IMG/VR virus record: IMGVR_UViG_3300028591_000081
Location: 128,001-192,000 of that record
Direction: 5' to 3' (one strand)
DNA length: 64,000 nucleotides
Source of the DNA: a virus
Taxonomy: Duplodnaviria; Caudoviricetes
Shown here: in pieces, positions 1 through 64,000 of the stretch
Numbering within the stretch: position 1 is the first letter of the stretch
How the letters are laid out: each line of letters begins with the position of its first letter
Position numbers and translations under genes: made by a program
Notes under the pieces: model-generated
What the model was told of the DNA's origin: nothing
Database searches by the model: none
Seen by the model: only the letters and a program-made list of their open reading frames with translations

Positions 1-246
1 CGTATAGCTCAGCAAAGGATTATGAAGACGCGTGGATTCCTTGACCCCATAGAGAAGCGATCCATGACTCAGGCCCGTAAGTTGTTCCGTTCCATGGCAA
101 ACAAACACCCCTGTGCAGTTATCGTTGATGCTTCAAAGCCCTTAGAGATTGTGCATGAAGAACTTCGCAGGAAGATGGCCAGAGTCATCAGAGTTCGTCA
201 AATGGACTCGGAGCTTAATGTTCTTGAGGATTCGATGTTTCCGTGA
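1..246 (+). CDS. tmk: Thymidylate kinase-like protein, C-terminal fragment (runs off window start)
   Basis: Frame open from base 1; RIAQQRIMKTRGFLDPIE...IVDASKPLEIVHEEL resembles the lid and C-terminal IDAxxxxEEV segment of dTMP kinases. Confidence 0.55.
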   Translation, partial: RIAQQRIMKTRGFLDPIEKRSMTQARKLFRSMANKHPCAVIVDASKPLEIVHEELRRKMARVIRVRQMDSELNVLEDSMFP

Positions 247-260
247 GTCCGTGCGTTTTA

Positions 261-300
261 TGGTGCTGATGTCCATTCTTTAGTTTCGTTCATGCTATAT
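261..300 (+). promoter_or_regulatory. Phage promoter motif TGGTGCTGA-N23-TGCTATAT
   Basis: One of nine intergenic copies with fixed spacing to an extended -10-like element. Confidence 0.7.
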
Positions 301-304
301 AGAA

Positions 305-590
305 GTTGCCCGGCAGAGCATGTCGGGATTATGAGGTGGAGACGGATTTGATCAAGCGCATATTATGATTCATAGTATGATGCAAGATCATTTCTGTCGA
401 TGAAACCTTACCCTGTGAAACAGGCTGGAGGATTCAAAAGTCATCAAATTTCTATTCTGGTGACGAAGAATTTGGCCAGCCTTGTGGGAATGCTTGGTAT
501 CTTTCCCACATATACGGGGATGCTACCCAGAAAATGCGACCACTCTGGGCCGTCTATCCGTGGTCTACCCACATATTATGTGGATGCTAC
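305..590 (+). ncRNA. Structured leader RNA (candidate tracr/guide scaffold) upstream of TnpB/Cas12-like nuclease
   Basis: Consecutive stems: CCCGGCA/TGTCGGG 309-327, long stem 341-398, CCTGT-GAA-ACAGG 412-424, GGCTGG/CCAGCC 423-481, TGTGGGAA/TTCCCACA 483-510, CCACATA/TATGTGG 569-583. Confidence 0.55.
497..590 (+). CRISPR. Putative minimal CRISPR-like array (2 degenerate ~30-nt repeats, 1 spacer of ~35 nt)
   Basis: TCTTTCCCACATATACGGGGATGCTAC (ends 526) and TCTACCCACATATTATGTGGATGCTAC (ends 590), period 64 nt, palindromic core; only two imperfect copies. Confidence 0.4.
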
Positions 591-607
591 GTAAAAGGGA
601 AAATAAG

Positions 608-2275
608 ATGTACGGTAAAAAGGAAAGTAAAGAGGGTATCGGTAAAGCTGGACTGGTAATCAGGCTGTACCCCAATCGAAAGCAGGAAGCCTTGCTGAAC
701 CGTGTTTGTTTGGACAGACTTCATCAGTACAAAGCACTGGCCTTGTGGTGGAATGTTTCCAACCAAGTTCGTCGTGCAAAGTGTGCTGAGTTCTTTTCAA
801 AGGAAGAGAACGAGGAAAAACGGAAAGCCTATAAGAGAACTTTACCAAATCCACCATTACCTTATCCTATCCCGTTTCCTACAAATGCTAAAAGTCGAAG
901 CGACACACACCCAGTTAGTCCCATAGCCTTCAATAGCCCTCATCTTCATGTTATTCGTGACCTCATGCCGTCTTGGATGCATTTTGCATTTGTTCCTGAC
1001 AAAGACGGAGGGGAGTTGTTTGATGTGAAAAAGTACATTCAGCATGTATTCGGAGATTCTGTATCCTCCTGCGAGGTTCTGGGGTATTGTAAGGAAGACT
1101 TCGCTAGGTCTATCAATTCGACCTTTTCAGAGATCAATTATAACCGATGTGTGAAAAATAAGAAGCCGTGGCCTCCTGTCAAGATACATACTCCCAAACT
1201 CAAGGATGCCAACACTTTCAGTCTTCGGTTGACTGGCAGAACCAGCCAAAAGTTTCAGGTAAAAAGGTCTTCAAGCGGGCGCGTTCACAAGGTTTGGGTA
1301 CCTTTTCTGTCGGGTGATCTGAGAAAGAAGTTCAGCAAAGACCCGAAATACGGTAAAGACTTTGAATGGGTAGACTGTGCCCTTTCTGAGAAACAGTTGG
1401 AAAAGTGTTCAAATGCGACGAAGATGACAGTAAAAAAGAATGGAGCAGGGCAGTGGACAGCCTCCGTTCTTTTTGAAAAGCCTCTTGAAGAACATGTAGA
1501 AACCGGTCTGGAATGTGGGATTGATTTGGGTCTCAAGACCACCGCAGTCTTGTCAGAAAATATGGTCGGTGAGACCTCAACAGAGTACGATAAGTACCGT
1601 CAAGAACAACTCCCAGTTGACGAGATAATGAAACTTGAAAAGAAGATTGACTACCTCAGGAAAGTTCAGTCCAGACGTATCAAGACTTGGCTACGACTTC
1701 ACAAAGATGACGAAGCCAATGGCCTGAAGCTGAACACCGATAAAAACGATAAGGCCCACAACGCTGTCGCCGTGTATTGCAAGAAATACAAGTCCAATGC
1801 TTACAAAGCCACAGAACAGCGCATTGCCAAGCTGAGTAATGATATCGCAAACATCCGTACTGACTTTGCCGAGAAATTTTCACGAAAGGTGGCAGATCGT
1901 TACGACGTGGTTGGTCTGGAAGACCTGAACGTAAATGGGATGGTGAAGAACAAAAAGATGTCCAGAAACTTGGAGCGCATTGGGTTTTACAAACTTCGGG
2001 TGGCGATTGAGCGGAAGGTGAAGACTCAGTTGCTGGATACCTTTGCCCCTTCCTCGCAGACCTGTTCTCGATGTGGATTTAAGAATAAAGCTGTCAAGGA
2101 TTGTTCGGTTAGGGAGTGGACGTGCCCACAATGCGGCCATCACCACGACAGAGATGAGAACGCCGCGTCAAATATCAGACCCTCAAGTCAGGGTTTGTGT
2201 ATGCAGTATGTTCCGAAGAAAGCCGATAAGGAAGTCTCTAAGAAACGTACCCGCAAGACGAATAAATCCGTGTGA
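608..2275 (+). CDS. TnpB/Cas12f-like RNA-guided RuvC nuclease, 555 aa
   Basis: N-terminal IRLYPNRKQE; RuvC-I GIDLGLKT, RuvC-II VGLEDLNV, zinc ribbon SSQTCSRCG...WTCPQCG, RuvC-III HDRDENAASNI; ATG 608 follows AAAGGGA. Confidence 0.85.
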   Translation: MYGKKESKEGIGKAGLVIRLYPNRKQEALLNRVCLDRLHQYKALALWWNVSNQVRRAKCAEFFSKEENEEKRKAYKRTLPNPPLPYPIPFPTNAKSRSDTHPVSPIAFNSPHLHVIRDLMPSWMHFAFVPDKDGGELFDVKKYIQHVFGDSVSSCEVLGYCKEDFARSINSTFSEINYNRCVKNKKPWPPVKIHTPKLKDANTFSLRLTGRTSQKFQVKRSSSGRVHKVWVPFLSGDLRKKFSKDPKYGKDFEWVDCALSEKQLEKCSNATKMTVKKNGAGQWTASVLFEKPLEEHVETGLECGIDLGLKTTAVLSENMVGETSTEYDKYRQEQLPVDEIMKLEKKIDYLRKVQSRRIKTWLRLHKDDEANGLKLNTDKNDKAHNAVAVYCKKYKSNAYKATEQRIAKLSNDIANIRTDFAEKFSRKVADRYDVVGLEDLNVNGMVKNKKMSRNLERIGFYKLRVAIERKVKTQLLDTFAPSSQTCSRCGFKNKAVKDCSVREWTCPQCGHHHDRDENAASNIRPSSQGLCMQYVPKKADKEVSKKRTRKTNKSV

Positions 2276-2284
2276 ACAGGATAC

Positions 2285-2315
2285 AAAAAAGGGACACACC
2301 CAATCGTGTGTCCCT
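2285..2315 (-). terminator. Intrinsic terminator
   Basis: GGGACACAC/GTGTGTCCC stem with T6 on minus strand, between convergent genes. Confidence 0.7.
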
Positions 2316-2383
2316 CAGAAGAGTGCAAGCGGGGCGATTCTCGCACCCTCCTGCCTCTCTTTTAGATAGAATCGTTAAGATTC

Positions 2384-3070
2384 TTAACCTTCATAAGGTT
2401 CTTTGCGTTCTTCAACGGACGTAGGGGCCGCCGCAGGGGCTTCCTCGGTACCGGCCTTGCTGACCTGAGATGCCGCCGGGAACGCACAGTTGTGCTGGAG
2501 AACATCTGCCGGAGAGATCGTGGCACCGGAAACCGGAGCAAAGGCAAGAATTTCTTTGAAGTCGCAACGATTCTTCGCATCACCAACGATGGTGAGAACA
2601 GCACTGCAATCATAGCCCGATTTGGACTGGCTTGTCCAAGTACCACCGTTGTCGGCGGATTCTTTCATGTCGGCCCAACCGAGAACCGTGCCGTCCTGTT
2701 TGTCGAAGACTTTGTAGACAGGCATCCCGGTTTCAGCATCAGTGCTGGCGGCAATGTCTTCATTGGCCATGACGACGATACGAAGCTGGCCGTTCATCTT
2801 GGCGATATCCTTCGGAACATGGATGCGGATATTCATCTGGAGGCTTTTACCTACGATGTTGTATCCACCAAAGTTCGCAGAAGCCTGACCAGCAGGGGTT
2901 CCGTCGCCAATGCTGGCGATAGCTTTCACAGCATCGGGGTCTGCAAGTTCTTTGAGGGCCGCCGCCGTGTTGATGATGACACGACCGATCTTGAGGTCTT
3001 CAAAGCGATCTTTGTGTTCTTCGAGCAGTTGCTTGCCTTTCGGCGTAAGATTCAGTGATTCAAAAAGCAT
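2384..3070 (-). CDS. Hypothetical protein, 228 aa
   Basis: ORF with AAGGAG RBS before ATG 3070. Confidence 0.75.
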   Translation of the reverse strand: MLFESLNLTPKGKQLLEEHKDRFEDLKIGRVIINTAAALKELADPDAVKAIASIGDGTPAGQASANFGGYNIVGKSLQMNIRIHVPKDIAKMNGQLRIVVMANEDIAASTDAETGMPVYKVFDKQDGTVLGWADMKESADNGGTWTSQSKSGYDCSAVLTIVGDAKNRCDFKEILAFAPVSGATISPADVLQHNCAFPAASQVSKAGTEEAPAAAPTSVEERKEPYEG

Positions 3071-3172
3071 AACAGTTCTCCTTTTCGCGAATCGGAATTG
3101 GGAATATCCGCTAACACTTGCGGGCACATCCACAAGTGTTAGATAGGTAATAGATGTGGTCTTAGTCAGTGA

Positions 3173-5824
3173 CTAATTGTAGGTTTTGAGATAGTATTCA
3201 GGAAGTGCCGTGCGTTCCCTTTTTATAACATCCTCAACATTTCCGGGTGGGTACTTGTCAAAACGGTTTGTCTTTCGTATCAAGAAGATTTCCACCTGAC
3301 ACCAAGCCCTGAGGTCGGTCAGATCCTTACAAAGGATCATTGCCTCCGACTGGGAGACTTCGTTCAATTCTTCCTGAGTGTCCTGTATTTCGTTCAACTT
3401 CTGTATTTGGTAGAGTTTACATTCCAAGGGATTGACTCCCTTACCATCTTGCGAATTACTATCTGGCGAAGTTCTGTTACAGAACATTTTTGGAGTGAAA
3501 ACCCCATTCCCTTTCCACGAAACTGAAACCCCGTCCGAACTCAACTGACGCTGATCAAAATAGTATCCAGACATCATGTAAACGTTTGGCTGGTGCATCG
3601 TGTAAACGACATTCAGTGACTGGCCAGTCACTGAATGTACGTTAATAAAAGAGTCAGGAAATGTAATCTTTAACATTGCTACCCACACATCATCTGTCCC
3701 TACCCGTGGCAAGTTTAGGAACTGGAGATCAATGTCTAGTTTATCGCCGACAGAAAACCCGTAATAAGAGCTTCTGTCATTGGAACTACTCCACCTGACA
3801 TAAGGTACATACTCGTGTTGAGAAACACACCTAAACGTAAAGTAGTGCATCTGTGTTACATTTCCCTCTATTACGACATCTCCGATCCCGAATACCCCGC
3901 AAAATATCGGGATATTTTTCGCATAGACCCCAAGGAATGGGTTGTGGATTTCGCCAAGACTCACACAATTTCGACTCCCGTTGAACTCTTCTGGATTCAG
4001 AAGTGGGGCCAAGCTCAAGTTGTCTGGGTTTCCAAGAGACTTCTTTAACACGACCCCTGCATCTTTTGTTGTGTTATGGAAACGGTACGGGTATAGCATC
4101 CTCAGCAGGGCGTGCCGGTAGTTGTCTCGGTAGTTGTCTTGGGTGATGTTTGTCATGGCAGTCCATGTCAAAGTCCGTCTGACTTTCGCAAACTCCACGG
4201 TTTCATCCGGGAGATTGTGCGGATGACCCATTCTTTCCAGAATATCCGCAATACCGTAAATCCAATTCGCTGTGGAATACGAGGACTCGCATGACATCCT
4301 GATGGCGTCTTCATTGAACCCAAACTTCTGAGCGAAGTGGGATAGTAGCTCATCCATGGTTGGATTCATAAGGTTGTGATCGTTCATGTAAGGGTCTATG
4401 AGGGTTGTTTTGAAAACCTCGATAGAATTTTCGTGAAAGCCGTCTAAAGGCGTGTTCCAATCTTCCCAGTCTCCAAGGAGTTTCCTCTTGACCAATGCAA
4501 AAACGGTTTTCCAGTCTTGTCGGCACATGACACGGAACATCGGAAAGTTTGGGTCGATGTTGTTTTTCGTGACTTCATCGGTTGCAGAAGAACCGGTGAA
4601 GTAGCCATCAACGAGTTCTCGGTATTTCACTGGCTCATACCAGAAGGAACCCGAGTTCACATTCTCGCCATCGTCGATCATCTGAAAATACTGAGATCTT
4701 GGACTGATAATGCAGTACAAAATGGCCATCCACACCAACTGTTCCAAAACCATCATCATTGCGGGATTTCCGGAACACGGGTCTGTACCGTTCGTACATC
4801 GGAGTTCATGGGTTGTGGTAAGGGACTGCCACAGAGTGTTCCACCGACCATAAACAGGCGATTTGCGTATGGTGTCTAAAACGCTTTCCGTACCTTCGGT
4901 GGTTATTGAAGAGGCAGTGTGTAATAAGGTGACACCTATCACTTCCAAGGATCTGTTAATCGCGTCTTCAGATGGATTGGCGTTATAAATATGTCTTGTA
5001 GCTCCAGTGATGAGCGTTACAGAACTTCCCCAAGATTCCAGCCCTTGAAATAAGTCGCCGTAATCTCCTATCTCGGAACACGACTCGTAAATATCTTCAT
5101 AGTCATCACCACCATCTGAAGACCTTACCAAATCCGAGAGGTAACTCGTTTCGTCTTTGGCTTCTTGGCACAATAGTGCAATCAGGCGAATCACATGAAT
5201 AGGTGCTTTGTCTAGGGTAAGTCCGGTCTTCACGTTCTTACCCTCTCCTCTCAGTGTAAGACGCACCTGACTACTATCGTCCACCTGAATGGCAGAAGTC
5301 TTTGTGGCGAGTGAGGCGTCCGTTACCCATTTCTCCGTGGTACGTGTAGATGAAAAAAGCAATCCGGCTTCTGCGTTGTTCAGGGATGCAGTTTCTCCCA
5401 ACCCACTGAATGCTTTGGTTGAAACAAATGCTCCAGAATAAGACTCCCGGCCAGCGACATGCTCTGGATCCGAGAACACCAAACGGTTGCGAGTAAACAG
5501 ACTCATCGACGGCCATACTCCGGCGTCCGAACTTACCTGATGGTCGCGTTTGTGTGGAATAGAAGTTGGGTAGAAACCCGTGTAAACAGGGTCTCGGTCT
5601 ACAAGCTGGATGTCGTCAGAGAATCTCTTAGACCCATACACAAGCTGGTTTTCCCCTTGGTTTTCGGCGTCCTTCTTGTGTGTCGTCACACGGCGGTCCA
5701 GTTCATTTTCCACCTTACCAGTGTCTATTCCTTGATTTCCATCACCACGGGTATGCGGTACAAGGACAGAGTTGGGTTTGTAGTACAAGCGTTTCGCAAA
5801 GAATCGTTTTGACTTCTTCATCAT
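3173..5824 (-). CDS. Hypothetical protein, 883 aa (possibly virion-associated)
   Basis: Long ORF downstream of tail fibre-like gene; no recognisable motif. Confidence 0.75.
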   Translation of the reverse strand: MMKKSKRFFAKRLYYKPNSVLVPHTRGDGNQGIDTGKVENELDRRVTTHKKDAENQGENQLVYGSKRFSDDIQLVDRDPVYTGFYPTSIPHKRDHQVSSDAGVWPSMSLFTRNRLVFSDPEHVAGRESYSGAFVSTKAFSGLGETASLNNAEAGLLFSSTRTTEKWVTDASLATKTSAIQVDDSSQVRLTLRGEGKNVKTGLTLDKAPIHVIRLIALLCQEAKDETSYLSDLVRSSDGGDDYEDIYESCSEIGDYGDLFQGLESWGSSVTLITGATRHIYNANPSEDAINRSLEVIGVTLLHTASSITTEGTESVLDTIRKSPVYGRWNTLWQSLTTTHELRCTNGTDPCSGNPAMMMVLEQLVWMAILYCIISPRSQYFQMIDDGENVNSGSFWYEPVKYRELVDGYFTGSSATDEVTKNNIDPNFPMFRVMCRQDWKTVFALVKRKLLGDWEDWNTPLDGFHENSIEVFKTTLIDPYMNDHNLMNPTMDELLSHFAQKFGFNEDAIRMSCESSYSTANWIYGIADILERMGHPHNLPDETVEFAKVRRTLTWTAMTNITQDNYRDNYRHALLRMLYPYRFHNTTKDAGVVLKKSLGNPDNLSLAPLLNPEEFNGSRNCVSLGEIHNPFLGVYAKNIPIFCGVFGIGDVVIEGNVTQMHYFTFRCVSQHEYVPYVRWSSSNDRSSYYGFSVGDKLDIDLQFLNLPRVGTDDVWVAMLKITFPDSFINVHSVTGQSLNVVYTMHQPNVYMMSGYYFDQRQLSSDGVSVSWKGNGVFTPKMFCNRTSPDSNSQDGKGVNPLECKLYQIQKLNEIQDTQEELNEVSQSEAMILCKDLTDLRAWCQVEIFLIRKTNRFDKYPPGNVEDVIKRERTALPEYYLKTYN

Positions 5825-5958
5825 TTACCCCAGTCATGGTCTGACGCTCTTCGCTGTTCAGACGGGTTTCAAACAAGGTCTTTCCCAGTCAAAGCTCTTC
5901 GCATAAATACCAACTGAGAAAGACCTTACGTAGTTTCGTATGAAAGGGATCTCCACCC

Positions 5959-7260
5959 CTAACCTTCTAGCTGAGCGAGTCGTTCTTCAATAGATCTCAG
6001 ACGATCTTCCAGTTCAATGGCATTGCTCACACTGACTTCCAGTTGATGGGTATTCTGTGTTCCCTCAAGCCAGTTGCCTAATGGGATAAGGGCCGCACAA
6101 GCACACTGTGTACCTTCTGCAAAGCACGGCAAGGCATCAGGAGTACTCATCTGTGATCCAGCAAGCAAGTCCTGCTTGTTATCGTACCAACGAAATACCG
6201 CATCTTCAGCATGTTTGTTTACTGCTGTGGTTATTCCGTTCGAGTACGTGTCGATAACCGTAACTCTGAAGGTTTGTTCCATGAAAGACTCGGACAAGGT
6301 CTCTATGGAGCTGGCACCTGCCACGCCGATACACACCACAGCAAACAGATTGTACCCTTTTGTAAGGAAATGCGTACCAGACAAGGACAAGTCGCCAGCC
6401 TTCTCTATGGTAGGAATCACATGAACAACGTTTTCCAAGGATGCATCTCCGGTTTCCAGTAAGTAGAGAGCGTGCCGCAATGACCCTGTGTTTGACCCTT
6501 GGATGGCACTGAGAATGTTCTGAAGAGAACGTATCTGCCCTTTGTACTGGATAAGAACACTGGACGAATTGAGTTCGATGGAGTCTGTGTTCAGAGTGAT
6601 GTTGGTTGAATCCTCATTCTCTTCGTCCTTAGGGGAGGTTATCTGTGTACGATGGTTGACACTGTCGAACTTCACCATCGGAGGGTTTTCCCCCTCTGCT
6701 TGAATGGCTGGAAGGATCACCGTGGATTTGAAAGTCTTGGTTCCGTTGATTTCCTGATCGCCTGTTGTCCGGACAATTCCTGAATTCGGATTCTGCGCCT
6801 GTTGCTGAAACAGGCTGTTGATGTAGGCGATGATTTCCCCACGACTCATGGTATCGCCACCAGAGGGCTGGATCACACCATCCTGTACCTGCGAGAACGT
6901 CAAGGTGAACGTTACACTGGCACTGGTACCGGACAACCCGATAGGCGAGCTTGAGGAATACACACAGATGGGGATCTCTTCGGCATCGGTTTGAGACGCC
7001 AGTCTGCCACAGAGGATCGCGGTCTTTGCCTGATTGTCAGGATTCTCAAACTCCGCGATGATGATGTACCCAACATCCACTTCAGTGGTATTCACGGTGG
7101 TCGTAGAGACGGTGCCAGAAGCCTGAGTCATGTTGAAGATGGCTTCCTCAGTAAGGACTTCCCGAGACAGGTATGCTTTGGTAAATACGATAACGCCCAC
7201 ACCGGTTGCTTCACTGATGAGTTGCAACCCCTTATTTGTCATTGCTCTTACTTCGGCCAT
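5959..7260 (-). CDS. Tail fibre-like protein
   Basis: N-terminal MTNKGLQLI...IVFTKAY (fibre baseplate-attachment-like), VRTTGDQEINGTKTF fibre motif, C-terminal coiled coil. Confidence 0.6.
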   Translation of the reverse strand: MAEVRAMTNKGLQLISEATGVGVIVFTKAYLSREVLTEEAIFNMTQASGTVSTTTVNTTEVDVGYIIIAEFENPDNQAKTAILCGRLASQTDAEEIPICVYSSSSPIGLSGTSASVTFTLTFSQVQDGVIQPSGGDTMSRGEIIAYINSLFQQQAQNPNSGIVRTTGDQEINGTKTFKSTVILPAIQAEGENPPMVKFDSVNHRTQITSPKDEENEDSTNITLNTDSIELNSSSVLIQYKGQIRSLQNILSAIQGSNTGSLRHALYLLETGDASLENVVHVIPTIEKAGDLSLSGTHFLTKGYNLFAVVCIGVAGASSIETLSESFMEQTFRVTVIDTYSNGITTAVNKHAEDAVFRWYDNKQDLLAGSQMSTPDALPCFAEGTQCACAALIPLGNWLEGTQNTHQLEVSVSNAIELEDRLRSIEERLAQLEG

Positions 7261-7335
7261 AATCACTTCTCCCACAAACATGACGAATCAATGCAGAATA
7301 GCTCTAATGTTCGATATTCTGTTGCCTCATAAAAC

Positions 7336-7366
7336 AAAAAGGCCAGTCGAGTTTGACTGGCCTTTT
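7336..7366. terminator. Intrinsic terminator (A/T-flanked hairpin)
   Basis: AAAAGGCCAGTC/GACTGGCCTTTT. Confidence 0.75.
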
Positions 7367-7387
7367 GTCGTACCGATAGTACTCAGA

Positions 7388-10036
7388 TTATATGTATTTC
7401 TTCTTGATACCAAGCGGAAGTCTGGCTTCAAGAGTTCGGTTTTCAGGCACCTCTTTCAGGTTTGCACTCACCTTGTAGAGCATCGTCGTCAGGGCATCCG
7501 CATCGTCGATATTCGTGACACCGGCTTGGTCAACAATCCTTCTTGCCGCCTTTCTGTCTAAGTAGTCCAGACCGTCCATATATTCCACAAAGTCTTTTTT
7601 GGACTTGACGGCTTTTCCACTCGGCAATGTGAATTGGGCTTTGTTGTTCTTGAGAATCGTCTGAATGCTCGGCCAGTACATGTCTGTGACATCATTGATG
7701 TTTGAAGCACCAGAAGATTTGATCTTACCACCGATAACCGTTCGGCCAATAGGATTGTCAAAGCGGCTCGGATCAAACTCACGGAGCTGTTCCGTAGGAC
7801 TCTTACCCTGAACATAATCCGAGGAGCTGGCCAGAGGAATGATACTACGGTTGCCAGCTTTCGTGGACAGCTCCACCTTGTCCCCGATCTCCGACAGATT
7901 CTTGTACGATGCCTGAAGAGCTTCAGCAAGGAACCCGCTCCACGTAGAAGCAATGGACTCAAGCTGGTTTACGGCGGTTGCATCGTCTTCAGGTTTTCCT
8001 GTGATAGTGATGGATTGATTCTCAAGCGAATCGTTCATCTTCTTGATACAGGCCAGCACCTTTCCGTCAACAGTTTCTTCGTCTTTTTCAGATTTCTGCG
8101 TATCCACATTGCGGACGGCCTGAAGAACATCGCGGGTAGTAAGGGGCTTGATTTCCTTTCCGATGCAGTCTTTCTTTCGAAGGAATGCATAATGAATGTC
8201 GGCTTCCCCAGTAATTACTCGCTTATCGTCTTCATCTTTGTATCCGATAGGCGCATGAACCGTGAGGGTTTTCCACAGATTGAGACTTTCAGCTCCCGGT
8301 ACCGTTGCCGTCATGTTCAGCTCGGTATCGTTCTGGGTCAGTGTAATGACGAATCCGGTATTGAAGTCACTCTTGTAGCCTTCCTGATTGATCTCTCGGC
8401 CAATCACGCGAATGCTGTTGGAGTATGGACGCATAATGAACGCTTCGTTGTAGTCAAACACTTCACGAAGGACGTTAAACGCATGACGAACAAGATGCGA
8501 ATCAATGTCCTTGGCACCCGCTTTCTTGATGTCGTCTTTGTCGATTTCACGTTCCGACACATCTCCAACCAGAGCCTGAATCTGAGTCTTTACGGCCTTT
8601 GCAAATTCTTCACGGTCCTTCGTAATTACGATATTCAGCTTCGAGTATTCCTGACTGGTTTTATTGAACAGGCGCATGAGACGTTTTACCGTAACGGCAC
8701 CAATCTTCGGATTGCTGATGGTGATTTCCCCAATCGTGCTGGGCTGGTACAGGTCTGTGTCACGATCTAGGTCACGGCTGAGCTGTTCCCCACGCCCGCA
8801 GTAAAGAAGACGGATCAACGAATCGCTGGAATCAATGCCGAGAATCGGAGGCGTGAGGTTGTCGCCACGAGTCTTGACATCCGTCTCCAGAAGAGAACGG
8901 AGCTTGGCCTCGCTCATCAGCATGAGCTTGATGGAGTTGGCCACTTCATCGAACGTACTACGACTGGTAAACAGGGCTTCTGCGTCACCTGTGTTCTCCC
9001 CTGCATAGTGTTTGGAATCACTGATAAGGCTACCAAAGCACTCCGCACCAACGATGAACAAATCGTTCTTTTCGGTGATGGGGTCAAATGTATCACTTTC
9101 GGATTTCGTATGCCCGACGGCCTGAATGACAAAGGCCAGTGAGTGGGTATCTTCGGTGCAGTTCGCGCACTGATAGTCCTGACCTCTCCACTGCTGTAAC
9201 AAGGTGGACACTCGCCGTTTCATGTCATCGGACAGTTCCGTAACCGAAACGAACTCTTCTTCAGGATGCTTTACCAGACCTTCCACGGTGTCGATAATGA
9301 GGGATCCCGGCAGTACACAAACAAGTTTGTACTTACGGTCAAAAAAGGCTTTGAGTTCTTCGAGGTCATCCCCATTAGGATATCGAGGGTCGTTTGCAGA
9401 GAATGCCGAATAGGTTTCTGCAACACCGTCATCCGTGATGTTGGTAAATGTCTGGCGCAGGGACGCGGCATCGTACTTGAGAAGTTCGTCGAGCTTCTTG
9501 TCGATATCAGTGATCTTGGTTGCGGCACTGTTCAACAGAGCTTGGTTTTTGGTAGGATCCAGAAGATCATTCCCGGTTCGGATTTGAGACCCAGTGTAAA
9601 ATTGACCCAACTCCGATTCCGAAGACAAAGCCGTCTCGATAGCCTGAATGACTTTGTTGATGGCCTTCTCAAAAGTCGCGTCCGGCTTCAGAGCAAGGAT
9701 ATAGCGTAACTGATTCAAGGTCTCAGGGAGGTCTTCATTGTAGGCACGGTCAACAAGGTCTCCACCGAAGTCACCCTTCTTCAGAGACTTGGCCAAAGCA
9801 GGAAGTAATGAACGCAAGTCCTTCATCTTCTTCTTGGCGACGGTAAATTCAGAAGCGGCATCCTTGATGTCTTCCGAACCCGTAAGAGACACCTTTCGCT
9901 TCAGGCTGTCCGTCGGAAACAGAAGGTATCCGGCTTTATTTAACAGGGTTCCTGAACGTTTACTTTCGTCTGCCTGATGCATACATGCACCGCAGTTACA
10001 ATGGTGTGTAAGCTGTCGTTTAATCATAGTCATCAC
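7388..10036 (-). CDS. Hypothetical protein, 882 aa, with putative zinc-binding motif
   Basis: Long ORF; CANC...H...VGAEC motif and N-terminal HHCNCGAC. Confidence 0.75.
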   Translation of the reverse strand: MMTMIKRQLTHHCNCGACMHQADESKRSGTLLNKAGYLLFPTDSLKRKVSLTGSEDIKDAASEFTVAKKKMKDLRSLLPALAKSLKKGDFGGDLVDRAYNEDLPETLNQLRYILALKPDATFEKAINKVIQAIETALSSESELGQFYTGSQIRTGNDLLDPTKNQALLNSAATKITDIDKKLDELLKYDAASLRQTFTNITDDGVAETYSAFSANDPRYPNGDDLEELKAFFDRKYKLVCVLPGSLIIDTVEGLVKHPEEEFVSVTELSDDMKRRVSTLLQQWRGQDYQCANCTEDTHSLAFVIQAVGHTKSESDTFDPITEKNDLFIVGAECFGSLISDSKHYAGENTGDAEALFTSRSTFDEVANSIKLMLMSEAKLRSLLETDVKTRGDNLTPPILGIDSSDSLIRLLYCGRGEQLSRDLDRDTDLYQPSTIGEITISNPKIGAVTVKRLMRLFNKTSQEYSKLNIVITKDREEFAKAVKTQIQALVGDVSEREIDKDDIKKAGAKDIDSHLVRHAFNVLREVFDYNEAFIMRPYSNSIRVIGREINQEGYKSDFNTGFVITLTQNDTELNMTATVPGAESLNLWKTLTVHAPIGYKDEDDKRVITGEADIHYAFLRKKDCIGKEIKPLTTRDVLQAVRNVDTQKSEKDEETVDGKVLACIKKMNDSLENQSITITGKPEDDATAVNQLESIASTWSGFLAEALQASYKNLSEIGDKVELSTKAGNRSIIPLASSSDYVQGKSPTEQLREFDPSRFDNPIGRTVIGGKIKSSGASNINDVTDMYWPSIQTILKNNKAQFTLPSGKAVKSKKDFVEYMDGLDYLDRKAARRIVDQAGVTNIDDADALTTMLYKVSANLKEVPENRTLEARLPLGIKKKYI

Positions 10037-10039
10037 CCT

Positions 10040-10597
10040 CTATTCGTCTGTATGTCCTTTGTCGCTCTCCTCAGATTCGACAACACCTTCACTTTCTTCC
10101 ATCTCCTCTACCTCGCAAGGGATGTCTTCCACACACTCCTGTGACGGTTCGGACGGAGCTTGTTCTTGTTGTGATAGGATAGCGTCAAGTGGAGACTTTT
10201 TGTTGTGGTCTCGTCTATCCCTACATTTGTCTTTTCCCTGCTTCAAATCAGCAGGAGAATCCCCTAAACCCATGTGAATAACCGAATCGCCTTTCTTCAG
10301 GGTGATACCCGCACGGCCAATCCATCCTTTGGACAGCCATTTTTCCAGACTGATGAAGACCACATATAAGACCGACATCAGCAAACATCCAAACAAGACC
10401 AGATGCCTGTTCTGGTCCGAAAGCTCTTGGAAGTCAATGACACAGCCGACTCCGAGAGCAAGAAAGATAACCACGATACTCCAGCGGGTGGATATCGTAT
10501 CGGAAAAACGTTTGATGGAGTCCAGCATCGGTAATGCGAGGGCAAAAATCAAGATGATGGCTCCGGCGATGATGATAGCTAAGTTGGGCGTTACCAT
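10040..10597 (-). CDS. Membrane protein with 3 predicted TM helices (possible holin)
   Basis: Three hydrophobic stretches followed by a charged/acidic tail; AGGAG RBS. Confidence 0.6.
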   Translation of the reverse strand: MVTPNLAIIIAGAIILIFALALPMLDSIKRFSDTISTRWSIVVIFLALGVGCVIDFQELSDQNRHLVLFGCLLMSVLYVVFISLEKWLSKGWIGRAGITLKKGDSVIHMGLGDSPADLKQGKDKCRDRRDHNKKSPLDAILSQQEQAPSEPSQECVEDIPCEVEEMEESEGVVESEESDKGHTDE

Positions 10598-10695
10598 TTC
10601 AACAGCTCCTATATTCTCATGCGAAATGCAAAAACGTTCAAATTCGTGGGTACCAGAGGTCAGTACTCCTTTGTCTTTGATACAAATTTTTGTTG

Positions 10696-10734
10696 TGGTG
10701 CTGAGAACCGAAGGTAAGAAATTTCGTGGTATAA
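10696..10734 (+). promoter_or_regulatory. Phage promoter motif TGGTGCTGA-N22-TGGTATAA
   Basis: Recurrent motif, upstream of small ORFs/dut/tRNA cluster. Confidence 0.75.
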
Positions 10735-10779
10735 GCCGTAAATGCAGAACGGTTCTGCCCTTTTCTCGGAGAGACTTTT

Positions 10780-11001
10780 ATGATTACCGTCGAAATTTAC
10801 AGTGGCCCGCGCTATGTGTGCAAGGATGTGAGGACTGTTGAAGAAGCACGCCAGATTCGTGATGAATACAAGGCTGAACGGGATCAGGAGTCTTCGAAGG
10901 ATCCAAGTCTGTGGAGCCGTTGGAACTGTGTGTGTTATGACAAAAAGACCGTTCGATTTGACCGTTACGGGAGCATAACGAATGGAGAAATCGCGTTATG
11001 A
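10780..11001 (+). CDS. Hypothetical protein, 73 aa
   Basis: GGAGA RBS, directly downstream of promoter motif. Confidence 0.65.
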   Translation: MITVEIYSGPRYVCKDVRTVEEARQIRDEYKAERDQESSKDPSLWSRWNCVCYDKKTVRFDRYGSITNGEIAL

Positions 11002-11043
11002 GAACTGCGGATGCTACGCAGGCTGGATTGAGGAGAAATAACA

Positions 11044-11325
11044 ATGGAAAGCACAACAAAACTTTGGAAAGTTGTTGTCGAGATTTCTCATGCTCAAAGC
11101 GATGGGAACGGGGAATCTCGCAGAGAGACAAAGACTCGCTATTTCGATGACTTCGAAAGTGCTGAATACTTTGCTGATCGCGGAGATATTGGGCCAAACA
11201 ACTTTTTCGCGCAGGTCGTATCTCGTCAAATCTATGAGTATGACATCCGGTCAGTGAGACAGATGGAATACAAAAAGCATGAAGTGGAAACTCATGTCAC
11301 TAAAACTAAATGGGTTTGGGAGTAG
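11044..11325 (+). CDS. Hypothetical protein, 93 aa
   Basis: GAGGAG RBS. Confidence 0.7.
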   Translation: MESTTKLWKVVVEISHAQSDGNGESRRETKTRYFDDFESAEYFADRGDIGPNNFFAQVVSRQIYEYDIRSVRQMEYKKHEVETHVTKTKWVWE

Positions 11326-11784
11326 GTGAGTATGGTTAGTATAGGAATCCGACTGCTGAGGGATGAGGCAAAAATGCCAAAACAAGCCACCCCTGAATCC
11401 GCCGGGGCAGACCTGTGTGCTTCAGAATCCCTGACCCTCTATCCTAGCGAGATTCGATTGGTACATACCGGACTTCAGATGGACATTCCAAAAGGGTACC
11501 ACATTGAGGTGCGATCCAGAAGCGGTCTTGCCTTGAAAGCAGGTATATTTGTACTGAACAGCCCCGGCACAGTAGATTCAGATTATACGGGAGAGATCGG
11601 GGTAATCTTATGCAATGCCGGAAAGGAACCTTTCCATATCTACGATGGAGATCGCATAGCTCAGATGGTGGTTATTCATCACGAGGTTCCGTCATTCACC
11701 CTTGTGAATGAAATCCAAAAAGATACTGAGCGGGGTTCTGGAGGTTTCGGCCACACAGGGATTCAGACAAAAATTGATCCTTGA
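11326..11784 (+). CDS. dut: dUTPase (trimeric family)
   Basis: Motifs AGADL, RSGLA, GTVDSDYTGEI, GDRIAQMV, RGSGGFGHTG. Confidence 0.97.
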   Translation: MSMVSIGIRLLRDEAKMPKQATPESAGADLCASESLTLYPSEIRLVHTGLQMDIPKGYHIEVRSRSGLALKAGIFVLNSPGTVDSDYTGEIGVILCNAGKEPFHIYDGDRIAQMVVIHHEVPSFTLVNEIQKDTERGSGGFGHTGIQTKIDP

Positions 11785-11809
11785 TCAAAATCTCTAATAA
11801 AGGTACACA

Positions 11810-11837
11810 ATCATTTTGCGGACATCCGCAAAATGAT
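11810..11837. repeat. Perfect 13-bp inverted repeat immediately before the tRNA cluster
   Basis: ATCATTTTGCGGA-CA-TCCGCAAAATGAT. Confidence 0.8.
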
Positions 11838-11839
11838 GC

Positions 11840-11924
11840 GGTCAGGTGCGTCGAATGGCTGAAGACAGCGGACTGTAAATCCGTGACATAAGAAACGTTG
11901 GAGGTTCGAGTCCTCCCCTGACCA
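11840..11924 (+). tRNA. tRNA-Tyr(GTA)
   Basis: Acceptor GGTCAGG/CCTGACC, anticodon arm GCGGA-CTGTAAA-TCCGT, long variable arm, GGAGG-TTCGAGT-CCTCC. Confidence 0.92.
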
Positions 11925-12071
11925 TGACAAGTCATCGCTACGAAGAGCGAGTTGTGAGAGTAAAGACTGAAACGATCTAGTAAGTGTACATAGCTAGAGA
12001 GTGGAGGGATTAGGGTAGCAAACGTAGAGCCTGAAAAAGCCCTAACGTATGGTAATGGGGATGACTTGTTA
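11925..12071 (+). ncRNA. Candidate structured ncRNA (~147 nt) within tRNA cluster
   Basis: 12-bp closing stem TGACAAGTCATC/GATGACTTGTTA enclosing CGCT/AGCG, CTAG/CTAG and TTAGGG/CCCTAA stems. Confidence 0.55.
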
Positions 12072-12073
12072 TT

Positions 12074-12136
12074 GGCGGTGTAGCTCAGTAGTTTAGAGCG
12101 CATTCGAGGTCGTTGGTGCAAATCCAATCACCGCCT
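12074..12136 (+). ncRNA. tRNA-like RNA lacking the anticodon arm
   Basis: Acceptor GGCGGTG/CACCGCC, D arm GCTC/GAGC, T arm GTTGG-TGCAAAT-CCAAT; only GCATTCGAGGTC between D and T arms. Confidence 0.7.
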
Positions 12137-12141
12137 TTTTT

Positions 12142-12230
12142 GCCATGTCCGTCTGTTAGGTGTTGCAGACGCTCACAGGAATGGGTAGCTCCTCTGTTGA
12201 GAGAATCAGGTTCGAGTCCTGAACATGGCA
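12142..12230 (+). ncRNA. tRNA-like RNA with extended (~30 nt) anticodon arm
   Basis: Acceptor GCCATGT/ACATGGC, D arm GTCTG/CAGAC, T arm TCAGG-TTCGAGT-CCTGA; arm CTCACAGGA-ATGGGTAGC-TCCTCTGTTGAG. Confidence 0.7.
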
Positions 12231-12239
12231 TTTCTCTGG

Positions 12240-12376
12240 TACGGCAGAGAGACGTTGCGTGGAAGGCGAGCATCGAGAATTCTCGCTTCGGGCAGTCTGG
12301 CCATTCGTGGAACTTGGATCCACTACGATTGGTCGCAGGTCTGTATCAAAGCGTGAGGTGCCGTAATACTTCATGC
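12240..12376 (+). ncRNA. Candidate pseudoknotted ncRNA
   Basis: 5' TACGGC complementary to loop GCCGTA of 3' hairpin GCGTGAGGT/ACTTCATGC; internal hairpins GCGAG/CTCGC and GGCCATTCGT/ACGATTGGTC. Confidence 0.5.
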
Positions 12377-12383
12377 TTTTTTT

Positions 12384-12472
12384 GCGGGTGTGCAGAAATC
12401 GGCAAACTGCGCGGTCTCAAAAACCGTCGGTGGGTAAAGCCCCACTTGTGAGTTCGAGTCTCACCACCCGCA
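12384..12472 (+). tRNA. tRNA-Leu(CAA)
   Basis: Acceptor GCGGGTG/CACCCGC, GCGGT-CTCAAAA-ACCGT, long variable arm, GTGAG-TTCGAGT-CTCAC. Confidence 0.9.
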
Positions 12473-12475
12473 TTT

Positions 12476-12559
12476 GCCAGCGTGACGGAATTGGTAGACG
12501 TGGCCGCCTCAGAAGCGGTTGTCCTTGTGACGTTGATGGTTCGAGTCCATCCGCTGGCA
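12476..12559 (+). tRNA. tRNA-Leu(CAG)
   Basis: Acceptor GCCAGCG/CGCTGGC, GCCGC-CTCAGAA-GCGGT, GATGG-TTCGAGT-CCATC. Confidence 0.92.
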
Positions 12560-12582
12560 TTTCTTAACTGACCTTATTCTGC

Positions 12583-12622
12583 AAAGGCGCATGATCATTC
12601 TACTTCATGCGCCTTTTGTTTT
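12583..12622 (+). terminator. Terminator after tRNA cluster
   Basis: AAAGGCGCATGA/TCATGCGCCTTT followed by T-rich tract. Confidence 0.7.
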
Positions 12623-12626
12623 GTTG

Positions 12627-12665
12627 TGGTGCTGATGGACGGGCTGGCGTCTTTTCGTGATATAA
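12627..12665 (+). promoter_or_regulatory. Phage promoter motif TGGTGCTGA-N22-TGATATAA
   Basis: Recurrent motif. Confidence 0.75.
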
Positions 12666-12739
12666 GAATCATCAGACAGGGGATGTGGACGGAACAGTTA
12701 CTGTCTTACGTAAGTACTACGAGGCAACTGGAGGGAAGG

Positions 12740-13012
12740 ATGGCATCACGATTTTACTACACCGGTTTGAACGAGATAGGACTGCTTGATCGCGAGCGGA
12801 GCGAATATCCTAGATTTCAAGTCTTTAAGGACGGAAAGCTCGTGTACCAACTGTACACGAACCGACACTTTGAGGGAATTTACATGCCGTCAAAGTCTGG
12901 GGATATGATCGAAATCTCAAGAGGACTTCGACTCCCACAGACCAGAGAAGGTGTTATCCGCTTCCTTCGTAAACGGGCAAAGACAGAACTGGAAAGTCAG
13001 TCCAAAAAATAA
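12740..13012 (+). CDS. Hypothetical protein, 90 aa
   Basis: GGAGG RBS before ATG 12740. Confidence 0.7.
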   Translation: MASRFYYTGLNEIGLLDRERSEYPRFQVFKDGKLVYQLYTNRHFEGIYMPSKSGDMIEISRGLRLPQTREGVIRFLRKRAKTELESQSKK

Positions 13013-13035
13013 CGTCCGTAGAGGCCTCTATTTTG

Positions 13036-13296
13036 CTCTGTACGCGATTTTTTGAGTTGGGCGTATGATTTATCGTCCTGACTAAAAATCGCGTACAGAG
13101 AGGCGATTTTTGACAACTCTACCGATGTTTGTCTTTGCATGGACAACCACCACATACATGGAAAGATGTCACTTAGGCACGCCTGTGTCACGATTTAGAC
13201 GATCTTAGACGAAGTTTAGACATTGGAGAGGAGCGAAACCGCGTCATTCCTCACTCTTACCGAACACAATTTAGACGCGCTTTAGACGAGTTAGAC
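13036..13296. repeat. 17-bp inverted repeat plus six phased TTAGAC direct repeats (origin/operator-like)
   Basis: CTCTGTACGCGATTTTT 13036-13052 / AAAAATCGCGTACAGAG 13084-13100; TTAGAC at 13195, 13205, 13216, 13271, 13282, 13291. Confidence 0.75.
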
Positions 13297-13299
13297 GAC

Positions 13300-14034
13300 A
13301 TGAATCCACTAAAAATCTGCGCCATCTCAGATACGCATGGGAATCCTTTTGAAGTACCTCCTTGTGATGTGTTTTGTCATTGTGGGGATTGGTCTCCTCT
13401 GGAAATTCAGGACGACTTTTGCCGAATGCAGGACTGGCTGGAAAAGTTCATAATGCATCTCTGTCTGCTTCCTTGTAAGCATGTCGTCCTTATTGCAGGG
13501 AACCACGATCTGTGCATGGAATCCATGATGCTGTGTCACGCCTTCACAGATATGCAGTACCGTCTAGGACTTACCACAACCGTCATAGAGGACGGATACC
13601 CCAAGCATATCGCCAAAGTGCATTATCTGAATCAAGATTCGGTCATACTGGATGGAGTGAAGTTTTGGGGTTCACCTGTCACGCGACAAGTGAATCGGTA
13701 CATCAAGCGGTGGGCCTTTGAGACCAACTCTCCGAGCTATGAAATTCCTGCGGATGCCGACATTCTATTGACTCATCAACCCCCTTCATGCAATGGACTT
13801 GGAAATACTTACTGGAAACAAAGCATCCCTAGTAAGCGGTTTGGTTCCGACGAGCTGAGAGAGGCTGTATGGAGTTCTCATGCCAAATTGCTTCTATGCG
13901 GACATATCCACACAGGCAACCATAAACTGACCACGCTGAACAATGTGGCCAAAACCAAAGCGTGTAACGTGTCCATGCTGGATGAACAATATGAGGTTCG
14001 GTACCCGGTGGCAGAGTTCAATCTGGAAGTTTAA
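13300..14034 (+). CDS. Calcineurin-like metallophosphoesterase
   Basis: Motifs ISDTH, HCGD, AGNHD, LLTHQPP, CGHIH. Confidence 0.93.
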   Translation: MNPLKICAISDTHGNPFEVPPCDVFCHCGDWSPLEIQDDFCRMQDWLEKFIMHLCLLPCKHVVLIAGNHDLCMESMMLCHAFTDMQYRLGLTTTVIEDGYPKHIAKVHYLNQDSVILDGVKFWGSPVTRQVNRYIKRWAFETNSPSYEIPADADILLTHQPPSCNGLGNTYWKQSIPSKRFGSDELREAVWSSHAKLLLCGHIHTGNHKLTTLNNVAKTKACNVSMLDEQYEVRYPVAEFNLEV

Positions 14035-14049
14035 GTTTCATCCAAAAAT

Positions 14050-14099
14050 AAATCCCCGCCTAAGTACCATAGAAAATTCAGTGCTCATGCGGGGATTTT
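14050..14099. terminator. Hairpin between convergent genes (probable bidirectional terminator)
   Basis: AAATCCCCGC/GCGGGGATTT. Confidence 0.55.
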
Positions 14100-14127
14100 A
14101 AGTTGCTGGTAAGTTTCACGTCACGTC

Positions 14128-16851
14128 TTACGCAGTAGGTAGTTTGCCTTTGCTGTACAAATACCCAACCAGATCGCCACATCTACGACAGAACCCCTTC
14201 TGGTTCATGTACCGTTCAGAGTCGCATTTCGGAACGATCTTCCCATGCTCTTCCTTGGTACCACCGAGATAGCATTCATACTGACGTTCCACGCTGATTG
14301 CCTTTCCATTCTGACAGCAGACGTTGATAAGACCTGAAGCACTGTTCCCTGCCCGGGCAATGCGGAAAGCATCGTTCAGGGTTCCTTGAGGCAACTTGGC
14401 TACGGTGCGTTTCCAGAAGTTGTCTACCCACAGACGCGATAACACAGTCTGGAATGGGTACAATCCATTGCTGTCCTGATAATTCAGACTTTCTTCGGCC
14501 CAGTCCTGCCATGGCTTTGAACTTGGTTCCTTTGAAAGAAACACTGCCGACAGCCCCTTATCGAAGATACGTGGCGGGGTTTGCTTTTTGTCCGTGTTCA
14601 CGAATACAGGCTTGGCAAAGTCGCTTCTTCCCGTAATGTGATTGGTGATGGGCACCCATTTCAGGTTGACGCCCGGCGTGTTCTTTCCTGTATAGAGAAG
14701 TTTGAGCATGGCATTCGTCTGATATTTCTTCTGGAATCCCCAAATGGTGTAAATTTCATGCAGGTTTGACGTGTCCCAGTGAGCAATTCCCAGACCACCT
14801 GACTTGTAATCGAAAAATCCTTTTCCATGTCCTGCATTTGGAGCAAACCATGGTGTTCGTTTGTTATGCACAGAACAGAACTTGAGAGGGTCTTTCAGAT
14901 CTGTCGGAACCTCGGTCATTCCCCAGTTTGCTACTGCGATGAGCAGACAGAGAAGACCATAGTTGCCTTCTGCGATGATATGCTTCTGGAAGAGTTCAGA
15001 GTTGAATGAGAAGGAACGTTTTCCTGTTTCCTTCTGGATTTTTACGGCCTCTGCAACAGCACGGTCGAATTTTCCATTGGACATGTTTGCTACGGTCTTA
15101 TCCAGTGTAATAGGGACGGGTACAGAGTCTTTTGAACAGAGATAGGCTTTGAATGAGTTGTCTGCCATAGGAACCTCCTGTGAGAAATCTGGAGAGCCAC
15201 AGTCTTCACTTGGGATTGCATCGGTGGTCAGCTCTGCCGGGAAATTCCCAGCATTGAACTGCTCCACAACCTGTTTCATTATGTTTACCTGAGATTTTAG
15301 GGCACTGCTGTTATACACATCGTTGAGATTGGAACCCCCTTCTTGGATGCTCTGGGCCGCACTTTCTGTGATGGGAGATTCCTTGATAAGATTTACTGTG
15401 GAAGACACCACCCCGCCGCTCCAAGAAACCGAGGCATCCTGAATGAGATACTTTCCCTGCACCACACCGGGAAGTCCGTTAGACGTGTAGCTGTAAATCT
15501 CCGCATACGCTGACACATTGTTTTCCCAGTGGATGTAGTTTCGACAGGACATGGAGATCTTAAATCCCGCCTTGGAGTTGTGCATGGCAATGGTAGCCAG
15601 ACGCATGTAAATCCCGGTGGAGTTCTCATTGGTCATGTACCGTCCGGAAGGCGTAAAAACCATCGTACCATTTGGCGTGTCAGCAATCTTGAATGCACTG
15701 TCTATCATGGCTTCGGAGTTTATGCTCGCCGACAAAGAATCCAGAGGTATGACTACCTTGTTATTCCACAAACCCGTAAGCGGTTTCGGTGCGTTGTAGA
15801 AGAACACTACGCGGTCGAGTGCCAAATCCACCCCTTCTTTGTCGGCGACAGGCTGATTGTCTATCTTTACGGCAGTGAGATACCGACCCTTTTCAGTCAT
15901 GTGGACTTTGGGTTCATAGGTAACTTTCGGGTCTGCATCTTTACTCTTGGCGGAAAAGATCGTGCGAATAATGGCGTCAAATTCCGTTTCCTCAGCACTC
16001 TTTTCTGAGGTACTTACCGAGGATGAGAAGGTCTTGAGTTCGTACACCCCATTTCGGAAGAACAGAGCTTCGCCGGATTTTTTCAGGTCAGCAACAAAGT
16101 CTTTGAGATTCTTGAACTCTTTTAGGTCAGAGGTCGTGAACCGAATATCCGTATGGTACAACTCACTAATGTAGGTAAGGGCTTCGACAGGGTCTTCAAA
16201 CTTCGGCCCGACGACACCCTTGGGCATTTCCGTGATAACATCCCCTGAGAAGGATGTTCCGATGGCTGAGGTGTTTTGAAGTTCTTCGACGGCGTACTTG
16301 ATGTTCTGACTGTTGAGGTTTGCCGCATTTCGAGGGTCGTCCGCTCGGTATGTACCGAAGTCAAACATCAGTTCTGAGAAAACACTTTCGTTATCCCCAA
16401 CGTCGGACTGGTCACACGTAAAAGTGATGGTAGACGGAGTACCGAAACTGTATGACCAAGACTTCACGGATAGGAACCATATACGAGTTCCGCTGTAACA
16501 CTTCATGCCTACGGCGATGGTTCCTAGCTTTCCTTCCCCCTTGGCAACCGTGGTCGGGTGATTGATGCTCATGGAAGCCGCGTTGGCTGAATTGACCAAC
16601 CGTTCGAGGTTGTTTTTCGACATCGTAGACGAAAGGACAGACAGAAGCGTGAACAAGTCCTCATAGTAGTCCGCAACCTGAATCACCCCACTGGCCCCAC
16701 TTCCTACGTTACTCCCAGCCTCGTTAGTACTCAGGTTCTGTGTTATATTGACACTAAGCAAACTCTTGGAAGACGTGAAATCGAACTGGTAGTGCTCAAA
16801 GGCAAAAACTGCTTTGACAAATGTGCTGTTCTTGTAGCTATCAAGGGACAT
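14128..16851 (-). CDS. Putative baseplate hub-like protein with possible C-terminal lytic domain, 907 aa
   Basis: Follows gp53-like gene; GKYLIQDASVSW...STVNLIK resembles the hub C-terminal strand pattern; GGLGIAHWD resembles a lysozyme-family motif. Confidence 0.4.
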   Translation of the reverse strand: MSLDSYKNSTFVKAVFAFEHYQFDFTSSKSLLSVNITQNLSTNEAGSNVGSGASGVIQVADYYEDLFTLLSVLSSTMSKNNLERLVNSANAASMSINHPTTVAKGEGKLGTIAVGMKCYSGTRIWFLSVKSWSYSFGTPSTITFTCDQSDVGDNESVFSELMFDFGTYRADDPRNAANLNSQNIKYAVEELQNTSAIGTSFSGDVITEMPKGVVGPKFEDPVEALTYISELYHTDIRFTTSDLKEFKNLKDFVADLKKSGEALFFRNGVYELKTFSSSVSTSEKSAEETEFDAIIRTIFSAKSKDADPKVTYEPKVHMTEKGRYLTAVKIDNQPVADKEGVDLALDRVVFFYNAPKPLTGLWNNKVVIPLDSLSASINSEAMIDSAFKIADTPNGTMVFTPSGRYMTNENSTGIYMRLATIAMHNSKAGFKISMSCRNYIHWENNVSAYAEIYSYTSNGLPGVVQGKYLIQDASVSWSGGVVSSTVNLIKESPITESAAQSIQEGGSNLNDVYNSSALKSQVNIMKQVVEQFNAGNFPAELTTDAIPSEDCGSPDFSQEVPMADNSFKAYLCSKDSVPVPITLDKTVANMSNGKFDRAVAEAVKIQKETGKRSFSFNSELFQKHIIAEGNYGLLCLLIAVANWGMTEVPTDLKDPLKFCSVHNKRTPWFAPNAGHGKGFFDYKSGGLGIAHWDTSNLHEIYTIWGFQKKYQTNAMLKLLYTGKNTPGVNLKWVPITNHITGRSDFAKPVFVNTDKKQTPPRIFDKGLSAVFLSKEPSSKPWQDWAEESLNYQDSNGLYPFQTVLSRLWVDNFWKRTVAKLPQGTLNDAFRIARAGNSASGLINVCCQNGKAISVERQYECYLGGTKEEHGKIVPKCDSERYMNQKGFCRRCGDLVGYLYSKGKLPTA

Positions 16852-16892
16852 TGGTACTTCTCAAACGAATCGAGGTCTTATACAGTAAGGAG

Positions 16893-17183
16893 TTAAAGAA
16901 TGCCTTGGATGTCCGGAATACGGATGGTTGTTCCGGCAGGTATATTGTTCGGGTCAAGGAATCCATTGAATCGGCAAAGAAGCCACCAGTAACGAGCGTC
17001 CCCAAACACGCGCTGGGAAATCAGCTCTGGGTTGTTTGCTTCCTTGTAACGGACAAAGGTTTCTGTGTAGGTCAAGTTCAGCACACGATAATCTTCAACG
17101 ATAAACCCATTCTCAGACCCAGAGGCATGAAACCGGGACATCTTGTTGTACAGGCCGTCTGTGGTTCTGGTTGCAGTCGCCAT
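16893..17183 (-). CDS. Baseplate wedge gp53/LysM-like protein
   Basis: NPELISQRVFGDARYWWLLCRFNGFLDPNNIPAGTTIRIP. Confidence 0.8.
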   Translation of the reverse strand: MATATRTTDGLYNKMSRFHASGSENGFIVEDYRVLNLTYTETFVRYKEANNPELISQRVFGDARYWWLLCRFNGFLDPNNIPAGTTIRIPDIQGIL

Positions 17184-17201
17184 AAGAAACCTCCACAAGA
17201 A

Positions 17202-20200
17202 CTAAAGTGTTGGGTACTTGTATCCGAGACGTTCCATCGCATAAGCAACCGAAGTCTTTTGACCCTTTTCATCGTAAAACCAGCCAGCGACACGAAGTAG
17301 AACCGAGTTCGTCATAGGGTCAAAACTTTCGATACCGGGGAACATGTCGTCCATGGTAAAGAACATTTCCAGTTCCGTCCCTTCCTTTGTGTGGATAAGA
17401 CGTTTCATACGGAAATTCTCGTCCTTATACCATCCCATCACCTTTGAGTCCTCAGTGAGTCCGGACATGCTTCGAACCCATGCCGAAATCTCTCCCCATG
17501 TGATGGTATGAAGAGAGGACTCGGCGTGCGGTGATATGGACTGAAGTTTGGAATAATCTTTGATGCCTAATTCGTACTCGTTGTGGGTGTCGTACACACT
17601 CCAAGGCATTCCGATTCGCTCAAGCATGTTTAGAACTCGCCACGGATAGTCAATCGTTTCCTGATGAATCTCATCAAACGTCTTCATGCGGTCAGGAAGT
17701 TCCCATTTCAGTTCGTCCCGCATGACCACATAGAGTTTGCGGGCCAGATCTTCTTCGATTTTGTTGATGCGTTCGGTCGGCCCGGATTTGATCTTGTCCA
17801 GCAAGGCATTGGTTCTGTCCACAAGGCTCTGAAGGTATTTTTTACCAAAATTTCGGCGCGTCTGCTTATCCCCGGTCCAGTGGTCTGCATCATAATGCCA
17901 TAGGTCGTAGACCGTGCTTCCGTACAACTCTGACTCATTGACACCCACACTCAACGTAACACAAACATTGAAGTAGTCATCTCTGAACAGTTTGTCGTCT
18001 ACACTCAAGGCACTTCCGGATACTGTTCTGACATTCGATTTACTCATGTCATTCCAAGGTTCATTCTGTAAAGCACCCCCAGTGTATGCCACCTTCCCGT
18101 TGTTACACAGATCGTACAGGGAAGACTTCAAGTACCACTCAAAAGGTATTTTGCACTTCCCGTCTACCCACCCTGTGCTTATACCGCTCCATCCGATTTT
18201 CACAGTTTTTGGGTACTCTGCATCGACATCCAGTGGTTTCTTGGTGCTCCACGTTTTAGAATCCGTATAATCAAGAAAGTCTTTGAGAGCAAAGAATTTA
18301 GATGTAGATTCCGTGCCGTTACCTGAGGAGACTTCCTGAGAGAACCATTTCTTTCCCCAAGGATCTTCCTGTGGATTCTGTGGCCGATCCCCATCCATCT
18401 CGGCCTCGGCCATAATGTATTGACACTTGAACACCATACCATCGGTTGTGACGTACAGCCACCACGCCTCCAAGTCCTGCTTCAGTTCACGAACCTCCGT
18501 GTCATACCCTTCCACATCCGAAATAAGGTTGTTCATTTTAAGTTTGCATAAAGCCACATCTCTGTGCAACTGAATGAAATCTGCGAGTCTCCCTTCAGTG
18601 TTATGAGTGGAGCTGGCGATCTTTGCTACCAAATCATCTTTCGGATCAGTGTAGTCCTCAATGATTTTACTAACGGCATTCGCGGACTCCTTTTGTACGG
18701 TATCGTTCAGATTCTGACCTGACATATTCGACAGCTCAACAGCTTTCTTGGCTAAAGCTCTGGCATACAGCATAATCTGTTGGAACCCTGAGTTTATCAG
18801 TACCGGCTCCCCTTGGTAAATCAGAGGATGTCTTCCCTTGTCATCAATGACCGTACCTTCTGGGAGTGTATATGATACAGACTTGAGGGCACTGGAGAAC
18901 GAAGATATGGCCTTCTCTGTGATGTTGAATCCAGCCCGCATTTCCACAAACTCGGCACACAGGGACTTCAAGACTTCCGGTACTGGATGCTTGTCGCAGT
19001 TGTTCAGGAACTCCATGATGTCTTCCGCAGTAATCCCTGAAGCATCTTTTGCGGTCTTGCCTGTGCCATAATATATGGCCGTGATGACCTTCTGGCCCGC
19101 CCATATCACGGCATCAACAAGGATCGTTTTGATGGCGACCGTTACAGCAGTTCCAGCGACGAAGGATGCCCCACCAACAGCAACTGCCAAAGCCCCTGCG
19201 GCCAACCCTCCTGAAAAAATCGTAGCGGCAGTTAAGACGACAACGACAGCCGCACCAATAAAAAATGTCTTGATGTACCCACCAAGATTTTCCTCACTCC
19301 ACGTCGAGTCATCTTTCAGGTCGATGAAGTTCTCAAGAAGAGGTAGGAGACCTTTGTCAGGATCTCCGGCCAGCATCTGACCAAGCGTCCCGGTTCGGTT
19401 GCAGACCTGTGTGTAGGTATTTTCTCCAAGCATCTTAGAATCGTCGCCCTGCATGATGGTGTCGATGATTTCCCACGCCACCATCGCCAGAGGAATAAAC
19501 CCTCCTGTGTTCTCCTGCCATTTCAGGAAGACTTCTTTTTTCTGATCATCATACCCAACCGCCTCTCTGGCAAGACTGTTATTCTTAAACCAGTCCTTGA
19601 TGTTCAGATCAATCATGTACTTCCTGATATCCTTGAACCACTGACGGATATTCAGGAAATCTCCAAGAGTGAATCTCGATGTGTCCTCAAACAGCCTCTG
19701 CATGGTGTCAAAGTCCAACTGCACAGGCATGTTTTCATAGATTTCCTTCAGTAACGCTTGAGAACTCATTTCTGGTTCTTCTGGCGTCGCGGCTTCAGGA
19801 ATCGAGAACCGCTCGTCGGATTTTACCTGCTTCAGGGGTATCTGTTCGTCAATCAGAAAGTTCAGAGATACGGACATGGAACCATACGAATACTGTTCCT
19901 GTGTGTTGTTCTGAATGGATCCTGTCTCCGGCTGAGGTACCCCGTCGTTCCATGAGGTGTACAGGTCTCCCTTAAAGGAACACGATACGGTTGAAATGTA
20001 CCCTTCAAAGGTCATACCCGGAAGATGGATGCGGCACTTCCTAGGTTCCACGTGCAAGTCCTGATACTGGTAAGGTCTGGACAGGGATTGCAGACGATTT
20101 GCAAGGGAGGCCAGAGGCTCATCAGGGTACTCCTGTTGGTACATGTCAAAGCTGAAGCTCAGAGAACGGGCATTATGCTTGGTGTAGTAAAACCCAATCG

Positions 20201-21539
20201 CGTTCTGTCCTGCTGGAGGAACCGGGTTTGAAATTTCGGCGTTGCTGGCCAGAGTCCCCACCTGATCGATGCGTGACTTGATGATTATTTCTTCCACATC
20301 ACCAAACGAACCCATGTCCACACCGACCGGGGGTATCTCCACGATCTTCATGCCGTACTCATACCACTGAGCGTTTGCTGTTACAGTGACTGGGTCAGAC
20401 GGGTGATGTTCATAATTCGAGGGAACTTGAATCTTGGATTCCTTTTGAAGTTTCCACGACTTTTGAAGAATCTCCGTAAGCTCTTGCTTCAATTCGTTGT
20501 AACGAGACTCAGGAATAATCCAGTCAAGGACTTTATCAACGTTCAGCGTGTTTATGCCTACACGATCATCATGGCACAAGACATCGTCAATCTTTTCCTT
20601 CACGGCTTTGGCATCCGCCGTTTCTTCAGAATTCACGAGGTCGCCGGATTTCACATACGTTCCGTCACCCACATCTAGGAGACGGTTTGGGTCTGCGGTA
20701 TCCGAAGGGGTGTACGGAAAGGTAGATTGAAGAACATTCTTGGTTCCTTGACTGGAGTCCTCGAAGGTTTGTTCCGCGCCCCACGAGGTGTAAAGCTCCG
20801 CATTGGACGTTAGGGTTTCCTGTAATTGTTCATAAGCTGTTCGAGTCTCCGAAAGCTCTTCTGACTTCTCCTCATCCACGGCACCAGACGCATCATATAC
20901 TTCATCCGCAATACACACATACGTGGTTGGGGAAGTTGAGGTCTTCACAGAGATCCCTACGGTTTCGGCACGGTCGCTCACCTTCTCTATACGGTCTGTT
21001 ACTGCATAAGACGAGCTACGTGGCGTGACCTTTCCTGTGGCGTTGGTAACATTACACATTCCGCTCACAAGTTCGCTGGCCAGCACAGAGTCCATTTGTG
21101 CCTCTGCATCCCCAGACGGAGCGTAGTACTCCATCAACTCACGAATCGTGGTGTCGTCGAAATCAGACTTTCTCGACACAGTAGCGTTCTGCTTGAATCC
21201 CGGAGAAAGTTGGGCCAACACTTTCTCGAACAGTCCCGTGAGAACAGGAGTTTCCCCAGTACCGGGATTACCCTCATACCCGTCTCGAATGGCGATTACG
21301 AGATCGGACACAAAGTCACTCACAGACTGTCTCCACTCTTCAAACGAGGACGATGGAAATTCGTAATCCTTGATGAGGTTGTTGTAGATCTCTTTTGTCT
21401 TCGAACGAGCCGTGTAAGAAACGGATGTGTCGAGAATATGGTCAATTCCTGAATCTTTCCCTTCCGCATACACAGACTGGTATAGAGCACTGTTGGTGTC
21501 GATTTTTGAAACCCTGTAATTACTCGATGAATACGCCAT
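17202..21539 (-). CDS. Large protein (~1445 aa) with tail-tube-initiator-like domain and long hydrophobic hairpin
   Basis: RSLSFSFDMY...LQSLSRPY...PRKCRIHLPG..FEGYISTVSCSF; ~55-aa Gly/Ala-rich hydrophobic segment; directly upstream of gp53-like gene. Confidence 0.55.
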   Translation of the reverse strand: MAYSSSNYRVSKIDTNSALYQSVYAEGKDSGIDHILDTSVSYTARSKTKEIYNNLIKDYEFPSSSFEEWRQSVSDFVSDLVIAIRDGYEGNPGTGETPVLTGLFEKVLAQLSPGFKQNATVSRKSDFDDTTIRELMEYYAPSGDAEAQMDSVLASELVSGMCNVTNATGKVTPRSSSYAVTDRIEKVSDRAETVGISVKTSTSPTTYVCIADEVYDASGAVDEEKSEELSETRTAYEQLQETLTSNAELYTSWGAEQTFEDSSQGTKNVLQSTFPYTPSDTADPNRLLDVGDGTYVKSGDLVNSEETADAKAVKEKIDDVLCHDDRVGINTLNVDKVLDWIIPESRYNELKQELTEILQKSWKLQKESKIQVPSNYEHHPSDPVTVTANAQWYEYGMKIVEIPPVGVDMGSFGDVEEIIIKSRIDQVGTLASNAEISNPVPPAGQNAIGFYYTKHNARSLSFSFDMYQQEYPDEPLASLANRLQSLSRPYQYQDLHVEPRKCRIHLPGMTFEGYISTVSCSFKGDLYTSWNDGVPQPETGSIQNNTQEQYSYGSMSVSLNFLIDEQIPLKQVKSDERFSIPEAATPEEPEMSSQALLKEIYENMPVQLDFDTMQRLFEDTSRFTLGDFLNIRQWFKDIRKYMIDLNIKDWFKNNSLAREAVGYDDQKKEVFLKWQENTGGFIPLAMVAWEIIDTIMQGDDSKMLGENTYTQVCNRTGTLGQMLAGDPDKGLLPLLENFIDLKDDSTWSEENLGGYIKTFFIGAAVVVVLTAATIFSGGLAAGALAVAVGGASFVAGTAVTVAIKTILVDAVIWAGQKVITAIYYGTGKTAKDASGITAEDIMEFLNNCDKHPVPEVLKSLCAEFVEMRAGFNITEKAISSFSSALKSVSYTLPEGTVIDDKGRHPLIYQGEPVLINSGFQQIMLYARALAKKAVELSNMSGQNLNDTVQKESANAVSKIIEDYTDPKDDLVAKIASSTHNTEGRLADFIQLHRDVALCKLKMNNLISDVEGYDTEVRELKQDLEAWWLYVTTDGMVFKCQYIMAEAEMDGDRPQNPQEDPWGKKWFSQEVSSGNGTESTSKFFALKDFLDYTDSKTWSTKKPLDVDAEYPKTVKIGWSGISTGWVDGKCKIPFEWYLKSSLYDLCNNGKVAYTGGALQNEPWNDMSKSNVRTVSGSALSVDDKLFRDDYFNVCVTLSVGVNESELYGSTVYDLWHYDADHWTGDKQTRRNFGKKYLQSLVDRTNALLDKIKSGPTERINKIEEDLARKLYVVMRDELKWELPDRMKTFDEIHQETIDYPWRVLNMLERIGMPWSVYDTHNEYELGIKDYSKLQSISPHAESSLHTITWGEISAWVRSMSGLTEDSKVMGWYKDENFRMKRLIHTKEGTELEMFFTMDDMFPGIESFDPMTNSVLLRVAGWFYDEKGQKTSVAYAMERLGYKYPTL

Positions 21540-21652
21540 GACAAATCCCTGCAAGAATCAGAAAATCCACTTGGTTTCGATAGACGGCAAGTCCCCCTGT
21601 AAGACACGGAAGTCTATCGAAACTCATTGAGTTTTTCTTTGTTGGAGTGCTT

Positions 21653-22012
21653 ATGTTACGTTCATTTTCAGAGAAATACAGCATCAGAAATTTCACCTAT
21701 GATTCCGGATCTGATGCTGTCCGTGAGTATCTGACCTTCATCCTCAACACACCAAAAGGCACACGTGCGTACTACCCAGACTTCGGAAGTAATCTGCATA
21801 AATACCAATATGCACCGCTCAACCAAACCTTGATCAGAGAGGTTCATGCGGAGATTCGCAACTGTGTCAATCAGGTGGAAGGTATCACAGTTCTGACCAC
21901 GGAATACGATGTGAACATAAAGCTCCGGCAGGTAGCCTTCAAGTTCTACCTGATGGTGGACGGAGAACGTATGCAGGTTTCCTTGGGCTACAAAGACGGA
22001 AGTGTTCAATAA
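21653..22012 (+). CDS. Baseplate wedge protein, gp25/GPW-like
   Basis: ILNTPKGTRAYYPDFGSNL signature. Confidence 0.9.
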   Translation: MLRSFSEKYSIRNFTYDSGSDAVREYLTFILNTPKGTRAYYPDFGSNLHKYQYAPLNQTLIREVHAEIRNCVNQVEGITVLTTEYDVNIKLRQVAFKFYLMVDGERMQVSLGYKDGSVQ

Positions 22013-22027
22013 AACTGAGAGGGTACC

Positions 22028-23365
22028 ATGACTATTATAAGACGACTGAAGAATCTTACTGTGGAAGACAAAACTTCCCCTACGTATGATGGTGTGGGTG
22101 ATACCGAGTACTCTGTATGGAGAACTGAGGAATACCTCAATAAAAAGTTCGATGAGTACAACAGAAGATTCTTTGGCGGGAAGCTCACAAAAATCCCTGT
22201 GAAGTTTCAGGGGCGTTCCACCAAACGTTACGGGTGGTACTCGGCACAACTGGCGAACTCAAAACAAATTCGTGATTCCGTCATGCAGGAAGCTGAGGAG
22301 AAAGGGTTGCGCAGTTGGGAAATCCGGAATCTGCTCGATACAAGACTGCACAACGAACTGCGTGTGAAGAGTGAGGGAATCTTTCTGACGAACGCAAACT
22401 GGAAAGACCGATACACGATGGAGGGGGTTCTCGTTCACGAAATGTGTCACGAGTATCAGTATGAGGTTCTGTGCGAATTCAAGCAGTCCAAAGTCACGCT
22501 GGATGCGAAGTTGGGAAGTGGTTCGTTCGGTCACGGGCCGAAGTTCTTCGAGGCCGCCGAAATGGTCAATTCTTCTCCGGAAAATGTCGAAGGTTTTCAT
22601 ATCACCCAGTATGGTGCTCCTGACGATGCCACACGTCTTGCCTACAAAAAAGCGGATGGGTATCTGTATGTTTCGATTGAAGACGGCAAGGTAGTCAATA
22701 TCAGGTTCACAACCGATGCAAAACGAAAGCCCCTGCGCTCCATGTTTCAGTATGAGTACGAGTTTCAGTTCGCTGATGGACAGGCAAAAGCTGATCTGAA
22801 ACCAACCAAGGATTTGAAGATAGATATACGAAGTCCACGATGTCAGACTTTGGCAAAAGCCATTCTTGACGGAAAACTTCAACTCGTTCGTTACAAAAAG
22901 GAATTCGAAGAACAAACCCAGATGGATTTCCAAGAAAATATGCAGAAAAATCCTGACTCCATCTTAGGTATCAATGGAACCATGGGAGTACGTTGTTCTG
23001 AAAAAGTTGGTAAAGCCCTGCTGAATTCAACACCTACCTATGAAGCCTTGGAACTTCTCCGTACCGTTATAGACAAGCTGTACACCAAGAAATACCGATC
23101 CGTTGATGACATGGAAACCTACTTGAGCCAGTGTCGCCTTCGTGTGGATAAATGCCTGCTTGCTCAAGTATTGCAGTTCTTAGACGACGGGTTCCTTGGG
23201 TTATATACCGAAAATATGGGGCCTGAAAGCGGTGTAACCATCAAGTCCATCGTGGATGGTTACAAGAAGGTAGGTCTGGACGAGCTGGAAGATGTGTTAT
23301 ACGATTCTGACAAGGATGAGTTTTTCAACTGGCTCGACAACGAGACGGAAGGACGTGTGTTTTAA
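22028..23365 (+). CDS. SprT-like zinc metalloprotease
   Basis: FDEYNRRFFGGKL, VLVHEMCH (HExxH), GHGPKF. Confidence 0.85.
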   Translation: MTIIRRLKNLTVEDKTSPTYDGVGDTEYSVWRTEEYLNKKFDEYNRRFFGGKLTKIPVKFQGRSTKRYGWYSAQLANSKQIRDSVMQEAEEKGLRSWEIRNLLDTRLHNELRVKSEGIFLTNANWKDRYTMEGVLVHEMCHEYQYEVLCEFKQSKVTLDAKLGSGSFGHGPKFFEAAEMVNSSPENVEGFHITQYGAPDDATRLAYKKADGYLYVSIEDGKVVNIRFTTDAKRKPLRSMFQYEYEFQFADGQAKADLKPTKDLKIDIRSPRCQTLAKAILDGKLQLVRYKKEFEEQTQMDFQENMQKNPDSILGINGTMGVRCSEKVGKALLNSTPTYEALELLRTVIDKLYTKKYRSVDDMETYLSQCRLRVDKCLLAQVLQFLDDGFLGLYTENMGPESGVTIKSIVDGYKKVGLDELEDVLYDSDKDEFFNWLDNETEGRVF

Positions 23366-23382
23366 TTTTTAAGGAGACGGAC

Positions 23383-25077
23383 ATGGCATCACGGTTACAA
23401 GGAAGAGATTACACAACAATCCGTCGTGAACTGATTGACATGGTTCGGGAACGCGCCCCTAGGGACTGGAACCCTGCCAACATTGCAGACCCAATGATCG
23501 CAGTCATCGAATCCATAGCCATCGCCGCAGACGAACTGCATTATTACATAGACTCGTGGAGACGTGAGTGTGACATGTCCACGGCCATGCTTCAATCAAG
23601 CATTTACTCGTATGCTCTTCGTGAAGGATATTCAATGGTACTACCAAAGGGGGCACGTATCCGTGTCTACATTCAACCGAAACCCGTCCTGACCGAAGAC
23701 GGTGAAGTGGATGAAACCAAGGTTCCTGCTCCTGTGCCTGTAAGTGTTCCAAGATTCTCAAGGTTCTCTGTTGAAGGGGTTTCCTCTGGCCTGTTCGCAG
23801 TTCAGGAGTTCACGAAGGTGGTTTCCTATCATGGCAATCATGTTGTTTCAGACCAATGTGTTGACCTTGTCGCAGGAGACTTCAAAACCGTGAGCTTCAA
23901 TTACTCAGACATTGATGCATACTCGCGTATAGAGCTTCCAGAGCCTTACATCGACGGAGACCTGTTTGAGCTTTCTGTAACTACCCCGGAAAGCGGAACC
24001 TCTGTGTGGACTCCAGTGAAGGATGTCGTTACGGAAGGTATGCGTGGGAACATTTACAGCCTTGTTCCGTCCTTTGTTTCAGGGGCGACGCGCCTGTACA
24101 TCGAGTTCCCAATCAATTACCGAAACATCCTGTCCTCTACACGTGTATCCTTTGTGTTCAAGTACATTGCTGTCAGCGAGATAAACAAGGCTCTTCCTCT
24201 TGAGATCACATCATCTGCCGTCAACTCTGAACTGTTAGACATTCAGGCATCAGACGAACTCAAGGGATATACTGGATATGAAAGTGCAGACTCTGTTCGC
24301 CGAAATTACCCGGTGTTTACCAGAGACTTCACAGCCCTCCTGACAAAACAGGATTACCGTCTTTACCTGTCATACCGTTACGGTGGAAGAATCCTCGTTT
24401 ACGACAAACAGGATGAGTATGACTCGGTGGATTACGGTACTGGGATGTTCGGCCTGTGGGAACGTAGTATCTATGTCGTGTGTGAACTGCCCTACGAAGC
24501 CCGGGAACTGGCCAGACAAGATTTGGTGAAACGTTCGTCCCGCTCTGACATGATATGGATGGTTCCTTTTGGGTATTATCGGTACGGTGTCCTTGTCGTG
24601 GTCATGGCAGACCTCTCATCGGTATCTGAGGATGAGATTGAACTTCTTGTCGAACAGGCAATTCTGAACAAATATAACGGAACGGACGAAATTCGCGGCC
24701 CTTCAGATTCCGTGACTATGCACACGGTTCATAGTGCAAGCCAGTACGTGGACACAGTTCGGGTGTTTACCTTCAGATACACCAGCTCACAATTCCAGTC
24801 TATCGTTGAGATGGAAAAGCCATCCATGAAGCATAACGGACTAAACGATTTCATTGCCACGCTGTCACCTGACTACAACTACACCATGGGAAACCACATG
24901 CCGAAACAGGTGTCGAATTTCGGGTCTTATCAGGAGGCGATACTGACGTGGAATGCCGGATACGATTCTCCAGACATTGATGAGTATGACGACCAAGAGC
25001 ACTGGGCAGAATACGAAGAAACACACTTCCTGATTCCTTTCTGTCAAAAAGTTGTTGTGTGGTCTTACTCAGTCTAG
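23383..25077 (+). CDS. Baseplate wedge protein, gp6/Baseplate J-like
   Basis: GRDYTTIRRELIDMV..DWN, AADELHYYID..RE, ESADSVRRNYP..LLTKQDY; follows gp25-like gene. Confidence 0.8.
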   Translation: MASRLQGRDYTTIRRELIDMVRERAPRDWNPANIADPMIAVIESIAIAADELHYYIDSWRRECDMSTAMLQSSIYSYALREGYSMVLPKGARIRVYIQPKPVLTEDGEVDETKVPAPVPVSVPRFSRFSVEGVSSGLFAVQEFTKVVSYHGNHVVSDQCVDLVAGDFKTVSFNYSDIDAYSRIELPEPYIDGDLFELSVTTPESGTSVWTPVKDVVTEGMRGNIYSLVPSFVSGATRLYIEFPINYRNILSSTRVSFVFKYIAVSEINKALPLEITSSAVNSELLDIQASDELKGYTGYESADSVRRNYPVFTRDFTALLTKQDYRLYLSYRYGGRILVYDKQDEYDSVDYGTGMFGLWERSIYVVCELPYEARELARQDLVKRSSRSDMIWMVPFGYYRYGVLVVVMADLSSVSEDEIELLVEQAILNKYNGTDEIRGPSDSVTMHTVHSASQYVDTVRVFTFRYTSSQFQSIVEMEKPSMKHNGLNDFIATLSPDYNYTMGNHMPKQVSNFGSYQEAILTWNAGYDSPDIDEYDDQEHWAEYEETHFLIPFCQKVVVWSYSV

Positions 25078-25104
25078 GACTTCATCAGGTAGGGAGAGAT
25101 TTCC

Positions 25105-26463
25105 ATGAGAGCCATGACTCCATATCTGGCAGAACACCTGCCAATCATCGAATACCTGATTGAGGAATTCCGACTGTCCATAAAAGATCATGCGATGGAG
25201 CTTGGGGACTACCTCAATCTGTACACACTGGATAAAGAGCTTATACGGGCCAAGCTGTCTATGCTCGGTCTTGAGGTAGGTATCCTTGAGGAGTCTTGGC
25301 AACCCACGGCCCTGTTCTACAAAATTTATCGCCGCCTCATACGGAATCGTTCTACCACAGGGTCAGTCCAGACACTTGCACGAACCGGGGGTCAGCTTGA
25401 AGCCTTGTACCGAACCGTAGATGATGTGGATTACTACACCTCACTCAAAGTCTATCGAGACTATCAGGCTCCACATTTGTTCGGAAAAGATGGGTACTTC
25501 TACATGGTGTACAACCCGAAATACCCACTGTCAGGCAATGCTCTTGTGACGAAGATGCTTCCTGCCGGATACTGCTTTGCTTGTGTCACGGAATTTTATG
25601 GTTTCGACTCGCAAGAAATCTTCGAGGGAGATTCCCTTATCGACGACGGTCGTGTGTACATTTCGGACTTCCCAGATGAGACGGAAAACAAGTGTGACTT
25701 GATTGACGACGGTCACGTATTTGAACGTTACGCGCTGGACAACATAAAAGGAATCATGCCCCAGCATGACATGGGCTGGTCGTTCGGAGGGTTGGCAATC
25801 CGAGACAAAACGTTCGGAGACTTGTTCCGTGAAAGAGATGTCAGAACCCAGCCCATGAACCGGTCTTGGACAGAACTTCTGAATCATGCTGGCGAAACTC
25901 GATACAATGAAGCTCATCATCGAGATCATGCTTTCCTGATGAACAAACGTGATGACGGCCTCATTATCACGGATTCCATGCAGTACCACAAAGACTTGAT
26001 TATTGCAGAGCGTCAGGAATTTGACATCCTTCATTACGGGGTATCCATTTTTGAGGATACGGAAACATTCGCCTTTGAGGTCACGCCTATACCGAATGCG
26101 ACCGTAACTACTAATGAAGGGACATACACGGACTTAGGTTCCTTTGGTTCTGAAAGCATCGAAACCCTATGGCCTCTATCAATGAGAGTGCTGGCCGGGT
26201 ATTCTTCTGATACGGAACTTGAAAATGTTGCCGACATTATGCCTTCTCCCTTGCATGTAAACTTGGGTGAGATTGATGAACTGCCAGTCACTTCAAACAA
26301 TCCGGTCAATGTTACTGTACAAGACAACGACACGTACAGCAGGGAGTACGAAACGTCCATTACTGTGAACATAGAGCCTTCAAGAACAAATGTTGTGAAC
26401 GTCTCCATGAGGAATAACGACGCATACAGCAAGGAATATGAAGAGACCCTTACCATCCCCTAA
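25105..26463 (+). CDS. Putative baseplate wedge subunit (gp7/tail I position)
   Basis: Synteny between J-like gene and fibre; KIYRRLIRNRST..SV and MLPAG motifs; C-terminal duplicated unit. Confidence 0.5.
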   Translation: MRAMTPYLAEHLPIIEYLIEEFRLSIKDHAMELGDYLNLYTLDKELIRAKLSMLGLEVGILEESWQPTALFYKIYRRLIRNRSTTGSVQTLARTGGQLEALYRTVDDVDYYTSLKVYRDYQAPHLFGKDGYFYMVYNPKYPLSGNALVTKMLPAGYCFACVTEFYGFDSQEIFEGDSLIDDGRVYISDFPDETENKCDLIDDGHVFERYALDNIKGIMPQHDMGWSFGGLAIRDKTFGDLFRERDVRTQPMNRSWTELLNHAGETRYNEAHHRDHAFLMNKRDDGLIITDSMQYHKDLIIAERQEFDILHYGVSIFEDTETFAFEVTPIPNATVTTNEGTYTDLGSFGSESIETLWPLSMRVLAGYSSDTELENVADIMPSPLHVNLGEIDELPVTSNNPVNVTVQDNDTYSREYETSITVNIEPSRTNVVNVSMRNNDAYSKEYEETLTIP

Positions 26464-26482
26464 TCCTAAAGAGTGAGAGATT

Positions 26483-28039
26483 ATGCCTGAATATATCACA
26501 GCCTCGATAAGCCTTACCAGTGTCGGTAAGAATGTTCTCGCCTCAGCATGGGGTTTCGATTCCGTGTCTGGCAGATTCGTCTTTCGCGGGATTACCTTCA
26601 CAGGCGGGGGTGCCAGCCACAGCCCTATCACCCTGTCACAGGAAAATCCAAACATAGACGTTTCTCTAATGACTGAGGGTACTGGCCGGGTTACGAACAT
26701 TTCAACCGTAGGGAATCGTATTCGTATCATTGTTCGCTACGAACCTTGTCCAGAACCGATCAGGACTTTCACACTTCACTGTATGCACAATGGCGGTAAT
26801 GTTGTCTTTGCCGTCTGTAACACCATTGACGCAATCAGCGTCCAAAACTACACAACCGTCTGTTTTGCCTTTGAGGTAGACAATTCAGAAAATGGAGCTT
26901 TGGATTTTGGTCACGGGGCCATTTATGGGGTTACTGCGGAAGACCTGTCTGCTCTTGCAACGGACTTGGGCCAGAGTATTGCCTTGGTGCAGAGCAACGT
27001 TGACAACCTTGCATCCAGCCTTGCACAGCTTCAGGAAGGAGCCTCTCTTAACACCGTGACTTGTACCACGCTTCAGGCCAACAGCGGCACTTTTGAAGAA
27101 GTATCTACTAGGAAATTACTGGCCGACTACATAGAGCCGAAAACGCATGATGTCTACACGAACATCGGAAGCATTGACCATCCTTACGGATTCATTGGGT
27201 CGGATGTGTATTTGGGTAGACAGGCCAATTTGAAAAACTTTTCAAGGAACCCGTCGGTTGCCGTGAAGTACCCCATCGGTGATGATGGGAGATGGGTAGA
27301 CGAGAACAAGGCCCCGGACGCAGTGTTTTATAAGGTATCCAGTGCGATCTCTAGTGATGTCGTAGAGCGTTCCGAGATAAAGCTGGAAGGCAGTACCAAC
27401 ACTCAGGGAACCGAGGCCGCAAAGCTCACCTTGTCCGCACACAATGCCCAGAATACAATGAATGTCGTCATTACTCCGGAGAAAGTTCGTCTGGAAGGGA
27501 ATACAGAAGTCACCAACTACCTTGTGACGGACACAATGAAAGTGACTTCTTCCGGGGTAATAGGTTCCGTTCGTATTTCTGAGAACACAATAGGTATGGC
27601 GTCTGTAACGAGATTGGGAGGAGACTCTTATTCTACCAACCCCTTAGGGGAAATCTACGTCATTGGTAGAATGCTTCCCAAACACAGCACGTTCAGCCTA
27701 CTTGGTGACGACGAACACAGGTGGAAGTCCTTTCTCTCCACAGCCAACGTCGAAGGTCTTCAGTTCAAAACTCCTCCTGCAATCACTGAAGTCGGTGGAC
27801 GCTATATACGCTATATCACCTTCCCCGTAGGGTGCCCTGCGTTTTTGTACTGCAATACCAACGACGTTGCAGTCCCTAACGAAATTGATGGGGGAACCCT
27901 TGAGCTAATTATATGGAGGGATAGGGGTAGTGCCACCGCCATCCCAACGACAAGTATCACCTACAAAACCAAAAACAAATTCATTGTGCTTTCAAGTGCC
28001 GTTGCCGGAAGACCCTTCCTAGCCATCTGTATTGGGTAG
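26483..28039 (+). CDS. Tail fibre-like protein
   Basis: N-terminal LTSVGKNVLA, coiled coil, spike-type motifs NIGSIDHPY and LLGDDEHRWK. Confidence 0.6.
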   Translation: MPEYITASISLTSVGKNVLASAWGFDSVSGRFVFRGITFTGGGASHSPITLSQENPNIDVSLMTEGTGRVTNISTVGNRIRIIVRYEPCPEPIRTFTLHCMHNGGNVVFAVCNTIDAISVQNYTTVCFAFEVDNSENGALDFGHGAIYGVTAEDLSALATDLGQSIALVQSNVDNLASSLAQLQEGASLNTVTCTTLQANSGTFEEVSTRKLLADYIEPKTHDVYTNIGSIDHPYGFIGSDVYLGRQANLKNFSRNPSVAVKYPIGDDGRWVDENKAPDAVFYKVSSAISSDVVERSEIKLEGSTNTQGTEAAKLTLSAHNAQNTMNVVITPEKVRLEGNTEVTNYLVTDTMKVTSSGVIGSVRISENTIGMASVTRLGGDSYSTNPLGEIYVIGRMLPKHSTFSLLGDDEHRWKSFLSTANVEGLQFKTPPAITEVGGRYIRYITFPVGCPAFLYCNTNDVAVPNEIDGGTLELIIWRDRGSATAIPTTSITYKTKNKFIVLSSAVAGRPFLAICIG

Positions 28040-28043
28040 TATC

Positions 28044-28925
28044 ATGGACAAGCCTTACCTTTCAGAAGTGTATTGCGTCACAAAGACACGCCGTTTGCAA
28101 GACTTCAAAGACTGGATGACATGGTACACCAAGGTCGTCCCGTTCGATCACATTGTCATTTACGACAACGAGAGCTTTGTGGACATAAAGTCTGTGTGCG
28201 ATCAGTATGGAGATCTGGTGGAGTACTATCGCGTGGACGGATTCCCTGAGAGGTACAAAATCAATACCCACCATTCCAATCAGCGATCAAGAGCCAAATG
28301 GACAATACCTCTGGATGACGACGAGTTCCTTTACATCGGAGAACAGTTTGACCATTCGGTAAACAAGTTCCTGACGTATATGGAAGAGACCTACCCTACC
28401 TGCAAAAAGATCGCGGTCATGTGGATAAACATGATTGCCGAACATCCTGTGGAAAGCCGCGATGACAGCACTCCTGCACTGGTGGAGACAAACCTGTTTC
28501 ATAACCGTAGAGCGTTCAATCGGGCCACACCGTACAGAGCAAGAAGGATGGAAGGATGGATCAAATGCTTCGTGGACACGTCATGCGGGAACTGGGTGTA
28601 CAACATATACAACGGGCATACGTACAATCAGGGGCATAACCCTACTTTCTTCGAGGGTACTGATGTGATGGCATACTTCGTCAATGGGGAGAAAAGCCTC
28701 CAAAGCTGTATCCCGACGCGCCTTCCTGATGATCAGGCATTTGTGGGTCATTACAGTTTAAGGTCTCGGCAAGAATGGTTATACAAGTGCTCCATCCCAT
28801 GCTCAGGCGTCATTACCCAGAATCTTAAATCCCTGTCGAATCTGTACGATGACGTGTACAAGTCAGATAAGTTGTTTGAAAAACTTACCGTACTCAAAGA
28901 TTTGTGGACAGAAAAAACCAAGTAG
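28044..28925 (+). CDS. Glycosyltransferase (GT-A fold, GT2/GT92-like)
   Basis: FDHIVIYDNES, WTIPLDDDEFL, IKCFV, HY..RS..EW..K. Confidence 0.85.
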   Translation: MDKPYLSEVYCVTKTRRLQDFKDWMTWYTKVVPFDHIVIYDNESFVDIKSVCDQYGDLVEYYRVDGFPERYKINTHHSNQRSRAKWTIPLDDDEFLYIGEQFDHSVNKFLTYMEETYPTCKKIAVMWINMIAEHPVESRDDSTPALVETNLFHNRRAFNRATPYRARRMEGWIKCFVDTSCGNWVYNIYNGHTYNQGHNPTFFEGTDVMAYFVNGEKSLQSCIPTRLPDDQAFVGHYSLRSRQEWLYKCSIPCSGVITQNLKSLSNLYDDVYKSDKLFEKLTVLKDLWTEKTK

Positions 28926-29009
28926 ACTACACTGGAACGTGTTGACCGCAGACGCATCTATGCGCACACAGGGTGCCGACAGAAATGCGAATGCAAGCCC
29001 ATAAGGAGA

Positions 29010-30209
29010 ATGAATATGGGTACTGAAAACAAAGAAGCTCCCTCTGTATTTGTACGTCCAAAGAACTCGACAGGTGAAGACGTGAAAAAGAGGACAAGAA
29101 GCAAGCAGGAAGCCTTCACCATTGGCCGTATCAGAGGTGTCGTTCTTGGCGAAAAAACCTACTTCATGTGTGGAGATGTGCCGTTCGCCCCTCTTCCGAT
29201 TTACAATGAGTACAGTCAGGACATCAAGCTGTCTGACAGAGTCTGTGAAGAGTTTGGAATCGACACAAGTCAGAAAACGGTGCATGTGTATGAGAAGGAA
29301 CGCCTGAAGACTTTGCTGTCAGGCATCTACCCTCGGATCTACAAGAACGAGAAAAACGGAAACTTTCAACCCACGCCGGAGGGTGTCCGTATGCTCTTGG
29401 ACTTTTATCGTCTGTACATAGAGCTGTTTGGATATCTTCCATTACATCCACCCATCAACCGGGCTACTGAATGGCTTTTCAGAATCATTCTGATGTGCAT
29501 CTACGCTCACCAAAATGACGCGGAGAACACAAGAAAAATCGCTGAGTTCATTCGGAAGATGGGAAATGACAAGGGGTTCTTTACGGTTCAAGACGAGATG
29601 ACTCTGAATCAGAATCTAAGAAGCAGTGACCAGCCGTTATGGGCCTCTGTAATACAGATGGTTTGTCGTTCCTACGATTTGATTTGCAGAAATCGTACAG
29701 AGATTTTCAAAGTTTTCGCAGACTTCGAAAACACCTACAACTCCACCATTGAAAAGTCATATCAGTTCTGTGAAATCGGAGCGGGATGCGGAAGGGCCGT
29801 GGTAGGCTATCTCGATATTCAGGGCGATTACAACTACTCCGTCTACGTATGCATCTCAAACGGAAAGAACGATGCCCCCCCTCATGTTCATGTTACACGA
29901 TGTTCCAAACATAAGGATGATGGAGAATACGACTGGGACCTTCGATTCTCTTTGGTAGATGGAGGTGTGTTCCCGGTTGAGGAATGGAGATGTGAACCCG
30001 GAGAAATCGAAAAGGTGTGCTTGGCCCTGCACAATCTGATGCACAAGATCCAGCCCTATGGATACCCGTCGAAGTCTGAATACCTTACTGGATACGAACG
30101 TAGTCTGCAAGTTGGATGGAATAAAGAGGTCGAGAGAAAACTGACTTCCAACCCTATACCAAAGTTTTTCCCAAAACATGTCACCAAGACTGTGCAAGCA
30201 AACCAATAA
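29010..30209 (+). CDS. Hypothetical protein with Bro-N-like N-terminus and DUF4160-like C-terminus
   Basis: IGRIRGVVLGEKTYFMCGDV; NDAPPHVHV. Confidence 0.5.
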   Translation: MNMGTENKEAPSVFVRPKNSTGEDVKKRTRSKQEAFTIGRIRGVVLGEKTYFMCGDVPFAPLPIYNEYSQDIKLSDRVCEEFGIDTSQKTVHVYEKERLKTLLSGIYPRIYKNEKNGNFQPTPEGVRMLLDFYRLYIELFGYLPLHPPINRATEWLFRIILMCIYAHQNDAENTRKIAEFIRKMGNDKGFFTVQDEMTLNQNLRSSDQPLWASVIQMVCRSYDLICRNRTEIFKVFADFENTYNSTIEKSYQFCEIGAGCGRAVVGYLDIQGDYNYSVYVCISNGKNDAPPHVHVTRCSKHKDDGEYDWDLRFSLVDGGVFPVEEWRCEPGEIEKVCLALHNLMHKIQPYGYPSKSEYLTGYERSLQVGWNKEVERKLTSNPIPKFFPKHVTKTVQANQ

Positions 30210-30448
30210 CGCCAATTTCGGCGATTTACTTGGAGGCTGTTATGCTTAGACGCGTGAGACACGAGAGAAGTGAGAAAACTTTGAGAAACGAATCCATGCT
30301 TCCTGCGTACAAAAAGGACGGGTGACGTGTTTTCCATGCTAGAGAGATTGTATGGGACTGACACGGAGGATGAACTGGATTGGGACAAAATCTTTAGACT
30401 GGTAAACGATCTTGACGAGGCCATTAAATTTTAATGGTAAACACCTAC

Positions 30449-30494
30449 AAAAGGTTGCATGAATGCTGGAGTTCATGCAACCTTTATGTTTTTT
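30449..30494. terminator. Bidirectional terminator
   Basis: AAAGGTTGCATGAA/TTCATGCAACCTTT between convergent genes. Confidence 0.75.
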
Positions 30495-30516
30495 GGGCTT
30501 TGCGAACACCATGATT

Positions 30517-33500
30517 TTATAAGGTGTTCGCCGGGACATCTACCACGTAAAGTTTGTCCGTGGAATTCCCGATGGCCAGTAGGAGTACAATGTCCCCTAC
30601 CTTCAGGAACGTGTCGGAATCCAGATCATACCTCCAAGGCATCTGGCTATGAGGCTTCTCCGTAAGCGACACGTCATACTCTCCCATGGACGTTGACAAA
30701 GACATGGAAGGCCCTATTGCAGAAGACAGAGCCGAAACTAAGGAAGCATCGAGTCCGCCAGCCAAAGAGTCAAAGGTGTCGTTGATCTTGTTGGCCGCAT
30801 CTCCAAGAGAAGAGAGAGTTCCCATCACATCAGAAACAGCGGACAGGCCGCCAAGCATGTCTTTCACTCGGTTCAGCAATTTCTCCAAATCCACCACCTT
30901 GCTTGCGGCATCTCCCATCTTGGACATGACGTTCTTCAGGGTATCGCTGAACGCTTCTGCATACTCCGAAACATCAGACACCGTGTCTTCCATGTAGGAA
31001 ACAAGTCTGTCCATGGTCTTCTGAACCGTATCGCTACGCAACGGTTCTTCGAGATTGACCGTAACCCAGTCTACTGCGTCAAAGGCTTTGTGCATAGCAT
31101 CCTTGCACTTGTCCATGGTAGATTTCACGACCTTCTCGGACTCGCTGACGATCTCCTGCAAAGAATGATACTTCTCTGTCTTTCCTTCCCACACAATGTC
31201 TACCTTCTCCCGAACAGACATTCGTACTGGGTAGCGGTCTGCACGAACCGACCCGTTGATAAGCGCGTCTGCACCTTTCTGGTACGATGTGTAGGATACC
31301 AGCTCTTTACAGGCACTCCGATGAATGGTTGTCTTCTTGCTGTATGAGGTGTCGATTTTTTGGACGTTTCCGGCCAGCTTGTAACCCCCGTCTTCCTTCA
31401 TCAGCATGACATCACAAAAATGAGAGGCTCCTTCCCACTCCGCACGCTGAACAAAACAGAAGTCCGACATGTCTACCTCGGCGTCGTTATCCGAGTCCTT
31501 CCACACGACCGAACCGGCATAAGGGATGATGGAATTGAGTTCGACAAACACAGGCTCAGATACTTCACGCAACACTGCGGTACCGTCTTCATTCAGAATC
31601 ACATCCCCATCATCATCGGTCTCAGCTTCCAAGTAGGTGTTCCAATAAAACACCCCGTCAGCGTTTCCGTTCTTGTCTTTGGAGGTCGGTAACACCGCGT
31701 CGTAATAAATCGTGTTGCCTGTTGCCGGAATAGGAACAGCACACAGATACCTCAAATCCTTTGCCATGAAGTATCCGTTGCATTTTGAAAAGTCGATACC
31801 CTCTGACGGAAGGATATTAAAGCTCTCAAGTTCATCCCTTGTAAACACCTTCACGGTTCCATCGGCTCGTTTCATCGAGAATTTCAATCCGTTTGTCGAA
31901 GCGTACTTCCATGTCTGCCCGTCAGCCGGGGTATCTTCAAGCTCGATTTCCACGACGCGAAGGTGGTCTTCTCCAGTAACGTTATAACGGTACATGCCCC
32001 ACCCTGTAAGAACTTTGGCCTGTGATTTGTTGACCGTATAATAATCCTTCGTAGCATCCAGCTTTCCGCTGTTCACCAGATACGTGAAGTATTCTGCATT
32101 TATCAGGTTGAAGGGTAGGAACTGCATTGTGAAGGAACCACTGTTTCTGACTTCCATGTAGGTCTTTTTCTTTGACTTGTACTGATTATAGTCCAAGACA
32201 TTCAGGTAGGTGGCCACGCATATTTCCAGCATCATCCCAGTCTGAGGATCCGAAAACACGTAAGCAGACGCTTTCCTCCGCTTCATGTTGGCATCATCAG
32301 AAGTTCCAGCTAAATACGTGTGGAACGCTGTACCGTCTTGTGCAGTAAGCTGAAGAGGGTTGAATTTTCCGTACTCCAACTGACTGTACCTCGGCCCACC
32401 ATTGACCAGCTCATAAACACTTGTCAATAGGTCACTGATGGCATAACGAATCAGTGCCGAGCAGTATGTCCAATACTCCAAAGGATACTTTGAAATGGAA
32501 CCGTCCGACCATGTGATCTGTACCATTGAGGTAAGTCCAGTAGAACCCATGTGTGGATTTTCTGAGACATTTTCAAATCCTTTAGACACAACCGACGGGA
32601 ACATGGAATTGCTGTTTGTAATGTATGGCTGACCGTTGGTATCCCATAGAATATCCGAAGTGATACCCAGAAGGTCACACAGGAAGGTGAAAGTATTTTT
32701 ATCCACGCGCTGGCCGATGCTGACGGTTCCTTTTACTGTCGATTCGAGAACCTTGACAATCTCACCTTCCACAACGTCTCTCTGAGATGTTGAAAGCATC
32801 AGGGTTTCCTGTAACTTCTCCAGCGTTTTCGTCACAGCATTACTTGGCGTATCCGGACTCGTCATCAAGGATTCACCGTAGGCTTTCAGTTTTAGTAACG
32901 GCACCGAAAGATGCCCCATGAACTTGTCCACGAGAGATTTCATGTTGTACCGAGTCCAGTTCTGCATATTGTACAATACCGCGTAGTTCGGCAGGGATCC
33001 GAACCTAGATTTGGTATTGGCGAACAGTCCTGTCCATTTACCAGTTCCATCACTGCTTGTGTATGCATAGCCACGAACAGGGTCGTAGTAGCCATTGGTG
33101 GCTACTACGCGTCCATTCTTGTCTTCAGTGTATGCCGACATGCCGAGATAAAAACTCGTCAACAACTCGCTGAGCATACTCTGACACTCTTCCTGCAACG
33201 AGTTTGACGGAATCATCAGATCGTTCACCTCACTGTGGAACGTGTCGAGGTCTGAAATCATGTCTTTCACAGTATCCGGCAATGCCTTTATCTGCTCTCC
33301 GACATCCGTACTCATCAACCAGTCCATCTTCGAGAGAGAACGAAGCGAAAAGTCTCCCTTGAAGGCTTCCATGACGTTAGGGAACATTCCGGACAACTCG
33401 GATATCAACATCTCAACTAACTTGTCCTTCCCTTTGTCAAACAAGGAACGAATCTTCTCTTTTACCTTATCCGTAATGAATCCAACCAATTTGTCGATGA

Positions 33501-33747
33501 GTTTGGAGAGAACAGGCTTGATGGCAAGACTAGCGGCAAGACGTGCAGGGCCGGGCAGTTTCTGAATCACAGGCATAAGGATTTCAGCTACGATTCGAAC
33601 CAGCTTTTTCTTAACCTTTCTCAGGGGTGGTGCAAGATGCTTGTCGATGACCGACTTGATCTGTGAACGTATCTTCTCAATGGCCTCGTTGTAAATGTTC
33701 GCGAGCTTCTGCGTTATGGGAGACACGATACCCATAATGACCTTCAT
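30517..33747 (-). CDS. Large virion protein; C-terminal part of a putative spike (gp5/gpV OB-fold) protein
   Basis: C-terminal FLKVGDIVLLLAIGNSTDKLYVVDV resembles the second half of spike OB-folds; overlaps the upstream ORF by 71 nt. Confidence 0.5.
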   Translation of the reverse strand: MKVIMGIVSPITQKLANIYNEAIEKIRSQIKSVIDKHLAPPLRKVKKKLVRIVAEILMPVIQKLPGPARLAASLAIKPVLSKLIDKLVGFITDKVKEKIRSLFDKGKDKLVEMLISELSGMFPNVMEAFKGDFSLRSLSKMDWLMSTDVGEQIKALPDTVKDMISDLDTFHSEVNDLMIPSNSLQEECQSMLSELLTSFYLGMSAYTEDKNGRVVATNGYYDPVRGYAYTSSDGTGKWTGLFANTKSRFGSLPNYAVLYNMQNWTRYNMKSLVDKFMGHLSVPLLKLKAYGESLMTSPDTPSNAVTKTLEKLQETLMLSTSQRDVVEGEIVKVLESTVKGTVSIGQRVDKNTFTFLCDLLGITSDILWDTNGQPYITNSNSMFPSVVSKGFENVSENPHMGSTGLTSMVQITWSDGSISKYPLEYWTYCSALIRYAISDLLTSVYELVNGGPRYSQLEYGKFNPLQLTAQDGTAFHTYLAGTSDDANMKRRKASAYVFSDPQTGMMLEICVATYLNVLDYNQYKSKKKTYMEVRNSGSFTMQFLPFNLINAEYFTYLVNSGKLDATKDYYTVNKSQAKVLTGWGMYRYNVTGEDHLRVVEIELEDTPADGQTWKYASTNGLKFSMKRADGTVKVFTRDELESFNILPSEGIDFSKCNGYFMAKDLRYLCAVPIPATGNTIYYDAVLPTSKDKNGNADGVFYWNTYLEAETDDDGDVILNEDGTAVLREVSEPVFVELNSIIPYAGSVVWKDSDNDAEVDMSDFCFVQRAEWEGASHFCDVMLMKEDGGYKLAGNVQKIDTSYSKKTTIHRSACKELVSYTSYQKGADALINGSVRADRYPVRMSVREKVDIVWEGKTEKYHSLQEIVSESEKVVKSTMDKCKDAMHKAFDAVDWVTVNLEEPLRSDTVQKTMDRLVSYMEDTVSDVSEYAEAFSDTLKNVMSKMGDAASKVVDLEKLLNRVKDMLGGLSAVSDVMGTLSSLGDAANKINDTFDSLAGGLDASLVSALSSAIGPSMSLSTSMGEYDVSLTEKPHSQMPWRYDLDSDTFLKVGDIVLLLAIGNSTDKLYVVDVPANTL

Positions 33748-34714
33748 AATCTCCGACTTGATCTTGCACCTGCTGGCTTACGGCCCCAGTGACCTGACCT
33801 TTCAAGGCGGCAAGCTGGTCTTTCGCTGAGGCTTCCAAGGACTCGATCTTTTTTACGATTTCTCCTTCCTTCTGTGTAAGGGCTTCTTTCAGAACGTCCC
33901 GTTTGTTCAGAAGTTCCTGATACCCATACATGTCCTTGAGAGACGGAAGAAGCTCAGCGATACTTGAAGTCTGGCTGGTGAGCATGGACAACATTGCGCC
34001 TACCCCATTGCCGGATCCAGACAAACCTTCCATTCCAAGTCCAGAACCCAAGACAGAAGACAGAGACTTCTCAAGCATCCCACCTATGGAATCTTTAATT
34101 CCTGATAAAAGGTCTGGAACATCAATCGTTGGCAATACAGAGTCCTGACCGCCGGGCGACATCAGATCGGTCATGGAATTGATGGCATTCGAGAAAGAAT
34201 CCTCAACGATCTGGCCGACATCCACATTGGTCTGAGGAACTGGTACTCCAGTCTCAGATAAAGAGACAAAGATTGGAGGAATGTTCACAACGCCTATGGC
34301 ATTTAACGCCGCAGACACTGTCGATATCCATGTCATTGTGAGAGGGTCAAACATGTAGTTCGAAATCGTTATCGACCCCATTCCTGTCAGGCTACCCTTG
34401 TAGTAGTTCGTCGGAGGATTCTCCCATAAATTGACCGCAGACAAAAGGGTTCTGGACAGAACTGCTTTTCGATACCCGAACCCTTCCATCTCAAGGTTCA
34501 TCTTGTCATTCCAATCATTACTGGAGTCTTTTTTGGTCTTTGGAGACTTGATGTCCCCGTCCAGCGTGTTGATGTCCACATAAATCATCCCGTTCTCTCT
34601 GTACCCGTCCGGGAGATTAACGATGCGTCCTATGTACACAGACAAAGGACTTTGCTTGATTTCACGGGCCATCTGCTCGGCAACAGACATGGTGGGTTTT
34701 TTATTATCAGACAT
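33677..34714 (-). CDS. N-terminal part of putative spike protein (probably frameshifted into 30517..33747)
   Basis: SVYIGRIVNLPDGYRENGMIYVDI resembles the first strands of spike OB-folds. Confidence 0.5.
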   Translation of the reverse strand: MSDNKKPTMSVAEQMAREIKQSPLSVYIGRIVNLPDGYRENGMIYVDINTLDGDIKSPKTKKDSSNDWNDKMNLEMEGFGYRKAVLSRTLLSAVNLWENPPTNYYKGSLTGMGSITISNYMFDPLTMTWISTVSAALNAIGVVNIPPIFVSLSETGVPVPQTNVDVGQIVEDSFSNAINSMTDLMSPGGQDSVLPTIDVPDLLSGIKDSIGGMLEKSLSSVLGSGLGMEGLSGSGNGVGAMLSMLTSQTSSIAELLPSLKDMYGYQELLNKRDVLKEALTQKEGEIVKKIESLEASAKDQLAALKGQVTGAVSQQVQDQVGDYEGHYGYRVSHNAEAREHLQRGH

Positions 34715-34780
34715 CTCAGACTCTCAAACAGAAATGGATTACTGCAAAAGACCTCAGCACAGCACAAAGAAACTTATCTG

Positions 34781-34820
34781 TGGTGCTGAACCCATGATGG
34801 TTTCGATTGTGTGTTATACT
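34781..34820 (+). promoter_or_regulatory. Phage promoter motif TGGTGCTGA-N22-TGTTATAC
   Basis: Recurrent motif. Confidence 0.75.
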
Positions 34821-34862
34821 CCCATCGTTCCAATGACGGAACCCTTTTAGGAGAGTATAACC

Positions 34863-35081
34863 ATGAACACTACCGACAAAGACCTCGAAAAGAAGAAAAA
34901 AGACATCGCCGCGCTTGATCAGATCATGCACTTCGCCACGAGTCTGCAAGATCAGCTCATTCGCTATAATGCCAGACAAAGCTCTTTTGACGCTCTCTAC
35001 GGGATGGACAACATCGTCGCCCAAATCTGGATAGTCGCTAGGAATGTCCGCAATAAACTTGAGGAGGGAGGTGAGGAATGA
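34863..35081 (+). CDS. Hypothetical protein, 72 aa
   Basis: AGGAG RBS; ATGA overlap with next gene. Confidence 0.75.
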   Translation: MNTTDKDLEKKKKDIAALDQIMHFATSLQDQLIRYNARQSSFDALYGMDNIVAQIWIVARNVRNKLEEGGEE

Positions 35082-35632
35082 ATCCATTCTACTATGAAGT
35101 GGAATTGACACTTCCAAAAGACGTGTCTCCGACAGAGAGGACAGTACGACTTCCGGTGAGTCATGTGACTATCCCTACATTGAAATCTTCACCCTATACG
35201 GTAGGTCTTTTCCCTGACAAGCAGTTTGGTAGAGATCTTAGCAAAGGAATACCGGAAGGATATGTTCCAAAACCTTACGACTACTTCTCAGTCCCTCACA
35301 TGGAGAAAATCGGAGACTACAAACTAGAATGCCACTTTCCAGCCAAACGTGATGATCCGTCTCGACAGGAGATTGAACAGTGGTTTAGGACACACTTTAG
35401 TCCTGACACTATCTTTTCACGTCTGAAAGTCTCCGCCACATTGTACCAGTACAATTCGGATACTAGAGCCTTAGAACGAAAGTGGAAATGCCGCGAAGTG
35501 TACCCTTCAAACCTTAGTTCCGAAGAATTCGGTTTATGGACAGATCTTATTTGTGAGGACATGGAGGATTTAACAGACAACTTCCATCCCCAGCCAAACG
35601 TCCCTCTAGTGGAACCAAAACAGGCCCTATGA
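35078..35632 (+). CDS. Hypothetical protein, possible diverged tail-tube (gp19-fold) paralog
   Basis: ATLYQYNSD..LERKWKCREVYPSNLS parallels ASLLVFAPD..VIRSWEVFGLFPTNIN of the tube protein. Confidence 0.45.
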   Translation: MNPFYYEVELTLPKDVSPTERTVRLPVSHVTIPTLKSSPYTVGLFPDKQFGRDLSKGIPEGYVPKPYDYFSVPHMEKIGDYKLECHFPAKRDDPSRQEIEQWFRTHFSPDTIFSRLKVSATLYQYNSDTRALERKWKCREVYPSNLSSEEFGLWTDLICEDMEDLTDNFHPQPNVPLVEPKQAL

Positions 35633-35726
35633 GAACGATTTGACACCTATCCCTATGGATATAGGGGTGATTACAAATGTCGCACAGAGAGCCTCCTAGG
35701 CACTTCTGTGAGGATGTTTGAAATAC

Positions 35727-35881
35727 GCCGTGAAAGTTCAGTGGCAGTAACGGGTCAAGATCCATCGGTACAACCATTTAGTGACGCAGACTATTGTTAG
35801 CGCACTGTTCCAGTCGAAATAGTCATAGCTAAAGATACGATGGTGTGATGCAGACTTTGGGTTCGATTCCCAGACACGGCA
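35727..35881 (+). ncRNA. tRNA-like RNA with ~100-nt hairpin replacing the anticodon arm
   Basis: GCCGTG/CACGGC+A acceptor, D-like GTT..AAC, T arm TTGGG-TTCGATT-CCCAG; nested CCATCG/CGATGG, TTTAG/CTAAA, GACTATT/AATAGTC. Confidence 0.65.
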
Positions 35882-35898
35882 TTGTGAAGAAATGGGCC

Positions 35899-36171
35899 AT
35901 GCTCAAGCACTTATACGTTACCATCAAAAACGGCCAGCCGGTTAAAGCAACCAAAAGCATTGCAGAATCAGGCGGCATACATGAAATTTACACCTTGTGG
36001 AATGATCAAGGCCCGGCACAATGGAACTGCGCCAAAACCAAAGAAGTCGAGATGTACATCCATGCCAATACCTTTGAGGAGTTCTGTCTGTATGACGATG
36101 ACGAGATATTCCACAAAGCCTTTGAAATCTGCGGAATTGACTTGGATGAGTGGCGTTTCGTCAACGTGTAA
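35899..36171 (+). CDS. Hypothetical protein, ~90 aa
   Basis: ORF ending at bidirectional terminator; start placed after the tRNA-like RNA. Confidence 0.6.
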   Translation: MLKHLYVTIKNGQPVKATKSIAESGGIHEIYTLWNDQGPAQWNCAKTKEVEMYIHANTFEEFCLYDDDEIFHKAFEICGIDLDEWRFVNV

Positions 36172-36172
36172 T

Positions 36173-36201
36173 AAAAATGGCCTCTATGATGAGGCCATTT
36201 T
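36173..36201. terminator. Bidirectional terminator
   Basis: AAAATGGCCTC/GAGGCCATTTT. Confidence 0.8.
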
Positions 36202-36202
36202 A

Positions 36203-39200
36203 TCATGCAAAGATTCTGGACTGCATAGGCATGGAGGAACTCCTCAACCTGTCCACTTCCCTGTCTCGATTCATGGACTTGACTTGATTGGACAGTTCCC
36301 GAATCTGTTCAGACAATTCCTTCATAGACTTCTGCATCGAGATAGCCTCGGACTGCTTGTCTGAGAACTCTCCGATGCTGGTCAGATACTTCAACTGCAT
36401 CTGCGCATCCATACTGCCTAATACAGAGTACTTCTCTTCAAGCTGTCTGATGTAATTCTCGAATCCTTCCCTCATCGTCGCGAACTGTAATGGCATCCCG
36501 TCCACCTGAACTTCTTGAGACTCTGCCATGACATTTCTTGAGAGCCGTTCCAGCTCTATCGGGTTCAACACGTCTCCACGCTTTGCACCAAGGATTCCAA
36601 GAATCAAGTCCTGCTTCAGCTTCATGTCATGGTGAGGTTTGTCCATGAAGTACTTGTAGGTTTCATCCAGTTCACGAAGTACTTCGCTGAAGTTACTCGG
36701 TTTTCTGCCAGAAACACCTCCAGTGTTCATGGACGCCGTAGCCTCTGACTGAGCCAGACTGGTAACGGGTTTGGTTGGAGCTGGAGCACTAGCTTCTGCA
36801 TCACCCATGGTTTCCGTAAAATCCGGCGGTTCCGATATAGGTACATTGACGGAATCCGTGTAGTTCCCAAACATAGATTTGAAATACCCAGCGAGCTTGA
36901 ATCGGTTCGGTTTCCATGCCGTGTTCTGGACACCGATGTTGCTGGTTCGGGTTCTGAGGAAGCCAGCCGGGTTCTTTTTGGAATAAATCGAGGCAGAACC
37001 TGCGGCGTTCCAGTAATGATCACTGGATGACGCGATGCCGACATGCGTAGGCCGCTTATCAGAGGATTTGTTTCCCACGAACGTTCCCGGATTACCTGTA
37101 AAAACAAACATACCCGGTTTGACCTGATCCTGAGGAACACTGACCCAATCGGGATCGTGTATCAGGCCGGGCCATGGATACTCTTTTGGATTTTCAGGAT
37201 AGCCGTACACAATCGTGGAGATAGGATACATGAATCGCTTGGCGAGCTTTCCATAACCTATGGCATCCAGACCGTACCAGACCAGCTCATTGCAGACAAA
37301 CCCTTCCCATTTCTTTCCTGTGTAAGGATCTTTTACTCCATGTAGCTCATAGTTCAGGTTCTTCTTGCTGGCCGCCCAGCTAACCAACTCACTGATAATC
37401 TGGTATGCTTTTTCTTCCTTCTCGGTCTTCTCTGGTTTTGGTATTTCAGACTTGTTCGGTTCTGGTTTTACCTCAGGAATCTTCGACATGTTGGCCTGTG
37501 AGGCTTTCTGCGCCGTACCAAGCGCGTCGGACATAGCACTGAAGGCTTCTCGTGAGGCTTCAGGAATATCTGAACGATCTTTGACCTGATCGGCCAAATC
37601 TTTCATACGTTCCGGCTTGGTCGCTGGCAGTACGGCCTCCGTTTTGTTTCCTTCACCGATCTGCGTTACGGCTTCCTGTGTGAAGACGTTACCCTCTGAG
37701 GAATAATACTTTGCTCTGATTTCGTCCCGGTTCTCTGCCGTGTCTTCGTCAGAAACCCCACTTCCAATACCACTTCCTATTGCCCCTAACCCAAAAGCTC
37801 CGGCCAACGCACCCAAAGCACCTGCCACAAATTTGGCCTTTCCAGATCCTCCGAAACGACTGGCCATCTTAAATCCAGCGACGGCTCCTCCTACACCACC
37901 TCCGGTTGCACCTATACCGGCCCCCAGAGCTGAGTTTTCTTTTTTCTTGGCACGAATGACGGTTCCGAGACTCTCATCATAAGCCTGTTCCAATTCCTCA
38001 ACACGGGACTTCAACTTGGTATAGGATCTCCTGTCTCCGGACTGGTAAGCCTTTTCCATTTCTTTCCGGGCTTCGGCCAGTTCCTTACCCTTGTCACGCG
38101 CATTGTTCTCGGCTTCTTCCCGCCCATTCTTCTCACGCCACCAGCCTTTCCATGCATCCACAATTTTATGCACTGCCGCCACAGCCGCAAGAATACCTAT
38201 TAGTGGGCCAGCAATAGCTTTGAGACCCGTAGCAATCTTTGGCAATCCTTTGGTGCTAAACTCAAGCAATTTCCCGGACACCTTGGACAATGCTCCTGTT
38301 CCCTTCGCCGTAGTTTCCAACCACTCGCCTACCTTCGGGAATGCTTTTGTAATCGACTGTGCTTGCAAGGCCATGATTACCATCGTGAAACCTTTCTTCA
38401 CGATATCCTGCATGGTTCCGGCCCCGTTTACACCCCACAGAAATGAAGTGGCTCCAGTAAGAGCACCACCCACGGTCGCAGAAATGTCATCCTTGATACG
38501 TTCCGTCCAAGGTAGTTCCTGTCCTCCCTGTGCTTCTCCGACCGTGGCATTGTGTCCCTGTCGTCCAGAGGTCATGTTCATCAGGTTCATGGCCATCTTC
38601 ACTGAGGCATCATCCCCTTTCTGTTGAAGAGCCATCGCATAAGCCTGCATGTTTTTGGCTACGGATTCGTTCGTAGATGCTATTTCCGAAAGGCGTTTCT
38701 GCATTTCCTTAGAGGACATCCCTGTAACATCTACCCCGGCACTGGACAGGAATCCAGCCATATTCTTCCACATCTGGTCCTGACCCTGCCCGCCATAATA
38801 CCCAAGGGATGTCTTCAAATCAGCAAAAGCTAGATTCTGTGCCCTCTGCTGATCCATCCCCATGTTCACCATCTGTTGTACTTCTTTGGTGAACTTGGAA
38901 ACCATCTCTGCGGTTTCATCGCCGGTCTTCATGGAGGTCTGAGCCAGACTGACGATCTTCTCGAAGTCCTGAGAGAGTTTTGCTGTATCGGTACGAATCG
39001 TGTTCTCCCCGCTCTGGGCCGCCATAATCTGTTCAAGCATCTTACGCTGGGAGGCTTCTCCCATTTTCATGTTGTCCAGAGCAAGCAACGTTTCACGATT
39101 CACAGATACACCGAACTTATCCAGACCGGTTACAAGGGCATTGGTGGAATCAGCCAAGTGCGTGGCATTGAGGCCATTTTTCAACACCTGATCTTTAATG

Positions 39201-40060
39201 GCCTTGATGCTGTCTGACACAGTAATGTGTATTCCGAGAGAGTCCGTGACAGCCGTCCGTGCCCCAAGAGTCGCATCCATGATCTTGGCACTGGTCTCAC
39301 CGTTTACATGGTAGGTACGACGCAGTTCGTCATTGAACTTCTCGAACTTATCCATGGAGCTGACAAGGAAATCACGGATACTCTCAAGAATCTTCACTGC
39401 AACAGAGTTCTTGACGACATCCTGTAAATCTTGTGCCCTCTGACCCTGCTCCCCTTCACCAGTGTTGGGGTTCGGCCCTTGATCAACGTTCGTACTTCCC
39501 TGAGCTTCCGCCGCCAACGTACTCGCTTTTGAAGACTTAGTTCCTTCAGGCGTCCGGCTGGCATCCGTAGGAGAAGAATGTACAGCAGGTCTAGGAACTT
39601 CTGGAACCTGTGGTACAGGACGGGCCTGAGGCGTCTGGGTAGGAAAAGGCGGTTGTCCAATATCACTATGACGTTCCTGTGGAAAGGTTCCGTCCCCGCC
39701 TTCTTTTTTCGATGCGGCACCAACATCTTTCAACGTGTCTGCTGTGTTTTTTAACAGCTCTTCGTGCTGGGTTTGGTTCTGCTCCAGCAGTTTTAGCCTC
39801 TGGTTCAGGCTACTCACGGCCTGATTGATGTTGGTAAACGCAGTATGTAACTGAGGAAGGATTCCCTGCACCTGACCTTGGAATCGTTCGAGCTTCTGGT
39901 CTCTGTCCTTCTGAGCTTGATCAAGTTCTTTCTGTTTCTTTTCCTGATCCTTGACATACTGGTCAAATGACTTTTTGGTCTCAGACAAAGTCGATGCAAG
40001 GTCAGCGTCCTTCACGCTCACCGTGATTCCTGATTCAGTTGTTGCCACATACTTTGCCAT
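36203..40060 (-). CDS. Tape measure protein with C-terminal NlpC/P60-like peptidoglycan hydrolase domain
   Basis: Helical Ala/Gly-rich protein with TM-like stretches, IGEGNKTEAVLP motif, GFVCNELVW..VKPGMFVF..THVGI; downstream of tube gene. Confidence 0.75.
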   Translation of the reverse strand: MAKYVATTESGITVSVKDADLASTLSETKKSFDQYVKDQEKKQKELDQAQKDRDQKLERFQGQVQGILPQLHTAFTNINQAVSSLNQRLKLLEQNQTQHEELLKNTADTLKDVGAASKKEGGDGTFPQERHSDIGQPPFPTQTPQARPVPQVPEVPRPAVHSSPTDASRTPEGTKSSKASTLAAEAQGSTNVDQGPNPNTGEGEQGQRAQDLQDVVKNSVAVKILESIRDFLVSSMDKFEKFNDELRRTYHVNGETSAKIMDATLGARTAVTDSLGIHITVSDSIKAIKDQVLKNGLNATHLADSTNALVTGLDKFGVSVNRETLLALDNMKMGEASQRKMLEQIMAAQSGENTIRTDTAKLSQDFEKIVSLAQTSMKTGDETAEMVSKFTKEVQQMVNMGMDQQRAQNLAFADLKTSLGYYGGQGQDQMWKNMAGFLSSAGVDVTGMSSKEMQKRLSEIASTNESVAKNMQAYAMALQQKGDDASVKMAMNLMNMTSGRQGHNATVGEAQGGQELPWTERIKDDISATVGGALTGATSFLWGVNGAGTMQDIVKKGFTMVIMALQAQSITKAFPKVGEWLETTAKGTGALSKVSGKLLEFSTKGLPKIATGLKAIAGPLIGILAAVAAVHKIVDAWKGWWREKNGREEAENNARDKGKELAEARKEMEKAYQSGDRRSYTKLKSRVEELEQAYDESLGTVIRAKKKENSALGAGIGATGGGVGGAVAGFKMASRFGGSGKAKFVAGALGALAGAFGLGAIGSGIGSGVSDEDTAENRDEIRAKYYSSEGNVFTQEAVTQIGEGNKTEAVLPATKPERMKDLADQVKDRSDIPEASREAFSAMSDALGTAQKASQANMSKIPEVKPEPNKSEIPKPEKTEKEEKAYQIISELVSWAASKKNLNYELHGVKDPYTGKKWEGFVCNELVWYGLDAIGYGKLAKRFMYPISTIVYGYPENPKEYPWPGLIHDPDWVSVPQDQVKPGMFVFTGNPGTFVGNKSSDKRPTHVGIASSSDHYWNAAGSASIYSKKNPAGFLRTRTSNIGVQNTAWKPNRFKLAGYFKSMFGNYTDSVNVPISEPPDFTETMGDAEASAPAPTKPVTSLAQSEATASMNTGGVSGRKPSNFSEVLRELDETYKYFMDKPHHDMKLKQDLILGILGAKRGDVLNPIELERLSRNVMAESQEVQVDGMPLQFATMREGFENYIRQLEEKYSVLGSMDAQMQLKYLTSIGEFSDKQSEAISMQKSMKELSEQIRELSNQVKSMNRDREVDRLRSSSMPMQSRIFA

Positions 40061-40089
40061 ATCTCGTCTCCACACTATCGCCGATACCT

Positions 40090-40125
40090 AAAAAGAAAGG
40101 GAGTAGCGAAAACAACCACTCCCTT
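40090..40125 (-). terminator. Intrinsic terminator
   Basis: AAGGGAGT/ACTCCCTT with T-tract on minus strand. Confidence 0.6.
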
Positions 40126-40162
40126 CCTCAACCATCACCGTCATCTGATGCTATATGCTAGA

Positions 40163-41038
40163 CTATCTGAAACGCCGGATAGATAATCGTCTTCCCTCAT
40201 TCATACGATAGGCAACCGTGTCACGAACCCAGTCAGCAAGACCTTCTGCATCCTGAACGTTCTCCACAGTCTTAACGGCTTCATCATCCACATAGATAAC
40301 CATTGCAAGGGAACCCTTGTACGGCACAAGCACAACCGTAACCTGATGAGGCATTTTGTTCTTGTCCGAAAAATTCCCTGTATATGTGGCCAGAGCATCT
40401 TCGGCAAGAGCTACCGAATACACTTTGGTAAGGTCGATAATGTAATCGGCCCCAACGGACTGTACAGTAACCTCAACAGCTCGTGCGATGTTCTGCGCGG
40501 ACTCTCTCAAATTCTGATTCATCGGGGAAATGTTTTTGTCCAGCACATCACTGTCTTCACCAGTAGCCGAAGTATCCGAACGCTGAGACATTACATAGGC
40601 ATTAGACTGGTCTCGAAGGAAATCAAGAAACCCCTGTGCATCGATCCGGCAATTCAGTGACGGGGAGTACCCATCCATACCTTCACATCGCGTGATAATA
40701 CCATCATTATTGACATCCAATGTAATGACCAGAGCCTTGGTCTTGTCCGTAACATTAGATTCCAGAGTGTCATCGAAAGCCGTAAGTGTCCATGTCTCTG
40801 TACCATCTTGATGATGGACGATATCTAGGTCTGCACGGCTCCCGCATCCCGCCTGTGTAAGAATGCTGTCAATAACGCTCTCAAGAGCTTCACGGGTTTC
40901 TACATTCTCAAATATGTCGGAAGGTTTCCCGACTTCGAGATTTTCAGCTACGACCTCCATGTCGAAGTTTTCATACTTCGGAACACGGAATGCCGGTGCG
41001 ATTCGTCGGCCATCGCGGCCTGTAAGCGTATTACTCAT
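40163..41038 (-). CDS. Hypothetical acidic protein with basic N- and C-terminal peptides
   Basis: GGAGG RBS; leader ...RRIAPAFRVPKYE and tail NEGRRLSIRRFR. Confidence 0.75.
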   Translation of the reverse strand: MSNTLTGRDGRRIAPAFRVPKYENFDMEVVAENLEVGKPSDIFENVETREALESVIDSILTQAGCGSRADLDIVHHQDGTETWTLTAFDDTLESNVTDKTKALVITLDVNNDGIITRCEGMDGYSPSLNCRIDAQGFLDFLRDQSNAYVMSQRSDTSATGEDSDVLDKNISPMNQNLRESAQNIARAVEVTVQSVGADYIIDLTKVYSVALAEDALATYTGNFSDKNKMPHQVTVVLVPYKGSLAMVIYVDDEAVKTVENVQDAEGLADWVRDTVAYRMNEGRRLSIRRFR

Positions 41039-41050
41039 AGGCCACCTCCA

Positions 41051-41653
41051 TTACGCATTGGTATCACTGGAAGAAACCGTTGTACGCTCCAGACGGTCAC
41101 ACGAGAAACTGCACGTGATCTGTGTGAACCCGCCACCCGTACCCATGTTCGGGATATTGATGTTCGTCGGGAAAAGCCCAAAGACTTCCCACGAACGAAT
41201 AACGCTGGCGTCAGGGGCAAACACAAGAAGGGATGCCGTAGTTTTGTAATTCACGGCCAGACCCATGAGCTTGTCTCCATCGAAATTGTAAATAAGACGG
41301 AACCAGTCCAGAAGCATGTTCTGAATATCGTAACCGATACTGTCAATGCAGTTGATGGACACCTGACCACCCATAGTCGGGTTCGTTGCAATAAAGACCT
41401 GCTCATTACCACGTTTGATGCTCTGAGGAGTGACCGACAGGGCCGGTAAAGAGACAGACTGCACTGCAAGACGAATGATGTTGGAGTCATTTTGCGTAAA
41501 GGCACGTCGCGCTGAGTTCATCTTCTCAGGGAATGCCTGTGTAGGAAGGTTGATTACCAATTCCCAATGAGAGTCGCGTTGCGGTTCCCAGTTCGCATTG
41601 TCTGTAAAATGGGACGCACCATAATACTGGGATAATCTTACGTCACTAGCCAT
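41051..41653 (-). CDS. Tail tube protein (T4 gp19-like)
   Basis: WEPQRDSHWEL, VSLP..V, NYKTTASLLVFAPD..IRSWEVFGLFPTNI, ITCSFSCD; downstream of sheath. Confidence 0.85.
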   Translation of the reverse strand: MASDVRLSQYYGASHFTDNANWEPQRDSHWELVINLPTQAFPEKMNSARRAFTQNDSNIIRLAVQSVSLPALSVTPQSIKRGNEQVFIATNPTMGGQVSINCIDSIGYDIQNMLLDWFRLIYNFDGDKLMGLAVNYKTTASLLVFAPDASVIRSWEVFGLFPTNINIPNMGTGGGFTQITCSFSCDRLERTTVSSSDTNA

Positions 41654-41668
41654 AATGGTACCTCCTTA

Positions 41669-42721
41669 TTACTTAGCCGGTTTCGGATTTCCGGGGGCCA
41701 AGCGATGAATACGGAACCCGTTGATTCTGGATTCAGTAGCAATCACCACCTTGTGGTTCTTCGCATAAACACGAATATCGCTGGGATCTTCTGCTTCAGA
41801 AGACTCCGTAACGGTCTCGCTGATGTCAGGAAATTCTGCTGAATCTGCGGCCTGAATCGCCTGATTTGCTGAGGCATCGGGTTTAAGATCCAAGTCCTGA
41901 GGCGTCACCTGTTCAGGAGCAGGAATGTCGTCCTCATTTTTCTTCTTGCGCTCAGGAGATTTGGCCCACAGCATAGCCTCCCGGAATGCCTTGCTGGCCG
42001 AGTTGTCATCCGTGAAATCCTCAAATTCTTTGGTCTTGGTGTAAATCTTTGCGAAGGGCTGATCTCCGCATTCCACGAATACATCCACACCGGCATTGTA
42101 CGCCTGTGCACAGACCTTCATGGCGTCCTGCAAAGACTCAAACTCACCTGAGTATTTCTTACGTGTCGCCGCATGTTCACGAGTAATGCAGGACACCTTG
42201 TACAAACAGTCCTCTCCTTCATTCGCAGAAGCCTTGCAGATAGAAGCCACTTTGTGGACTTTTTCGGTCTTGGCCTTGCTTGATTTCAGGAACGTAATGC
42301 GATGAATGGAAACCTCACCATTCGATCCGTTCAACGCCTTCCCTTCAACACAGACCAAGTCTCCCTTTCGGACATGCTTTAGGATGATTTCCTTGGACTT
42401 GCCGCCCGTAGAGCAAATCCGTTCCAAAGTCTGATCTCCGACGCCGCTCGAATAGACCAGAGTAAGGACAACTTTTCGACCCTTCATCTCTGGGTCGGAT
42501 TTCACCCTGCCAATGATGATGGTGTACGACATCCCGTCCTCATTCGCGAGATCATCATCTGTTGCACCCATGGTCTTAGCCAGTATGTCAAATTCTTTCT
42601 GGGACTCTGCCTCAATCACGTCATCGGACAGAACGTTCTTTTCAAGATGACGACGGAACGAGTTGCGATACTCATTCTCACGATTACGCATATCCATGTT
42701 GCGCCAATTTTTGCGAATCAT
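41669..42721 (-). CDS. Hypothetical protein containing an SSB-like OB-fold
   Basis: TIIIGRVKSDPEMK...KHVRKGDLVCVEGK matches the SSB pattern; basic leader and tail. Confidence 0.55.
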   Translation of the reverse strand: MIRKNWRNMDMRNRENEYRNSFRRHLEKNVLSDDVIEAESQKEFDILAKTMGATDDDLANEDGMSYTIIIGRVKSDPEMKGRKVVLTLVYSSGVGDQTLERICSTGGKSKEIILKHVRKGDLVCVEGKALNGSNGEVSIHRITFLKSSKAKTEKVHKVASICKASANEGEDCLYKVSCITREHAATRKKYSGEFESLQDAMKVCAQAYNAGVDVFVECGDQPFAKIYTKTKEFEDFTDDNSASKAFREAMLWAKSPERKKKNEDDIPAPEQVTPQDLDLKPDASANQAIQAADSAEFPDISETVTESSEAEDPSDIRVYAKNHKVVIATESRINGFRIHRLAPGNPKPAK

Positions 42722-42756
42722 ATTTCCTCCAAAACTATGTATCTCTTAGTTGATGA

Positions 42757-42816
42757 GCTTGAAATGATTTTGGGCATCATCCCTCGTCTTCACAATTCGA
42801 TAGGTGATGCCCAAAA
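42757..42816. terminator. Hairpin after sheath gene
   Basis: TTTTGGGCATCA/TGATGCCCAAAA. Confidence 0.5.
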
Positions 42817-42822
42817 CACGGA

Positions 42823-45771
42823 TTACGTAATGCTGGATTCAACCGTATTTGCCGAGGAATTGACCACAAACTCAACAGTGTAAATTTCAGCATCAGGCAC
42901 AAACTGCAACTCAATCACGCCATTGATTTTACGCTGGGCAATGAGTTCTGCTTTGGTTGTGTCAAAACCCATCTTCACGGTATAGGCCGCAAGTCCACCA
43001 AGAGACGCCAGCGGTGCCAGAATCATTGAGGACACGTACTGTTTCCACCGTTGCCACAGACTCAAATCATTCAGGGAGAACACCTGAGTGTTCGTGTAAC
43101 GATCCACCCGAGAACGGATGTAGATAAGAGTTCGCGCAATGTGGGCGGCACTCAAGTCAGAGTACACAGGATTCAGAGTTTCGTTCCCGTAAATCTGGAT
43201 ACCCTGCACACCGAGATCGTAAATCGGGTTGATGTGGTAGTTGATGAGCTTGTCTCGTTCAAATTTCTGCGCCGGATTACGAGTTACCCGAACCTCATCT
43301 CCAAGGACACCTCCCTGTTCACCGGCTACCGGATAGAAGGTACCACGGACGCGATATGAAGCCAGTCCCTTCATAATAACCTGATACGCAGGAGACATCG
43401 GTACAACAACGGTTTTGCTCGGAACGCCATTGTTGAACTTCTGACAGGTGATGTTGATCCAATCCCAGTACATCTCACAGTAGAAGCTCTGATCCGCATA
43501 GGAGATGGCCCCAGTCGAACCATACTCCCAGAGATCCGAGTACTCTCCAAGGGAGTTGACCCAGTTACAGGCTTCATCAAGAGACATGCCCCAAGGCGTC
43601 GTGAACACACAGGTGAGATCTTTACGGTCAGCCGCAATCATCTTGATCAGGTAATGAAGGGCGCGACGTTCCGATTCGTCTGCGGATTCTGAGAGATGGC
43701 AGATTTTACCGTCTTTGTCAGTAACCATGGCCGATAACTCAGAGATAAAGCATCCAGAGTATCGAGGATCGACAAATTCGTTAAGGGCAGTCTGATAGTC
43801 CTTGACCGACACGTTAAAGTGGCCTTCCGAAAGTTCCACAGGCTGGGAGCAGTTCTTCCCCTCGATGACCAAGGCACGAAGAGACGACACTATGTCAAAA
43901 TCTTCTTCCTTGTACGGATCCATCATGGTGAAAGTAAGGTAACTGCCTAAGACAGAGTTGAGGGATGCAATGAACGATCCGTTGGTCAGGTTCTCAGGAA
44001 TAGAGAACCGAGCTTCCTTGATAATCCCCTTGTCAGGAGCGGCCTCGTCATAGCTCTCATACAGCTTGACATCCATTGCATACAGCTTGAGCGATTTCGG
44101 CTTCAACTGAACCAAATCCGTCTTGAGATAGAGCTTGTCTGTAATACTCGACACGGCTTCTGCATAAGGTTCCGTCGCATTGGTATGTTTCACCGTAACA
44201 GGGAAACCGTCGTCATACGGAATCGGATTTCCTTCCGTATCGAGCTTCATGGGAATCGTGATACGAGTGTAGGTCTTCCCTTCCTTCACTTCCGTAGAAA
44301 CCGTATAATCCACGCCTTCCACCAAGCATGTGCAGGACACCGGGCTGTTGGCAATGCAAAGACGAGTGTCTCCGGACTCCAGAGCTTTGAAGGTAATCTT
44401 ACCACGTTCCTTGGCCCCTTCAAAGTTAGACTGTGTGAATGGAACATCGACGCCGGTCGATTTACACGGAACCATGTCTGGAACGAACCGACCAAGCATA
44501 TCCGCACTACGTTCTTCCTTTGTAAGAGCATTGGCGGTGCTGTAAATTGCCATGGCCACAGCGATGTTCATGCCGAGCTGAGTACCTGTGCTGACTATCT
44601 TTGCACTCGAAGGATAAGTTCCGTAGGTTCCAGAAGGCACACTGGTAGCAATCGTGTCACTGCCGTGCATCAGAACAACGTACTTATTGTCCTGAACAGC
44701 ATCCTTGATATCCGTATTGGAGAACCAATCCACGTCGGTAGTTTCGATGGCGATAACCGAACCTTCAGAAGCACCATACGACGTGAGGGTAGGAATGAGT
44801 CTGGCCAAGTCTGCATCAGGATCTGCCTCGTTGAATGGAATGAGAACAAAGTCTCCAGCCTTGGCCGTGTCCAGCCAGAACAGAACAATCTCATGCAACG
44901 GGGAATCCGTATCTACACCATAAACATTGCGAAGATCTGCGATTGTGGAAATCTTCCACGCTCCGTGATAAACACCAGAACCGCCTTCCATCTGCTTCCA
45001 TTCATTGAACGCCGTAAGGAGGTCTTCTGCGGGCTTGTCGAACATCCCAGAGACCACTGCATTCCCTGCAAAGGCATTCGCAATAGAATCTCCAGAAGAG
45101 GCAAGGTGATCAATCTCTTTTACCTGACTGCCAGAAACTTTACCGATATGAACCGTGTAAATATCTCCGACCTCAACACCATCCTCGGTAACTGTTTCCC
45201 GCGACAGTTTCACAGAAAGTAAGTTCCCGTGATCACCCTTCTCACGCATCTCAACGACATTGTTCGCATCCAGCGTGTACTTCGCGGCGGTATCCGTGTC
45301 AGCAAAGGTCATCCCGAAACCAAGAACAGGAATGCCCCGACCTCCCGTAAGTTCCGGAATGTTGCAGATACCGGGGATGTCAATGACGCCACGTTCATCC
45401 GTGCGCATCTCCTCTGTGACAGTCGAATGATCGCTGGCATCCCCCAGCAGAAGAGCGAAACTCGCAGGATCGCCGCTGGGAACCTTTGCGATATACACAG
45501 AGAATCCAGCTTTCACAATCTCGCGAACAGCATACAAATCGCGGTATTTCTCAGGGTCAATACGAGGATCACCAAAGATACGGTCTAACGCATCCGTGTC
45601 CTGAATCAAGACCGGAGCATACGCAATCGTGTCCGAGTCTTCTTTAGCTTTCGGCCCCCAAGGGGTAACACATGCAAACAGACCAGCATAATCAAGAATG
45701 TTTGTGATTCGAGAGTTGTCCTTTACATGGGAAACAACATACGCCGCCTCACGTCCTTCAGTCGGTTTCAT
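42823..45771 (-). CDS. Contractile tail sheath protein (~982 aa, with large insertion domains)
   Basis: TPWGP..PVLI..L.RIFGDP; C-terminal PVAGEQGG, ERDKL..HINPI, IYGNETL, HIARTLIYI, FSLND..W, LQFVPDAEIYTVEF. Confidence 0.9.
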   Translation of the reverse strand: MKPTEGREAAYVVSHVKDNSRITNILDYAGLFACVTPWGPKAKEDSDTIAYAPVLIQDTDALDRIFGDPRIDPEKYRDLYAVREIVKAGFSVYIAKVPSGDPASFALLLGDASDHSTVTEEMRTDERGVIDIPGICNIPELTGGRGIPVLGFGMTFADTDTAAKYTLDANNVVEMREKGDHGNLLSVKLSRETVTEDGVEVGDIYTVHIGKVSGSQVKEIDHLASSGDSIANAFAGNAVVSGMFDKPAEDLLTAFNEWKQMEGGSGVYHGAWKISTIADLRNVYGVDTDSPLHEIVLFWLDTAKAGDFVLIPFNEADPDADLARLIPTLTSYGASEGSVIAIETTDVDWFSNTDIKDAVQDNKYVVLMHGSDTIATSVPSGTYGTYPSSAKIVSTGTQLGMNIAVAMAIYSTANALTKEERSADMLGRFVPDMVPCKSTGVDVPFTQSNFEGAKERGKITFKALESGDTRLCIANSPVSCTCLVEGVDYTVSTEVKEGKTYTRITIPMKLDTEGNPIPYDDGFPVTVKHTNATEPYAEAVSSITDKLYLKTDLVQLKPKSLKLYAMDVKLYESYDEAAPDKGIIKEARFSIPENLTNGSFIASLNSVLGSYLTFTMMDPYKEEDFDIVSSLRALVIEGKNCSQPVELSEGHFNVSVKDYQTALNEFVDPRYSGCFISELSAMVTDKDGKICHLSESADESERRALHYLIKMIAADRKDLTCVFTTPWGMSLDEACNWVNSLGEYSDLWEYGSTGAISYADQSFYCEMYWDWINITCQKFNNGVPSKTVVVPMSPAYQVIMKGLASYRVRGTFYPVAGEQGGVLGDEVRVTRNPAQKFERDKLINYHINPIYDLGVQGIQIYGNETLNPVYSDLSAAHIARTLIYIRSRVDRYTNTQVFSLNDLSLWQRWKQYVSSMILAPLASLGGLAAYTVKMGFDTTKAELIAQRKINGVIELQFVPDAEIYTVEFVVNSSANTVESSIT

Positions 45772-45927
45772 AATATCTCTCCTCTTTCCTTGCAAGGTAC
45801 AGGATAACCGCGCATCACATTCAAGAACTTCGGTGTGCGCACACCCACGTCCACTGATGCACGACAAATTCACGTGAAGTTTGATAAACAAACGGCCAGA
45901 CAACCGACACCTAGATGTAGACAAAAG

Positions 45928-45960
45928 AAAAGCGCATACCGTGATACGGATATGCGCTTT
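45928..45960 (-). terminator. Intrinsic terminator
   Basis: AAAGCGCATA/TATGCGCTTT. Confidence 0.65.
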
Positions 45961-45982
45961 GAAGGTAGATCAGACCAAACTT

Positions 45983-46846
45983 TTAATGCCGCAACATAGT
46001 TCTCAGGTTTTGTGGCCACCCATCAATCGTATCGGTAATCTTTTCCCAATACTCACAAAGTTCGTCAGCGATCTCCTGAAGATTGACCATACTATCCAGA
46101 CGTTCAATCGTAGTCTTTAATTCATGCATAGCGTAATCAAAGGAGGATTCAAAAGCACCGTCCACACGATCCATCTCCTCAAGCATGTCAAGGAACGACT
46201 CGGTAGAAATCTTCCCACGTCCTTTCAGCATCTCTAGGTACTTAGGAAGATCAGAGTCCTCATTCAAATCGAAATCAATATCCGGCTCCAGAAACAAATG
46301 AGCGTCGCTTCCAGCAATGCGTGACTCGGAGGCATCTTCCAACTGATCAAGACAGGACATGATGCGGTCTTGATAATAAGCCACCTCCTCATTGTCCCGT
46401 TTGTGCTCCTGAACCCAATACCTGCACCCCCGAACATAGCTTACGAGACGATCTGCATCCTGAGAGGACAGAAAACTCCCTCTCTTCAAAGCCTCACGAA
46501 TTGTGTTCAAATCCGGATCGTCGTCGAGAGAATCATTGGCTTCCTCAAAAGCCTCGAACATCTGAACCATCTCGTCTTTCAGATCAGATTTTTCAGCAGA
46601 GGTAAGGAACTTCCTTCGAGATGTGAAAGACTTTTTTATGTACCCCATGGTCGTTAATACACTCTGGATGTATCGGTCGTTCAGTTTGATGTACAACTCA
46701 CCCAAATTGCGGAACAGACTCTCGGTATCCACACGGAAAACCTCACTGTTATCTGCGTACAGCCATTCCAAGAGGTCTTGAATCGGGTAGTCTCCAAACT
46801 GTTCATACTGTAAGGATTCGCAAATTCTACGATTGATTCTGAACAT
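45983..46846 (-). CDS. Hypothetical acidic protein with basic leader
   Basis: AAGGAAG RBS; MFRINRRICES. Confidence 0.75.
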   Translation of the reverse strand: MFRINRRICESLQYEQFGDYPIQDLLEWLYADNSEVFRVDTESLFRNLGELYIKLNDRYIQSVLTTMGYIKKSFTSRRKFLTSAEKSDLKDEMVQMFEAFEEANDSLDDDPDLNTIREALKRGSFLSSQDADRLVSYVRGCRYWVQEHKRDNEEVAYYQDRIMSCLDQLEDASESRIAGSDAHLFLEPDIDFDLNEDSDLPKYLEMLKGRGKISTESFLDMLEEMDRVDGAFESSFDYAMHELKTTIERLDSMVNLQEIADELCEYWEKITDTIDGWPQNLRTMLRH

Positions 46847-46894
46847 AAGACTTCCTTAAAAGGAAAGGGAGGTATCTCACTCCCTTAGTTTGTT

Positions 46895-48751
46895 TTAGTC
46901 TCTTCCGTCATAGATGACATCTTCATAGTCATCAGGGTCTACCTCACGAATACTTCCTTCCTGTGCCCATGTATAAATACCACCATCGTGATAGCGGTAG
47001 ACATCCGCAAACAGGTCGGTCTCTTCCGTTCGGTACATCTCGTCATAGAACAGGTCTGCATTTTCTTTTACCAGCAGTTCACAAATTTCCTGATCATTGA
47101 GATTCTCAAGATTTTCAGGAATGGTGTCGAAGTATTTTTCAGGATCCTCACGAACCCATCCGGCCAGAATCTCTTCACGGAGTTCCGCTACGGAATCCTC
47201 TGGAACAGTAAGTCCGGGAGCATTCTCAGAACACCAGTTGGCCGCGATGTCCAGAGCCTCTCCTTCCCAAGGTGCCCAGACAAGCATCGTTGAAAGCTGA
47301 TAACCGGCTCCCGGCCATAGACCTACCAAATACAGATTACTGCCGTCCGAAGAATCATTGATGCACCCATAATCAGGGTCTTCGATGTTATTGCTCTCGA
47401 AACGACGTGACTTTCCATTCGCTTTCATCTTACGTATCGCCTTGGTTTCAACATAGTTACGGTTCACGGTATTACGAACACTGCCAGCATCAGCAGGATC
47501 GTTGTTCGCGATGACATCCAAAGCCTCACCAAATGAGGCACACGCACAACGAATGAGGTAACGAAGACTGTCTTCCTGATCCTGTACACCTGCCGTACAG
47601 AGGGCCGTAGGATAATATGTGTTGTCCACAAAGGAACATTCATAAGCACGACCTTTGCGTTTCACATAAGCCTTGAAGGTCTTTTCCACAGCATCAGAGA
47701 CTTCCTGACGGGATGCCGAGAAACCTTCCATCTTACGAACCGTAACGGCCACACAGAAGGCGTTCAGGTCATAGTCCCCTTCCGGATCATCCAAGCTACC
47801 AACATACGGTACACAAATCTGAACTACGAAACGAGCCTTCCACGGATTATCACCAGTCGAGCCAGCACAATCCAGAGCAATTCCGCCTACCATACAATGA
47901 GCGGTATCCAGACCGTAATCTTCCTGAGAAGGATCTCCATCCCATTTGTCAATCCAACGGCGGCCCGTAGGATTGACTGCAAGACCTCCGAACCCAGCTT
48001 TCAAGGTTTCAACCAGCGTTGCGTCATCCGTACTGGATTCTTTAGACATGGAGACGTTGGTGTTCGTTGAGGACTTCAAACGGTTGACGAACTTCAATGC
48101 CTCGTCCTCAGCAATCACACGGTACGCGCTACGTTCCCAGTCCTGACGGTTGCCCGGACGACTCTTCTTTGCCGCCTTGTCATCAGGTGCGACACCGGCG
48201 ATGCGTTTCTTGGCTTGAAGATAAGCACTGTCAGGGTCTTCGAGGTCTTGGTATTTCTTGTTATGGAAATGTGCACCGGCCCCGTGATCGAGGCTTTTGG
48301 AATCGACATCCCCAAACCCTGTCTGTGTAGAGGCAATAAGGTCTGCAACGCCGGGATAATCCTCAGGAAGTCCAAGCTGTTTAATGGTAGCCAGCACGTC
48401 CAGAGCCTTTGCAACCTCAGAATCATCCGTAAGATCGCGAAGAAGATCCACAATCTCGTCATCGGAAAGAATGTCGTTCTTTTTGCACGCGATGAGGATC
48501 TTCTTCAACCGGCTGACTGCGGACTTTTTGTTTGAAAAGTCATCCCCAACGTCTACCACACCTGATGCCCCGATACCACGACCGGTCTTGATGAAACGGA
48601 TCAGAGCCTTGATTTCTTTGTCAATCTCACGCTGACCATGACTACCAACGATGGAAAGATTGAAGATCTTCTGATCAATCACATCCCCATCCTCATAGGA
48701 CTCAAACCGACGCGCTCTCAGGCGTCCACGACTGCATGTGTGTCTAATCAT
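46895..48751 (-). CDS. Hypothetical multidomain acidic protein with basic leader and linker
   Basis: MIRHTCSRGRLRARRFES; internal ETKAIRKMKANGKSRRFES. Confidence 0.75.
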   Translation of the reverse strand: MIRHTCSRGRLRARRFESYEDGDVIDQKIFNLSIVGSHGQREIDKEIKALIRFIKTGRGIGASGVVDVGDDFSNKKSAVSRLKKILIACKKNDILSDDEIVDLLRDLTDDSEVAKALDVLATIKQLGLPEDYPGVADLIASTQTGFGDVDSKSLDHGAGAHFHNKKYQDLEDPDSAYLQAKKRIAGVAPDDKAAKKSRPGNRQDWERSAYRVIAEDEALKFVNRLKSSTNTNVSMSKESSTDDATLVETLKAGFGGLAVNPTGRRWIDKWDGDPSQEDYGLDTAHCMVGGIALDCAGSTGDNPWKARFVVQICVPYVGSLDDPEGDYDLNAFCVAVTVRKMEGFSASRQEVSDAVEKTFKAYVKRKGRAYECSFVDNTYYPTALCTAGVQDQEDSLRYLIRCACASFGEALDVIANNDPADAGSVRNTVNRNYVETKAIRKMKANGKSRRFESNNIEDPDYGCINDSSDGSNLYLVGLWPGAGYQLSTMLVWAPWEGEALDIAANWCSENAPGLTVPEDSVAELREEILAGWVREDPEKYFDTIPENLENLNDQEICELLVKENADLFYDEMYRTEETDLFADVYRYHDGGIYTWAQEGSIREVDPDDYEDVIYDGRD

Positions 48752-48762
48752 ACCAAAACCCT

Positions 48763-49062
48763 TTATATGTGTGATGCTGTCCCACAATACCTCATAAACT
48801 CCTGAGGCAGGAAGCGAACGAACTGAACAATAAACCCACGAAGACACGTTACTGCACGGTCGTAATACTGCCGACGAAATTCTCTGTCCTTCTCGAAGTA
48901 AAACACATGTCTTTTTTGGTCATACTGCATACTACGAATCAGGGCGTCAAATTTCTTTGGACAGCTATACGGCCACAGCCACTTTACACCATAACTTTGG
49001 ATATTCCGCACCACGGAACGACCAAAGGCATCCGTGAATCTGTTGTGGATTTCAAAGCGCAT
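48763..49062 (-). CDS. Hypothetical protein, 99 aa
   Basis: GGAGG RBS, downstream of promoter motif. Confidence 0.65.
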   Translation of the reverse strand: MRFEIHNRFTDAFGRSVVRNIQSYGVKWLWPYSCPKKFDALIRSMQYDQKRHVFYFEKDREFRRQYYDRAVTCLRGFIVQFVRFLPQEFMRYCGTASHI

Positions 49063-49092
49063 ACACCCTCCGACGAAGACCGACCTTCCTTA

Positions 49093-49131
49093 TGATAACA
49101 GAAGTCCAGTTATCCAACCAAATCAGCACCA
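49093..49131 (-). promoter_or_regulatory. Phage promoter motif TGGTGCTGA-N22-TGTTATCA
   Basis: Recurrent motif on minus strand. Confidence 0.7.
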
Positions 49132-49166
49132 TTCAAGGATTTCAACATAACGGAGGTGTGTGCATA

Positions 49167-50180
49167 ATGTCGATTCTCATTACAGGAGGGGCTGGTTTTA
49201 TAGGCCATCATCTCGCAAAGCATCTTCTGGAAACATCCTCAGAAGAGCTTGTTCTCATTGACCATCTGGAGGTGGATTACACCGAAAACTTCTATCGTGA
49301 CATGATGCTGAAATTCACAAGACTCTCGCGCCTTGGTATAGACAAGGGTGACTTGATTTCAGGAAAAACCACGATTGTGAATGACCGGTGTGTGTTTCAT
49401 CGTATGGATATTACAGACCGAAAAAATCTTGAGGAAGTGTTTCAGGAACATCGAATCTCCACCGTAATCCATCTCGCCGCCCAAGCCGGAGTTCGAAAGT
49501 CTTCTGAGTGCCCTGAGGAATACATTGCTTCAAACCTAACAGGGTTCTTCAATGTTCTTGACCTCTCAAGAATCTACGGTGTCTCGAAATTCGTGTACGC
49601 CTCTAGCTCAAGTGTGTACGGAGACTTGCAAAAAGAAAGGTTCTCAGAAGACGACATGCTGGGTTTGCCAAAGAGCTTGTACGCCGCCACAAAGCGTTCT
49701 GATGAATTGCTGGCCCAGTCCTATGCTTCCATGTTCAATATGCCCACCATTGGACTTAGGTTCTTCTCCGTGTATGGGGAGTACGGACGGCCAGATATGG
49801 TCGTGTGGAAATGGGTTTATGGGATATTAAACGATACCCCAGTAGTCATGTTTGGGAACGGAACGATGGAACGGGATTTCACTTATGTGGGCGACATTGT
49901 TCAAGGAATCTCAAAAATCCTTGGTACAGAAAAGCATGAAGGAGCGCATATTTACAACCTAGGATACGGGAAACCAGTGAAAATTTCGGATCTGATTCAT
50001 CGCATCGAAGACCTGTGTGGAAAACGTGCAAAAATTCAGATGCGTCCAGCGCATCCTTCAGACGTAGAACGAACCTGCGCAGACATCACCAAATTCTTTG
50101 CAGAGTATGGGTACAAACCCGAAACCACTCTTGAACAAGGCTTGGAACGGTTTGTAAGCTGGTTCAGGAATTACTCGTAG
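49167..50180 (+). CDS. NAD-dependent nucleotide-sugar epimerase (UDP-glucuronate 4-epimerase-like)
   Basis: ITGGAGFIG, HLAAQAGVR, YASSSSVYG, YAATK, LRFFSVYG.YGRPDM, RDFTYVGDIV. Confidence 0.93.
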   Translation: MSILITGGAGFIGHHLAKHLLETSSEELVLIDHLEVDYTENFYRDMMLKFTRLSRLGIDKGDLISGKTTIVNDRCVFHRMDITDRKNLEEVFQEHRISTVIHLAAQAGVRKSSECPEEYIASNLTGFFNVLDLSRIYGVSKFVYASSSSVYGDLQKERFSEDDMLGLPKSLYAATKRSDELLAQSYASMFNMPTIGLRFFSVYGEYGRPDMVVWKWVYGILNDTPVVMFGNGTMERDFTYVGDIVQGISKILGTEKHEGAHIYNLGYGKPVKISDLIHRIEDLCGKRAKIQMRPAHPSDVERTCADITKFFAEYGYKPETTLEQGLERFVSWFRNYS

Positions 50181-50183
50181 TTG

Positions 50184-50222
50184 TGGTGCTGAAGCTACCT
50201 GCATTGAAAATTTGTGCTATGG
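50184..50222 (+). promoter_or_regulatory. Phage promoter motif TGGTGCTGA-N22-TGCTATGG
   Basis: Recurrent motif. Confidence 0.65.
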
Positions 50223-50299
50223 ATACACCAGAAGTTAGGTGAACTTCAAGTTCAAACCAACTCAAGAGTTCAAAAAATCGCTTTGCAGGAGAAAGAGAC

Positions 50300-51076
50300 A
50301 TGAAAACCAACATGAACACCCGTACAAATCTTTTCACTATCCTCATTATAACCCTTTTGGCATTACTGACGGCTACCGCTTGCAACAATGATCCCTGCGT
50401 CCAGTTCGACAGGATGACCGCAGATACCTCAGGTAAGTACAGTTCTCAAGAAATCCGAGAAACAGAAAAGGCATGTCAGACGATAGTGAACCAAGACATC
50501 AAGGGAATGTCCGAAAGACAGGTCTATGAGAAGTTCTGTTCCATGAAAGAATGGGACTCCGGAGGCAAGCTGACTGAAGTACGTAGAACCTCATGTGAGC
50601 AGTTTTACACTCTGAAATTCAGTGAACATCCAGATTACGTTCACTATCTGTGTACCCCTAAAAACGACATAGGTATTCCTGCCATCATCTCCAGAGGGAG
50701 TCAAGCATACAACTTCTCGTCAGTAGAGTTCCAGACCATTTACACCGGAAACCTTCCGATGCCGTACATGAAAATCACTCTGGATGGCAAGTATTACGGA
50801 ACGGTTCCTGAGACGATGAATCTCACCCTGACCAACGAACGGTATGCCAATATGCGTATGGATAAGATCACATGCACAGCCAATGGAAAGGACTCCAGAG
50901 TGGCGTATGACCAAGACCGTGTGCAATGTGAAATCATCATCAAGGAAGGATTCAGCGACGACCCGGAGAAATACGGAATCAAGGCCAGAGAAGACGAGTC
51001 TCTCAGAAGCATGGCCGTAATCATCGGAAACGTCACCAACTGTGAAGACCTCAAACCAAAAGACTGGAAGAGATGA
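50300..51076 (+). CDS. Putative lipoprotein
   Basis: Basic N-terminus, hydrophobic core, lipobox-like TATAC. Confidence 0.7.
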   Translation: MKTNMNTRTNLFTILIITLLALLTATACNNDPCVQFDRMTADTSGKYSSQEIRETEKACQTIVNQDIKGMSERQVYEKFCSMKEWDSGGKLTEVRRTSCEQFYTLKFSEHPDYVHYLCTPKNDIGIPAIISRGSQAYNFSSVEFQTIYTGNLPMPYMKITLDGKYYGTVPETMNLTLTNERYANMRMDKITCTANGKDSRVAYDQDRVQCEIIIKEGFSDDPEKYGIKAREDESLRSMAVIIGNVTNCEDLKPKDWKR

Positions 51077-51207
51077 GACTCAGAACAAACTTCTCTGTGT
51101 GAAGACAAAAACGGCCTCTCTGACAACGATTTCGGATGTACCCTTACTACCATAGTGATGTAAAAGAAAACGCGTCAGAGGGGCAGTTTTATGTCCTGTA
51201 TGAAGAA

Positions 51208-52167
51208 CTAAGATTGCGAGTCCTTGTACCGATAATCTTCAAGACTCCATGCAATGACATTCATTGTATGTTCAAGGTCAAGGAGGGCCTTCTCGATGGC
51301 ATCACAAATCGCAAAGGTTCCTTTTCGATTTTCTGCATGATCAACGGTTATCTCTGATACAAACCCATTGTCCTCAAGACGATCAAAGATTTCCTGAATG
51401 GAATCAAACCGATCCACATAAATCTTGTAGACAGGCTTGATAAAGGACACAGTAGCCGAATACGAGAGTCCTTGGTTATCAGGATTCGATTCGAAGTTGC
51501 CGCAAGACACGGTAATCAGAGTGACGACCTTCTGGTTCGGAACCTTCGAAAGAAAATCTTCATACTCACACTTCACAAGGAATTCGTGATCACTGAAGTC
51601 AATCGAAGTCACCTCGTAATGACGCGACAGAATGCGTTGATTGATGACCTTTACCTTATCACCACCCGGTCGGAAGATGTTACGCCCCTCCTCCTCTTCT
51701 CTTACCATGTTACGAGTTCTGAATTTAATCATACGCCCCTCCTCCTCTTCTCTTACCATGTTACGAGTTCTGAATTTAATCATACGCCCCTCCTCACTCT
51801 CTTCTTCTCCGCCTCCTTCTTCGGGCTGTTCTGGTTCCGTTTCAGGAGCCACTTCACCACCACCTTCCGCATTGTCTTCACCAGTACTGGTTTCAGGCTC
51901 AACTTCCTCGCCGCCCTCTTCGGATTCTTTTTCCGCTTCATCCAGATCGATACCAATCCCCTCAAGGGCTTGCTCAATCCGTTCGATGACGGCCTCTCCT
52001 CGCTCCACACGATCCGACAGAGTAGAGACTAGTTCCTGCAACTGAGCAAGAACAGCATCGAACCCCATCGAAACACGATCTGCGGGCTGACTATCCTCAT
52101 TCATCGGAACACGCGTAATGCTCTGCACGAACTCCGTAGAGGCTATTTTACATTTAGGTGTAATCAT
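51208..52167 (-). CDS. Acidic coiled-coil protein (prohead core-like) fused to a second domain via a duplicated basic linker
   Basis: Coiled coil, Glu-rich tract, (MIKFRTRNMVREEEEGR)x2. Confidence 0.65.
   Translation of the reverse strand: MITPKCKIASTEFVQSITRVPMNEDSQPADRVSMGFDAVLAQLQELVSTLSDRVERGEAVIERIEQALEGIGIDLDEAEKESEEGGEEVEPETSTGEDNAEGGGEVAPETEPEQPEEGGGEEESEEGRMIKFRTRNMVREEEEGRMIKFRTRNMVREEEEGRNIFRPGGDKVKVINQRILSRHYEVTSIDFSDHEFLVKCEYEDFLSKVPNQKVVTLITVSCGNFESNPDNQGLSYSATVSFIKPVYKIYVDRFDSIQEIFDRLEDNGFVSEITVDHAENRKGTFAICDAIEKALLDLEHTMNVIAWSLEDYRYKDSQS
51681..51795. repeat. 51-bp in-frame tandem repeat (2.25 copies)
   Basis: TACGCCCCTCCTCCTCTTCTCTTACCATGTTACGAGTTCTGAATTTAATCA repeated exactly. 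Confidence 0.95.
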
Positions 52168-52193
52168 AATCTGTCTCCTTTAGCCTGAACCCA

Positions 52194-53306
52194 TTACCGG
52201 ATTCTTCGGTTCTGAGACTTTCTCGACTCCAAACCCATATAACGTCGTTCGATGTCGTTATCGGTAAGGATGTCTGCACAAAGAAGAATGTCTCTGGCCA
52301 GCGAGTCGTACCCACCACGGAAATCGAAGAAGGACAGGTCAGACATACCGTACATCTCATCACCGTATTTCCTGAGAAGGCCCTGAATTTCACCCTTATG
52401 ATTTGCACAGAGCAGTTCTGCCTTACGATTTCCGGCTTTCCACGCCTCTTTCAGATCATCTATCAGATCCTTACTCATGTCGCTACGAAGGGTATCAAGA
52501 CTCTCATATCTACACTTCCTGCTCTCCTTGGAGTTCTTCAGATCATAGATAGCATTGGCAAGATCTCCAGCAAAGGACTTCATTTGACGCTGGACGGCAC
52601 TGAAATCAGGACCAAGCCACCGTTTCCAAGAAGCCGTCCAAGAACCTCCATCCATCTCACGATTGGCCCGCTGTACCTGATCTTGTACAGAGGAAGCCTG
52701 TTTCAAGAGACGGTCTTTCGAGACGCCCTGCCCTTCCAGTTCGCACAACTTGTTGAAGTTGGTGCAAATAAGAATCCCTGTCTCTGCGGCATCAGGGATG
52801 CCCCACTGATTGCGTTTGGCCTGCATAGCTATATCTGCCTTATCCCAAAGAGCGTCAGGAACAAACAGATCCGCAAACTTCAATGCTTTTGAACCGGCTT
52901 CCTTCTTGAGGGGTCGGTTCGAAGGTCTTTTTGCCTCAAGAGCACATTCGGCACCGCATCCATCCAGAGCCACAACCTTGTCCAAAAGGTTTTTGTCCAG
53001 ACAACGGAACTTGCCAATAAGGATGTAATCACCACCCTCACGTGTAGGGTATGCAAAACAGGAAACCCAGTTATTGGTAATCTCAACCTCACAGAAGGTA
53101 CCGTCAATCATGGCGTCTTCATTGTCGGATCGAATCGCAATAAAATTGTCTCCCGGTTCTTCTTCAATAATTTCCCAATCGCCTCGGGCGGCAATGTTCA
53201 AAGCCTGACATACCTCTTCGGCAACAGAACGTCGATATTCGGCATCGCTCAGGGCAGACTCGTGTTTGAGGGTATAGGAATTACGTTTGTTTGTAGGACG
53301 TATCAT
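52194..53306 (-). CDS. Hypothetical multidomain protein with basic leader, linkers and tail
   Basis: MIRPTNKRNSYTLKHES; EAKRPSNRPLKKEA; ESRKCRYES; ESRKSQNRRIR. Confidence 0.75.
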   Translation of the reverse strand: MIRPTNKRNSYTLKHESALSDAEYRRSVAEEVCQALNIAARGDWEIIEEEPGDNFIAIRSDNEDAMIDGTFCEVEITNNWVSCFAYPTREGGDYILIGKFRCLDKNLLDKVVALDGCGAECALEAKRPSNRPLKKEAGSKALKFADLFVPDALWDKADIAMQAKRNQWGIPDAAETGILICTNFNKLCELEGQGVSKDRLLKQASSVQDQVQRANREMDGGSWTASWKRWLGPDFSAVQRQMKSFAGDLANAIYDLKNSKESRKCRYESLDTLRSDMSKDLIDDLKEAWKAGNRKAELLCANHKGEIQGLLRKYGDEMYGMSDLSFFDFRGGYDSLARDILLCADILTDNDIERRYMGLESRKSQNRRIR

Positions 53307-53317
53307 GTATGCCTCCA

Positions 53318-54061
53318 CTAGTCTCGACGGATTTCAAAGATACCGTCATCTGTCTGAACGAACTCTAAGTCCATCTGGATGTCACGGCCAAATGCTTCAT
53401 AATCGAAGTAGCGTTCCTGATTCTCTTTACCGACGCCATCCCAACCGAGCTGATCCACGACTTCACGACCGATTTCTTCATCATCGGCACGGTCATCACC
53501 ACACCAGTACTCTCCGGCGGTCTCAGGATCTTCCGATTCCATAGGATAGTACTCCAGACGAATATCCCGTCCATACGCCTCATAATCGAAGTAATTCTCA
53601 ACGTTCCTCAACTCACTGAATCCTATGGAATCCACATAGTAGGCACCGATCTCCTCATCCATCTTATGGGACAGTCTCTCATCGCTAATCTTCACCACGG
53701 AATCATTTGCGATGAGGTCTAAAGCGTCACGAAAGTCACCAGAGTATTCCATCGCGGCCTTGAACTCTTCTTCCTTGTCGTCGTCCACGATACTCTCAAG
53801 GGCCTCGGCATACTCATTGACATCATCGAGACTCATGTATTCACCGAGTCCATCCAGATCCACCCAGTCATAGTCCGTGTCCCAATCGGTGAAAAACCAC
53901 TCTTCATAGACAGAACCGTCTCCACGATCTTCCCCAATACCTACCTTCTTCAGACTGTCTTTGAAGTCGTCCTCATCACACGGAAAGGAAACCCACACAT
54001 AGTCCAAGTCGCCTTCGTTATACTTGCCGAGATTCGTCAATGCACCACGTAATACGTCCAT
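53318..54061 (-). CDS. ardA: Antirestriction protein ArdA-like (extended, 247 aa)
   Basis: TNLGKYNEG.L..WVSFP, YEEWFFTDWD, LGEYMSLDDVNE, YFDYEA(Y/F)GRDI twice; very acidic. Confidence 0.88.
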   Translation of the reverse strand: MDVLRGALTNLGKYNEGDLDYVWVSFPCDEDDFKDSLKKVGIGEDRGDGSVYEEWFFTDWDTDYDWVDLDGLGEYMSLDDVNEYAEALESIVDDDKEEEFKAAMEYSGDFRDALDLIANDSVVKISDERLSHKMDEEIGAYYVDSIGFSELRNVENYFDYEAYGRDIRLEYYPMESEDPETAGEYWCGDDRADDEEIGREVVDQLGWDGVGKENQERYFDYEAFGRDIQMDLEFVQTDDGIFEIRRD

Positions 54062-54129
54062 AATCAGTTCTCCTGTATGTTAAGATCTCTCGCCTACTGG
54101 TGGAGAATACGTCAAAACACATTGAAGTT

Positions 54130-54168
54130 TGATACCACCAAAGCTAAGGAAAATCCTCATCAGCACCA
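54130..54168 (-). promoter_or_regulatory. Phage promoter motif TGGTGCTGA-N22-TGGTATCA (toward ardA)
   Basis: Recurrent motif, back-to-back with a plus-strand copy. Confidence 0.7.
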
Positions 54169-54179
54169 CAAAAGAGATA

Positions 54180-54219
54180 TGGTGCTGAGCTGAGTAACAA
54201 ACACAGCTCTATGATAAAC
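54180..54219 (+). promoter_or_regulatory. Phage promoter motif TGGTGCTGA-N23-TGATAAAC
   Basis: Recurrent motif. Confidence 0.65.
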
Positions 54220-54270
54220 TCATCAGGTATTAGGTATGGCATGACGCCAACCTTGCTATGGAGTATCGCC

Positions 54271-54660
54271 ATGATAGAATTTGTGTCGTATGATGGAAAG
54301 TTTCCAACCCTGTGTGAAGGGCTTCTTGTGGTTAGAATAGACGGTAAGCTGTACGCATTCTGCCCGTACCCAAACGAATCCCTGTACAGATCGTTCTGGA
54401 ACCGTTTAGACCGAATGGAAGTCCTTGAGGATGACAATATCACCAAAGTGTTCGGTTTTTATCTGGAGTCAGGTGGGTACATTGACTGGGGTGATGACAG
54501 AGAAAGTCCAAAGATCGTAGAAGGAAAGTGGACAATCGACGACGAAACCATGAAGCTGGAGAATGGTGTACGGTTTATCCTATCAGGCGAACAGAAGTCA
54601 GAACTCGAAAAAGTGATCAACCAGAACATCGAATTTGGATGCTGTGGAGGATGTGTCTGA
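54271..54660 (+). CDS. Hypothetical phage protein with C-terminal GCCGGCV
   Basis: GGAG RBS before ATG 54271; YDGKFPTLCEG and GCCGGC. Confidence 0.7.
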   Translation: MIEFVSYDGKFPTLCEGLLVVRIDGKLYAFCPYPNESLYRSFWNRLDRMEVLEDDNITKVFGFYLESGGYIDWGDDRESPKIVEGKWTIDDETMKLENGVRFILSGEQKSELEKVINQNIEFGCCGGCV

Positions 54661-54671
54661 CCTCACAAATA

Positions 54672-54702
54672 AAAAGAGCGACTGGATAATCAGTTGCTCT
54701 TT
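54672..54702. terminator. Bidirectional terminator
   Basis: AAAGAGCGACTG/CAGTTGCTCTTT. Confidence 0.7.
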
Positions 54703-54706
54703 ACAA

Positions 54707-55087
54707 TCATTCCATAGAATGGCCTGAGTAACGATATTTTGAACACCTACGGACTCGTTCAAGAACTTCACTGTGTTTTCCAAACCGATACAGAATTATA
54801 GCGTCATCAAGTATTTCGTAAAGCAACACCCTATCTCCTTGAGGATGACAATCTCTTACATTCACAGCATCCTTTAACCCTCTAACACGGCCTTGTAAAG
54901 GATGGTCATCATACATAGCAGGAAGGGGTTGTCTGTTACCGATCATTCTGACGACGGTGAAGAGAGCTTCAAGGGTGTTTCTGTCCCTATTCTCATTATA
55001 GGATTTCAAATCGGTCTTAAACTGAGAAGATTTGAGCAAATTGAGACTGACCACTCCCACATGACCCAAAAATTGTTCCCACCTCAT
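54707..55087 (-). CDS. yafQ: YafQ/RelE-family mRNA interferase toxin
   Basis: SSQFKTDLK, LP..Y.DHPLQG, RDCH..GDRVLLY, RFGKHSE. Confidence 0.85.
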   Translation of the reverse strand: MRWEQFLGHVGVVSLNLLKSSQFKTDLKSYNENRDRNTLEALFTVVRMIGNRQPLPAMYDDHPLQGRVRGLKDAVNVRDCHPQGDRVLLYEILDDAIILYRFGKHSEVLERVRRCSKYRYSGHSME

Positions 55088-55305
55088 CAGCTCTCTCCGT
55101 CAGCATAGTACTCGGACAGTATGTGTGCACGTTCTGAAAAAGCCTCAAGGGTCTCTTTGTTAGGAACAAACTCATTACCATCCATATATCCTACACAAGG
55201 ATGTCCGTCAGGGTCTTTGGAAGATTCGCAAACCCGTGTTTTTTGACGAACCCTAGAAATGCTCTCTTCTGTAATGTTTTTCCTCTTCCGTATAATCATG
55301 CTCAT
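55087..55305 (-). CDS. Putative antitoxin (DinJ/RelB-type C-terminal motif) with basic leader instead of RHH domain
   Basis: PNKETLEAF motif; TGATG coupling to toxin; N-terminus MSMIIRKRKNITEES. Confidence 0.6.
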   Translation of the reverse strand: MSMIIRKRKNITEESISRVRQKTRVCESSKDPDGHPCVGYMDGNEFVPNKETLEAFSERAHILSEYYADGES

Positions 55306-55325
55306 ACCTCACAAAACGTGGACTA

Positions 55326-55367
55326 AAAGAAATAGCGTGCTGAAATACCCAGCACGCTATTTCTTTT
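55326..55367. terminator. Strong hairpin (terminator-like) overlapping promoter -10
   Basis: AAAAGAAATAGCGTGCTG/CAGCACGCTATTTCTTTT. Confidence 0.7.
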
Positions 55368-55403
55368 ACCATAAAAGGTAACACAGGCGCGTGTTCAGCA
55401 CCA
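55364..55403 (-). promoter_or_regulatory. Phage promoter motif TGGTGCTGA-N23-TGGTAAAA (toward TA pair)
   Basis: Recurrent motif. Confidence 0.65.
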
Positions 55404-55416
55404 CACCAAAGTAGAG

Positions 55417-57198
55417 TTATCTGCCCACTTCTTTGTCAATGAGATCCAGTGCCCAGTTCACGATGTCTGAACAGAGACTGCGCATGTCGTCCTCCCAGTC
55501 ACCAGACCATGTGCATCTAAACTCTTTGTCCTCAATGGACTCAAAGTCACCGTCCACAATCTCCTCAAGTTCCACGTTGTAGACTGCCGTAGCCCGTCCC
55601 GATAATCCGGATTCACGAACATCCAAAGAGAACATTCGATTGTCTTTGGCACCAGAGTCGGTTTCAATGGTGTATGTCCAGCGCGTCAAATCCGAATCCA
55701 ACTGATACGACACATCATACGAGCCGTAGATCTCCTGACAGGAATCGTCGATAATAGTCTCAAGGGAGACCTCCACGGCGTCGTCTTCCACAGTAAGTTC
55801 TTCAAAACGACGCATCCTCGACTCACCGACTTTCACATGGGCATCACCTTTTTTGAGCAACTGATTCGTGGCATACGCAACCAAATCCAGTCCCTTGATA
55901 AGGGAGGCTTTAGTGATTGGCTTACCTGCGTCGATAGCTTTCTGTGCCTTGTCATCCTTTTTCAGGGCCTGACAGAGGAAACGGTAACACCGTTTGTCTG
56001 CGCAATAAAACCCATACCCATAGGCACGCGTAAAGCTGAGACCCATGTCCTGAAGCATCTGAACAATCTCCTGCTGATCCCACCCAGCCTCTGTAAGCTC
56101 AACGATCTGCCCTTTCACCTTAATGAGCACTTTGTCCGGGAAAGTACGTTCCTCCGCCTCATAGAGTCTTACCCTGTTACGAATAATCATACGTTTTTCC
56201 TTTATCCAAGAATCACCAGTACGTAGAGCGTCGAAATCCACAATGGCTTTCGACCCTTCATAGAGGTGCAAATTCCCTTCGTCATCGAGAACCCCACCAT
56301 AGGCACATACCCCGGCCAAATAAGCCGCATCCTGAGAACGTGTTCTGCGATAGGTATCCTTGATTGCGCTGACCATAGGTGTATCATGCCAATAATAATA
56401 CATTCCTGACACCACACCGTCCAGCTCAGGTTTCGGAGAAGTCTTGTCGTAATACGTATTCAGAAGGATCTTGTGTGCCTCCTTGTCCGATACGATGTGG
56501 GTCGATCCCGGTCCACCAAAGATAAAGTCCCAAACATCGATCCGTTTTATACCACTGAGTTTAGCCAAGACAGCACATCCAAAAGCAATCAGGCACTGGG
56601 CATCGCTTTCCGGCATGGATTTTATCCATGAAAGATTGCGTGCCTTTTCTGCAAATTCGTCCAACGAACGGCCCTTGTTGGCCTGTGCAAACGTTACCAT
56701 CTTCACGCCATTGTCCCGTTCGTTGACACCGTGGATTTTCTCGACAGCTCTATGCTTCATGTCACGACGCCCATGTGCAGATTCTTCAACTGACGAAGAC
56801 AGGGCTTTGGACAGTGTCACAAAGTCATCTTCCATCTTGGAAGACAGGTCACGCAACTCATGCGCCACCTTCCCAATATCCCCAGCCTTCAGCGGAGAAT
56901 ACACCATTTCATCATAAGAACGGACATTTTCATCGCAGAAGGCGATCAGGTCTTCCAGCGTTTCGATTCCCTGATTTATCGCATCTTCAAGAAATCCGTT
57001 CTGCAAGCACTGTCTCTTGTAATCGACAAACTCCACATGGAATTCATCCCCAGAGTCAGAAGAGACTCTGTCTACGCGAATCTGGCCCACGGCATCACCA
57101 AGACTGGGTACGATGTAAAACACATCGTCATCCACGCCGTCCAGTGGAACTCCAAGACTCTCCAGACGGTCATACAACCGATCAAATAAATCTTCCAT
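55417..57198 (-). CDS. Hypothetical multidomain protein with three basic linkers
   Basis: EESAHGRRDMKHRAVEK; EKRMIIRNRVRLYEA; ESRMRRFEE. Confidence 0.75.
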   Translation of the reverse strand: MEDLFDRLYDRLESLGVPLDGVDDDVFYIVPSLGDAVGQIRVDRVSSDSGDEFHVEFVDYKRQCLQNGFLEDAINQGIETLEDLIAFCDENVRSYDEMVYSPLKAGDIGKVAHELRDLSSKMEDDFVTLSKALSSSVEESAHGRRDMKHRAVEKIHGVNERDNGVKMVTFAQANKGRSLDEFAEKARNLSWIKSMPESDAQCLIAFGCAVLAKLSGIKRIDVWDFIFGGPGSTHIVSDKEAHKILLNTYYDKTSPKPELDGVVSGMYYYWHDTPMVSAIKDTYRRTRSQDAAYLAGVCAYGGVLDDEGNLHLYEGSKAIVDFDALRTGDSWIKEKRMIIRNRVRLYEAEERTFPDKVLIKVKGQIVELTEAGWDQQEIVQMLQDMGLSFTRAYGYGFYCADKRCYRFLCQALKKDDKAQKAIDAGKPITKASLIKGLDLVAYATNQLLKKGDAHVKVGESRMRRFEELTVEDDAVEVSLETIIDDSCQEIYGSYDVSYQLDSDLTRWTYTIETDSGAKDNRMFSLDVRESGLSGRATAVYNVELEEIVDGDFESIEDKEFRCTWSGDWEDDMRSLCSDIVNWALDLIDKEVGR

Positions 57199-57217
57199 AC
57201 CTACCTCTCTGTTTGTG

Positions 57218-57895
57218 CTATCTCATGCAGTAGAACAAGCTGTGGGATGCTGTGCCCAGCTTCTCTTCAAGGGCCTGTTTCTCGCTATTCCCTTCGCTCC
57301 GTAAATCCCCGGCATTATGAGTTACAGGGGAACCTTGGATCTGAACATGACCAAGAATCTGGGCCTCGCAGAGCTTCACCAAGGCCAGCGAATACTCGAA
57401 ACACCAGTTCACGAAGTTCTCAGGCATATTCTGGACACTCTTTTCCGTGATGGCCTCAACCGTGTAAGGCGGAGACTGCCCGTCAATGTACAGGGTATCC
57501 CCAACCAGACGGAACCCTATGTCGTTGACGGTTTCCTGCAACGTGTTATAAACGAGTTCAGCCGTCAGGGTGTACTCAAGTTTGTCGCTTGAAGACCCGT
57601 TGGTCAGTCCACCGTAGTAAATGTTCGTTCGGTAAATGTCTTCGATGGCGTCTGTATTGGCATCATACGCACTGCCGGGAGAATGCACACGAAGTACCGC
57701 ATACACCAGCTTGTCCGTGAACTTGACTGTGGAAGACGACACAGTGAACATGTCCACAGAGTTCAGGTACGGGGCCGCTTTCCGTATTGCCGCATCGCAC
57801 TGCTGGTTTATCATGTCATCCGTAATGGCGAGATGCACCACTGGATACCCCATCCTAGTCTTTATGTCGCTTATCCACGCCGCACGGTCTAACAT
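57218..57895 (-). CDS. Neck/head-tail adaptor protein (T4 gp13-like)
   Basis: IKTRMGYPVVHLAITDDMI..CDAAI; W..EYSLALVK..AQI..H..G.PV..N..DL..EG..E...LEE.L. Confidence 0.75.
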   Translation of the reverse strand: MLDRAAWISDIKTRMGYPVVHLAITDDMINQQCDAAIRKAAPYLNSVDMFTVSSSTVKFTDKLVYAVLRVHSPGSAYDANTDAIEDIYRTNIYYGGLTNGSSSDKLEYTLTAELVYNTLQETVNDIGFRLVGDTLYIDGQSPPYTVEAITEKSVQNMPENFVNWCFEYSLALVKLCEAQILGHVQIQGSPVTHNAGDLRSEGNSEKQALEEKLGTASHSLFYCMR

Positions 57896-57948
57896 GATAC
57901 CTCCATATCCTTTCCAAACTACACTCTACCTACCTGTCCTAATTTGAT

Positions 57949-59315
57949 ACGACTCGCGAGATTTAGCCCGTTGGTAAGGCGAGCAATTATTCTTGCATAA
58001 AGAATAACTATTTGTTACCTATATGTCTGGGTGGTTAGTCCGACGGGATGAAAAGTGAGTAAGCCTCTCACCCACCACCCTCTAAAACAAAAGGCACGTA
58101 TTCAAGGCTAAATACCAGTATGACTTACAAAGCGTTCAAGTACAGACTCTATCCTACTGCACCACAAGCAGAGAAAATCAACCAGAACATTGGTTGTGCT
58201 AGGTTCGTCTATAACCAACTGCTTGATGACAGGATAAAGGTCTATAAGGAAACAAAGCAAAGGTCAAAGAAGACCTACTGTGACTTGAAGAAAGAGTACG
58301 CTTTCCTTAAAGAAGTTGACAGTCGTGCATTGCTTCATGCAAGAGAAAACTTGGACGCGGCATACGACAAGTTTTTCAAAGAGCCAAGTACAGGCTTTCC
58401 GAAGTTCAAGGCAAAGCATAAGTGTCGCTGGAGTTATACCACGGACAACAACAGTGATGCTGTCAGATTTGATGGTAATCGCCTCAAACTGCCAAAAATC
58501 GGGTACGTCAAAGTTGTTGAACACAGACGGCATGAAGGACGCATTCTAACAGCAACGATAAGTCAAGAACGAAGTGGCGAGTATTATGCTTCTGTTTTAT
58601 GCGAAATTGAACCGTCTGAACCATTGCCAGTCACTGATAAGGTTATCGGAATCGACCTAGGATTACATGATCTCATTGTTTGCTCGGATGGTGAAAGAGT
58701 AGCGTCGCCAAAGCATTTCCGCAAATCAGAACAGAGACTGGCAAAACGACAACGAGCTTTCTCAAGAACTCAGAAAGGAAGCAAGGGACATGAGAAAGCT
58801 CGTTTGAAAGTCGCCCGGTGTCATCAGAAAATAAAGAACCAGAGGAATGATTTCCTCCAAAAGTTGTCCACCAAACTCATTCGCGAAAACCAAGTGATTT
58901 GTTTGGAAGACCTGTCTGTCAAAGGCATGGAACGAAACAAGAAACTGGCTAAGAGTGTATCTGATGCTAGTTTTTCAAAGTTCGTTTCGATGCTTGAGTA
59001 CAAGGCAGAATGGTACGGACGCGAGATAATCAAGATAGATCGTTTTTATCCTAGCACACAGCTTTGCAATGGTTGTGGATACAAGAATGAGTCTATTAAA
59101 GGCTTGAAAGGATTGAAGTTTAGAGAATGGATTTGTCCTGAATGTGGAGAAGTCCATGATCGAGATTTGAACGCCTCAAGAAACATCCTCAAAGAAGGAA
59201 TAAGAGTATTGAACCTACGGAACGTGGGGGATAGCAAGTTTACTGTGCATCACACTGCTTTAGTGTGATGTGCTTGCACTTGAAGCCCACCCGCTTTATC
59301 GGGTGGGTAGTTCAC
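57949..59315 (+). mobile_element. IS200/IS605-family element (tnpB only, IS1341-type)
   Basis: TTGAT at 57944-57948 precedes left end; right-end hairpin CCCACCCG/CGGGTGGG then TTCAC (59311-59315); no tnpA. Confidence 0.8.
58120..59268 (+). CDS. tnpB: TnpB RNA-guided endonuclease
   Basis: KAFKYRLYPT, IGCARFVYN, GIDLGL, ICLEDL, PSTQLCNGCG, WICPECG..HDRDLNASRNI. Confidence 0.95.
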   Translation: MTYKAFKYRLYPTAPQAEKINQNIGCARFVYNQLLDDRIKVYKETKQRSKKTYCDLKKEYAFLKEVDSRALLHARENLDAAYDKFFKEPSTGFPKFKAKHKCRWSYTTDNNSDAVRFDGNRLKLPKIGYVKVVEHRRHEGRILTATISQERSGEYYASVLCEIEPSEPLPVTDKVIGIDLGLHDLIVCSDGERVASPKHFRKSEQRLAKRQRAFSRTQKGSKGHEKARLKVARCHQKIKNQRNDFLQKLSTKLIRENQVICLEDLSVKGMERNKKLAKSVSDASFSKFVSMLEYKAEWYGREIIKIDRFYPSTQLCNGCGYKNESIKGLKGLKFREWICPECGEVHDRDLNASRNILKEGIRVLNLRNVGDSKFTVHHTALV

Positions 59316-59526
59316 TCAAAGCCAGCCACAAAGCAAACCTGAAAGGAAGACTGACCGAACCCTTCTGTCTCGGTTTTGCCGTGAACACACATGCAGAAAA
59401 AGACTCATAGACATACACTCTCGGGCCACGAAAATCCTTATCCTTTCGTACACAATAATGCTGATATTTCTTCAGCTTTCTACGCTGTTTATGCCTAGGC
59501 AAGGTAGTATAAGAGAGCATAAGCAC
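59296..59526 (-). CDS. Small basic protein whose 3' end is altered by the IS insertion
   Basis: GAGG RBS coupled to upstream GT gene; removing the IS restores ...WLALNQIRTGR-stop. Confidence 0.45.
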   Translation of the reverse strand: MLMLSYTTLPRHKQRRKLKKYQHYCVRKDKDFRGPRVYVYESFSACVFTAKPRQKGSVSLPFRFALWLALSELPTR

Positions 59527-59527
59527 C

Positions 59528-60409
59528 TCATCCCTTGGAAGTCTCTGATAGGACTTGGTTCATCCAGTCCTTGATTTCTGTACACGGGACGAATCGAGTT
59601 CGATTTCCGATACTGTGAAGTTCGCCGTACACCGAAGACAGCTTGGAGAGGGTCTTGTTCCGTGTGGATGCCGTATTTCGTTTGCACTTGGCTTTCCACT
59701 CACTCTCCGACTTGTACAGATAATGACCAATAAACACATTCTCGTTGAACGTGAACGTCTTTCGACGGTTGTGCATCGTAGGCGAAACCCCATTCTCGAA
59801 GTAGGCCAAAGAAGAGCCGTTTCGTACCAGAGGATTATGTAAATGATGATAGGGCTGAACCTTTTCAGTCATACCGTAGTACACGTCCTGATCCGTCCGA
59901 ACAAAGGTCTTGATGTAAGCACCACGGGCGTCATACCTATGATACGTCTTGAACTGAAGTCTGGTACAACGCGTCGTATGCGTGTTCAGGTAAGTCTCCG
60001 TGCGCTCCGTCATGGGGTTTTCAGATAGCATGTAGACCCACTCAACCGCTACCTTCTTATACTCCAAAGCATCCATGGCCTCCAAGAACTCATTGACGGA
60101 ATGATGGTATTTATCCCCGATGTAGAGAATCTCATCGTCATCCAGCGGAATGCACCAGCGTGCCCGGGAGTGATTATTTACATGCTCTGTGTACAGCCTA
60201 GACTGGTCTGGGAAACCTCGAACTACGTGGTACTCCACCTTTGGGAAGGATTCGCACAACTCTTTAATCGGCACCGTAGACTCATTGTCATAGACAACAA
60301 TATGATCAAAAGGAATAGCCTCAGAGTACCACCACAACCATAGGCGCAAATCCTCAAGGTTGTATGTCTTGGTCAGAAGCAACACTTCTGACTTGTAGAG
60401 ATTGTCCAT
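59528..60409 (-). CDS. Glycosyltransferase (GT-A fold), paralog of 28044..28925
   Basis: FDHIVVYDNES, WCIPLDDDEIL, IKTFV, GHYLYKSESEW..KC; GGAGG RBS. Confidence 0.85.
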   Translation of the reverse strand: MDNLYKSEVLLLTKTYNLEDLRLWLWWYSEAIPFDHIVVYDNESTVPIKELCESFPKVEYHVVRGFPDQSRLYTEHVNNHSRARWCIPLDDDEILYIGDKYHHSVNEFLEAMDALEYKKVAVEWVYMLSENPMTERTETYLNTHTTRCTRLQFKTYHRYDARGAYIKTFVRTDQDVYYGMTEKVQPYHHLHNPLVRNGSSLAYFENGVSPTMHNRRKTFTFNENVFIGHYLYKSESEWKAKCKRNTASTRNKTLSKLSSVYGELHSIGNRTRFVPCTEIKDWMNQVLSETSKG

Positions 60410-60431
60410 CGTATCCTCCCATTTCAAAAAG

Positions 60432-60465
60432 AAAAGCCCATGCATAAGGTTCATGCATGGGCTTT
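60432..60465 (-). terminator. Intrinsic terminator
   Basis: AAAGCCCATGCAT/ATGCATGGGCTTT with T-tract on minus strand. Confidence 0.75.
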
Positions 60466-60494
60466 CGATATAGAGGTTTTTGACAGAAGAAAGG

Positions 60495-61883
60495 TTACTT
60501 ACGGACGCGTCGGAAACGCTTTCTGGACTCAGCAGGAATGAACCTGCCTTCTCCCGGGAGACCTATACCTACATGACGCTTCGCACGGTCCAACACATCC
60601 CAAATCAGGCTGTTGTGTGTATCACTGATGGCCGCGTTCTCAAAATCGACAAGATCATCCAGAAGTTGTGCAAGTTTCTCAAAGGACTTCAGGAATACCA
60701 CCGCATCGTCATTATCCACCATAACGAACTGGTCATTAAGCTCATTCAGGTAGTCTCGAAGTACTTCAAATGACCACGAATCGCCGGGCATCTTCCAGTT
60801 CACATCAAGGTCATCGTCATAGAGAGCATGAATGCTCTTCTCCAACTGAATCATCTCATAGACCATGGAGTCCATCTTTTGTGCGATGTAATCATACCCA
60901 CGGGCAATCTGTTCTGCGCGAGCAATGTCGGAATCCTTATCCAAATCCCAGAAGGTTGGACTCACATCGTTCGTGAATGCCTCATCCATCCTGTCAACAA
61001 AGTCAAGAATCTTCTCCACAGAGGACTGAATGGAATCTTTGTTACCAAAGAGGTCTTTACCGTTGTACCCAGTCTTCTTGGCAACCCCAGCTTCCTGACG
61101 GATAGAATTACTGCACGCTTTCCAGTCATTGATGAGCTGATCAGAAACCAGTGCGTATTTCTTGTAGTTTCCGAAATACTGTTCCCAGTCCTGAGGCTCC
61201 ACACCCTCGTTGCGTCTTCCCCTGTTACCTCGTTTTCGCCCCTCAAACTCGCTACGCAGGTCTCTGGAAATCTCGTACCGAGCATCATCCCACTCATCAG
61301 ACACACGATTGATTTCTTCCTGAATCGTGTCTCGAATCAAGGACTCCATCTGAGCATCCGAACGAAGTTTCAACGGCCCGCGTTCCTCAAAACACAGATT
61401 TAGCGGAATCGTAATGCTGTCAGCCCACAATGTGGTTCCTGAGTCATTATTCAGAGCCACCGACAGAAAAACATGGGTGGGATACAGACCCAACTGTGAA
61501 TTACGACCGCCTCCGACGTGTAACACACCACCGGAAAGACGCGCAAAATGTCGGTTCAAGTTGCCTACCGTAGCACGGAACAAACTCTCACCTTCCGAAG
61601 AATCACCGCTGACGAAACCACGGATATTGGCAACGGACAGATAACGTCTGGCACTCTCACAGGTATCGCCAAGATCACAGATGTCGAGCATCCGTTTCAT
61701 ATAGGAGATGAATCCTCCTGCGATGGAAGAGATAACTGACGAAGACATGAGTGCGGCCAAGCTGATACCAAGAACGGAACTGCAATATGTCTGGAAACGC
61801 ATGTCTAGCTTCTCGGACATATTGTATTCACTGTGTGCTTCAAAACGTCGTCGTAGGCTTGTATTTTTATGATGAACGATCAT
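60495..61883 (-). CDS. Hypothetical two-domain protein with basic leader, linker and tail
   Basis: MIVHHKNTSLRRRFEA; EFEGRKRGNRGRRNEG; AESRKRFRRVRK; GGAGGAG RBS. Confidence 0.75.
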   Translation of the reverse strand: MIVHHKNTSLRRRFEAHSEYNMSEKLDMRFQTYCSSVLGISLAALMSSSVISSIAGGFISYMKRMLDICDLGDTCESARRYLSVANIRGFVSGDSSEGESLFRATVGNLNRHFARLSGGVLHVGGGRNSQLGLYPTHVFLSVALNNDSGTTLWADSITIPLNLCFEERGPLKLRSDAQMESLIRDTIQEEINRVSDEWDDARYEISRDLRSEFEGRKRGNRGRRNEGVEPQDWEQYFGNYKKYALVSDQLINDWKACSNSIRQEAGVAKKTGYNGKDLFGNKDSIQSSVEKILDFVDRMDEAFTNDVSPTFWDLDKDSDIARAEQIARGYDYIAQKMDSMVYEMIQLEKSIHALYDDDLDVNWKMPGDSWSFEVLRDYLNELNDQFVMVDNDDAVVFLKSFEKLAQLLDDLVDFENAAISDTHNSLIWDVLDRAKRHVGIGLPGEGRFIPAESRKRFRRVRK

Positions 61884-61900
61884 AGACTCCTCCAAAATCA

Positions 61901-63649
61901 TTATCTCATGGGCTTTCTGGCATTGCGACGAAAACTTTCCTGAGCAGGGAACCATGTATCGGCCTGCGACACAAATTCCTCAAAATCGGACATGCTGACT
62001 CCCAAATCTCTGAAACGTTCTGTGTCGATGGAATCCTTGTGCATCAAGAGATCGTAATCTGGATCCGTCTTGATCTGTTTGGAAAGTTCCTTCTGACAGG
62101 CATCCATGTAGTCTTTCATGGAGGTCACGCAAGACTCGATCTTATCCGCTATTTGCGACAGAACACCAGAATAATCAGAAAGATCCAGTTCATAGTCGGT
62201 TTCTTCCTCAGCGTTATAAGGGTATGAAAGGGAAGACTTGAACTCCTCAACATCCTCGAATCCATCCTTTGCTACGGTTTGAAGGCGTTGTGTCGCCCAA
62301 ACTGCCATCTCCCCGATCCAACGATGATGCTCGGCATAGAACACGCTTTGCTTAATGCCCCACGAAACCACCTGTTCCACAGGAAGCTGTTTGAGGGTTT
62401 TAAGCGAGACTTCAGCCTGTTTTGCCCTTCCAACGATACGCACCGAAAGTTCTGCAAGGTCTTTTAAGGAATCCTTTGAAACACCGCGCTGATCAAGCAT
62501 GTCATAAAGATCTGAATACACGGCATCACGCAACTGAACCGCCAGCTCCTTATTACTCACCTGAGCATCTCCAAGACTAATTAAAAATCCCACCTCGGAA
62601 CGATCTTTAGACGCAAGTCCAATAAACACTGCTGGAGAGTCACTGGCAAGATCGTCCATGCACTGGAACACCTGAAGGTTTTTAGAAACAAAGAACTTGG
62701 AAAGCTCCTTGAGAAGATTCGGATTGAACAGACCCATTCCGTCTTCCGTCTGGCATACAAGAGATCCGTCTTCCGTCAATGGAAGATCCAGTCCCTTATA
62801 ACTGTCCGCTACGGAGACCCAGTTCCGTTCGTCAAGCACAAAAGCAAACCTCTCAAACATTTTCCCACCGTCCACGGCATTCAGGGTCTTCAAATCCTGT
62901 GAAATATCATTCGTGGTGGCATAGAGATAATTCCCCTGCGTAACAAACTGATACTTCCCGATACGACCAGAACGTATGAAGGAGTTTTTCTTAGCGTAAG
63001 CCTGAAGTTGCTTGGTCGTCATCTTCTCAAGACGACGTTTTCTGGCTTTGGCGGCAGGATGTTTGCTCTCATACTTCCATTCCCCTTCAATGAGGAAAAT
63101 GTTGTAATACACGCCACCCACTTCTTCGGACTCCGTGTGACCTTCAATGTCCAGCTCGTGTCCGTATCCATAAACTTCCCACAGCTCTTTGCAGAAGGCT
63201 TCACGGTCAATGACTTCCATATCCCAAAGTTCGGAAATGGAATAATTGTCTTCCACCCACTCATAAATCTCGTCGTCATCGTCCGGCGCATCGTCACGGT
63301 CATTTTCCGCCAACCATGCATCAAGAACAGCATCGGAATTCCATAAATCGGTTCGCTCAGCCATACGGCACAAGTCCGGGTCATGCTCAATCATCGAACC
63401 GTCAGTGAATGTGTCGAGGAAATGGGCAGTGGCTTCTCGCTCCGCTTCTGAATCGGTCATAACCCAATACACATTCCCACTGAATGTAACTTCGGTAACG
63501 GGGCCGCTAAAACCATCGACCGTACTGACATCAACCATGTCCGGGTCTGCACCAAAGAAGTTGATGACGGCCTGTCTACGGTCTTCGTTAGTCGAAGATT
63601 CAAACCGTCTGGATTTTCTCTCGAAATGTTTTCTTTCACGACGAAGCAT
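61901..63649 (-). CDS. Hypothetical multidomain acidic protein with basic leader, linker and tail
   Basis: MLRRERKHFERKSRRFES; YESKHPAAKARKRRLEK; QESFRRNARKPMR. Confidence 0.75.
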   Translation of the reverse strand: MLRRERKHFERKSRRFESSTNEDRRQAVINFFGADPDMVDVSTVDGFSGPVTEVTFSGNVYWVMTDSEAEREATAHFLDTFTDGSMIEHDPDLCRMAERTDLWNSDAVLDAWLAENDRDDAPDDDDEIYEWVEDNYSISELWDMEVIDREAFCKELWEVYGYGHELDIEGHTESEEVGGVYYNIFLIEGEWKYESKHPAAKARKRRLEKMTTKQLQAYAKKNSFIRSGRIGKYQFVTQGNYLYATTNDISQDLKTLNAVDGGKMFERFAFVLDERNWVSVADSYKGLDLPLTEDGSLVCQTEDGMGLFNPNLLKELSKFFVSKNLQVFQCMDDLASDSPAVFIGLASKDRSEVGFLISLGDAQVSNKELAVQLRDAVYSDLYDMLDQRGVSKDSLKDLAELSVRIVGRAKQAEVSLKTLKQLPVEQVVSWGIKQSVFYAEHHRWIGEMAVWATQRLQTVAKDGFEDVEEFKSSLSYPYNAEEETDYELDLSDYSGVLSQIADKIESCVTSMKDYMDACQKELSKQIKTDPDYDLLMHKDSIDTERFRDLGVSMSDFEEFVSQADTWFPAQESFRRNARKPMR

Positions 63650-63667
63650 ACTACATTCTCCTTGCCC

Positions 63668-64000
63668 CTACTTCAGTAATGATTTTATTTCACGTTCCCT
63701 GCATACCGAATCATACACGGTAAATGTCGTGTACTCACAGGAATCGTCCAAGTCTTGAAGAAGACTCAAAGACACCTTCTCGATAATCCCATCCTCGTCA
63801 TCGTCCTCATCAGAGCACGATTCCTGAACGAAATCATCCAAAGCGTCGGCTGACTCAAAGAGGTATGCCGTGATACCAAACGCCTCATCGTCGCCTTCCC
63901 CGGACAGAATCCGTGCTCTGAGGTCTGCATCATAAGACGCCTCGCTCAGGGCACGCACAGCCTGTTCCACAGCCTCAGTGTACAGAGTGTCCAGCCATTC
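63668..64000 (-). CDS. Acidic hypothetical protein, C-terminal fragment (runs off window end)
   Basis: Open frame to window edge. Confidence 0.6.
   Translation of the reverse strand, partial: EWLDTLYTEAVEQAVRALSEASYDADLRARILSGEGDDEAFGITAYLFESADALDDFVQESCSDEDDDEDGIIEKVSLSLLQDLDDSCEYTTFTVYDSVCREREIKSLLK

Follow-up and report, generated by a model that had tools for sequence, protein, structure and literature searches.

TnpB has given rise to CRISPR effectors about 50 times (PMC12669027). The omegaRNA of TnpB is itself a natural single guide, and a pseudoknot between a loop and the repeat end is the conserved element of TnpB and Cas12 guides (PMC10097598). TranC (Jin et al., Cell 2025) is described, in PMC13565253 and 10.64898/2026.03.27.714800, as a set of transposon-CRISPR intermediates, with phage CauTranC9 and LaTranC (PDB 9jfo/9jfq) among its members. 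These systems combine a compact TnpB-derived nuclease (300-600 aa, intact RuvC) with a CRISPR array of changing spacers and an omegaRNA-derived tracr; they have no adaptation genes of their own, arose independently from IS605 TnpB and include phage-borne examples. Cas12r of Thermus Lalka phages (bioRxiv 10.64898/2026.04.20.719267) is a TnpB-derived type V effector of ~560 aa with degenerate I-E-like repeats, no adaptation genes, an A-rich 5' PAM, a proposed acquisition through host type I-E and a role in inter-element conflict. Cas12p ('Cas12 hacker', bioRxiv 10.1101/2025.01.20.633832; PDB 9jfs) is phage-encoded, 500-700 aa long, and uses a tracr and crRNA with a loop/repeat-end pseudoknot. 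Cas12f (V-F) is a miniature RuvC effector with a long tracrRNA and two repeat/anti-repeat duplexes.

Here we describe a cassette that is in all likelihood the guide RNA of a minimal phage type V CRISPR system with an IS605-type TnpB as its ancestor. As the general kind has already been published (TranC, Cas12r, Cas12p), the surprise is limited; few natural series, however, show how an omegaRNA first becomes array-programmable, and this small clade displays the steps side by side.

The window, meaning the whole stretch of 64,000 nt that was analysed, corresponds to positions 128001-192000 of a 227.6-kb virus record (a ~228-kb phage contig, estimated to be 96% complete) and is present in its entirety in one sheep gut metagenome run. 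A search of the 228-kb phage genome found no cas1. An initial annotation had proposed a structured RNA of ~290 nt, with an anti-repeat and two degenerate repeats, directly upstream of a nuclease gene. The region 305-607 folds with -111.4 kcal/mol (z = -4.9; 0 of 100 shuffles were equally stable), which upholds the structured RNA; its length has to be revised, since the scaffold and first repeat together span ~222 nt (305-526). The locus contains the following features.

257-301, plus strand: phage-type promoter candidate, with a TGGTGCTG box within 257-269 and an extended -10 at 293-301
309-327, plus strand: 5' hairpin whose 5-nt loop (316-320) pairs with the repeat end, from loop/repeat covariation
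333-409, plus strand: omegaRNA-type core, made of stem-UGGAG (333-341), a variable hairpin (341-398) and GAAA-stem (402-409)
423-481, plus strand: long stem-loop with a family-conserved AAGTCA motif, from folding and family comparison
483-490, plus strand: anti-repeat, pairing with repeat 1 (503-510) over a 12-nt loop (491-502)
499-526, plus strand: repeat 1, 28 nt, type I-E-like, the 3' part of the fused guide scaffold
527-562, plus strand: spacer of 35-36 nt, against a family mode of 33; strain X3 has unrelated sequence in its place
563-590, plus strand: terminal repeat 2, degenerate, its own hairpin covering the anti-repeat-binding part; common to strain X3
608-2275, plus strand: TnpB-derived, putatively RNA-guided nuclease of 555 aa, ATG at 608, RuvC triad and zinc ribbon intact
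2289-2316, strand not assigned: terminator-like hairpin 3' of the nuclease gene, from folding

The promoter pattern is loose, and its 28 matches in the genome are a raw count. Both repeats contain CCCACATAT...GATGCTAC and end at 526 and 590, as had been noted. With the repeats taken as 28-mers, the spacer measures 36 nt; placing the start of repeat 2 at 562 shortens it to 35 nt.

The nuclease carries OrfB_IS605 and TNB domains. Its catalytic residues D306/E438/D516 are invariant in 25 sequences. It scores 145 bits with the guided_TnpB profile (cut-off 100) and 156 bits with IS200_TnpB (cut-off 425). About 25 full-length homologues, 33-53% identical in the alignment and 510-590 aa long, share insertions that are missing from ordinary TnpBs. 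A profile search of 1.84 billion representatives returned nine family clusters, followed by a drop to generic TnpB. In a quick IQ-TREE analysis, a long branch with 100% support set the 20 family rows apart from the rest; this tree is midpoint-rooted and contains no characterised Cas12 or TranC sequences, so what it shows is limited to a separation from the TnpBs sampled.

The traits of TranC, Cas12r, Cas12p and Cas12f named above are shared by this system, with an A-rich PAM, acquisition through host type I-E and inter-element conflict as likely features, and each comparison also brings out differences. Sequence similarity to LaTranC is confined to RuvC (E 3e-22, residues 303-540; Foldseek 17% identity). 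The repeats are 28 nt long and I-E-like, in contrast to the 32-38-nt repeats of TranC clades 3, 9, 11 and 20, and the scaffold is joined in cis to repeat 1. The lineage appears distinct from characterised TranC, a separation that covers LaTranC and these four clades only, and it may already be catalogued among the putative TranC clades or V-U groups. There is no significant sequence similarity to LalCas12r (BLASTP E 0.12), and Cas12r uses a 44-nt crRNA without tracrRNA, whereas the window system retains a full covarying scaffold. Cas12p gave no phmmer match at E 0.001 and a structural comparison with a TM of 0.41 at 14% identity.

The closest match in both fold and sequence is ISDra2 TnpB (PDB 8h1j), and the RNA core and pseudoknot are common to the window system and IS200/IS605 TnpB. 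Unlike those enzymes, the window nuclease is ~150 aa longer and would take its guide from a CRISPR spacer instead of the transposon flank; unlike mobile OMEGA TnpB, its gene has no omegaRNA core at its own 3' end (2101-2400 scanned). A resemblance to Cas12f had been suggested from the repeat end and from the long tracrRNA-like leader. Neither comparison held, as the repeats are similar to those of type I-E, and homology links the scaffold to the IS605 TnpB omegaRNA core. Identity to Cas12f is 14-16%, no Cas12f chain was among the phmmer PDB matches, TnpB scores better, and the PADLOC Cas12f profiles match at a generic RuvC level of ~100 bits. Taken together, the system would function like TranC, and like Cas12r in its spacer supply; beyond RuvC, its nuclease matches none of the characterised enzymes compared.

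The homologue loci are surrounded by phage-type genes, in neighbourhoods that vary from locus to locus. Nearly all those examined contain a structured RNA that leads directly into an array with a 61-nt period. The exceptions are two loci in which the scaffold stands before a collapsed array (L142, L147) and two in which the array is broken by an assembly gap or contig end (L137, L091). A repeat run of any kind occurs in only 6 of 120 ordinary TnpB loci. Up to 12 spacers follow a single scaffold. The cassette is mostly downstream of the gene in homologues and, judged by this comparison of loci, its upstream position is a rearrangement of this phage's lineage. One homologue, L003, has a cassette on each side of the gene; its upstream copy extends to the start codon, like that of the window.

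The phage contains another cassette 4.5 kb further upstream, outside the window on its 5' side (L009:5742-6126; G000 C1:123742-124126). It is 84% identical over 231 nt, and its four repeats comprise the first repeat and three more copies. It adjoins no nuclease; 3 nt separate its last repeat from the start codon of an exonuclease gene (phrog_107).

The scaffold and repeat 1 are held together by two pairings. The loop of the 5' hairpin (316-320) forms a pseudoknot with the end of repeat 1 (521-525). Over 11 distinct loop/repeat pairs in the family, 44 of 55 positions are Watson-Crick, against a permuted mean of 27.1. A value as high was reached in 0 of 100000 permutations, a significance inflated by the relatedness of family members, and slid controls gave 13-25 of 70 against 56 of 70 for the true register. 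Loops and repeat ends have varied independently several times (AAAUA/UAUUU, UGACA/UGUCA, AGAC/GUCU, AGCA/UGCU). The segment 483-490, proposed early on as an anti-repeat, pairs perfectly with 503-510. Across the family this helix covaries (cognate pairing 64.0 against a permuted mean of 53.2, p = 0.0008), and RNAalifold recovers it unaided, with two-sided changes at three of its five pairs. Covariation thus bears out both pairings and, with the family-wide linkage, the view of the initial annotation that a scaffold-repeat-spacer-repeat cassette belongs to the adjacent nuclease.

Of 69 ordinary TnpB 3' regions, 27 contain a core of the form 'stem-UGGAG ... GAAR-stem' (0.45 expected from shuffles), as do 14 of 17 family cassettes. 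Because this core is common to both, the scaffold is, on comparative grounds, a descendant of the IS605 TnpB omegaRNA. L092 and L139 retain the ancestral position, with the core 165-204 nt inside the 3' end of the nuclease ORF. No Rfam family matches the scaffold or repeats, and a scan of IMG/VR with the scaffold pattern gave no matches. As a separate observation, L092:4330-4685, L139:6480-6821 and L096:4230-4560 belong to one subclade in which the ORF is extended at its C-terminal end by a low-complexity stretch that contains the scaffold, an arrangement known from TnpB and Cas12n.

The arrays have the format of another CRISPR type. Family repeats share 15-20 of 28 positions with the V. cholerae I-E repeat (18 for repeat 1 of the window), and 28-nt repeats alternate with spacers of mostly 33 nt, 47 of which have exactly this length. 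The first base of the spacer is a pyrimidine in 44 of 59 cases (p = 4e-5). A 28+33 format with pyrimidine-first spacers has been reported for a V. cholerae I-E variant (PMC7677007), and the family arrays have the type I-E format of 28-bp repeat, 33-bp spacer and PAM-derived first base. Arrays degenerate at the distal end, away from the scaffold, which indicates that spacers are inserted on the scaffold-proximal side. L140 spacer 4 and L093 spacer 1 overlap on opposite strands and so reveal each other's 5' flank, which is GAA in both; the 5' flank can be inferred for three family spacers and contains AA in all three. These flanks reflect an acquisition motif, not the PAM of the nuclease. Given the I-E-like repeats, the spacer format, the scaffold-proximal insertion and the flanks, family spacers are likely to be loaded in trans by host type I-E Cas1-Cas2.

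Sequence turnover identifies 527-562 as a true spacer. One contig of the bovine run X3 extends from the scaffold through three repeats into the beginning of the nuclease gene, with 17 differences in 459 nt from the window; its loose ends place the cassette behind the same kinase gene, and the nuclease DNA of this strain is ~96% identical. Its two spacers are unrelated to the window spacer, while the flanks are the same, so that the predicted variable segment (527-561) between conserved flanks was found in a related strain. This replacement, together with the omegaRNA-core homology, supports the proposal of a minimal phage type V-like system or TnpB-to-Cas12 intermediate, and it overturns the caveat that the spacer might be a scaffold pseudoknot. 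The stems on which that caveat was built (526-531/544-549 and 538-543/560-565) do exist; 32 of the 59 family spacers equal or exceed this one in fold stability, and we regard the spacer pseudoknot as a chance structure, the functional one being 316-320/521-525. An apparent skip of 4544 nt in X3 was judged to be a mapping artefact of the two paralogous cassettes, because the genes between them have coverage.

Searches for targets, suggested at the outset, were negative. A search of IMG/VR for exact seeds gave no matches for the window spacer, the two twin spacers in the upstream cassette, the X3 spacer or one shared family target, and BLAST of the spacers against phages and plasmids returned matches with E 2-7 or none. 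The sole GTDB match, in a Rhodocyclaceae MAG, covered 20 spacer bases before diverging; it was rejected because 596 Gb of sequence should yield about one match of this kind by chance. Thus, a protospacer was found for 0 spacers of this phage in IMG/VR, phages, plasmids and GTDB. No self-target was present in the phage genome or the family loci examined, nor did 14-nt guides have a self-target with an AA flank. Elsewhere in the family, upstream spacer 2 of L003 (L003:3870-3903) matches the downstream scaffold of the same phage (L003:5642-5675) at 29 of 34 positions with an AAA flank. Four of the mismatches are in the seed, within a compensated stem. This match is a candidate for targeting of a relative's guide cassette, or for escape from self-targeting.

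RNA contigs of X13 and X14, which belong to two different metatranscriptome studies of the sheep gut, align to 322-540 and 346-540 with 0 mismatches. Both cross the anti-repeat, loop and repeat and end at 540, 14 nt into the spacer. Depth is 3.6-5.6, without strand information, and DNA carry-over is possible because one library also covers other phage genes. On the upstream cassette, an X13 contig passes spacer 1 untrimmed and ends 3 nt past its repeat 2. The contigs give a weak hint of a fused, trimmed guide with its end at 540.

Scaffold-repeat pairing, omegaRNA ancestry, spacer turnover and intact catalytic residues are established by sequence comparison; in operation, the system would work as follows. 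A phage promoter would transcribe the scaffold, repeat 1, spacer and repeat 2, probably with read-through into the nuclease gene. The RNA would fold like an omegaRNA, the 5' hairpin loop forming the pseudoknot with the last bases of repeat 1 and the anti-repeat pairing with the 5' half of the repeat, so that the repeat would replace the transposon right end. Trimming inside the spacer, as the RNA contigs hint, might yield a natural single guide of ~235 nt with 14 nt of guide, fewer than the 16-18 nt that TnpB, Cas12p and Cas12r reportedly use. The nuclease would bind this guide and cut DNA beside a short 5' motif, probably AA-compatible. Host type I-E Cas1-Cas2 would insert new spacers at the scaffold-proximal repeat, and the newest spacer would thereby become the fused guide. 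Competing phages or other mobile elements are the likely targets.

Within this framework, we tentatively propose, as a reading whose chances fall somewhat short of even, an unnamed type V lineage, of independent origin and carried by ruminant-gut phages, whose unsplit omegaRNA is fused to the leading repeat of a captured I-E array and doubles as leader. Host Cas1-Cas2 would then reprogram a natural single guide directly. On the same reading, it is plausible, again at a little less than even chance, that the living stages run from a scaffold in the 3' end of the ORF (L092, L139) through downstream cassettes to upstream or detached ones, as in this phage.

The same system might instead split its guide as TranC and Cas12f do, with the 491-502 loop cut, the scaffold serving all repeats in trans and the fused form as precursor; we consider this possible, though less likely than not. 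Arrays of up to 12 spacers per scaffold would be usable only by trans pairing or re-pairing, the pseudoknot end is retained in every repeat, and splitting is the route described for TranC (PMC13565253). However, the RNA contigs cross the loop intact and stop within the spacer, L001, L142 and L147 have a scaffold joined to a partial repeat without a clear anti-repeat, and both this phage and L003 duplicated whole scaffolds along with arrays. The guide is fused in DNA and RNA contigs alike, and loop processing is not visible in the contigs. Fused and split modes can coexist.

It is unlikely that the family is real and the window copy is decaying, or acts as a DNA-binding regulator instead of a cutter. 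Repeats 1 and 2 have diverged and the spacer is over-long (2-3 nt above the family mode), on which grounds the window cassette copy may be ageing; the target searches were empty and the P0001 terminal branch in the IQ-TREE tree is longish (0.61). Against this, the ORF and RuvC triad are intact, compensatory changes keep the pseudoknot and anti-repeat, the gene occurs with new spacers in related strains, RNA is present in metatranscriptomes and 14-nt guides lack an AA-flanked self-target. About as improbable is a viral mini-array that programs or jams host type I-E Cascade and is not used by the neighbouring nuclease and scaffold: the repeats are I-E-like and viral mini-arrays and crRNA mimics have been described (PMC11656645; 10.1101/2024.10.29.618823), but scaffold loop and anti-repeat change in concert with the repeat ends, which makes sense only if repeat and scaffold form one RNA fold, the Cas6-type hairpin is nearly lost in some repeats (-0.8 kcal/mol), and repeats diverge widely among phages, always with the scaffold in front.

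The preferred reading, a guide cassette of a TnpB-derived phage nuclease, offers a directly testable mechanism in which a host class 1 adaptation module supplies spacers to a phage class 2 single guide. It also provides a family of 510-590 aa nucleases, probably with an A-rich PAM, for which covariation has already outlined a natural guide design. In addition, it offers a candidate example of phages that target one another's guide cassettes.

Several further observations were made in the family loci. Spacers 1 and 2 of the upstream cassette (L009:5961-5991, 6020-6049) look like two alleles of one coding target; their reverse strands read EIANLIHST and EIADLIHTT, with no homologue in this phage or the family loci compared. 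Spacers from different samples (L140:6987-7080, L093:4067-4099, L094:4226-4258) match the same two targets on opposite strands. At L001:5790-5817, L142:2230-2275 and L147:11790-11900 the scaffold runs into a repeat that is halved or collapsed, and a clear anti-repeat is missing; at L003:5858-5942 its 3' part is instead duplicated within the array. L147:12030-12145 is a short inverted element close to the 3' RNA and right end of the 382-aa TnpB of this phage, apparently a non-autonomous copy. A HEARO RNA (Rfam RF02033, 103.7 bits) lies at L140:10343-10556 on the minus strand, ~4 kb from a family nuclease. Regular repeat runs occur within 3 kb of ordinary TnpB genes in L019, L020, L045, L083, L105 and L109.

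In the window, AAGTCA...AATTT (436-453) is conserved in sequence 45-60 nt 5' of repeat 1 and is a possible leader signal for spacer integration. A TCTTTGA motif, a candidate boxA-like antitermination signal, stands ~15-30 nt 5' of most family scaffolds (e.g. L001:5572, L008:5668); it is a frequent word, with 78 copies in this genome. Two more TnpB genes lie outside the family: one at 58120-59268 of the window (plus strand, 382 aa), with an IS605-type right end, and one at G000 C1:22197-20844 (minus strand, 450 aa). The passenger TnpB of the phage has only 53% similarity to clostridial TnpBs. Three tRNA genes (Tyr, Leu, Leu) are located at G000 C1:139840-140560.

Follow-up and report, generated by a model that had tools for sequence, protein, structure and literature searches.

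Glu-bounded arginine-rich peptides at the module borders of acidic jumbo phage proteins: candidate protease-processed capsid cargo

Carrier proteins and their peptides

The stretch of DNA considered here (the window, 64,000 nucleotides) belongs to the 227.6-kb genome of an uncultured jumbo phage from the gut, and the analysis extended over the 212 gene calls of this genome. Unless genome positions are stated, all coordinates refer to the window, which contains the following carrier proteins and neighbouring genes:

61901..63649, minus strand: g177, 582 aa, acidic two-domain protein; leader 63599-63649, linker 63029-63067, C-terminal basic tail 61904-61936
60495..61883, minus strand: g176, 462 aa, two-domain protein; leader 61839-61883, linker 61209-61241, tail 60498-60527
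55417..57198, minus strand: g172, 593 aa, four modules, no leader; basic stretch 56740-56787, linker 1 56161-56196, linker 2 55804-55821
55087..55299, minus strand: g171, 70 aa; two successive Glu-bounded basic peptides (55225-55299), then a 44-aa acidic domain
54707-55087: YafQ/RelE-like toxin, with g171 upstream in antitoxin position
53318..54061, minus strand: g169, ArdA antirestriction protein, untagged; first gene of an operon that continues with g168 and g167
52194..53306, minus strand: g168, 370 aa, three modules; leader 53259-53306, linkers 52902-52934 and 52506-52523, tail 52197-52226
51208..52167, minus strand: g167, 319 aa, acidic; linker tandemly duplicated (51700-51789), N-terminal leader doubtful
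46895..48751, minus strand: g163, 618 aa; leader 48701-48751, linker 47399-47446, then a 167-aa C-terminal module
45983..46846, minus strand: g162, 287 aa, acidic; 10-residue leader 46817-46846
41669..42721, minus strand: g160, 350 aa, between sheath and tube genes; basic N-terminal region 42641-42721 with acidic residues also inside
40163..41038, minus strand: g158, 291 aa, acidic, between tube gene and a gene of tape-measure size; C-terminal basic tail 40166-40195
22028..23365, plus strand: g147, SprT-like zinc metalloprotease (Pfam SprT-like, E 1.6e-6); short basic N-terminus closed by Glu

An earlier note on this DNA had described Glu-bounded basic peptides on otherwise dissimilar proteins between positions 40163 and 63649. 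All leaders, linkers and tails quoted there were found at their places in minus-strand ORFs, and the N-termini of sheath, tube, neck, dUTPase and epimerase are indeed free of the pattern. The pattern is present in that region, which holds ten carriers, but it is not limited to it: about 19 mostly acidic proteins genome-wide carry short Arg-rich peptides bounded by Glu at N-termini, between domains or at C-termini, including three proteins that adjoin head genes (g202-g204, in the head module beside the prohead protease). Two single positions have to be withdrawn, since the leader at 52167 (N-terminus of g167) is weak and lacks conservation, while the basic stretch at 47642-47683, taken for a junction, lies inside a conserved domain. 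The identification of g147 as SprT-like was correct, and this protein is a candidate for either cargo or an alternative processing enzyme; the SprT-like homologue in the head module of a related phage has a strong leader. The proposed SSB-like domain, in contrast, amounts to a weak OB/SSB-like signal in g160 (Pfam E 0.0085) below threshold, and a role of the acidic modules as DNA-mimic cargo is a guess.

The peptides comprise 6-20 residues without any internal Asp or Glu and consist of approximately 31% Arg and 14% Lys, while Lys exceeds Arg in the whole proteome. Single-helix linkers of the ER/K type were dropped as a description because the peptides have no internal Glu. Each folded, usually acidic module has such a peptide before and/or after it, and the consensus reads ...x-x-Glu↓(Ser/Gly/Arg)-(Arg/Lys)...(Arg/Lys)-Arg-Arg-x-Glu↓(Ser/Ala/Gly)..., with arrows at the borders.

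Non-random occurrence of the peptides

As a control for chance, the 212 gene calls were compared with 200 residue shuffles. Basic segments free of Asp and Glu and flanked by Glu on both sides occur 39 times (19 +/- 4.2 in shuffles), and the corresponding Asp/Asp-flanked segments 22 times (17 in shuffles). C-terminal basic tails following a Glu number 11, against 1.0 +/- 1.0 in shuffles; two follow an Asp. A Ser, Ala or Gly behind the closing Glu was found in 24 cases, compared to 6.8 +/- 2.7 expected from shuffles. The same excess of Glu/Glu-flanked segments is seen in a relative, IMG/VR contig G001 (17 versus 4.4 +/- 2.2). The structural region of Listeria phage LIS04, the nearest cultured phage, contains none in 11.6 k residues, which rules out the pattern as a general trait of phages with a T4-type protease.

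The motif R-R-F-E-(S/A/E) is present in five copies that differ in their codons. Leader starts are preceded by Shine-Dalgarno (SD) sequences such as GGAGG or AAGGAG at correct spacing, and homologues of g163 begin at the same Met; an artefact of start-codon assignment is thereby ruled out. Likewise, an origin from a DNA-level repeat, promoter or ribosome site is ruled out, as codons differ and tails stop before the SD sequence of the next gene. The Arg-rich peptides are demonstrably under selection at the protein level.

Peptides as module borders

The view that these peptides separate domains is borne out by comparison with related phages: for all 12 domains mapped, homology breaks off no more than about 3 residues away from a peptide. 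Domains are fused, split, deleted and swapped exactly at the peptides, and the linker of one phage corresponds to tail, stop codon, ribosome site and leader in another. Because related phages fuse, split and exchange modules at these places, an internal linker is interchangeable with the series of tail, stop codon, ribosome-binding site and leader. Homologues of g177 comprise domain A alone, domain B alone or other combinations, with the breaks at the linker, and in 639-aa homologues (P0005-P0020) the first domain of g176 directly follows domain A of g177 with one linker between them. Variants of g172 are devoid of module 1, devoid of module 2, or begin at the Met of linker 1. Linker 2 of the same protein contains an invariant G-E-S-R-x-R-R-F-E across nine sequences down to 72% identity, and linker conservation in this comparison equals that of the domain cores. 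In a 63%-identical homologue of g163, leader and linker differ in length but retain R-F-E followed by a small residue.

Further rearrangements are found in G001, which was reached in IMG/VR only by an alignment query; scans with the single proteins g177 and capsid protein gave no match. There, the C-terminal module of g163 is a gene of its own and the main domain of g163 is fused to the domain of g162, which also forms the last module of a 1085-aa polyprotein, right after a basic peptide. The first module of g168 has its counterpart in residues 29-141 of a G001 protein, where a basic peptide and then different modules follow, and the g167 homologue consists of the N-terminal module only. Within a modular protein system, the Arg-rich peptides thus form the joints and end caps.

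Structure prediction is in line with these borders. In the AF2 model of g177, residues 18-190 are confident and flanked by leader and linker with pLDDT around 30, so that the one confidently modelled domain with a peptide on either side stops where these start, as the earlier note had expected. In the model of g172, confidence is high for module 3 (351-449) and low for each of the two linkers. Leaders and linkers are thus low-confidence coil in both models, the bulk of which is itself of low confidence: domain B of g177 and modules 1, 2 and 4 of g172 score low because their alignments are shallow. A fold search with domain A of g177 yielded a best PDB Z score of 5.5 and only weak viral matches, searches of the modules against Pfam and PHROG were without matches, and g163 matched only its own kind in the ESM Atlas. 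This lack of fold matches does not show that the module folds are new.

Prohead protease and cleavage-site grammar

The Glu-specific prohead protease invoked by the earlier note could be located, as a member of the T4 gp21 family (S77) next to a Gp23-type capsid gene:

204215-205807 (genome positions): g200, S77 prohead protease, 530 aa, just upstream of the Gp23-type capsid gene

This protein matches Pfam PF03420 (E 1.4e-13), PHROG 207 (E 2e-38) and the T4 gp21 structure 5JBL (E 5.9e-5). Its His84, within an aligned G-H-P stretch, and its Ser141, within I-S-A-R, occupy the columns of the T4 catalytic pair. The protease is fused to its own C-terminal extension only; this long extension is probably scaffold-like and contains four sites of the type basic...Glu↓Ser.

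In the capsid protein, which among cultured phages is closest to those of the SP-15/LIS04 type (about 27% identity), the Gp23 domain begins at residue 75. A propeptide ending like the cargo peptides is predicted: five of seven aligned sequences have Arg-x-x-(Asn/Thr)-Glu↓(Ser/Gly) near residue 60, a predicted site roughly 15 residues ahead of the Gp23 domain, whereas the other two differ, a 25%-identity relative having Gln at the Glu column and LIS04 aligning differently. At the cargo sites, Asn is likewise the commonest P2 residue; of the 35 sites, 24 have Arg or Lys at P3 and 21 have Arg at P4. The T4 grammar Leu/Ile-x-Glu was not found at these 35 sites, which have only the P1 Glu and a small P1' residue in common with it. 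The phiKZ/SPN3US grammar (Ser/Ala/Gly at P3, long N-terminal propeptides) is not matched either, as P3 is basic and the peptides, with 6-20 residues each, are found N-terminally, internally and C-terminally.

Proposed processing of the modules and alternative readings

Cleavage, packaging and injection of the modules are inferred from these features. Within the prohead, the gp21-type serine protease would cleave behind each of the two Glu residues that bound a peptide and thereby free single modules, so that it would make no difference whether these are encoded fused or separately. The basic peptides would also act as loading signals that draw acidic modules into the assembling head, like the T4 capsid targeting sequence, and the modules would then enter the next cell together with the DNA. 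Such protease-processed capsid-cargo polyproteins, a charge-inverted and position-independent variant of the T4 system of capsid targeting and gp21, of giant-phage propeptides and of polyvalent proteins, are somewhat favoured as an explanation. In favour are the S77 protease, the Gp23-type capsid site, the Glu but not Asp borders followed by Ser/Ala/Gly in two genomes, the three carriers and a leader-bearing SprT-like protein in the head module beside the protease, the exact shuffling of modules, the conservation of linkers, the AF2 domain ends, the sites in the protease tail, and the precedent of T4 and giant phages. Against it stands Arg at P3/P4, unlike Leu/Ile-x-Glu in T4 or small-x-Glu in phiKZ/SPN3US.

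The expression context also speaks against capsid cargo. A promoter class with TGGTGCTG precedes the operons starting with g164 (followed by g163 and g162), g169, g171 and g045; replication genes, among them that of the DNA polymerase, have this promoter class as well, and head genes do not. Moreover, carrier g002 has a domain labelled 'tail protein' by PHROGs (a Pfam search with the matching LIS04 protein gave nothing useful), and a tail component would be out of reach for a protease confined to the prohead. In addition, no acidic scaffold protein was found with which the basic tags could pair, and further candidate proteases are encoded, namely two SprT-like proteins (g147, g206), the HExxH protein g201 and the truncated S77 paralogue g197.

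As an alternative, the peptides may stay uncut as permanent Arg-rich arms that bind or tether nucleic acids (much like the Arg-rich motifs in phage N proteins) or as spacers that balance the charge of very acidic domains, coinciding with module borders only through tolerance of indels there. The preference for Arg in a Lys-richer proteome, the disorder of the peptides in the AF2 models and the co-expression of some carriers with replication genes would suit such arms. We regard them as unlikely, since they leave unexplained why borders are Glu instead of Asp with Ser/Ala/Gly behind, why leaders, tails and linkers share one grammar, why tail, stop and leader can take the place of a linker without loss, and why the predicted end of the capsid propeptide is alike.

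Cleavage outside the head by another enzyme (a SprT-like zinc protease, g197 or a host protease), with modules acting in the infected cell and not as virion cargo, appears quite improbable. SprT/Spartan-type enzymes are DNA-activated and prefer disordered basic stretches, and both SprT-like genes, the early/middle-type promoters on four carrier operons, which fit a cytoplasmic role, and the tail domain of g002 agree with this explanation. However, the strict Glu borders agree with an S77 protease and with the predicted capsid propeptide site, SprT-like enzymes are not known to follow a Glu rule, and the SprT-like proteins have leaders themselves, as cargo would. Paralogue g197 aligns to the protease core and lies behind a TGGTGCTG promoter like several carrier operons, but lacks the N-terminal part of the fold and has Thr in the column of the Ser nucleophile.

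Chance, miscalled starts or an in-frame translated DNA repeat (promoter, ribosome site) have a next to negligible probability: although an internal ATG behind an SD-like purine run occurs in some linkers (twice in g167, where each linker copy holds a strong SD and ATG, and in g069 and linker 1 of g172), this explanation is already contradicted by the differing codons, the leaders' own SD sites, the tails ending ahead of the next one, the shuffle excess in two genomes, the peptides kept across homologues, and fused forms with no Met at all in the linker.

If the capsid-cargo reading is true, a simple linear code marks head-loaded proteins and their cut positions in this lineage, which is common in metagenomes of gut and rumen; certain homologue clusters comprise hundreds of member sequences. 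Virion cargo and mature protein ends would then be predictable in uncultured phages directly from their sequence, and injected protein sets would diversify through exchange of modules at the junctions. The peptides would also afford a short loading tag for T4-type capsids distinct from the T4 tag. A more far-reaching and doubtful proposal is a position-independent cargo-loading code for T4-type heads, whereby any module flanked N-terminally, internally or C-terminally is loaded and trimmed at both Glu borders; the lineage could then evolve the proteins it injects by swapping cassettes. The freed Arg-rich peptides might stay in the head as counter-ions of the DNA. Whatever the mechanism, 'genes' in this phage are strings of independent modules, and each module should be searched and folded singly.

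Relation to known systems

In phage T4, the internal proteins IPI-III and Alt carry an N-terminal capsid targeting sequence that is removed by gp21 (reviewed in PMC9026906; see also Mullaney and Black 1996, cited in PMC10052503). Both gp21 and the giant-phage proteases cleave after Glu with Ser preferred at P1' (PMC10052503, PMC9026906). Loading of foreign proteins by the T4 sequence is described in the same two accounts (PMC10052503, PMC9026906); the idea of a portable tag, raised in the earlier note, is hence not new. The phage studied here resembles T4 in the protease family (S77), the capsid family (Gp23), cutting after Glu (predicted here) and a short N-terminal tag common to unrelated proteins. 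In contrast, the T4 tag is hydrophobic/acidic with Leu/Ile at P3/P4, while the tag here is Arg-rich with Arg at P3/P4. Furthermore, the peptides also lie between domains and at C-termini, the candidate cargo consists of acidic modules in place of the basic internal proteins of T4, and the modules occur in polyproteins that differ between relatives.

In the jumbo phages phiKZ, 201phi2-1 and SPN3US, gp175/gp245 recognise (Ser/Ala/Gly or Ala)-x-Glu as their cut site and favour a Ser at P1' (PMC10052503, PMC5694885). Several of their head and ejection proteins carry a Glu-specific cleavage code, Ser is the favoured residue behind the cut, and some propeptides are cut more than once; similar features are predicted for the present phage, likewise a jumbo phage. 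The pieces removed, however, are N-terminal propeptides of 20-254 residues and the protease's own C-terminus, and short basic junction peptides, C-terminal cargo tails or module swapping at the sites have not been described for them. The capsid protein here is T4-like, not phiKZ-like.

Phages and conjugative elements also encode polyvalent proteins (Iyer et al. 2017, PMC5512222). These have several domains and are predicted to travel with the DNA; their genes lie near virion genes, their domains are shuffled, and zincin-like or assemblin-like peptidases are predicted to release them. Multi-domain composition varying between relatives by shuffling is likewise seen here, with SprT-like/zincin proteases and antirestriction genes in the same neighbourhood. 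No zincin- or assemblin-like peptidase is embedded in the carriers, however, the SprT-like domains being separate genes (g147, g206), and the modules are small and almost all of no assigned family. Whereas polyvalent proteins are defined by their catalytic domains, in a paper in which the word 'linker' is absent (PMC5512222), the defining feature of the present system is its linear junction code.

Distribution of the basic peptides

Marking the borders of protein modules is the strongest result for the Glu-bounded, Arg-rich peptides of this phage and the only role demonstrated for them, and they are almost certainly selected as module junctions and ends. The window covers bases 128001-192000 of the 227,618-bp contig of this uncultured jumbo phage. 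Genes (212 on the whole contig) were called by codon-usage score, with starts picked by Shine-Dalgarno (SD) strength; SD sites are in use in this genome, an SD 5-mer or better lying ahead of 60 of 212 first starts compared with 89 of 3625 internal in-frame ATG, GTG or TTG codons. All peptides quoted in the earlier note as leaders, linkers or tails of otherwise dissimilar proteins (here called carriers) are present in the sequence. Their placement at window 40163-63649 was borne out, yet the pattern is not confined there, since about 19 proteins genome-wide carry strong examples. Two examples are weak: the N-terminus at 52167 as a leader (two Lys only, not conserved), and the basic stretch at 47642-47683, taken for a junction, which falls within a domain that homologues share collinearly.

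Strong carriers (about 19) and gene order at window 40163-63649 (minus strand unless stated, in order of transcription)
Carriers in this region: ten (g177, g176, g172, g171, g168, g167, g163, g162, g160, g158)
Carriers in the head module: g202, g203, g204
Carriers elsewhere: g002, g045, g069, g073, g081, g090
Order, part 1: g177, g176, glycosyltransferase, TnpB insertion (plus strand)
Order, part 2: head-tail adaptor-like gene, g172, g171, YafQ/RelE-like toxin, ArdA
Order, part 3: g168, g167, then epimerase and lipoprotein (both plus strand)
Order, part 4: g164, g163, g162, tail sheath, g160, tail tube, g158, 1285-aa protein

The TnpB-like gene (window 58120-59268, plus) is an opposite-strand insertion that interrupts the carrier cluster midway; the protein is basic and nucleic-acid-binding, so the many Glu-flanked basic segments that a loose peptide definition picks up in it are false positives. 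At window 54707-55299 (minus), the gene for g171, 70 aa with a leader, is immediately followed by the one for the YafQ/RelE-like toxin (Pfam E 2e-17). No DNA-binding antitoxin fold is recognisable in g171, and the two may hence form a toxin-antitoxin pair with the basic tags on the antitoxin. A second, distinct C-terminal motif, the Glu-preceded tail x-R-L-P-x-G-I-(K/R)-K-K-Y-I, is nearly the same in two unrelated proteins:
Window 7388-7426, minus: tail of g137 (881 aa)
Genome 91999-92037, plus: tail of g089 (348 aa)

For an unbiased test, every maximal Asp/Glu-free segment of at most 25 residues with at least four Lys+Arg and at least 35% Lys+Arg was collected from all 212 proteins, with 200 within-protein shuffles as control, and the same was done for 41 ORFs of G001, a contig of an independent relative.

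Basic segments by flanking residue, observed versus shuffled
Glu on both sides, 212 proteins: 39 versus 19 ± 4.2
Asp on both sides, 212 proteins: 22 versus 17
Mixed Asp/Glu flanks, 212 proteins: 32 versus 35
C-terminal tails after Glu, 212 proteins: 11 versus 1.0 ± 1.0 (after Asp, 2 observed)
Ser/Ala/Gly following the closing Glu, 212 proteins: 24 versus 6.8 ± 2.7
Glu on both sides, G001: 17 versus 4.4 ± 2.2
Leaders, G001: 4 versus 0.1
Ser/Ala/Gly following the closing Glu, G001: 11 versus 1.5

The peptides contain 31% Arg and 14% Lys, while Lys exceeds Arg in the proteome. The downstream border follows the consensus (Lys/Arg)-Arg-Arg-x-Glu before Ser, with Arg at P4 in 21 of 35 sites, Arg or Lys at P3 in 24 of 35, and mainly Asn, Tyr, Phe, Leu or Arg at P2 (Asn being commonest at cargo sites); upstream it reads x-x-Glu before (Arg/Ser/Gly)-(Arg/Lys). 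Listeria phage LIS04, whose capsid protein is the nearest cultured one (27% identity), has the same protease-capsid arrangement, and its 41-kb structural region contains zero Glu/Glu segments. Hence, the pattern is lineage-specific, and a general property of proteins or of phages with T4-type proteases can be rejected. Trivial origins fail as well: miscalled starts because a good SD stands at the right spacing before every leader ATG and g163 and g177 share their start Met with homologues, translated ribosome sites because the tails stop upstream of the next gene's SD, and a DNA repeat because the five R-R-F-E-(S/A/E) sites, all within 40163-63649, differ in their Arg, Phe, Glu and Ser codons.

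Module borders in homologues

Homologues of g177 are of three kinds: proteins of 387-391 aa consisting of the second domain alone, with its own basic leader ahead and a similar basic tail; proteins of 639 aa in which the g177 leader, first domain and linker lead straight into the first domain of the neighbour g176, after which come a further linker, a new domain and a tail; and shorter forms with other second domains. Since these relatives join the g177 and g176 domains by one linker, the arrangement found here (tail, stop, 17 bases with an SD, leader) is the counterpart of that linker, and R-R-F-E-(Ser/Ala) just ahead of the g176 domain is kept in split and fused forms alike. Among g172 homologues, some begin within the first basic stretch, some at a Met within linker 1 that is invariant in the alignment, and some run past the last module via a new basic peptide into a fifth. 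In forms that lack module 2, the downstream deletion end falls inside linker 1 (3 of 3) and the upstream end 3 to 16 residues beyond the first basic stretch. Linker 2 (G-E-S-R-x-R-R-F-E) does not vary in homologues down to 72% identity, which puts its conservation level with that of the domain cores. A 63% identical homologue of g163 differs in leader and linker lengths, both still ending in R-F-E before Ala or Gly, and has a basic tail that g163 itself lacks.

The relative G001 (IMGVR_UViG_3300028888_000085, 98.6 kb; protease 54% and capsid 68% identical) gives the same picture. Carriers were cut in silico at the basic peptides and each module was searched against it; for all 12 modules with a partner, no more than about 3 residues separate the end of the match from a basic peptide in either genome, and module combinations differ. 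One G001 protein unites the g202 module with the second g203 module, and g204 is likewise united with the last g203 module; a five-module protein of 1085 aa joins the main g163 domain to the g162 domain, and the C-terminal module of g163 is a separate gene. The g202 tail corresponds to the first half of a G001 linker.

An internal SD and ATG are retained in linkers of g167 (twice), g069 and g172 (linker 1), which fits an origin by stop-codon loss; internal starts may occur but are not a general mechanism, because fused forms without any Met exist. In g167 (window 51700-51789, minus), a 17-residue linker unit is perfectly duplicated in tandem, each copy with a strong GGAGG and ATG, so that translation could start internally. 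The expectation that linkers are disordered borders agrees with structure models wherever these are confident: in g177, residues 18-190 reach pLDDT 63-88, with the leader (1-17) and linker (191-211) near 30, and in g172, the model is confident over module 3 (351-449), with both linkers as coil of low confidence. The remainder of both models is poor owing to shallow alignments.

Head module, protease and capsid protein

Genome 202729-212863, minus, outside the window: head module in the order SprT-like protein, g205, g204, g203, g202, HExxH protein, 530-aa protease protein, Gp23-type major capsid protein

The prohead protease sought by the earlier note is the 530-aa protein, whose first ~226 residues are of T4 gp21 type (PF03420, PHROG 207, PDB 5JBL). 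Matches extend over residues 7-226 (PHROG) and 5-182 (Pfam S77). His84 and Ser141 align with the columns of the T4 catalytic pair. The 300-residue C-terminal extension, by analogy probably a scaffold part, contains four basic sites ending in Glu before Ser; LIS04 has the same fusion ahead of its capsid gene. The capsid protein has a candidate propeptide end: about 60 residues are followed by Arg-x-x-(Asn/Thr)-Glu before Ser or Gly, the same form as the cargo sites, some 15 residues ahead of the Gp23 domain. Of seven aligned sequences, five retain this site, among them relatives at 75%, 37% and 36% identity, and G001 has it as well; a 25% relative has Gln at the Glu column and LIS04 aligns differently.

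The HExxH protein g201 (451 aa; genome 205913-207268, minus, outside the window) is wedged between g202 and the protease; at this place G001 has unrelated minus-strand genes instead. A 148-aa paralogue of the protease core, g197 (genome 201291-201737, minus, outside the window; 31% identical over 80 residues), has Thr in the catalytic Ser column, and its fold is missing the N-terminal portion. This paralogue is also conserved in G001, and the gene that precedes it, g198, has a TGGTGCTG promoter upstream. Structural genes are widely scattered in this genome: the portal (30% identical to that of LIS04; genome 65796-67400, minus) and large terminase (50815-52836, plus) are separated by ~140 kb from those for the capsid protein and protease.

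Proposed processing and loading

The earlier note regarded the carriers as head-packaged polyproteins, addressed by the basic peptide, cut after Glu into single effector domains and injected. This is partly supported: the module-border role is shown, the genome has a protease gene of the expected family and the capsid protein a site of matching form; cutting, loading and injection of the modules are inferred. T4 gp21 and giant-phage proteases cut after Glu, and SPN3US gp245 favours Ser at P1' (PMC10052503). The chance that the peptides are S77-protease sites on capsid cargo is slightly better than even. Likeness to the capsid site and interchangeability of fused and split forms make the following account the simplest: the protease would cut at both Glu borders, single modules would be the mature products, and the basic peptides would be removed, having probably also brought the acidic modules into the prohead like the T4 capsid targeting sequence. 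This loading role is probable because leaders and tails at the protein ends link nothing.

Expression calls for caution. The TGGTGCTG promoter class precedes the operons of g164 (then g163, g162) and ArdA (then g168, g167), g171 and g045, as well as DNA polymerase and other replication genes, but not head genes; hence, production of several carriers probably precedes, or is separate from, that of the structural proteins.

TGGTGCTG boxes
Window 49131, 54168 and 55403, minus: before g164, ArdA and g171
Window 50184 and 54180, plus: before two plus-strand genes

Those at 54168 and 54180 stand back to back. T4 internal proteins are likewise made early, and the promoter class is therefore a caveat for the capsid-cargo reading rather than a refutation. 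Also counting against it, the carrier g002 may be a tail component: one of its domains has matches to a PHROG and to a gene of LIS04 that bear the label 'tail protein'. Possibly, the peptides are cut outside the head, for which the genome offers two SprT-like proteins, g201 and g197 as candidate proteases; it is also possible that they stay uncut as permanent Arg-rich nucleic-acid-binding arms. Both alternatives explain the Glu-specific borders, the small residue after them and the capsid-propeptide match less well than processing of capsid cargo by the S77 protease.

Relation to known systems

In its way of working, the system, with processing as proposed, resembles T4 capsid targeting with gp21 and the head and ejection proteins that undergo processing in phiKZ-type phages. 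No description of junction peptides of this kind in phages was found in the literature searched. The multi-domain, shuffled architecture of the carriers matches that of polyvalent proteins, for which domain release by embedded zincin-like or assemblin-like peptidases has been predicted (PMC5512222). Five features set the present system apart: an Arg-rich tag is combined with acidic cargo, Arg occupies P3/P4 of the site, no known family matches the modules, the proteases are encoded by genes of their own, and a single type of peptide is used in leader, linker and tail positions.
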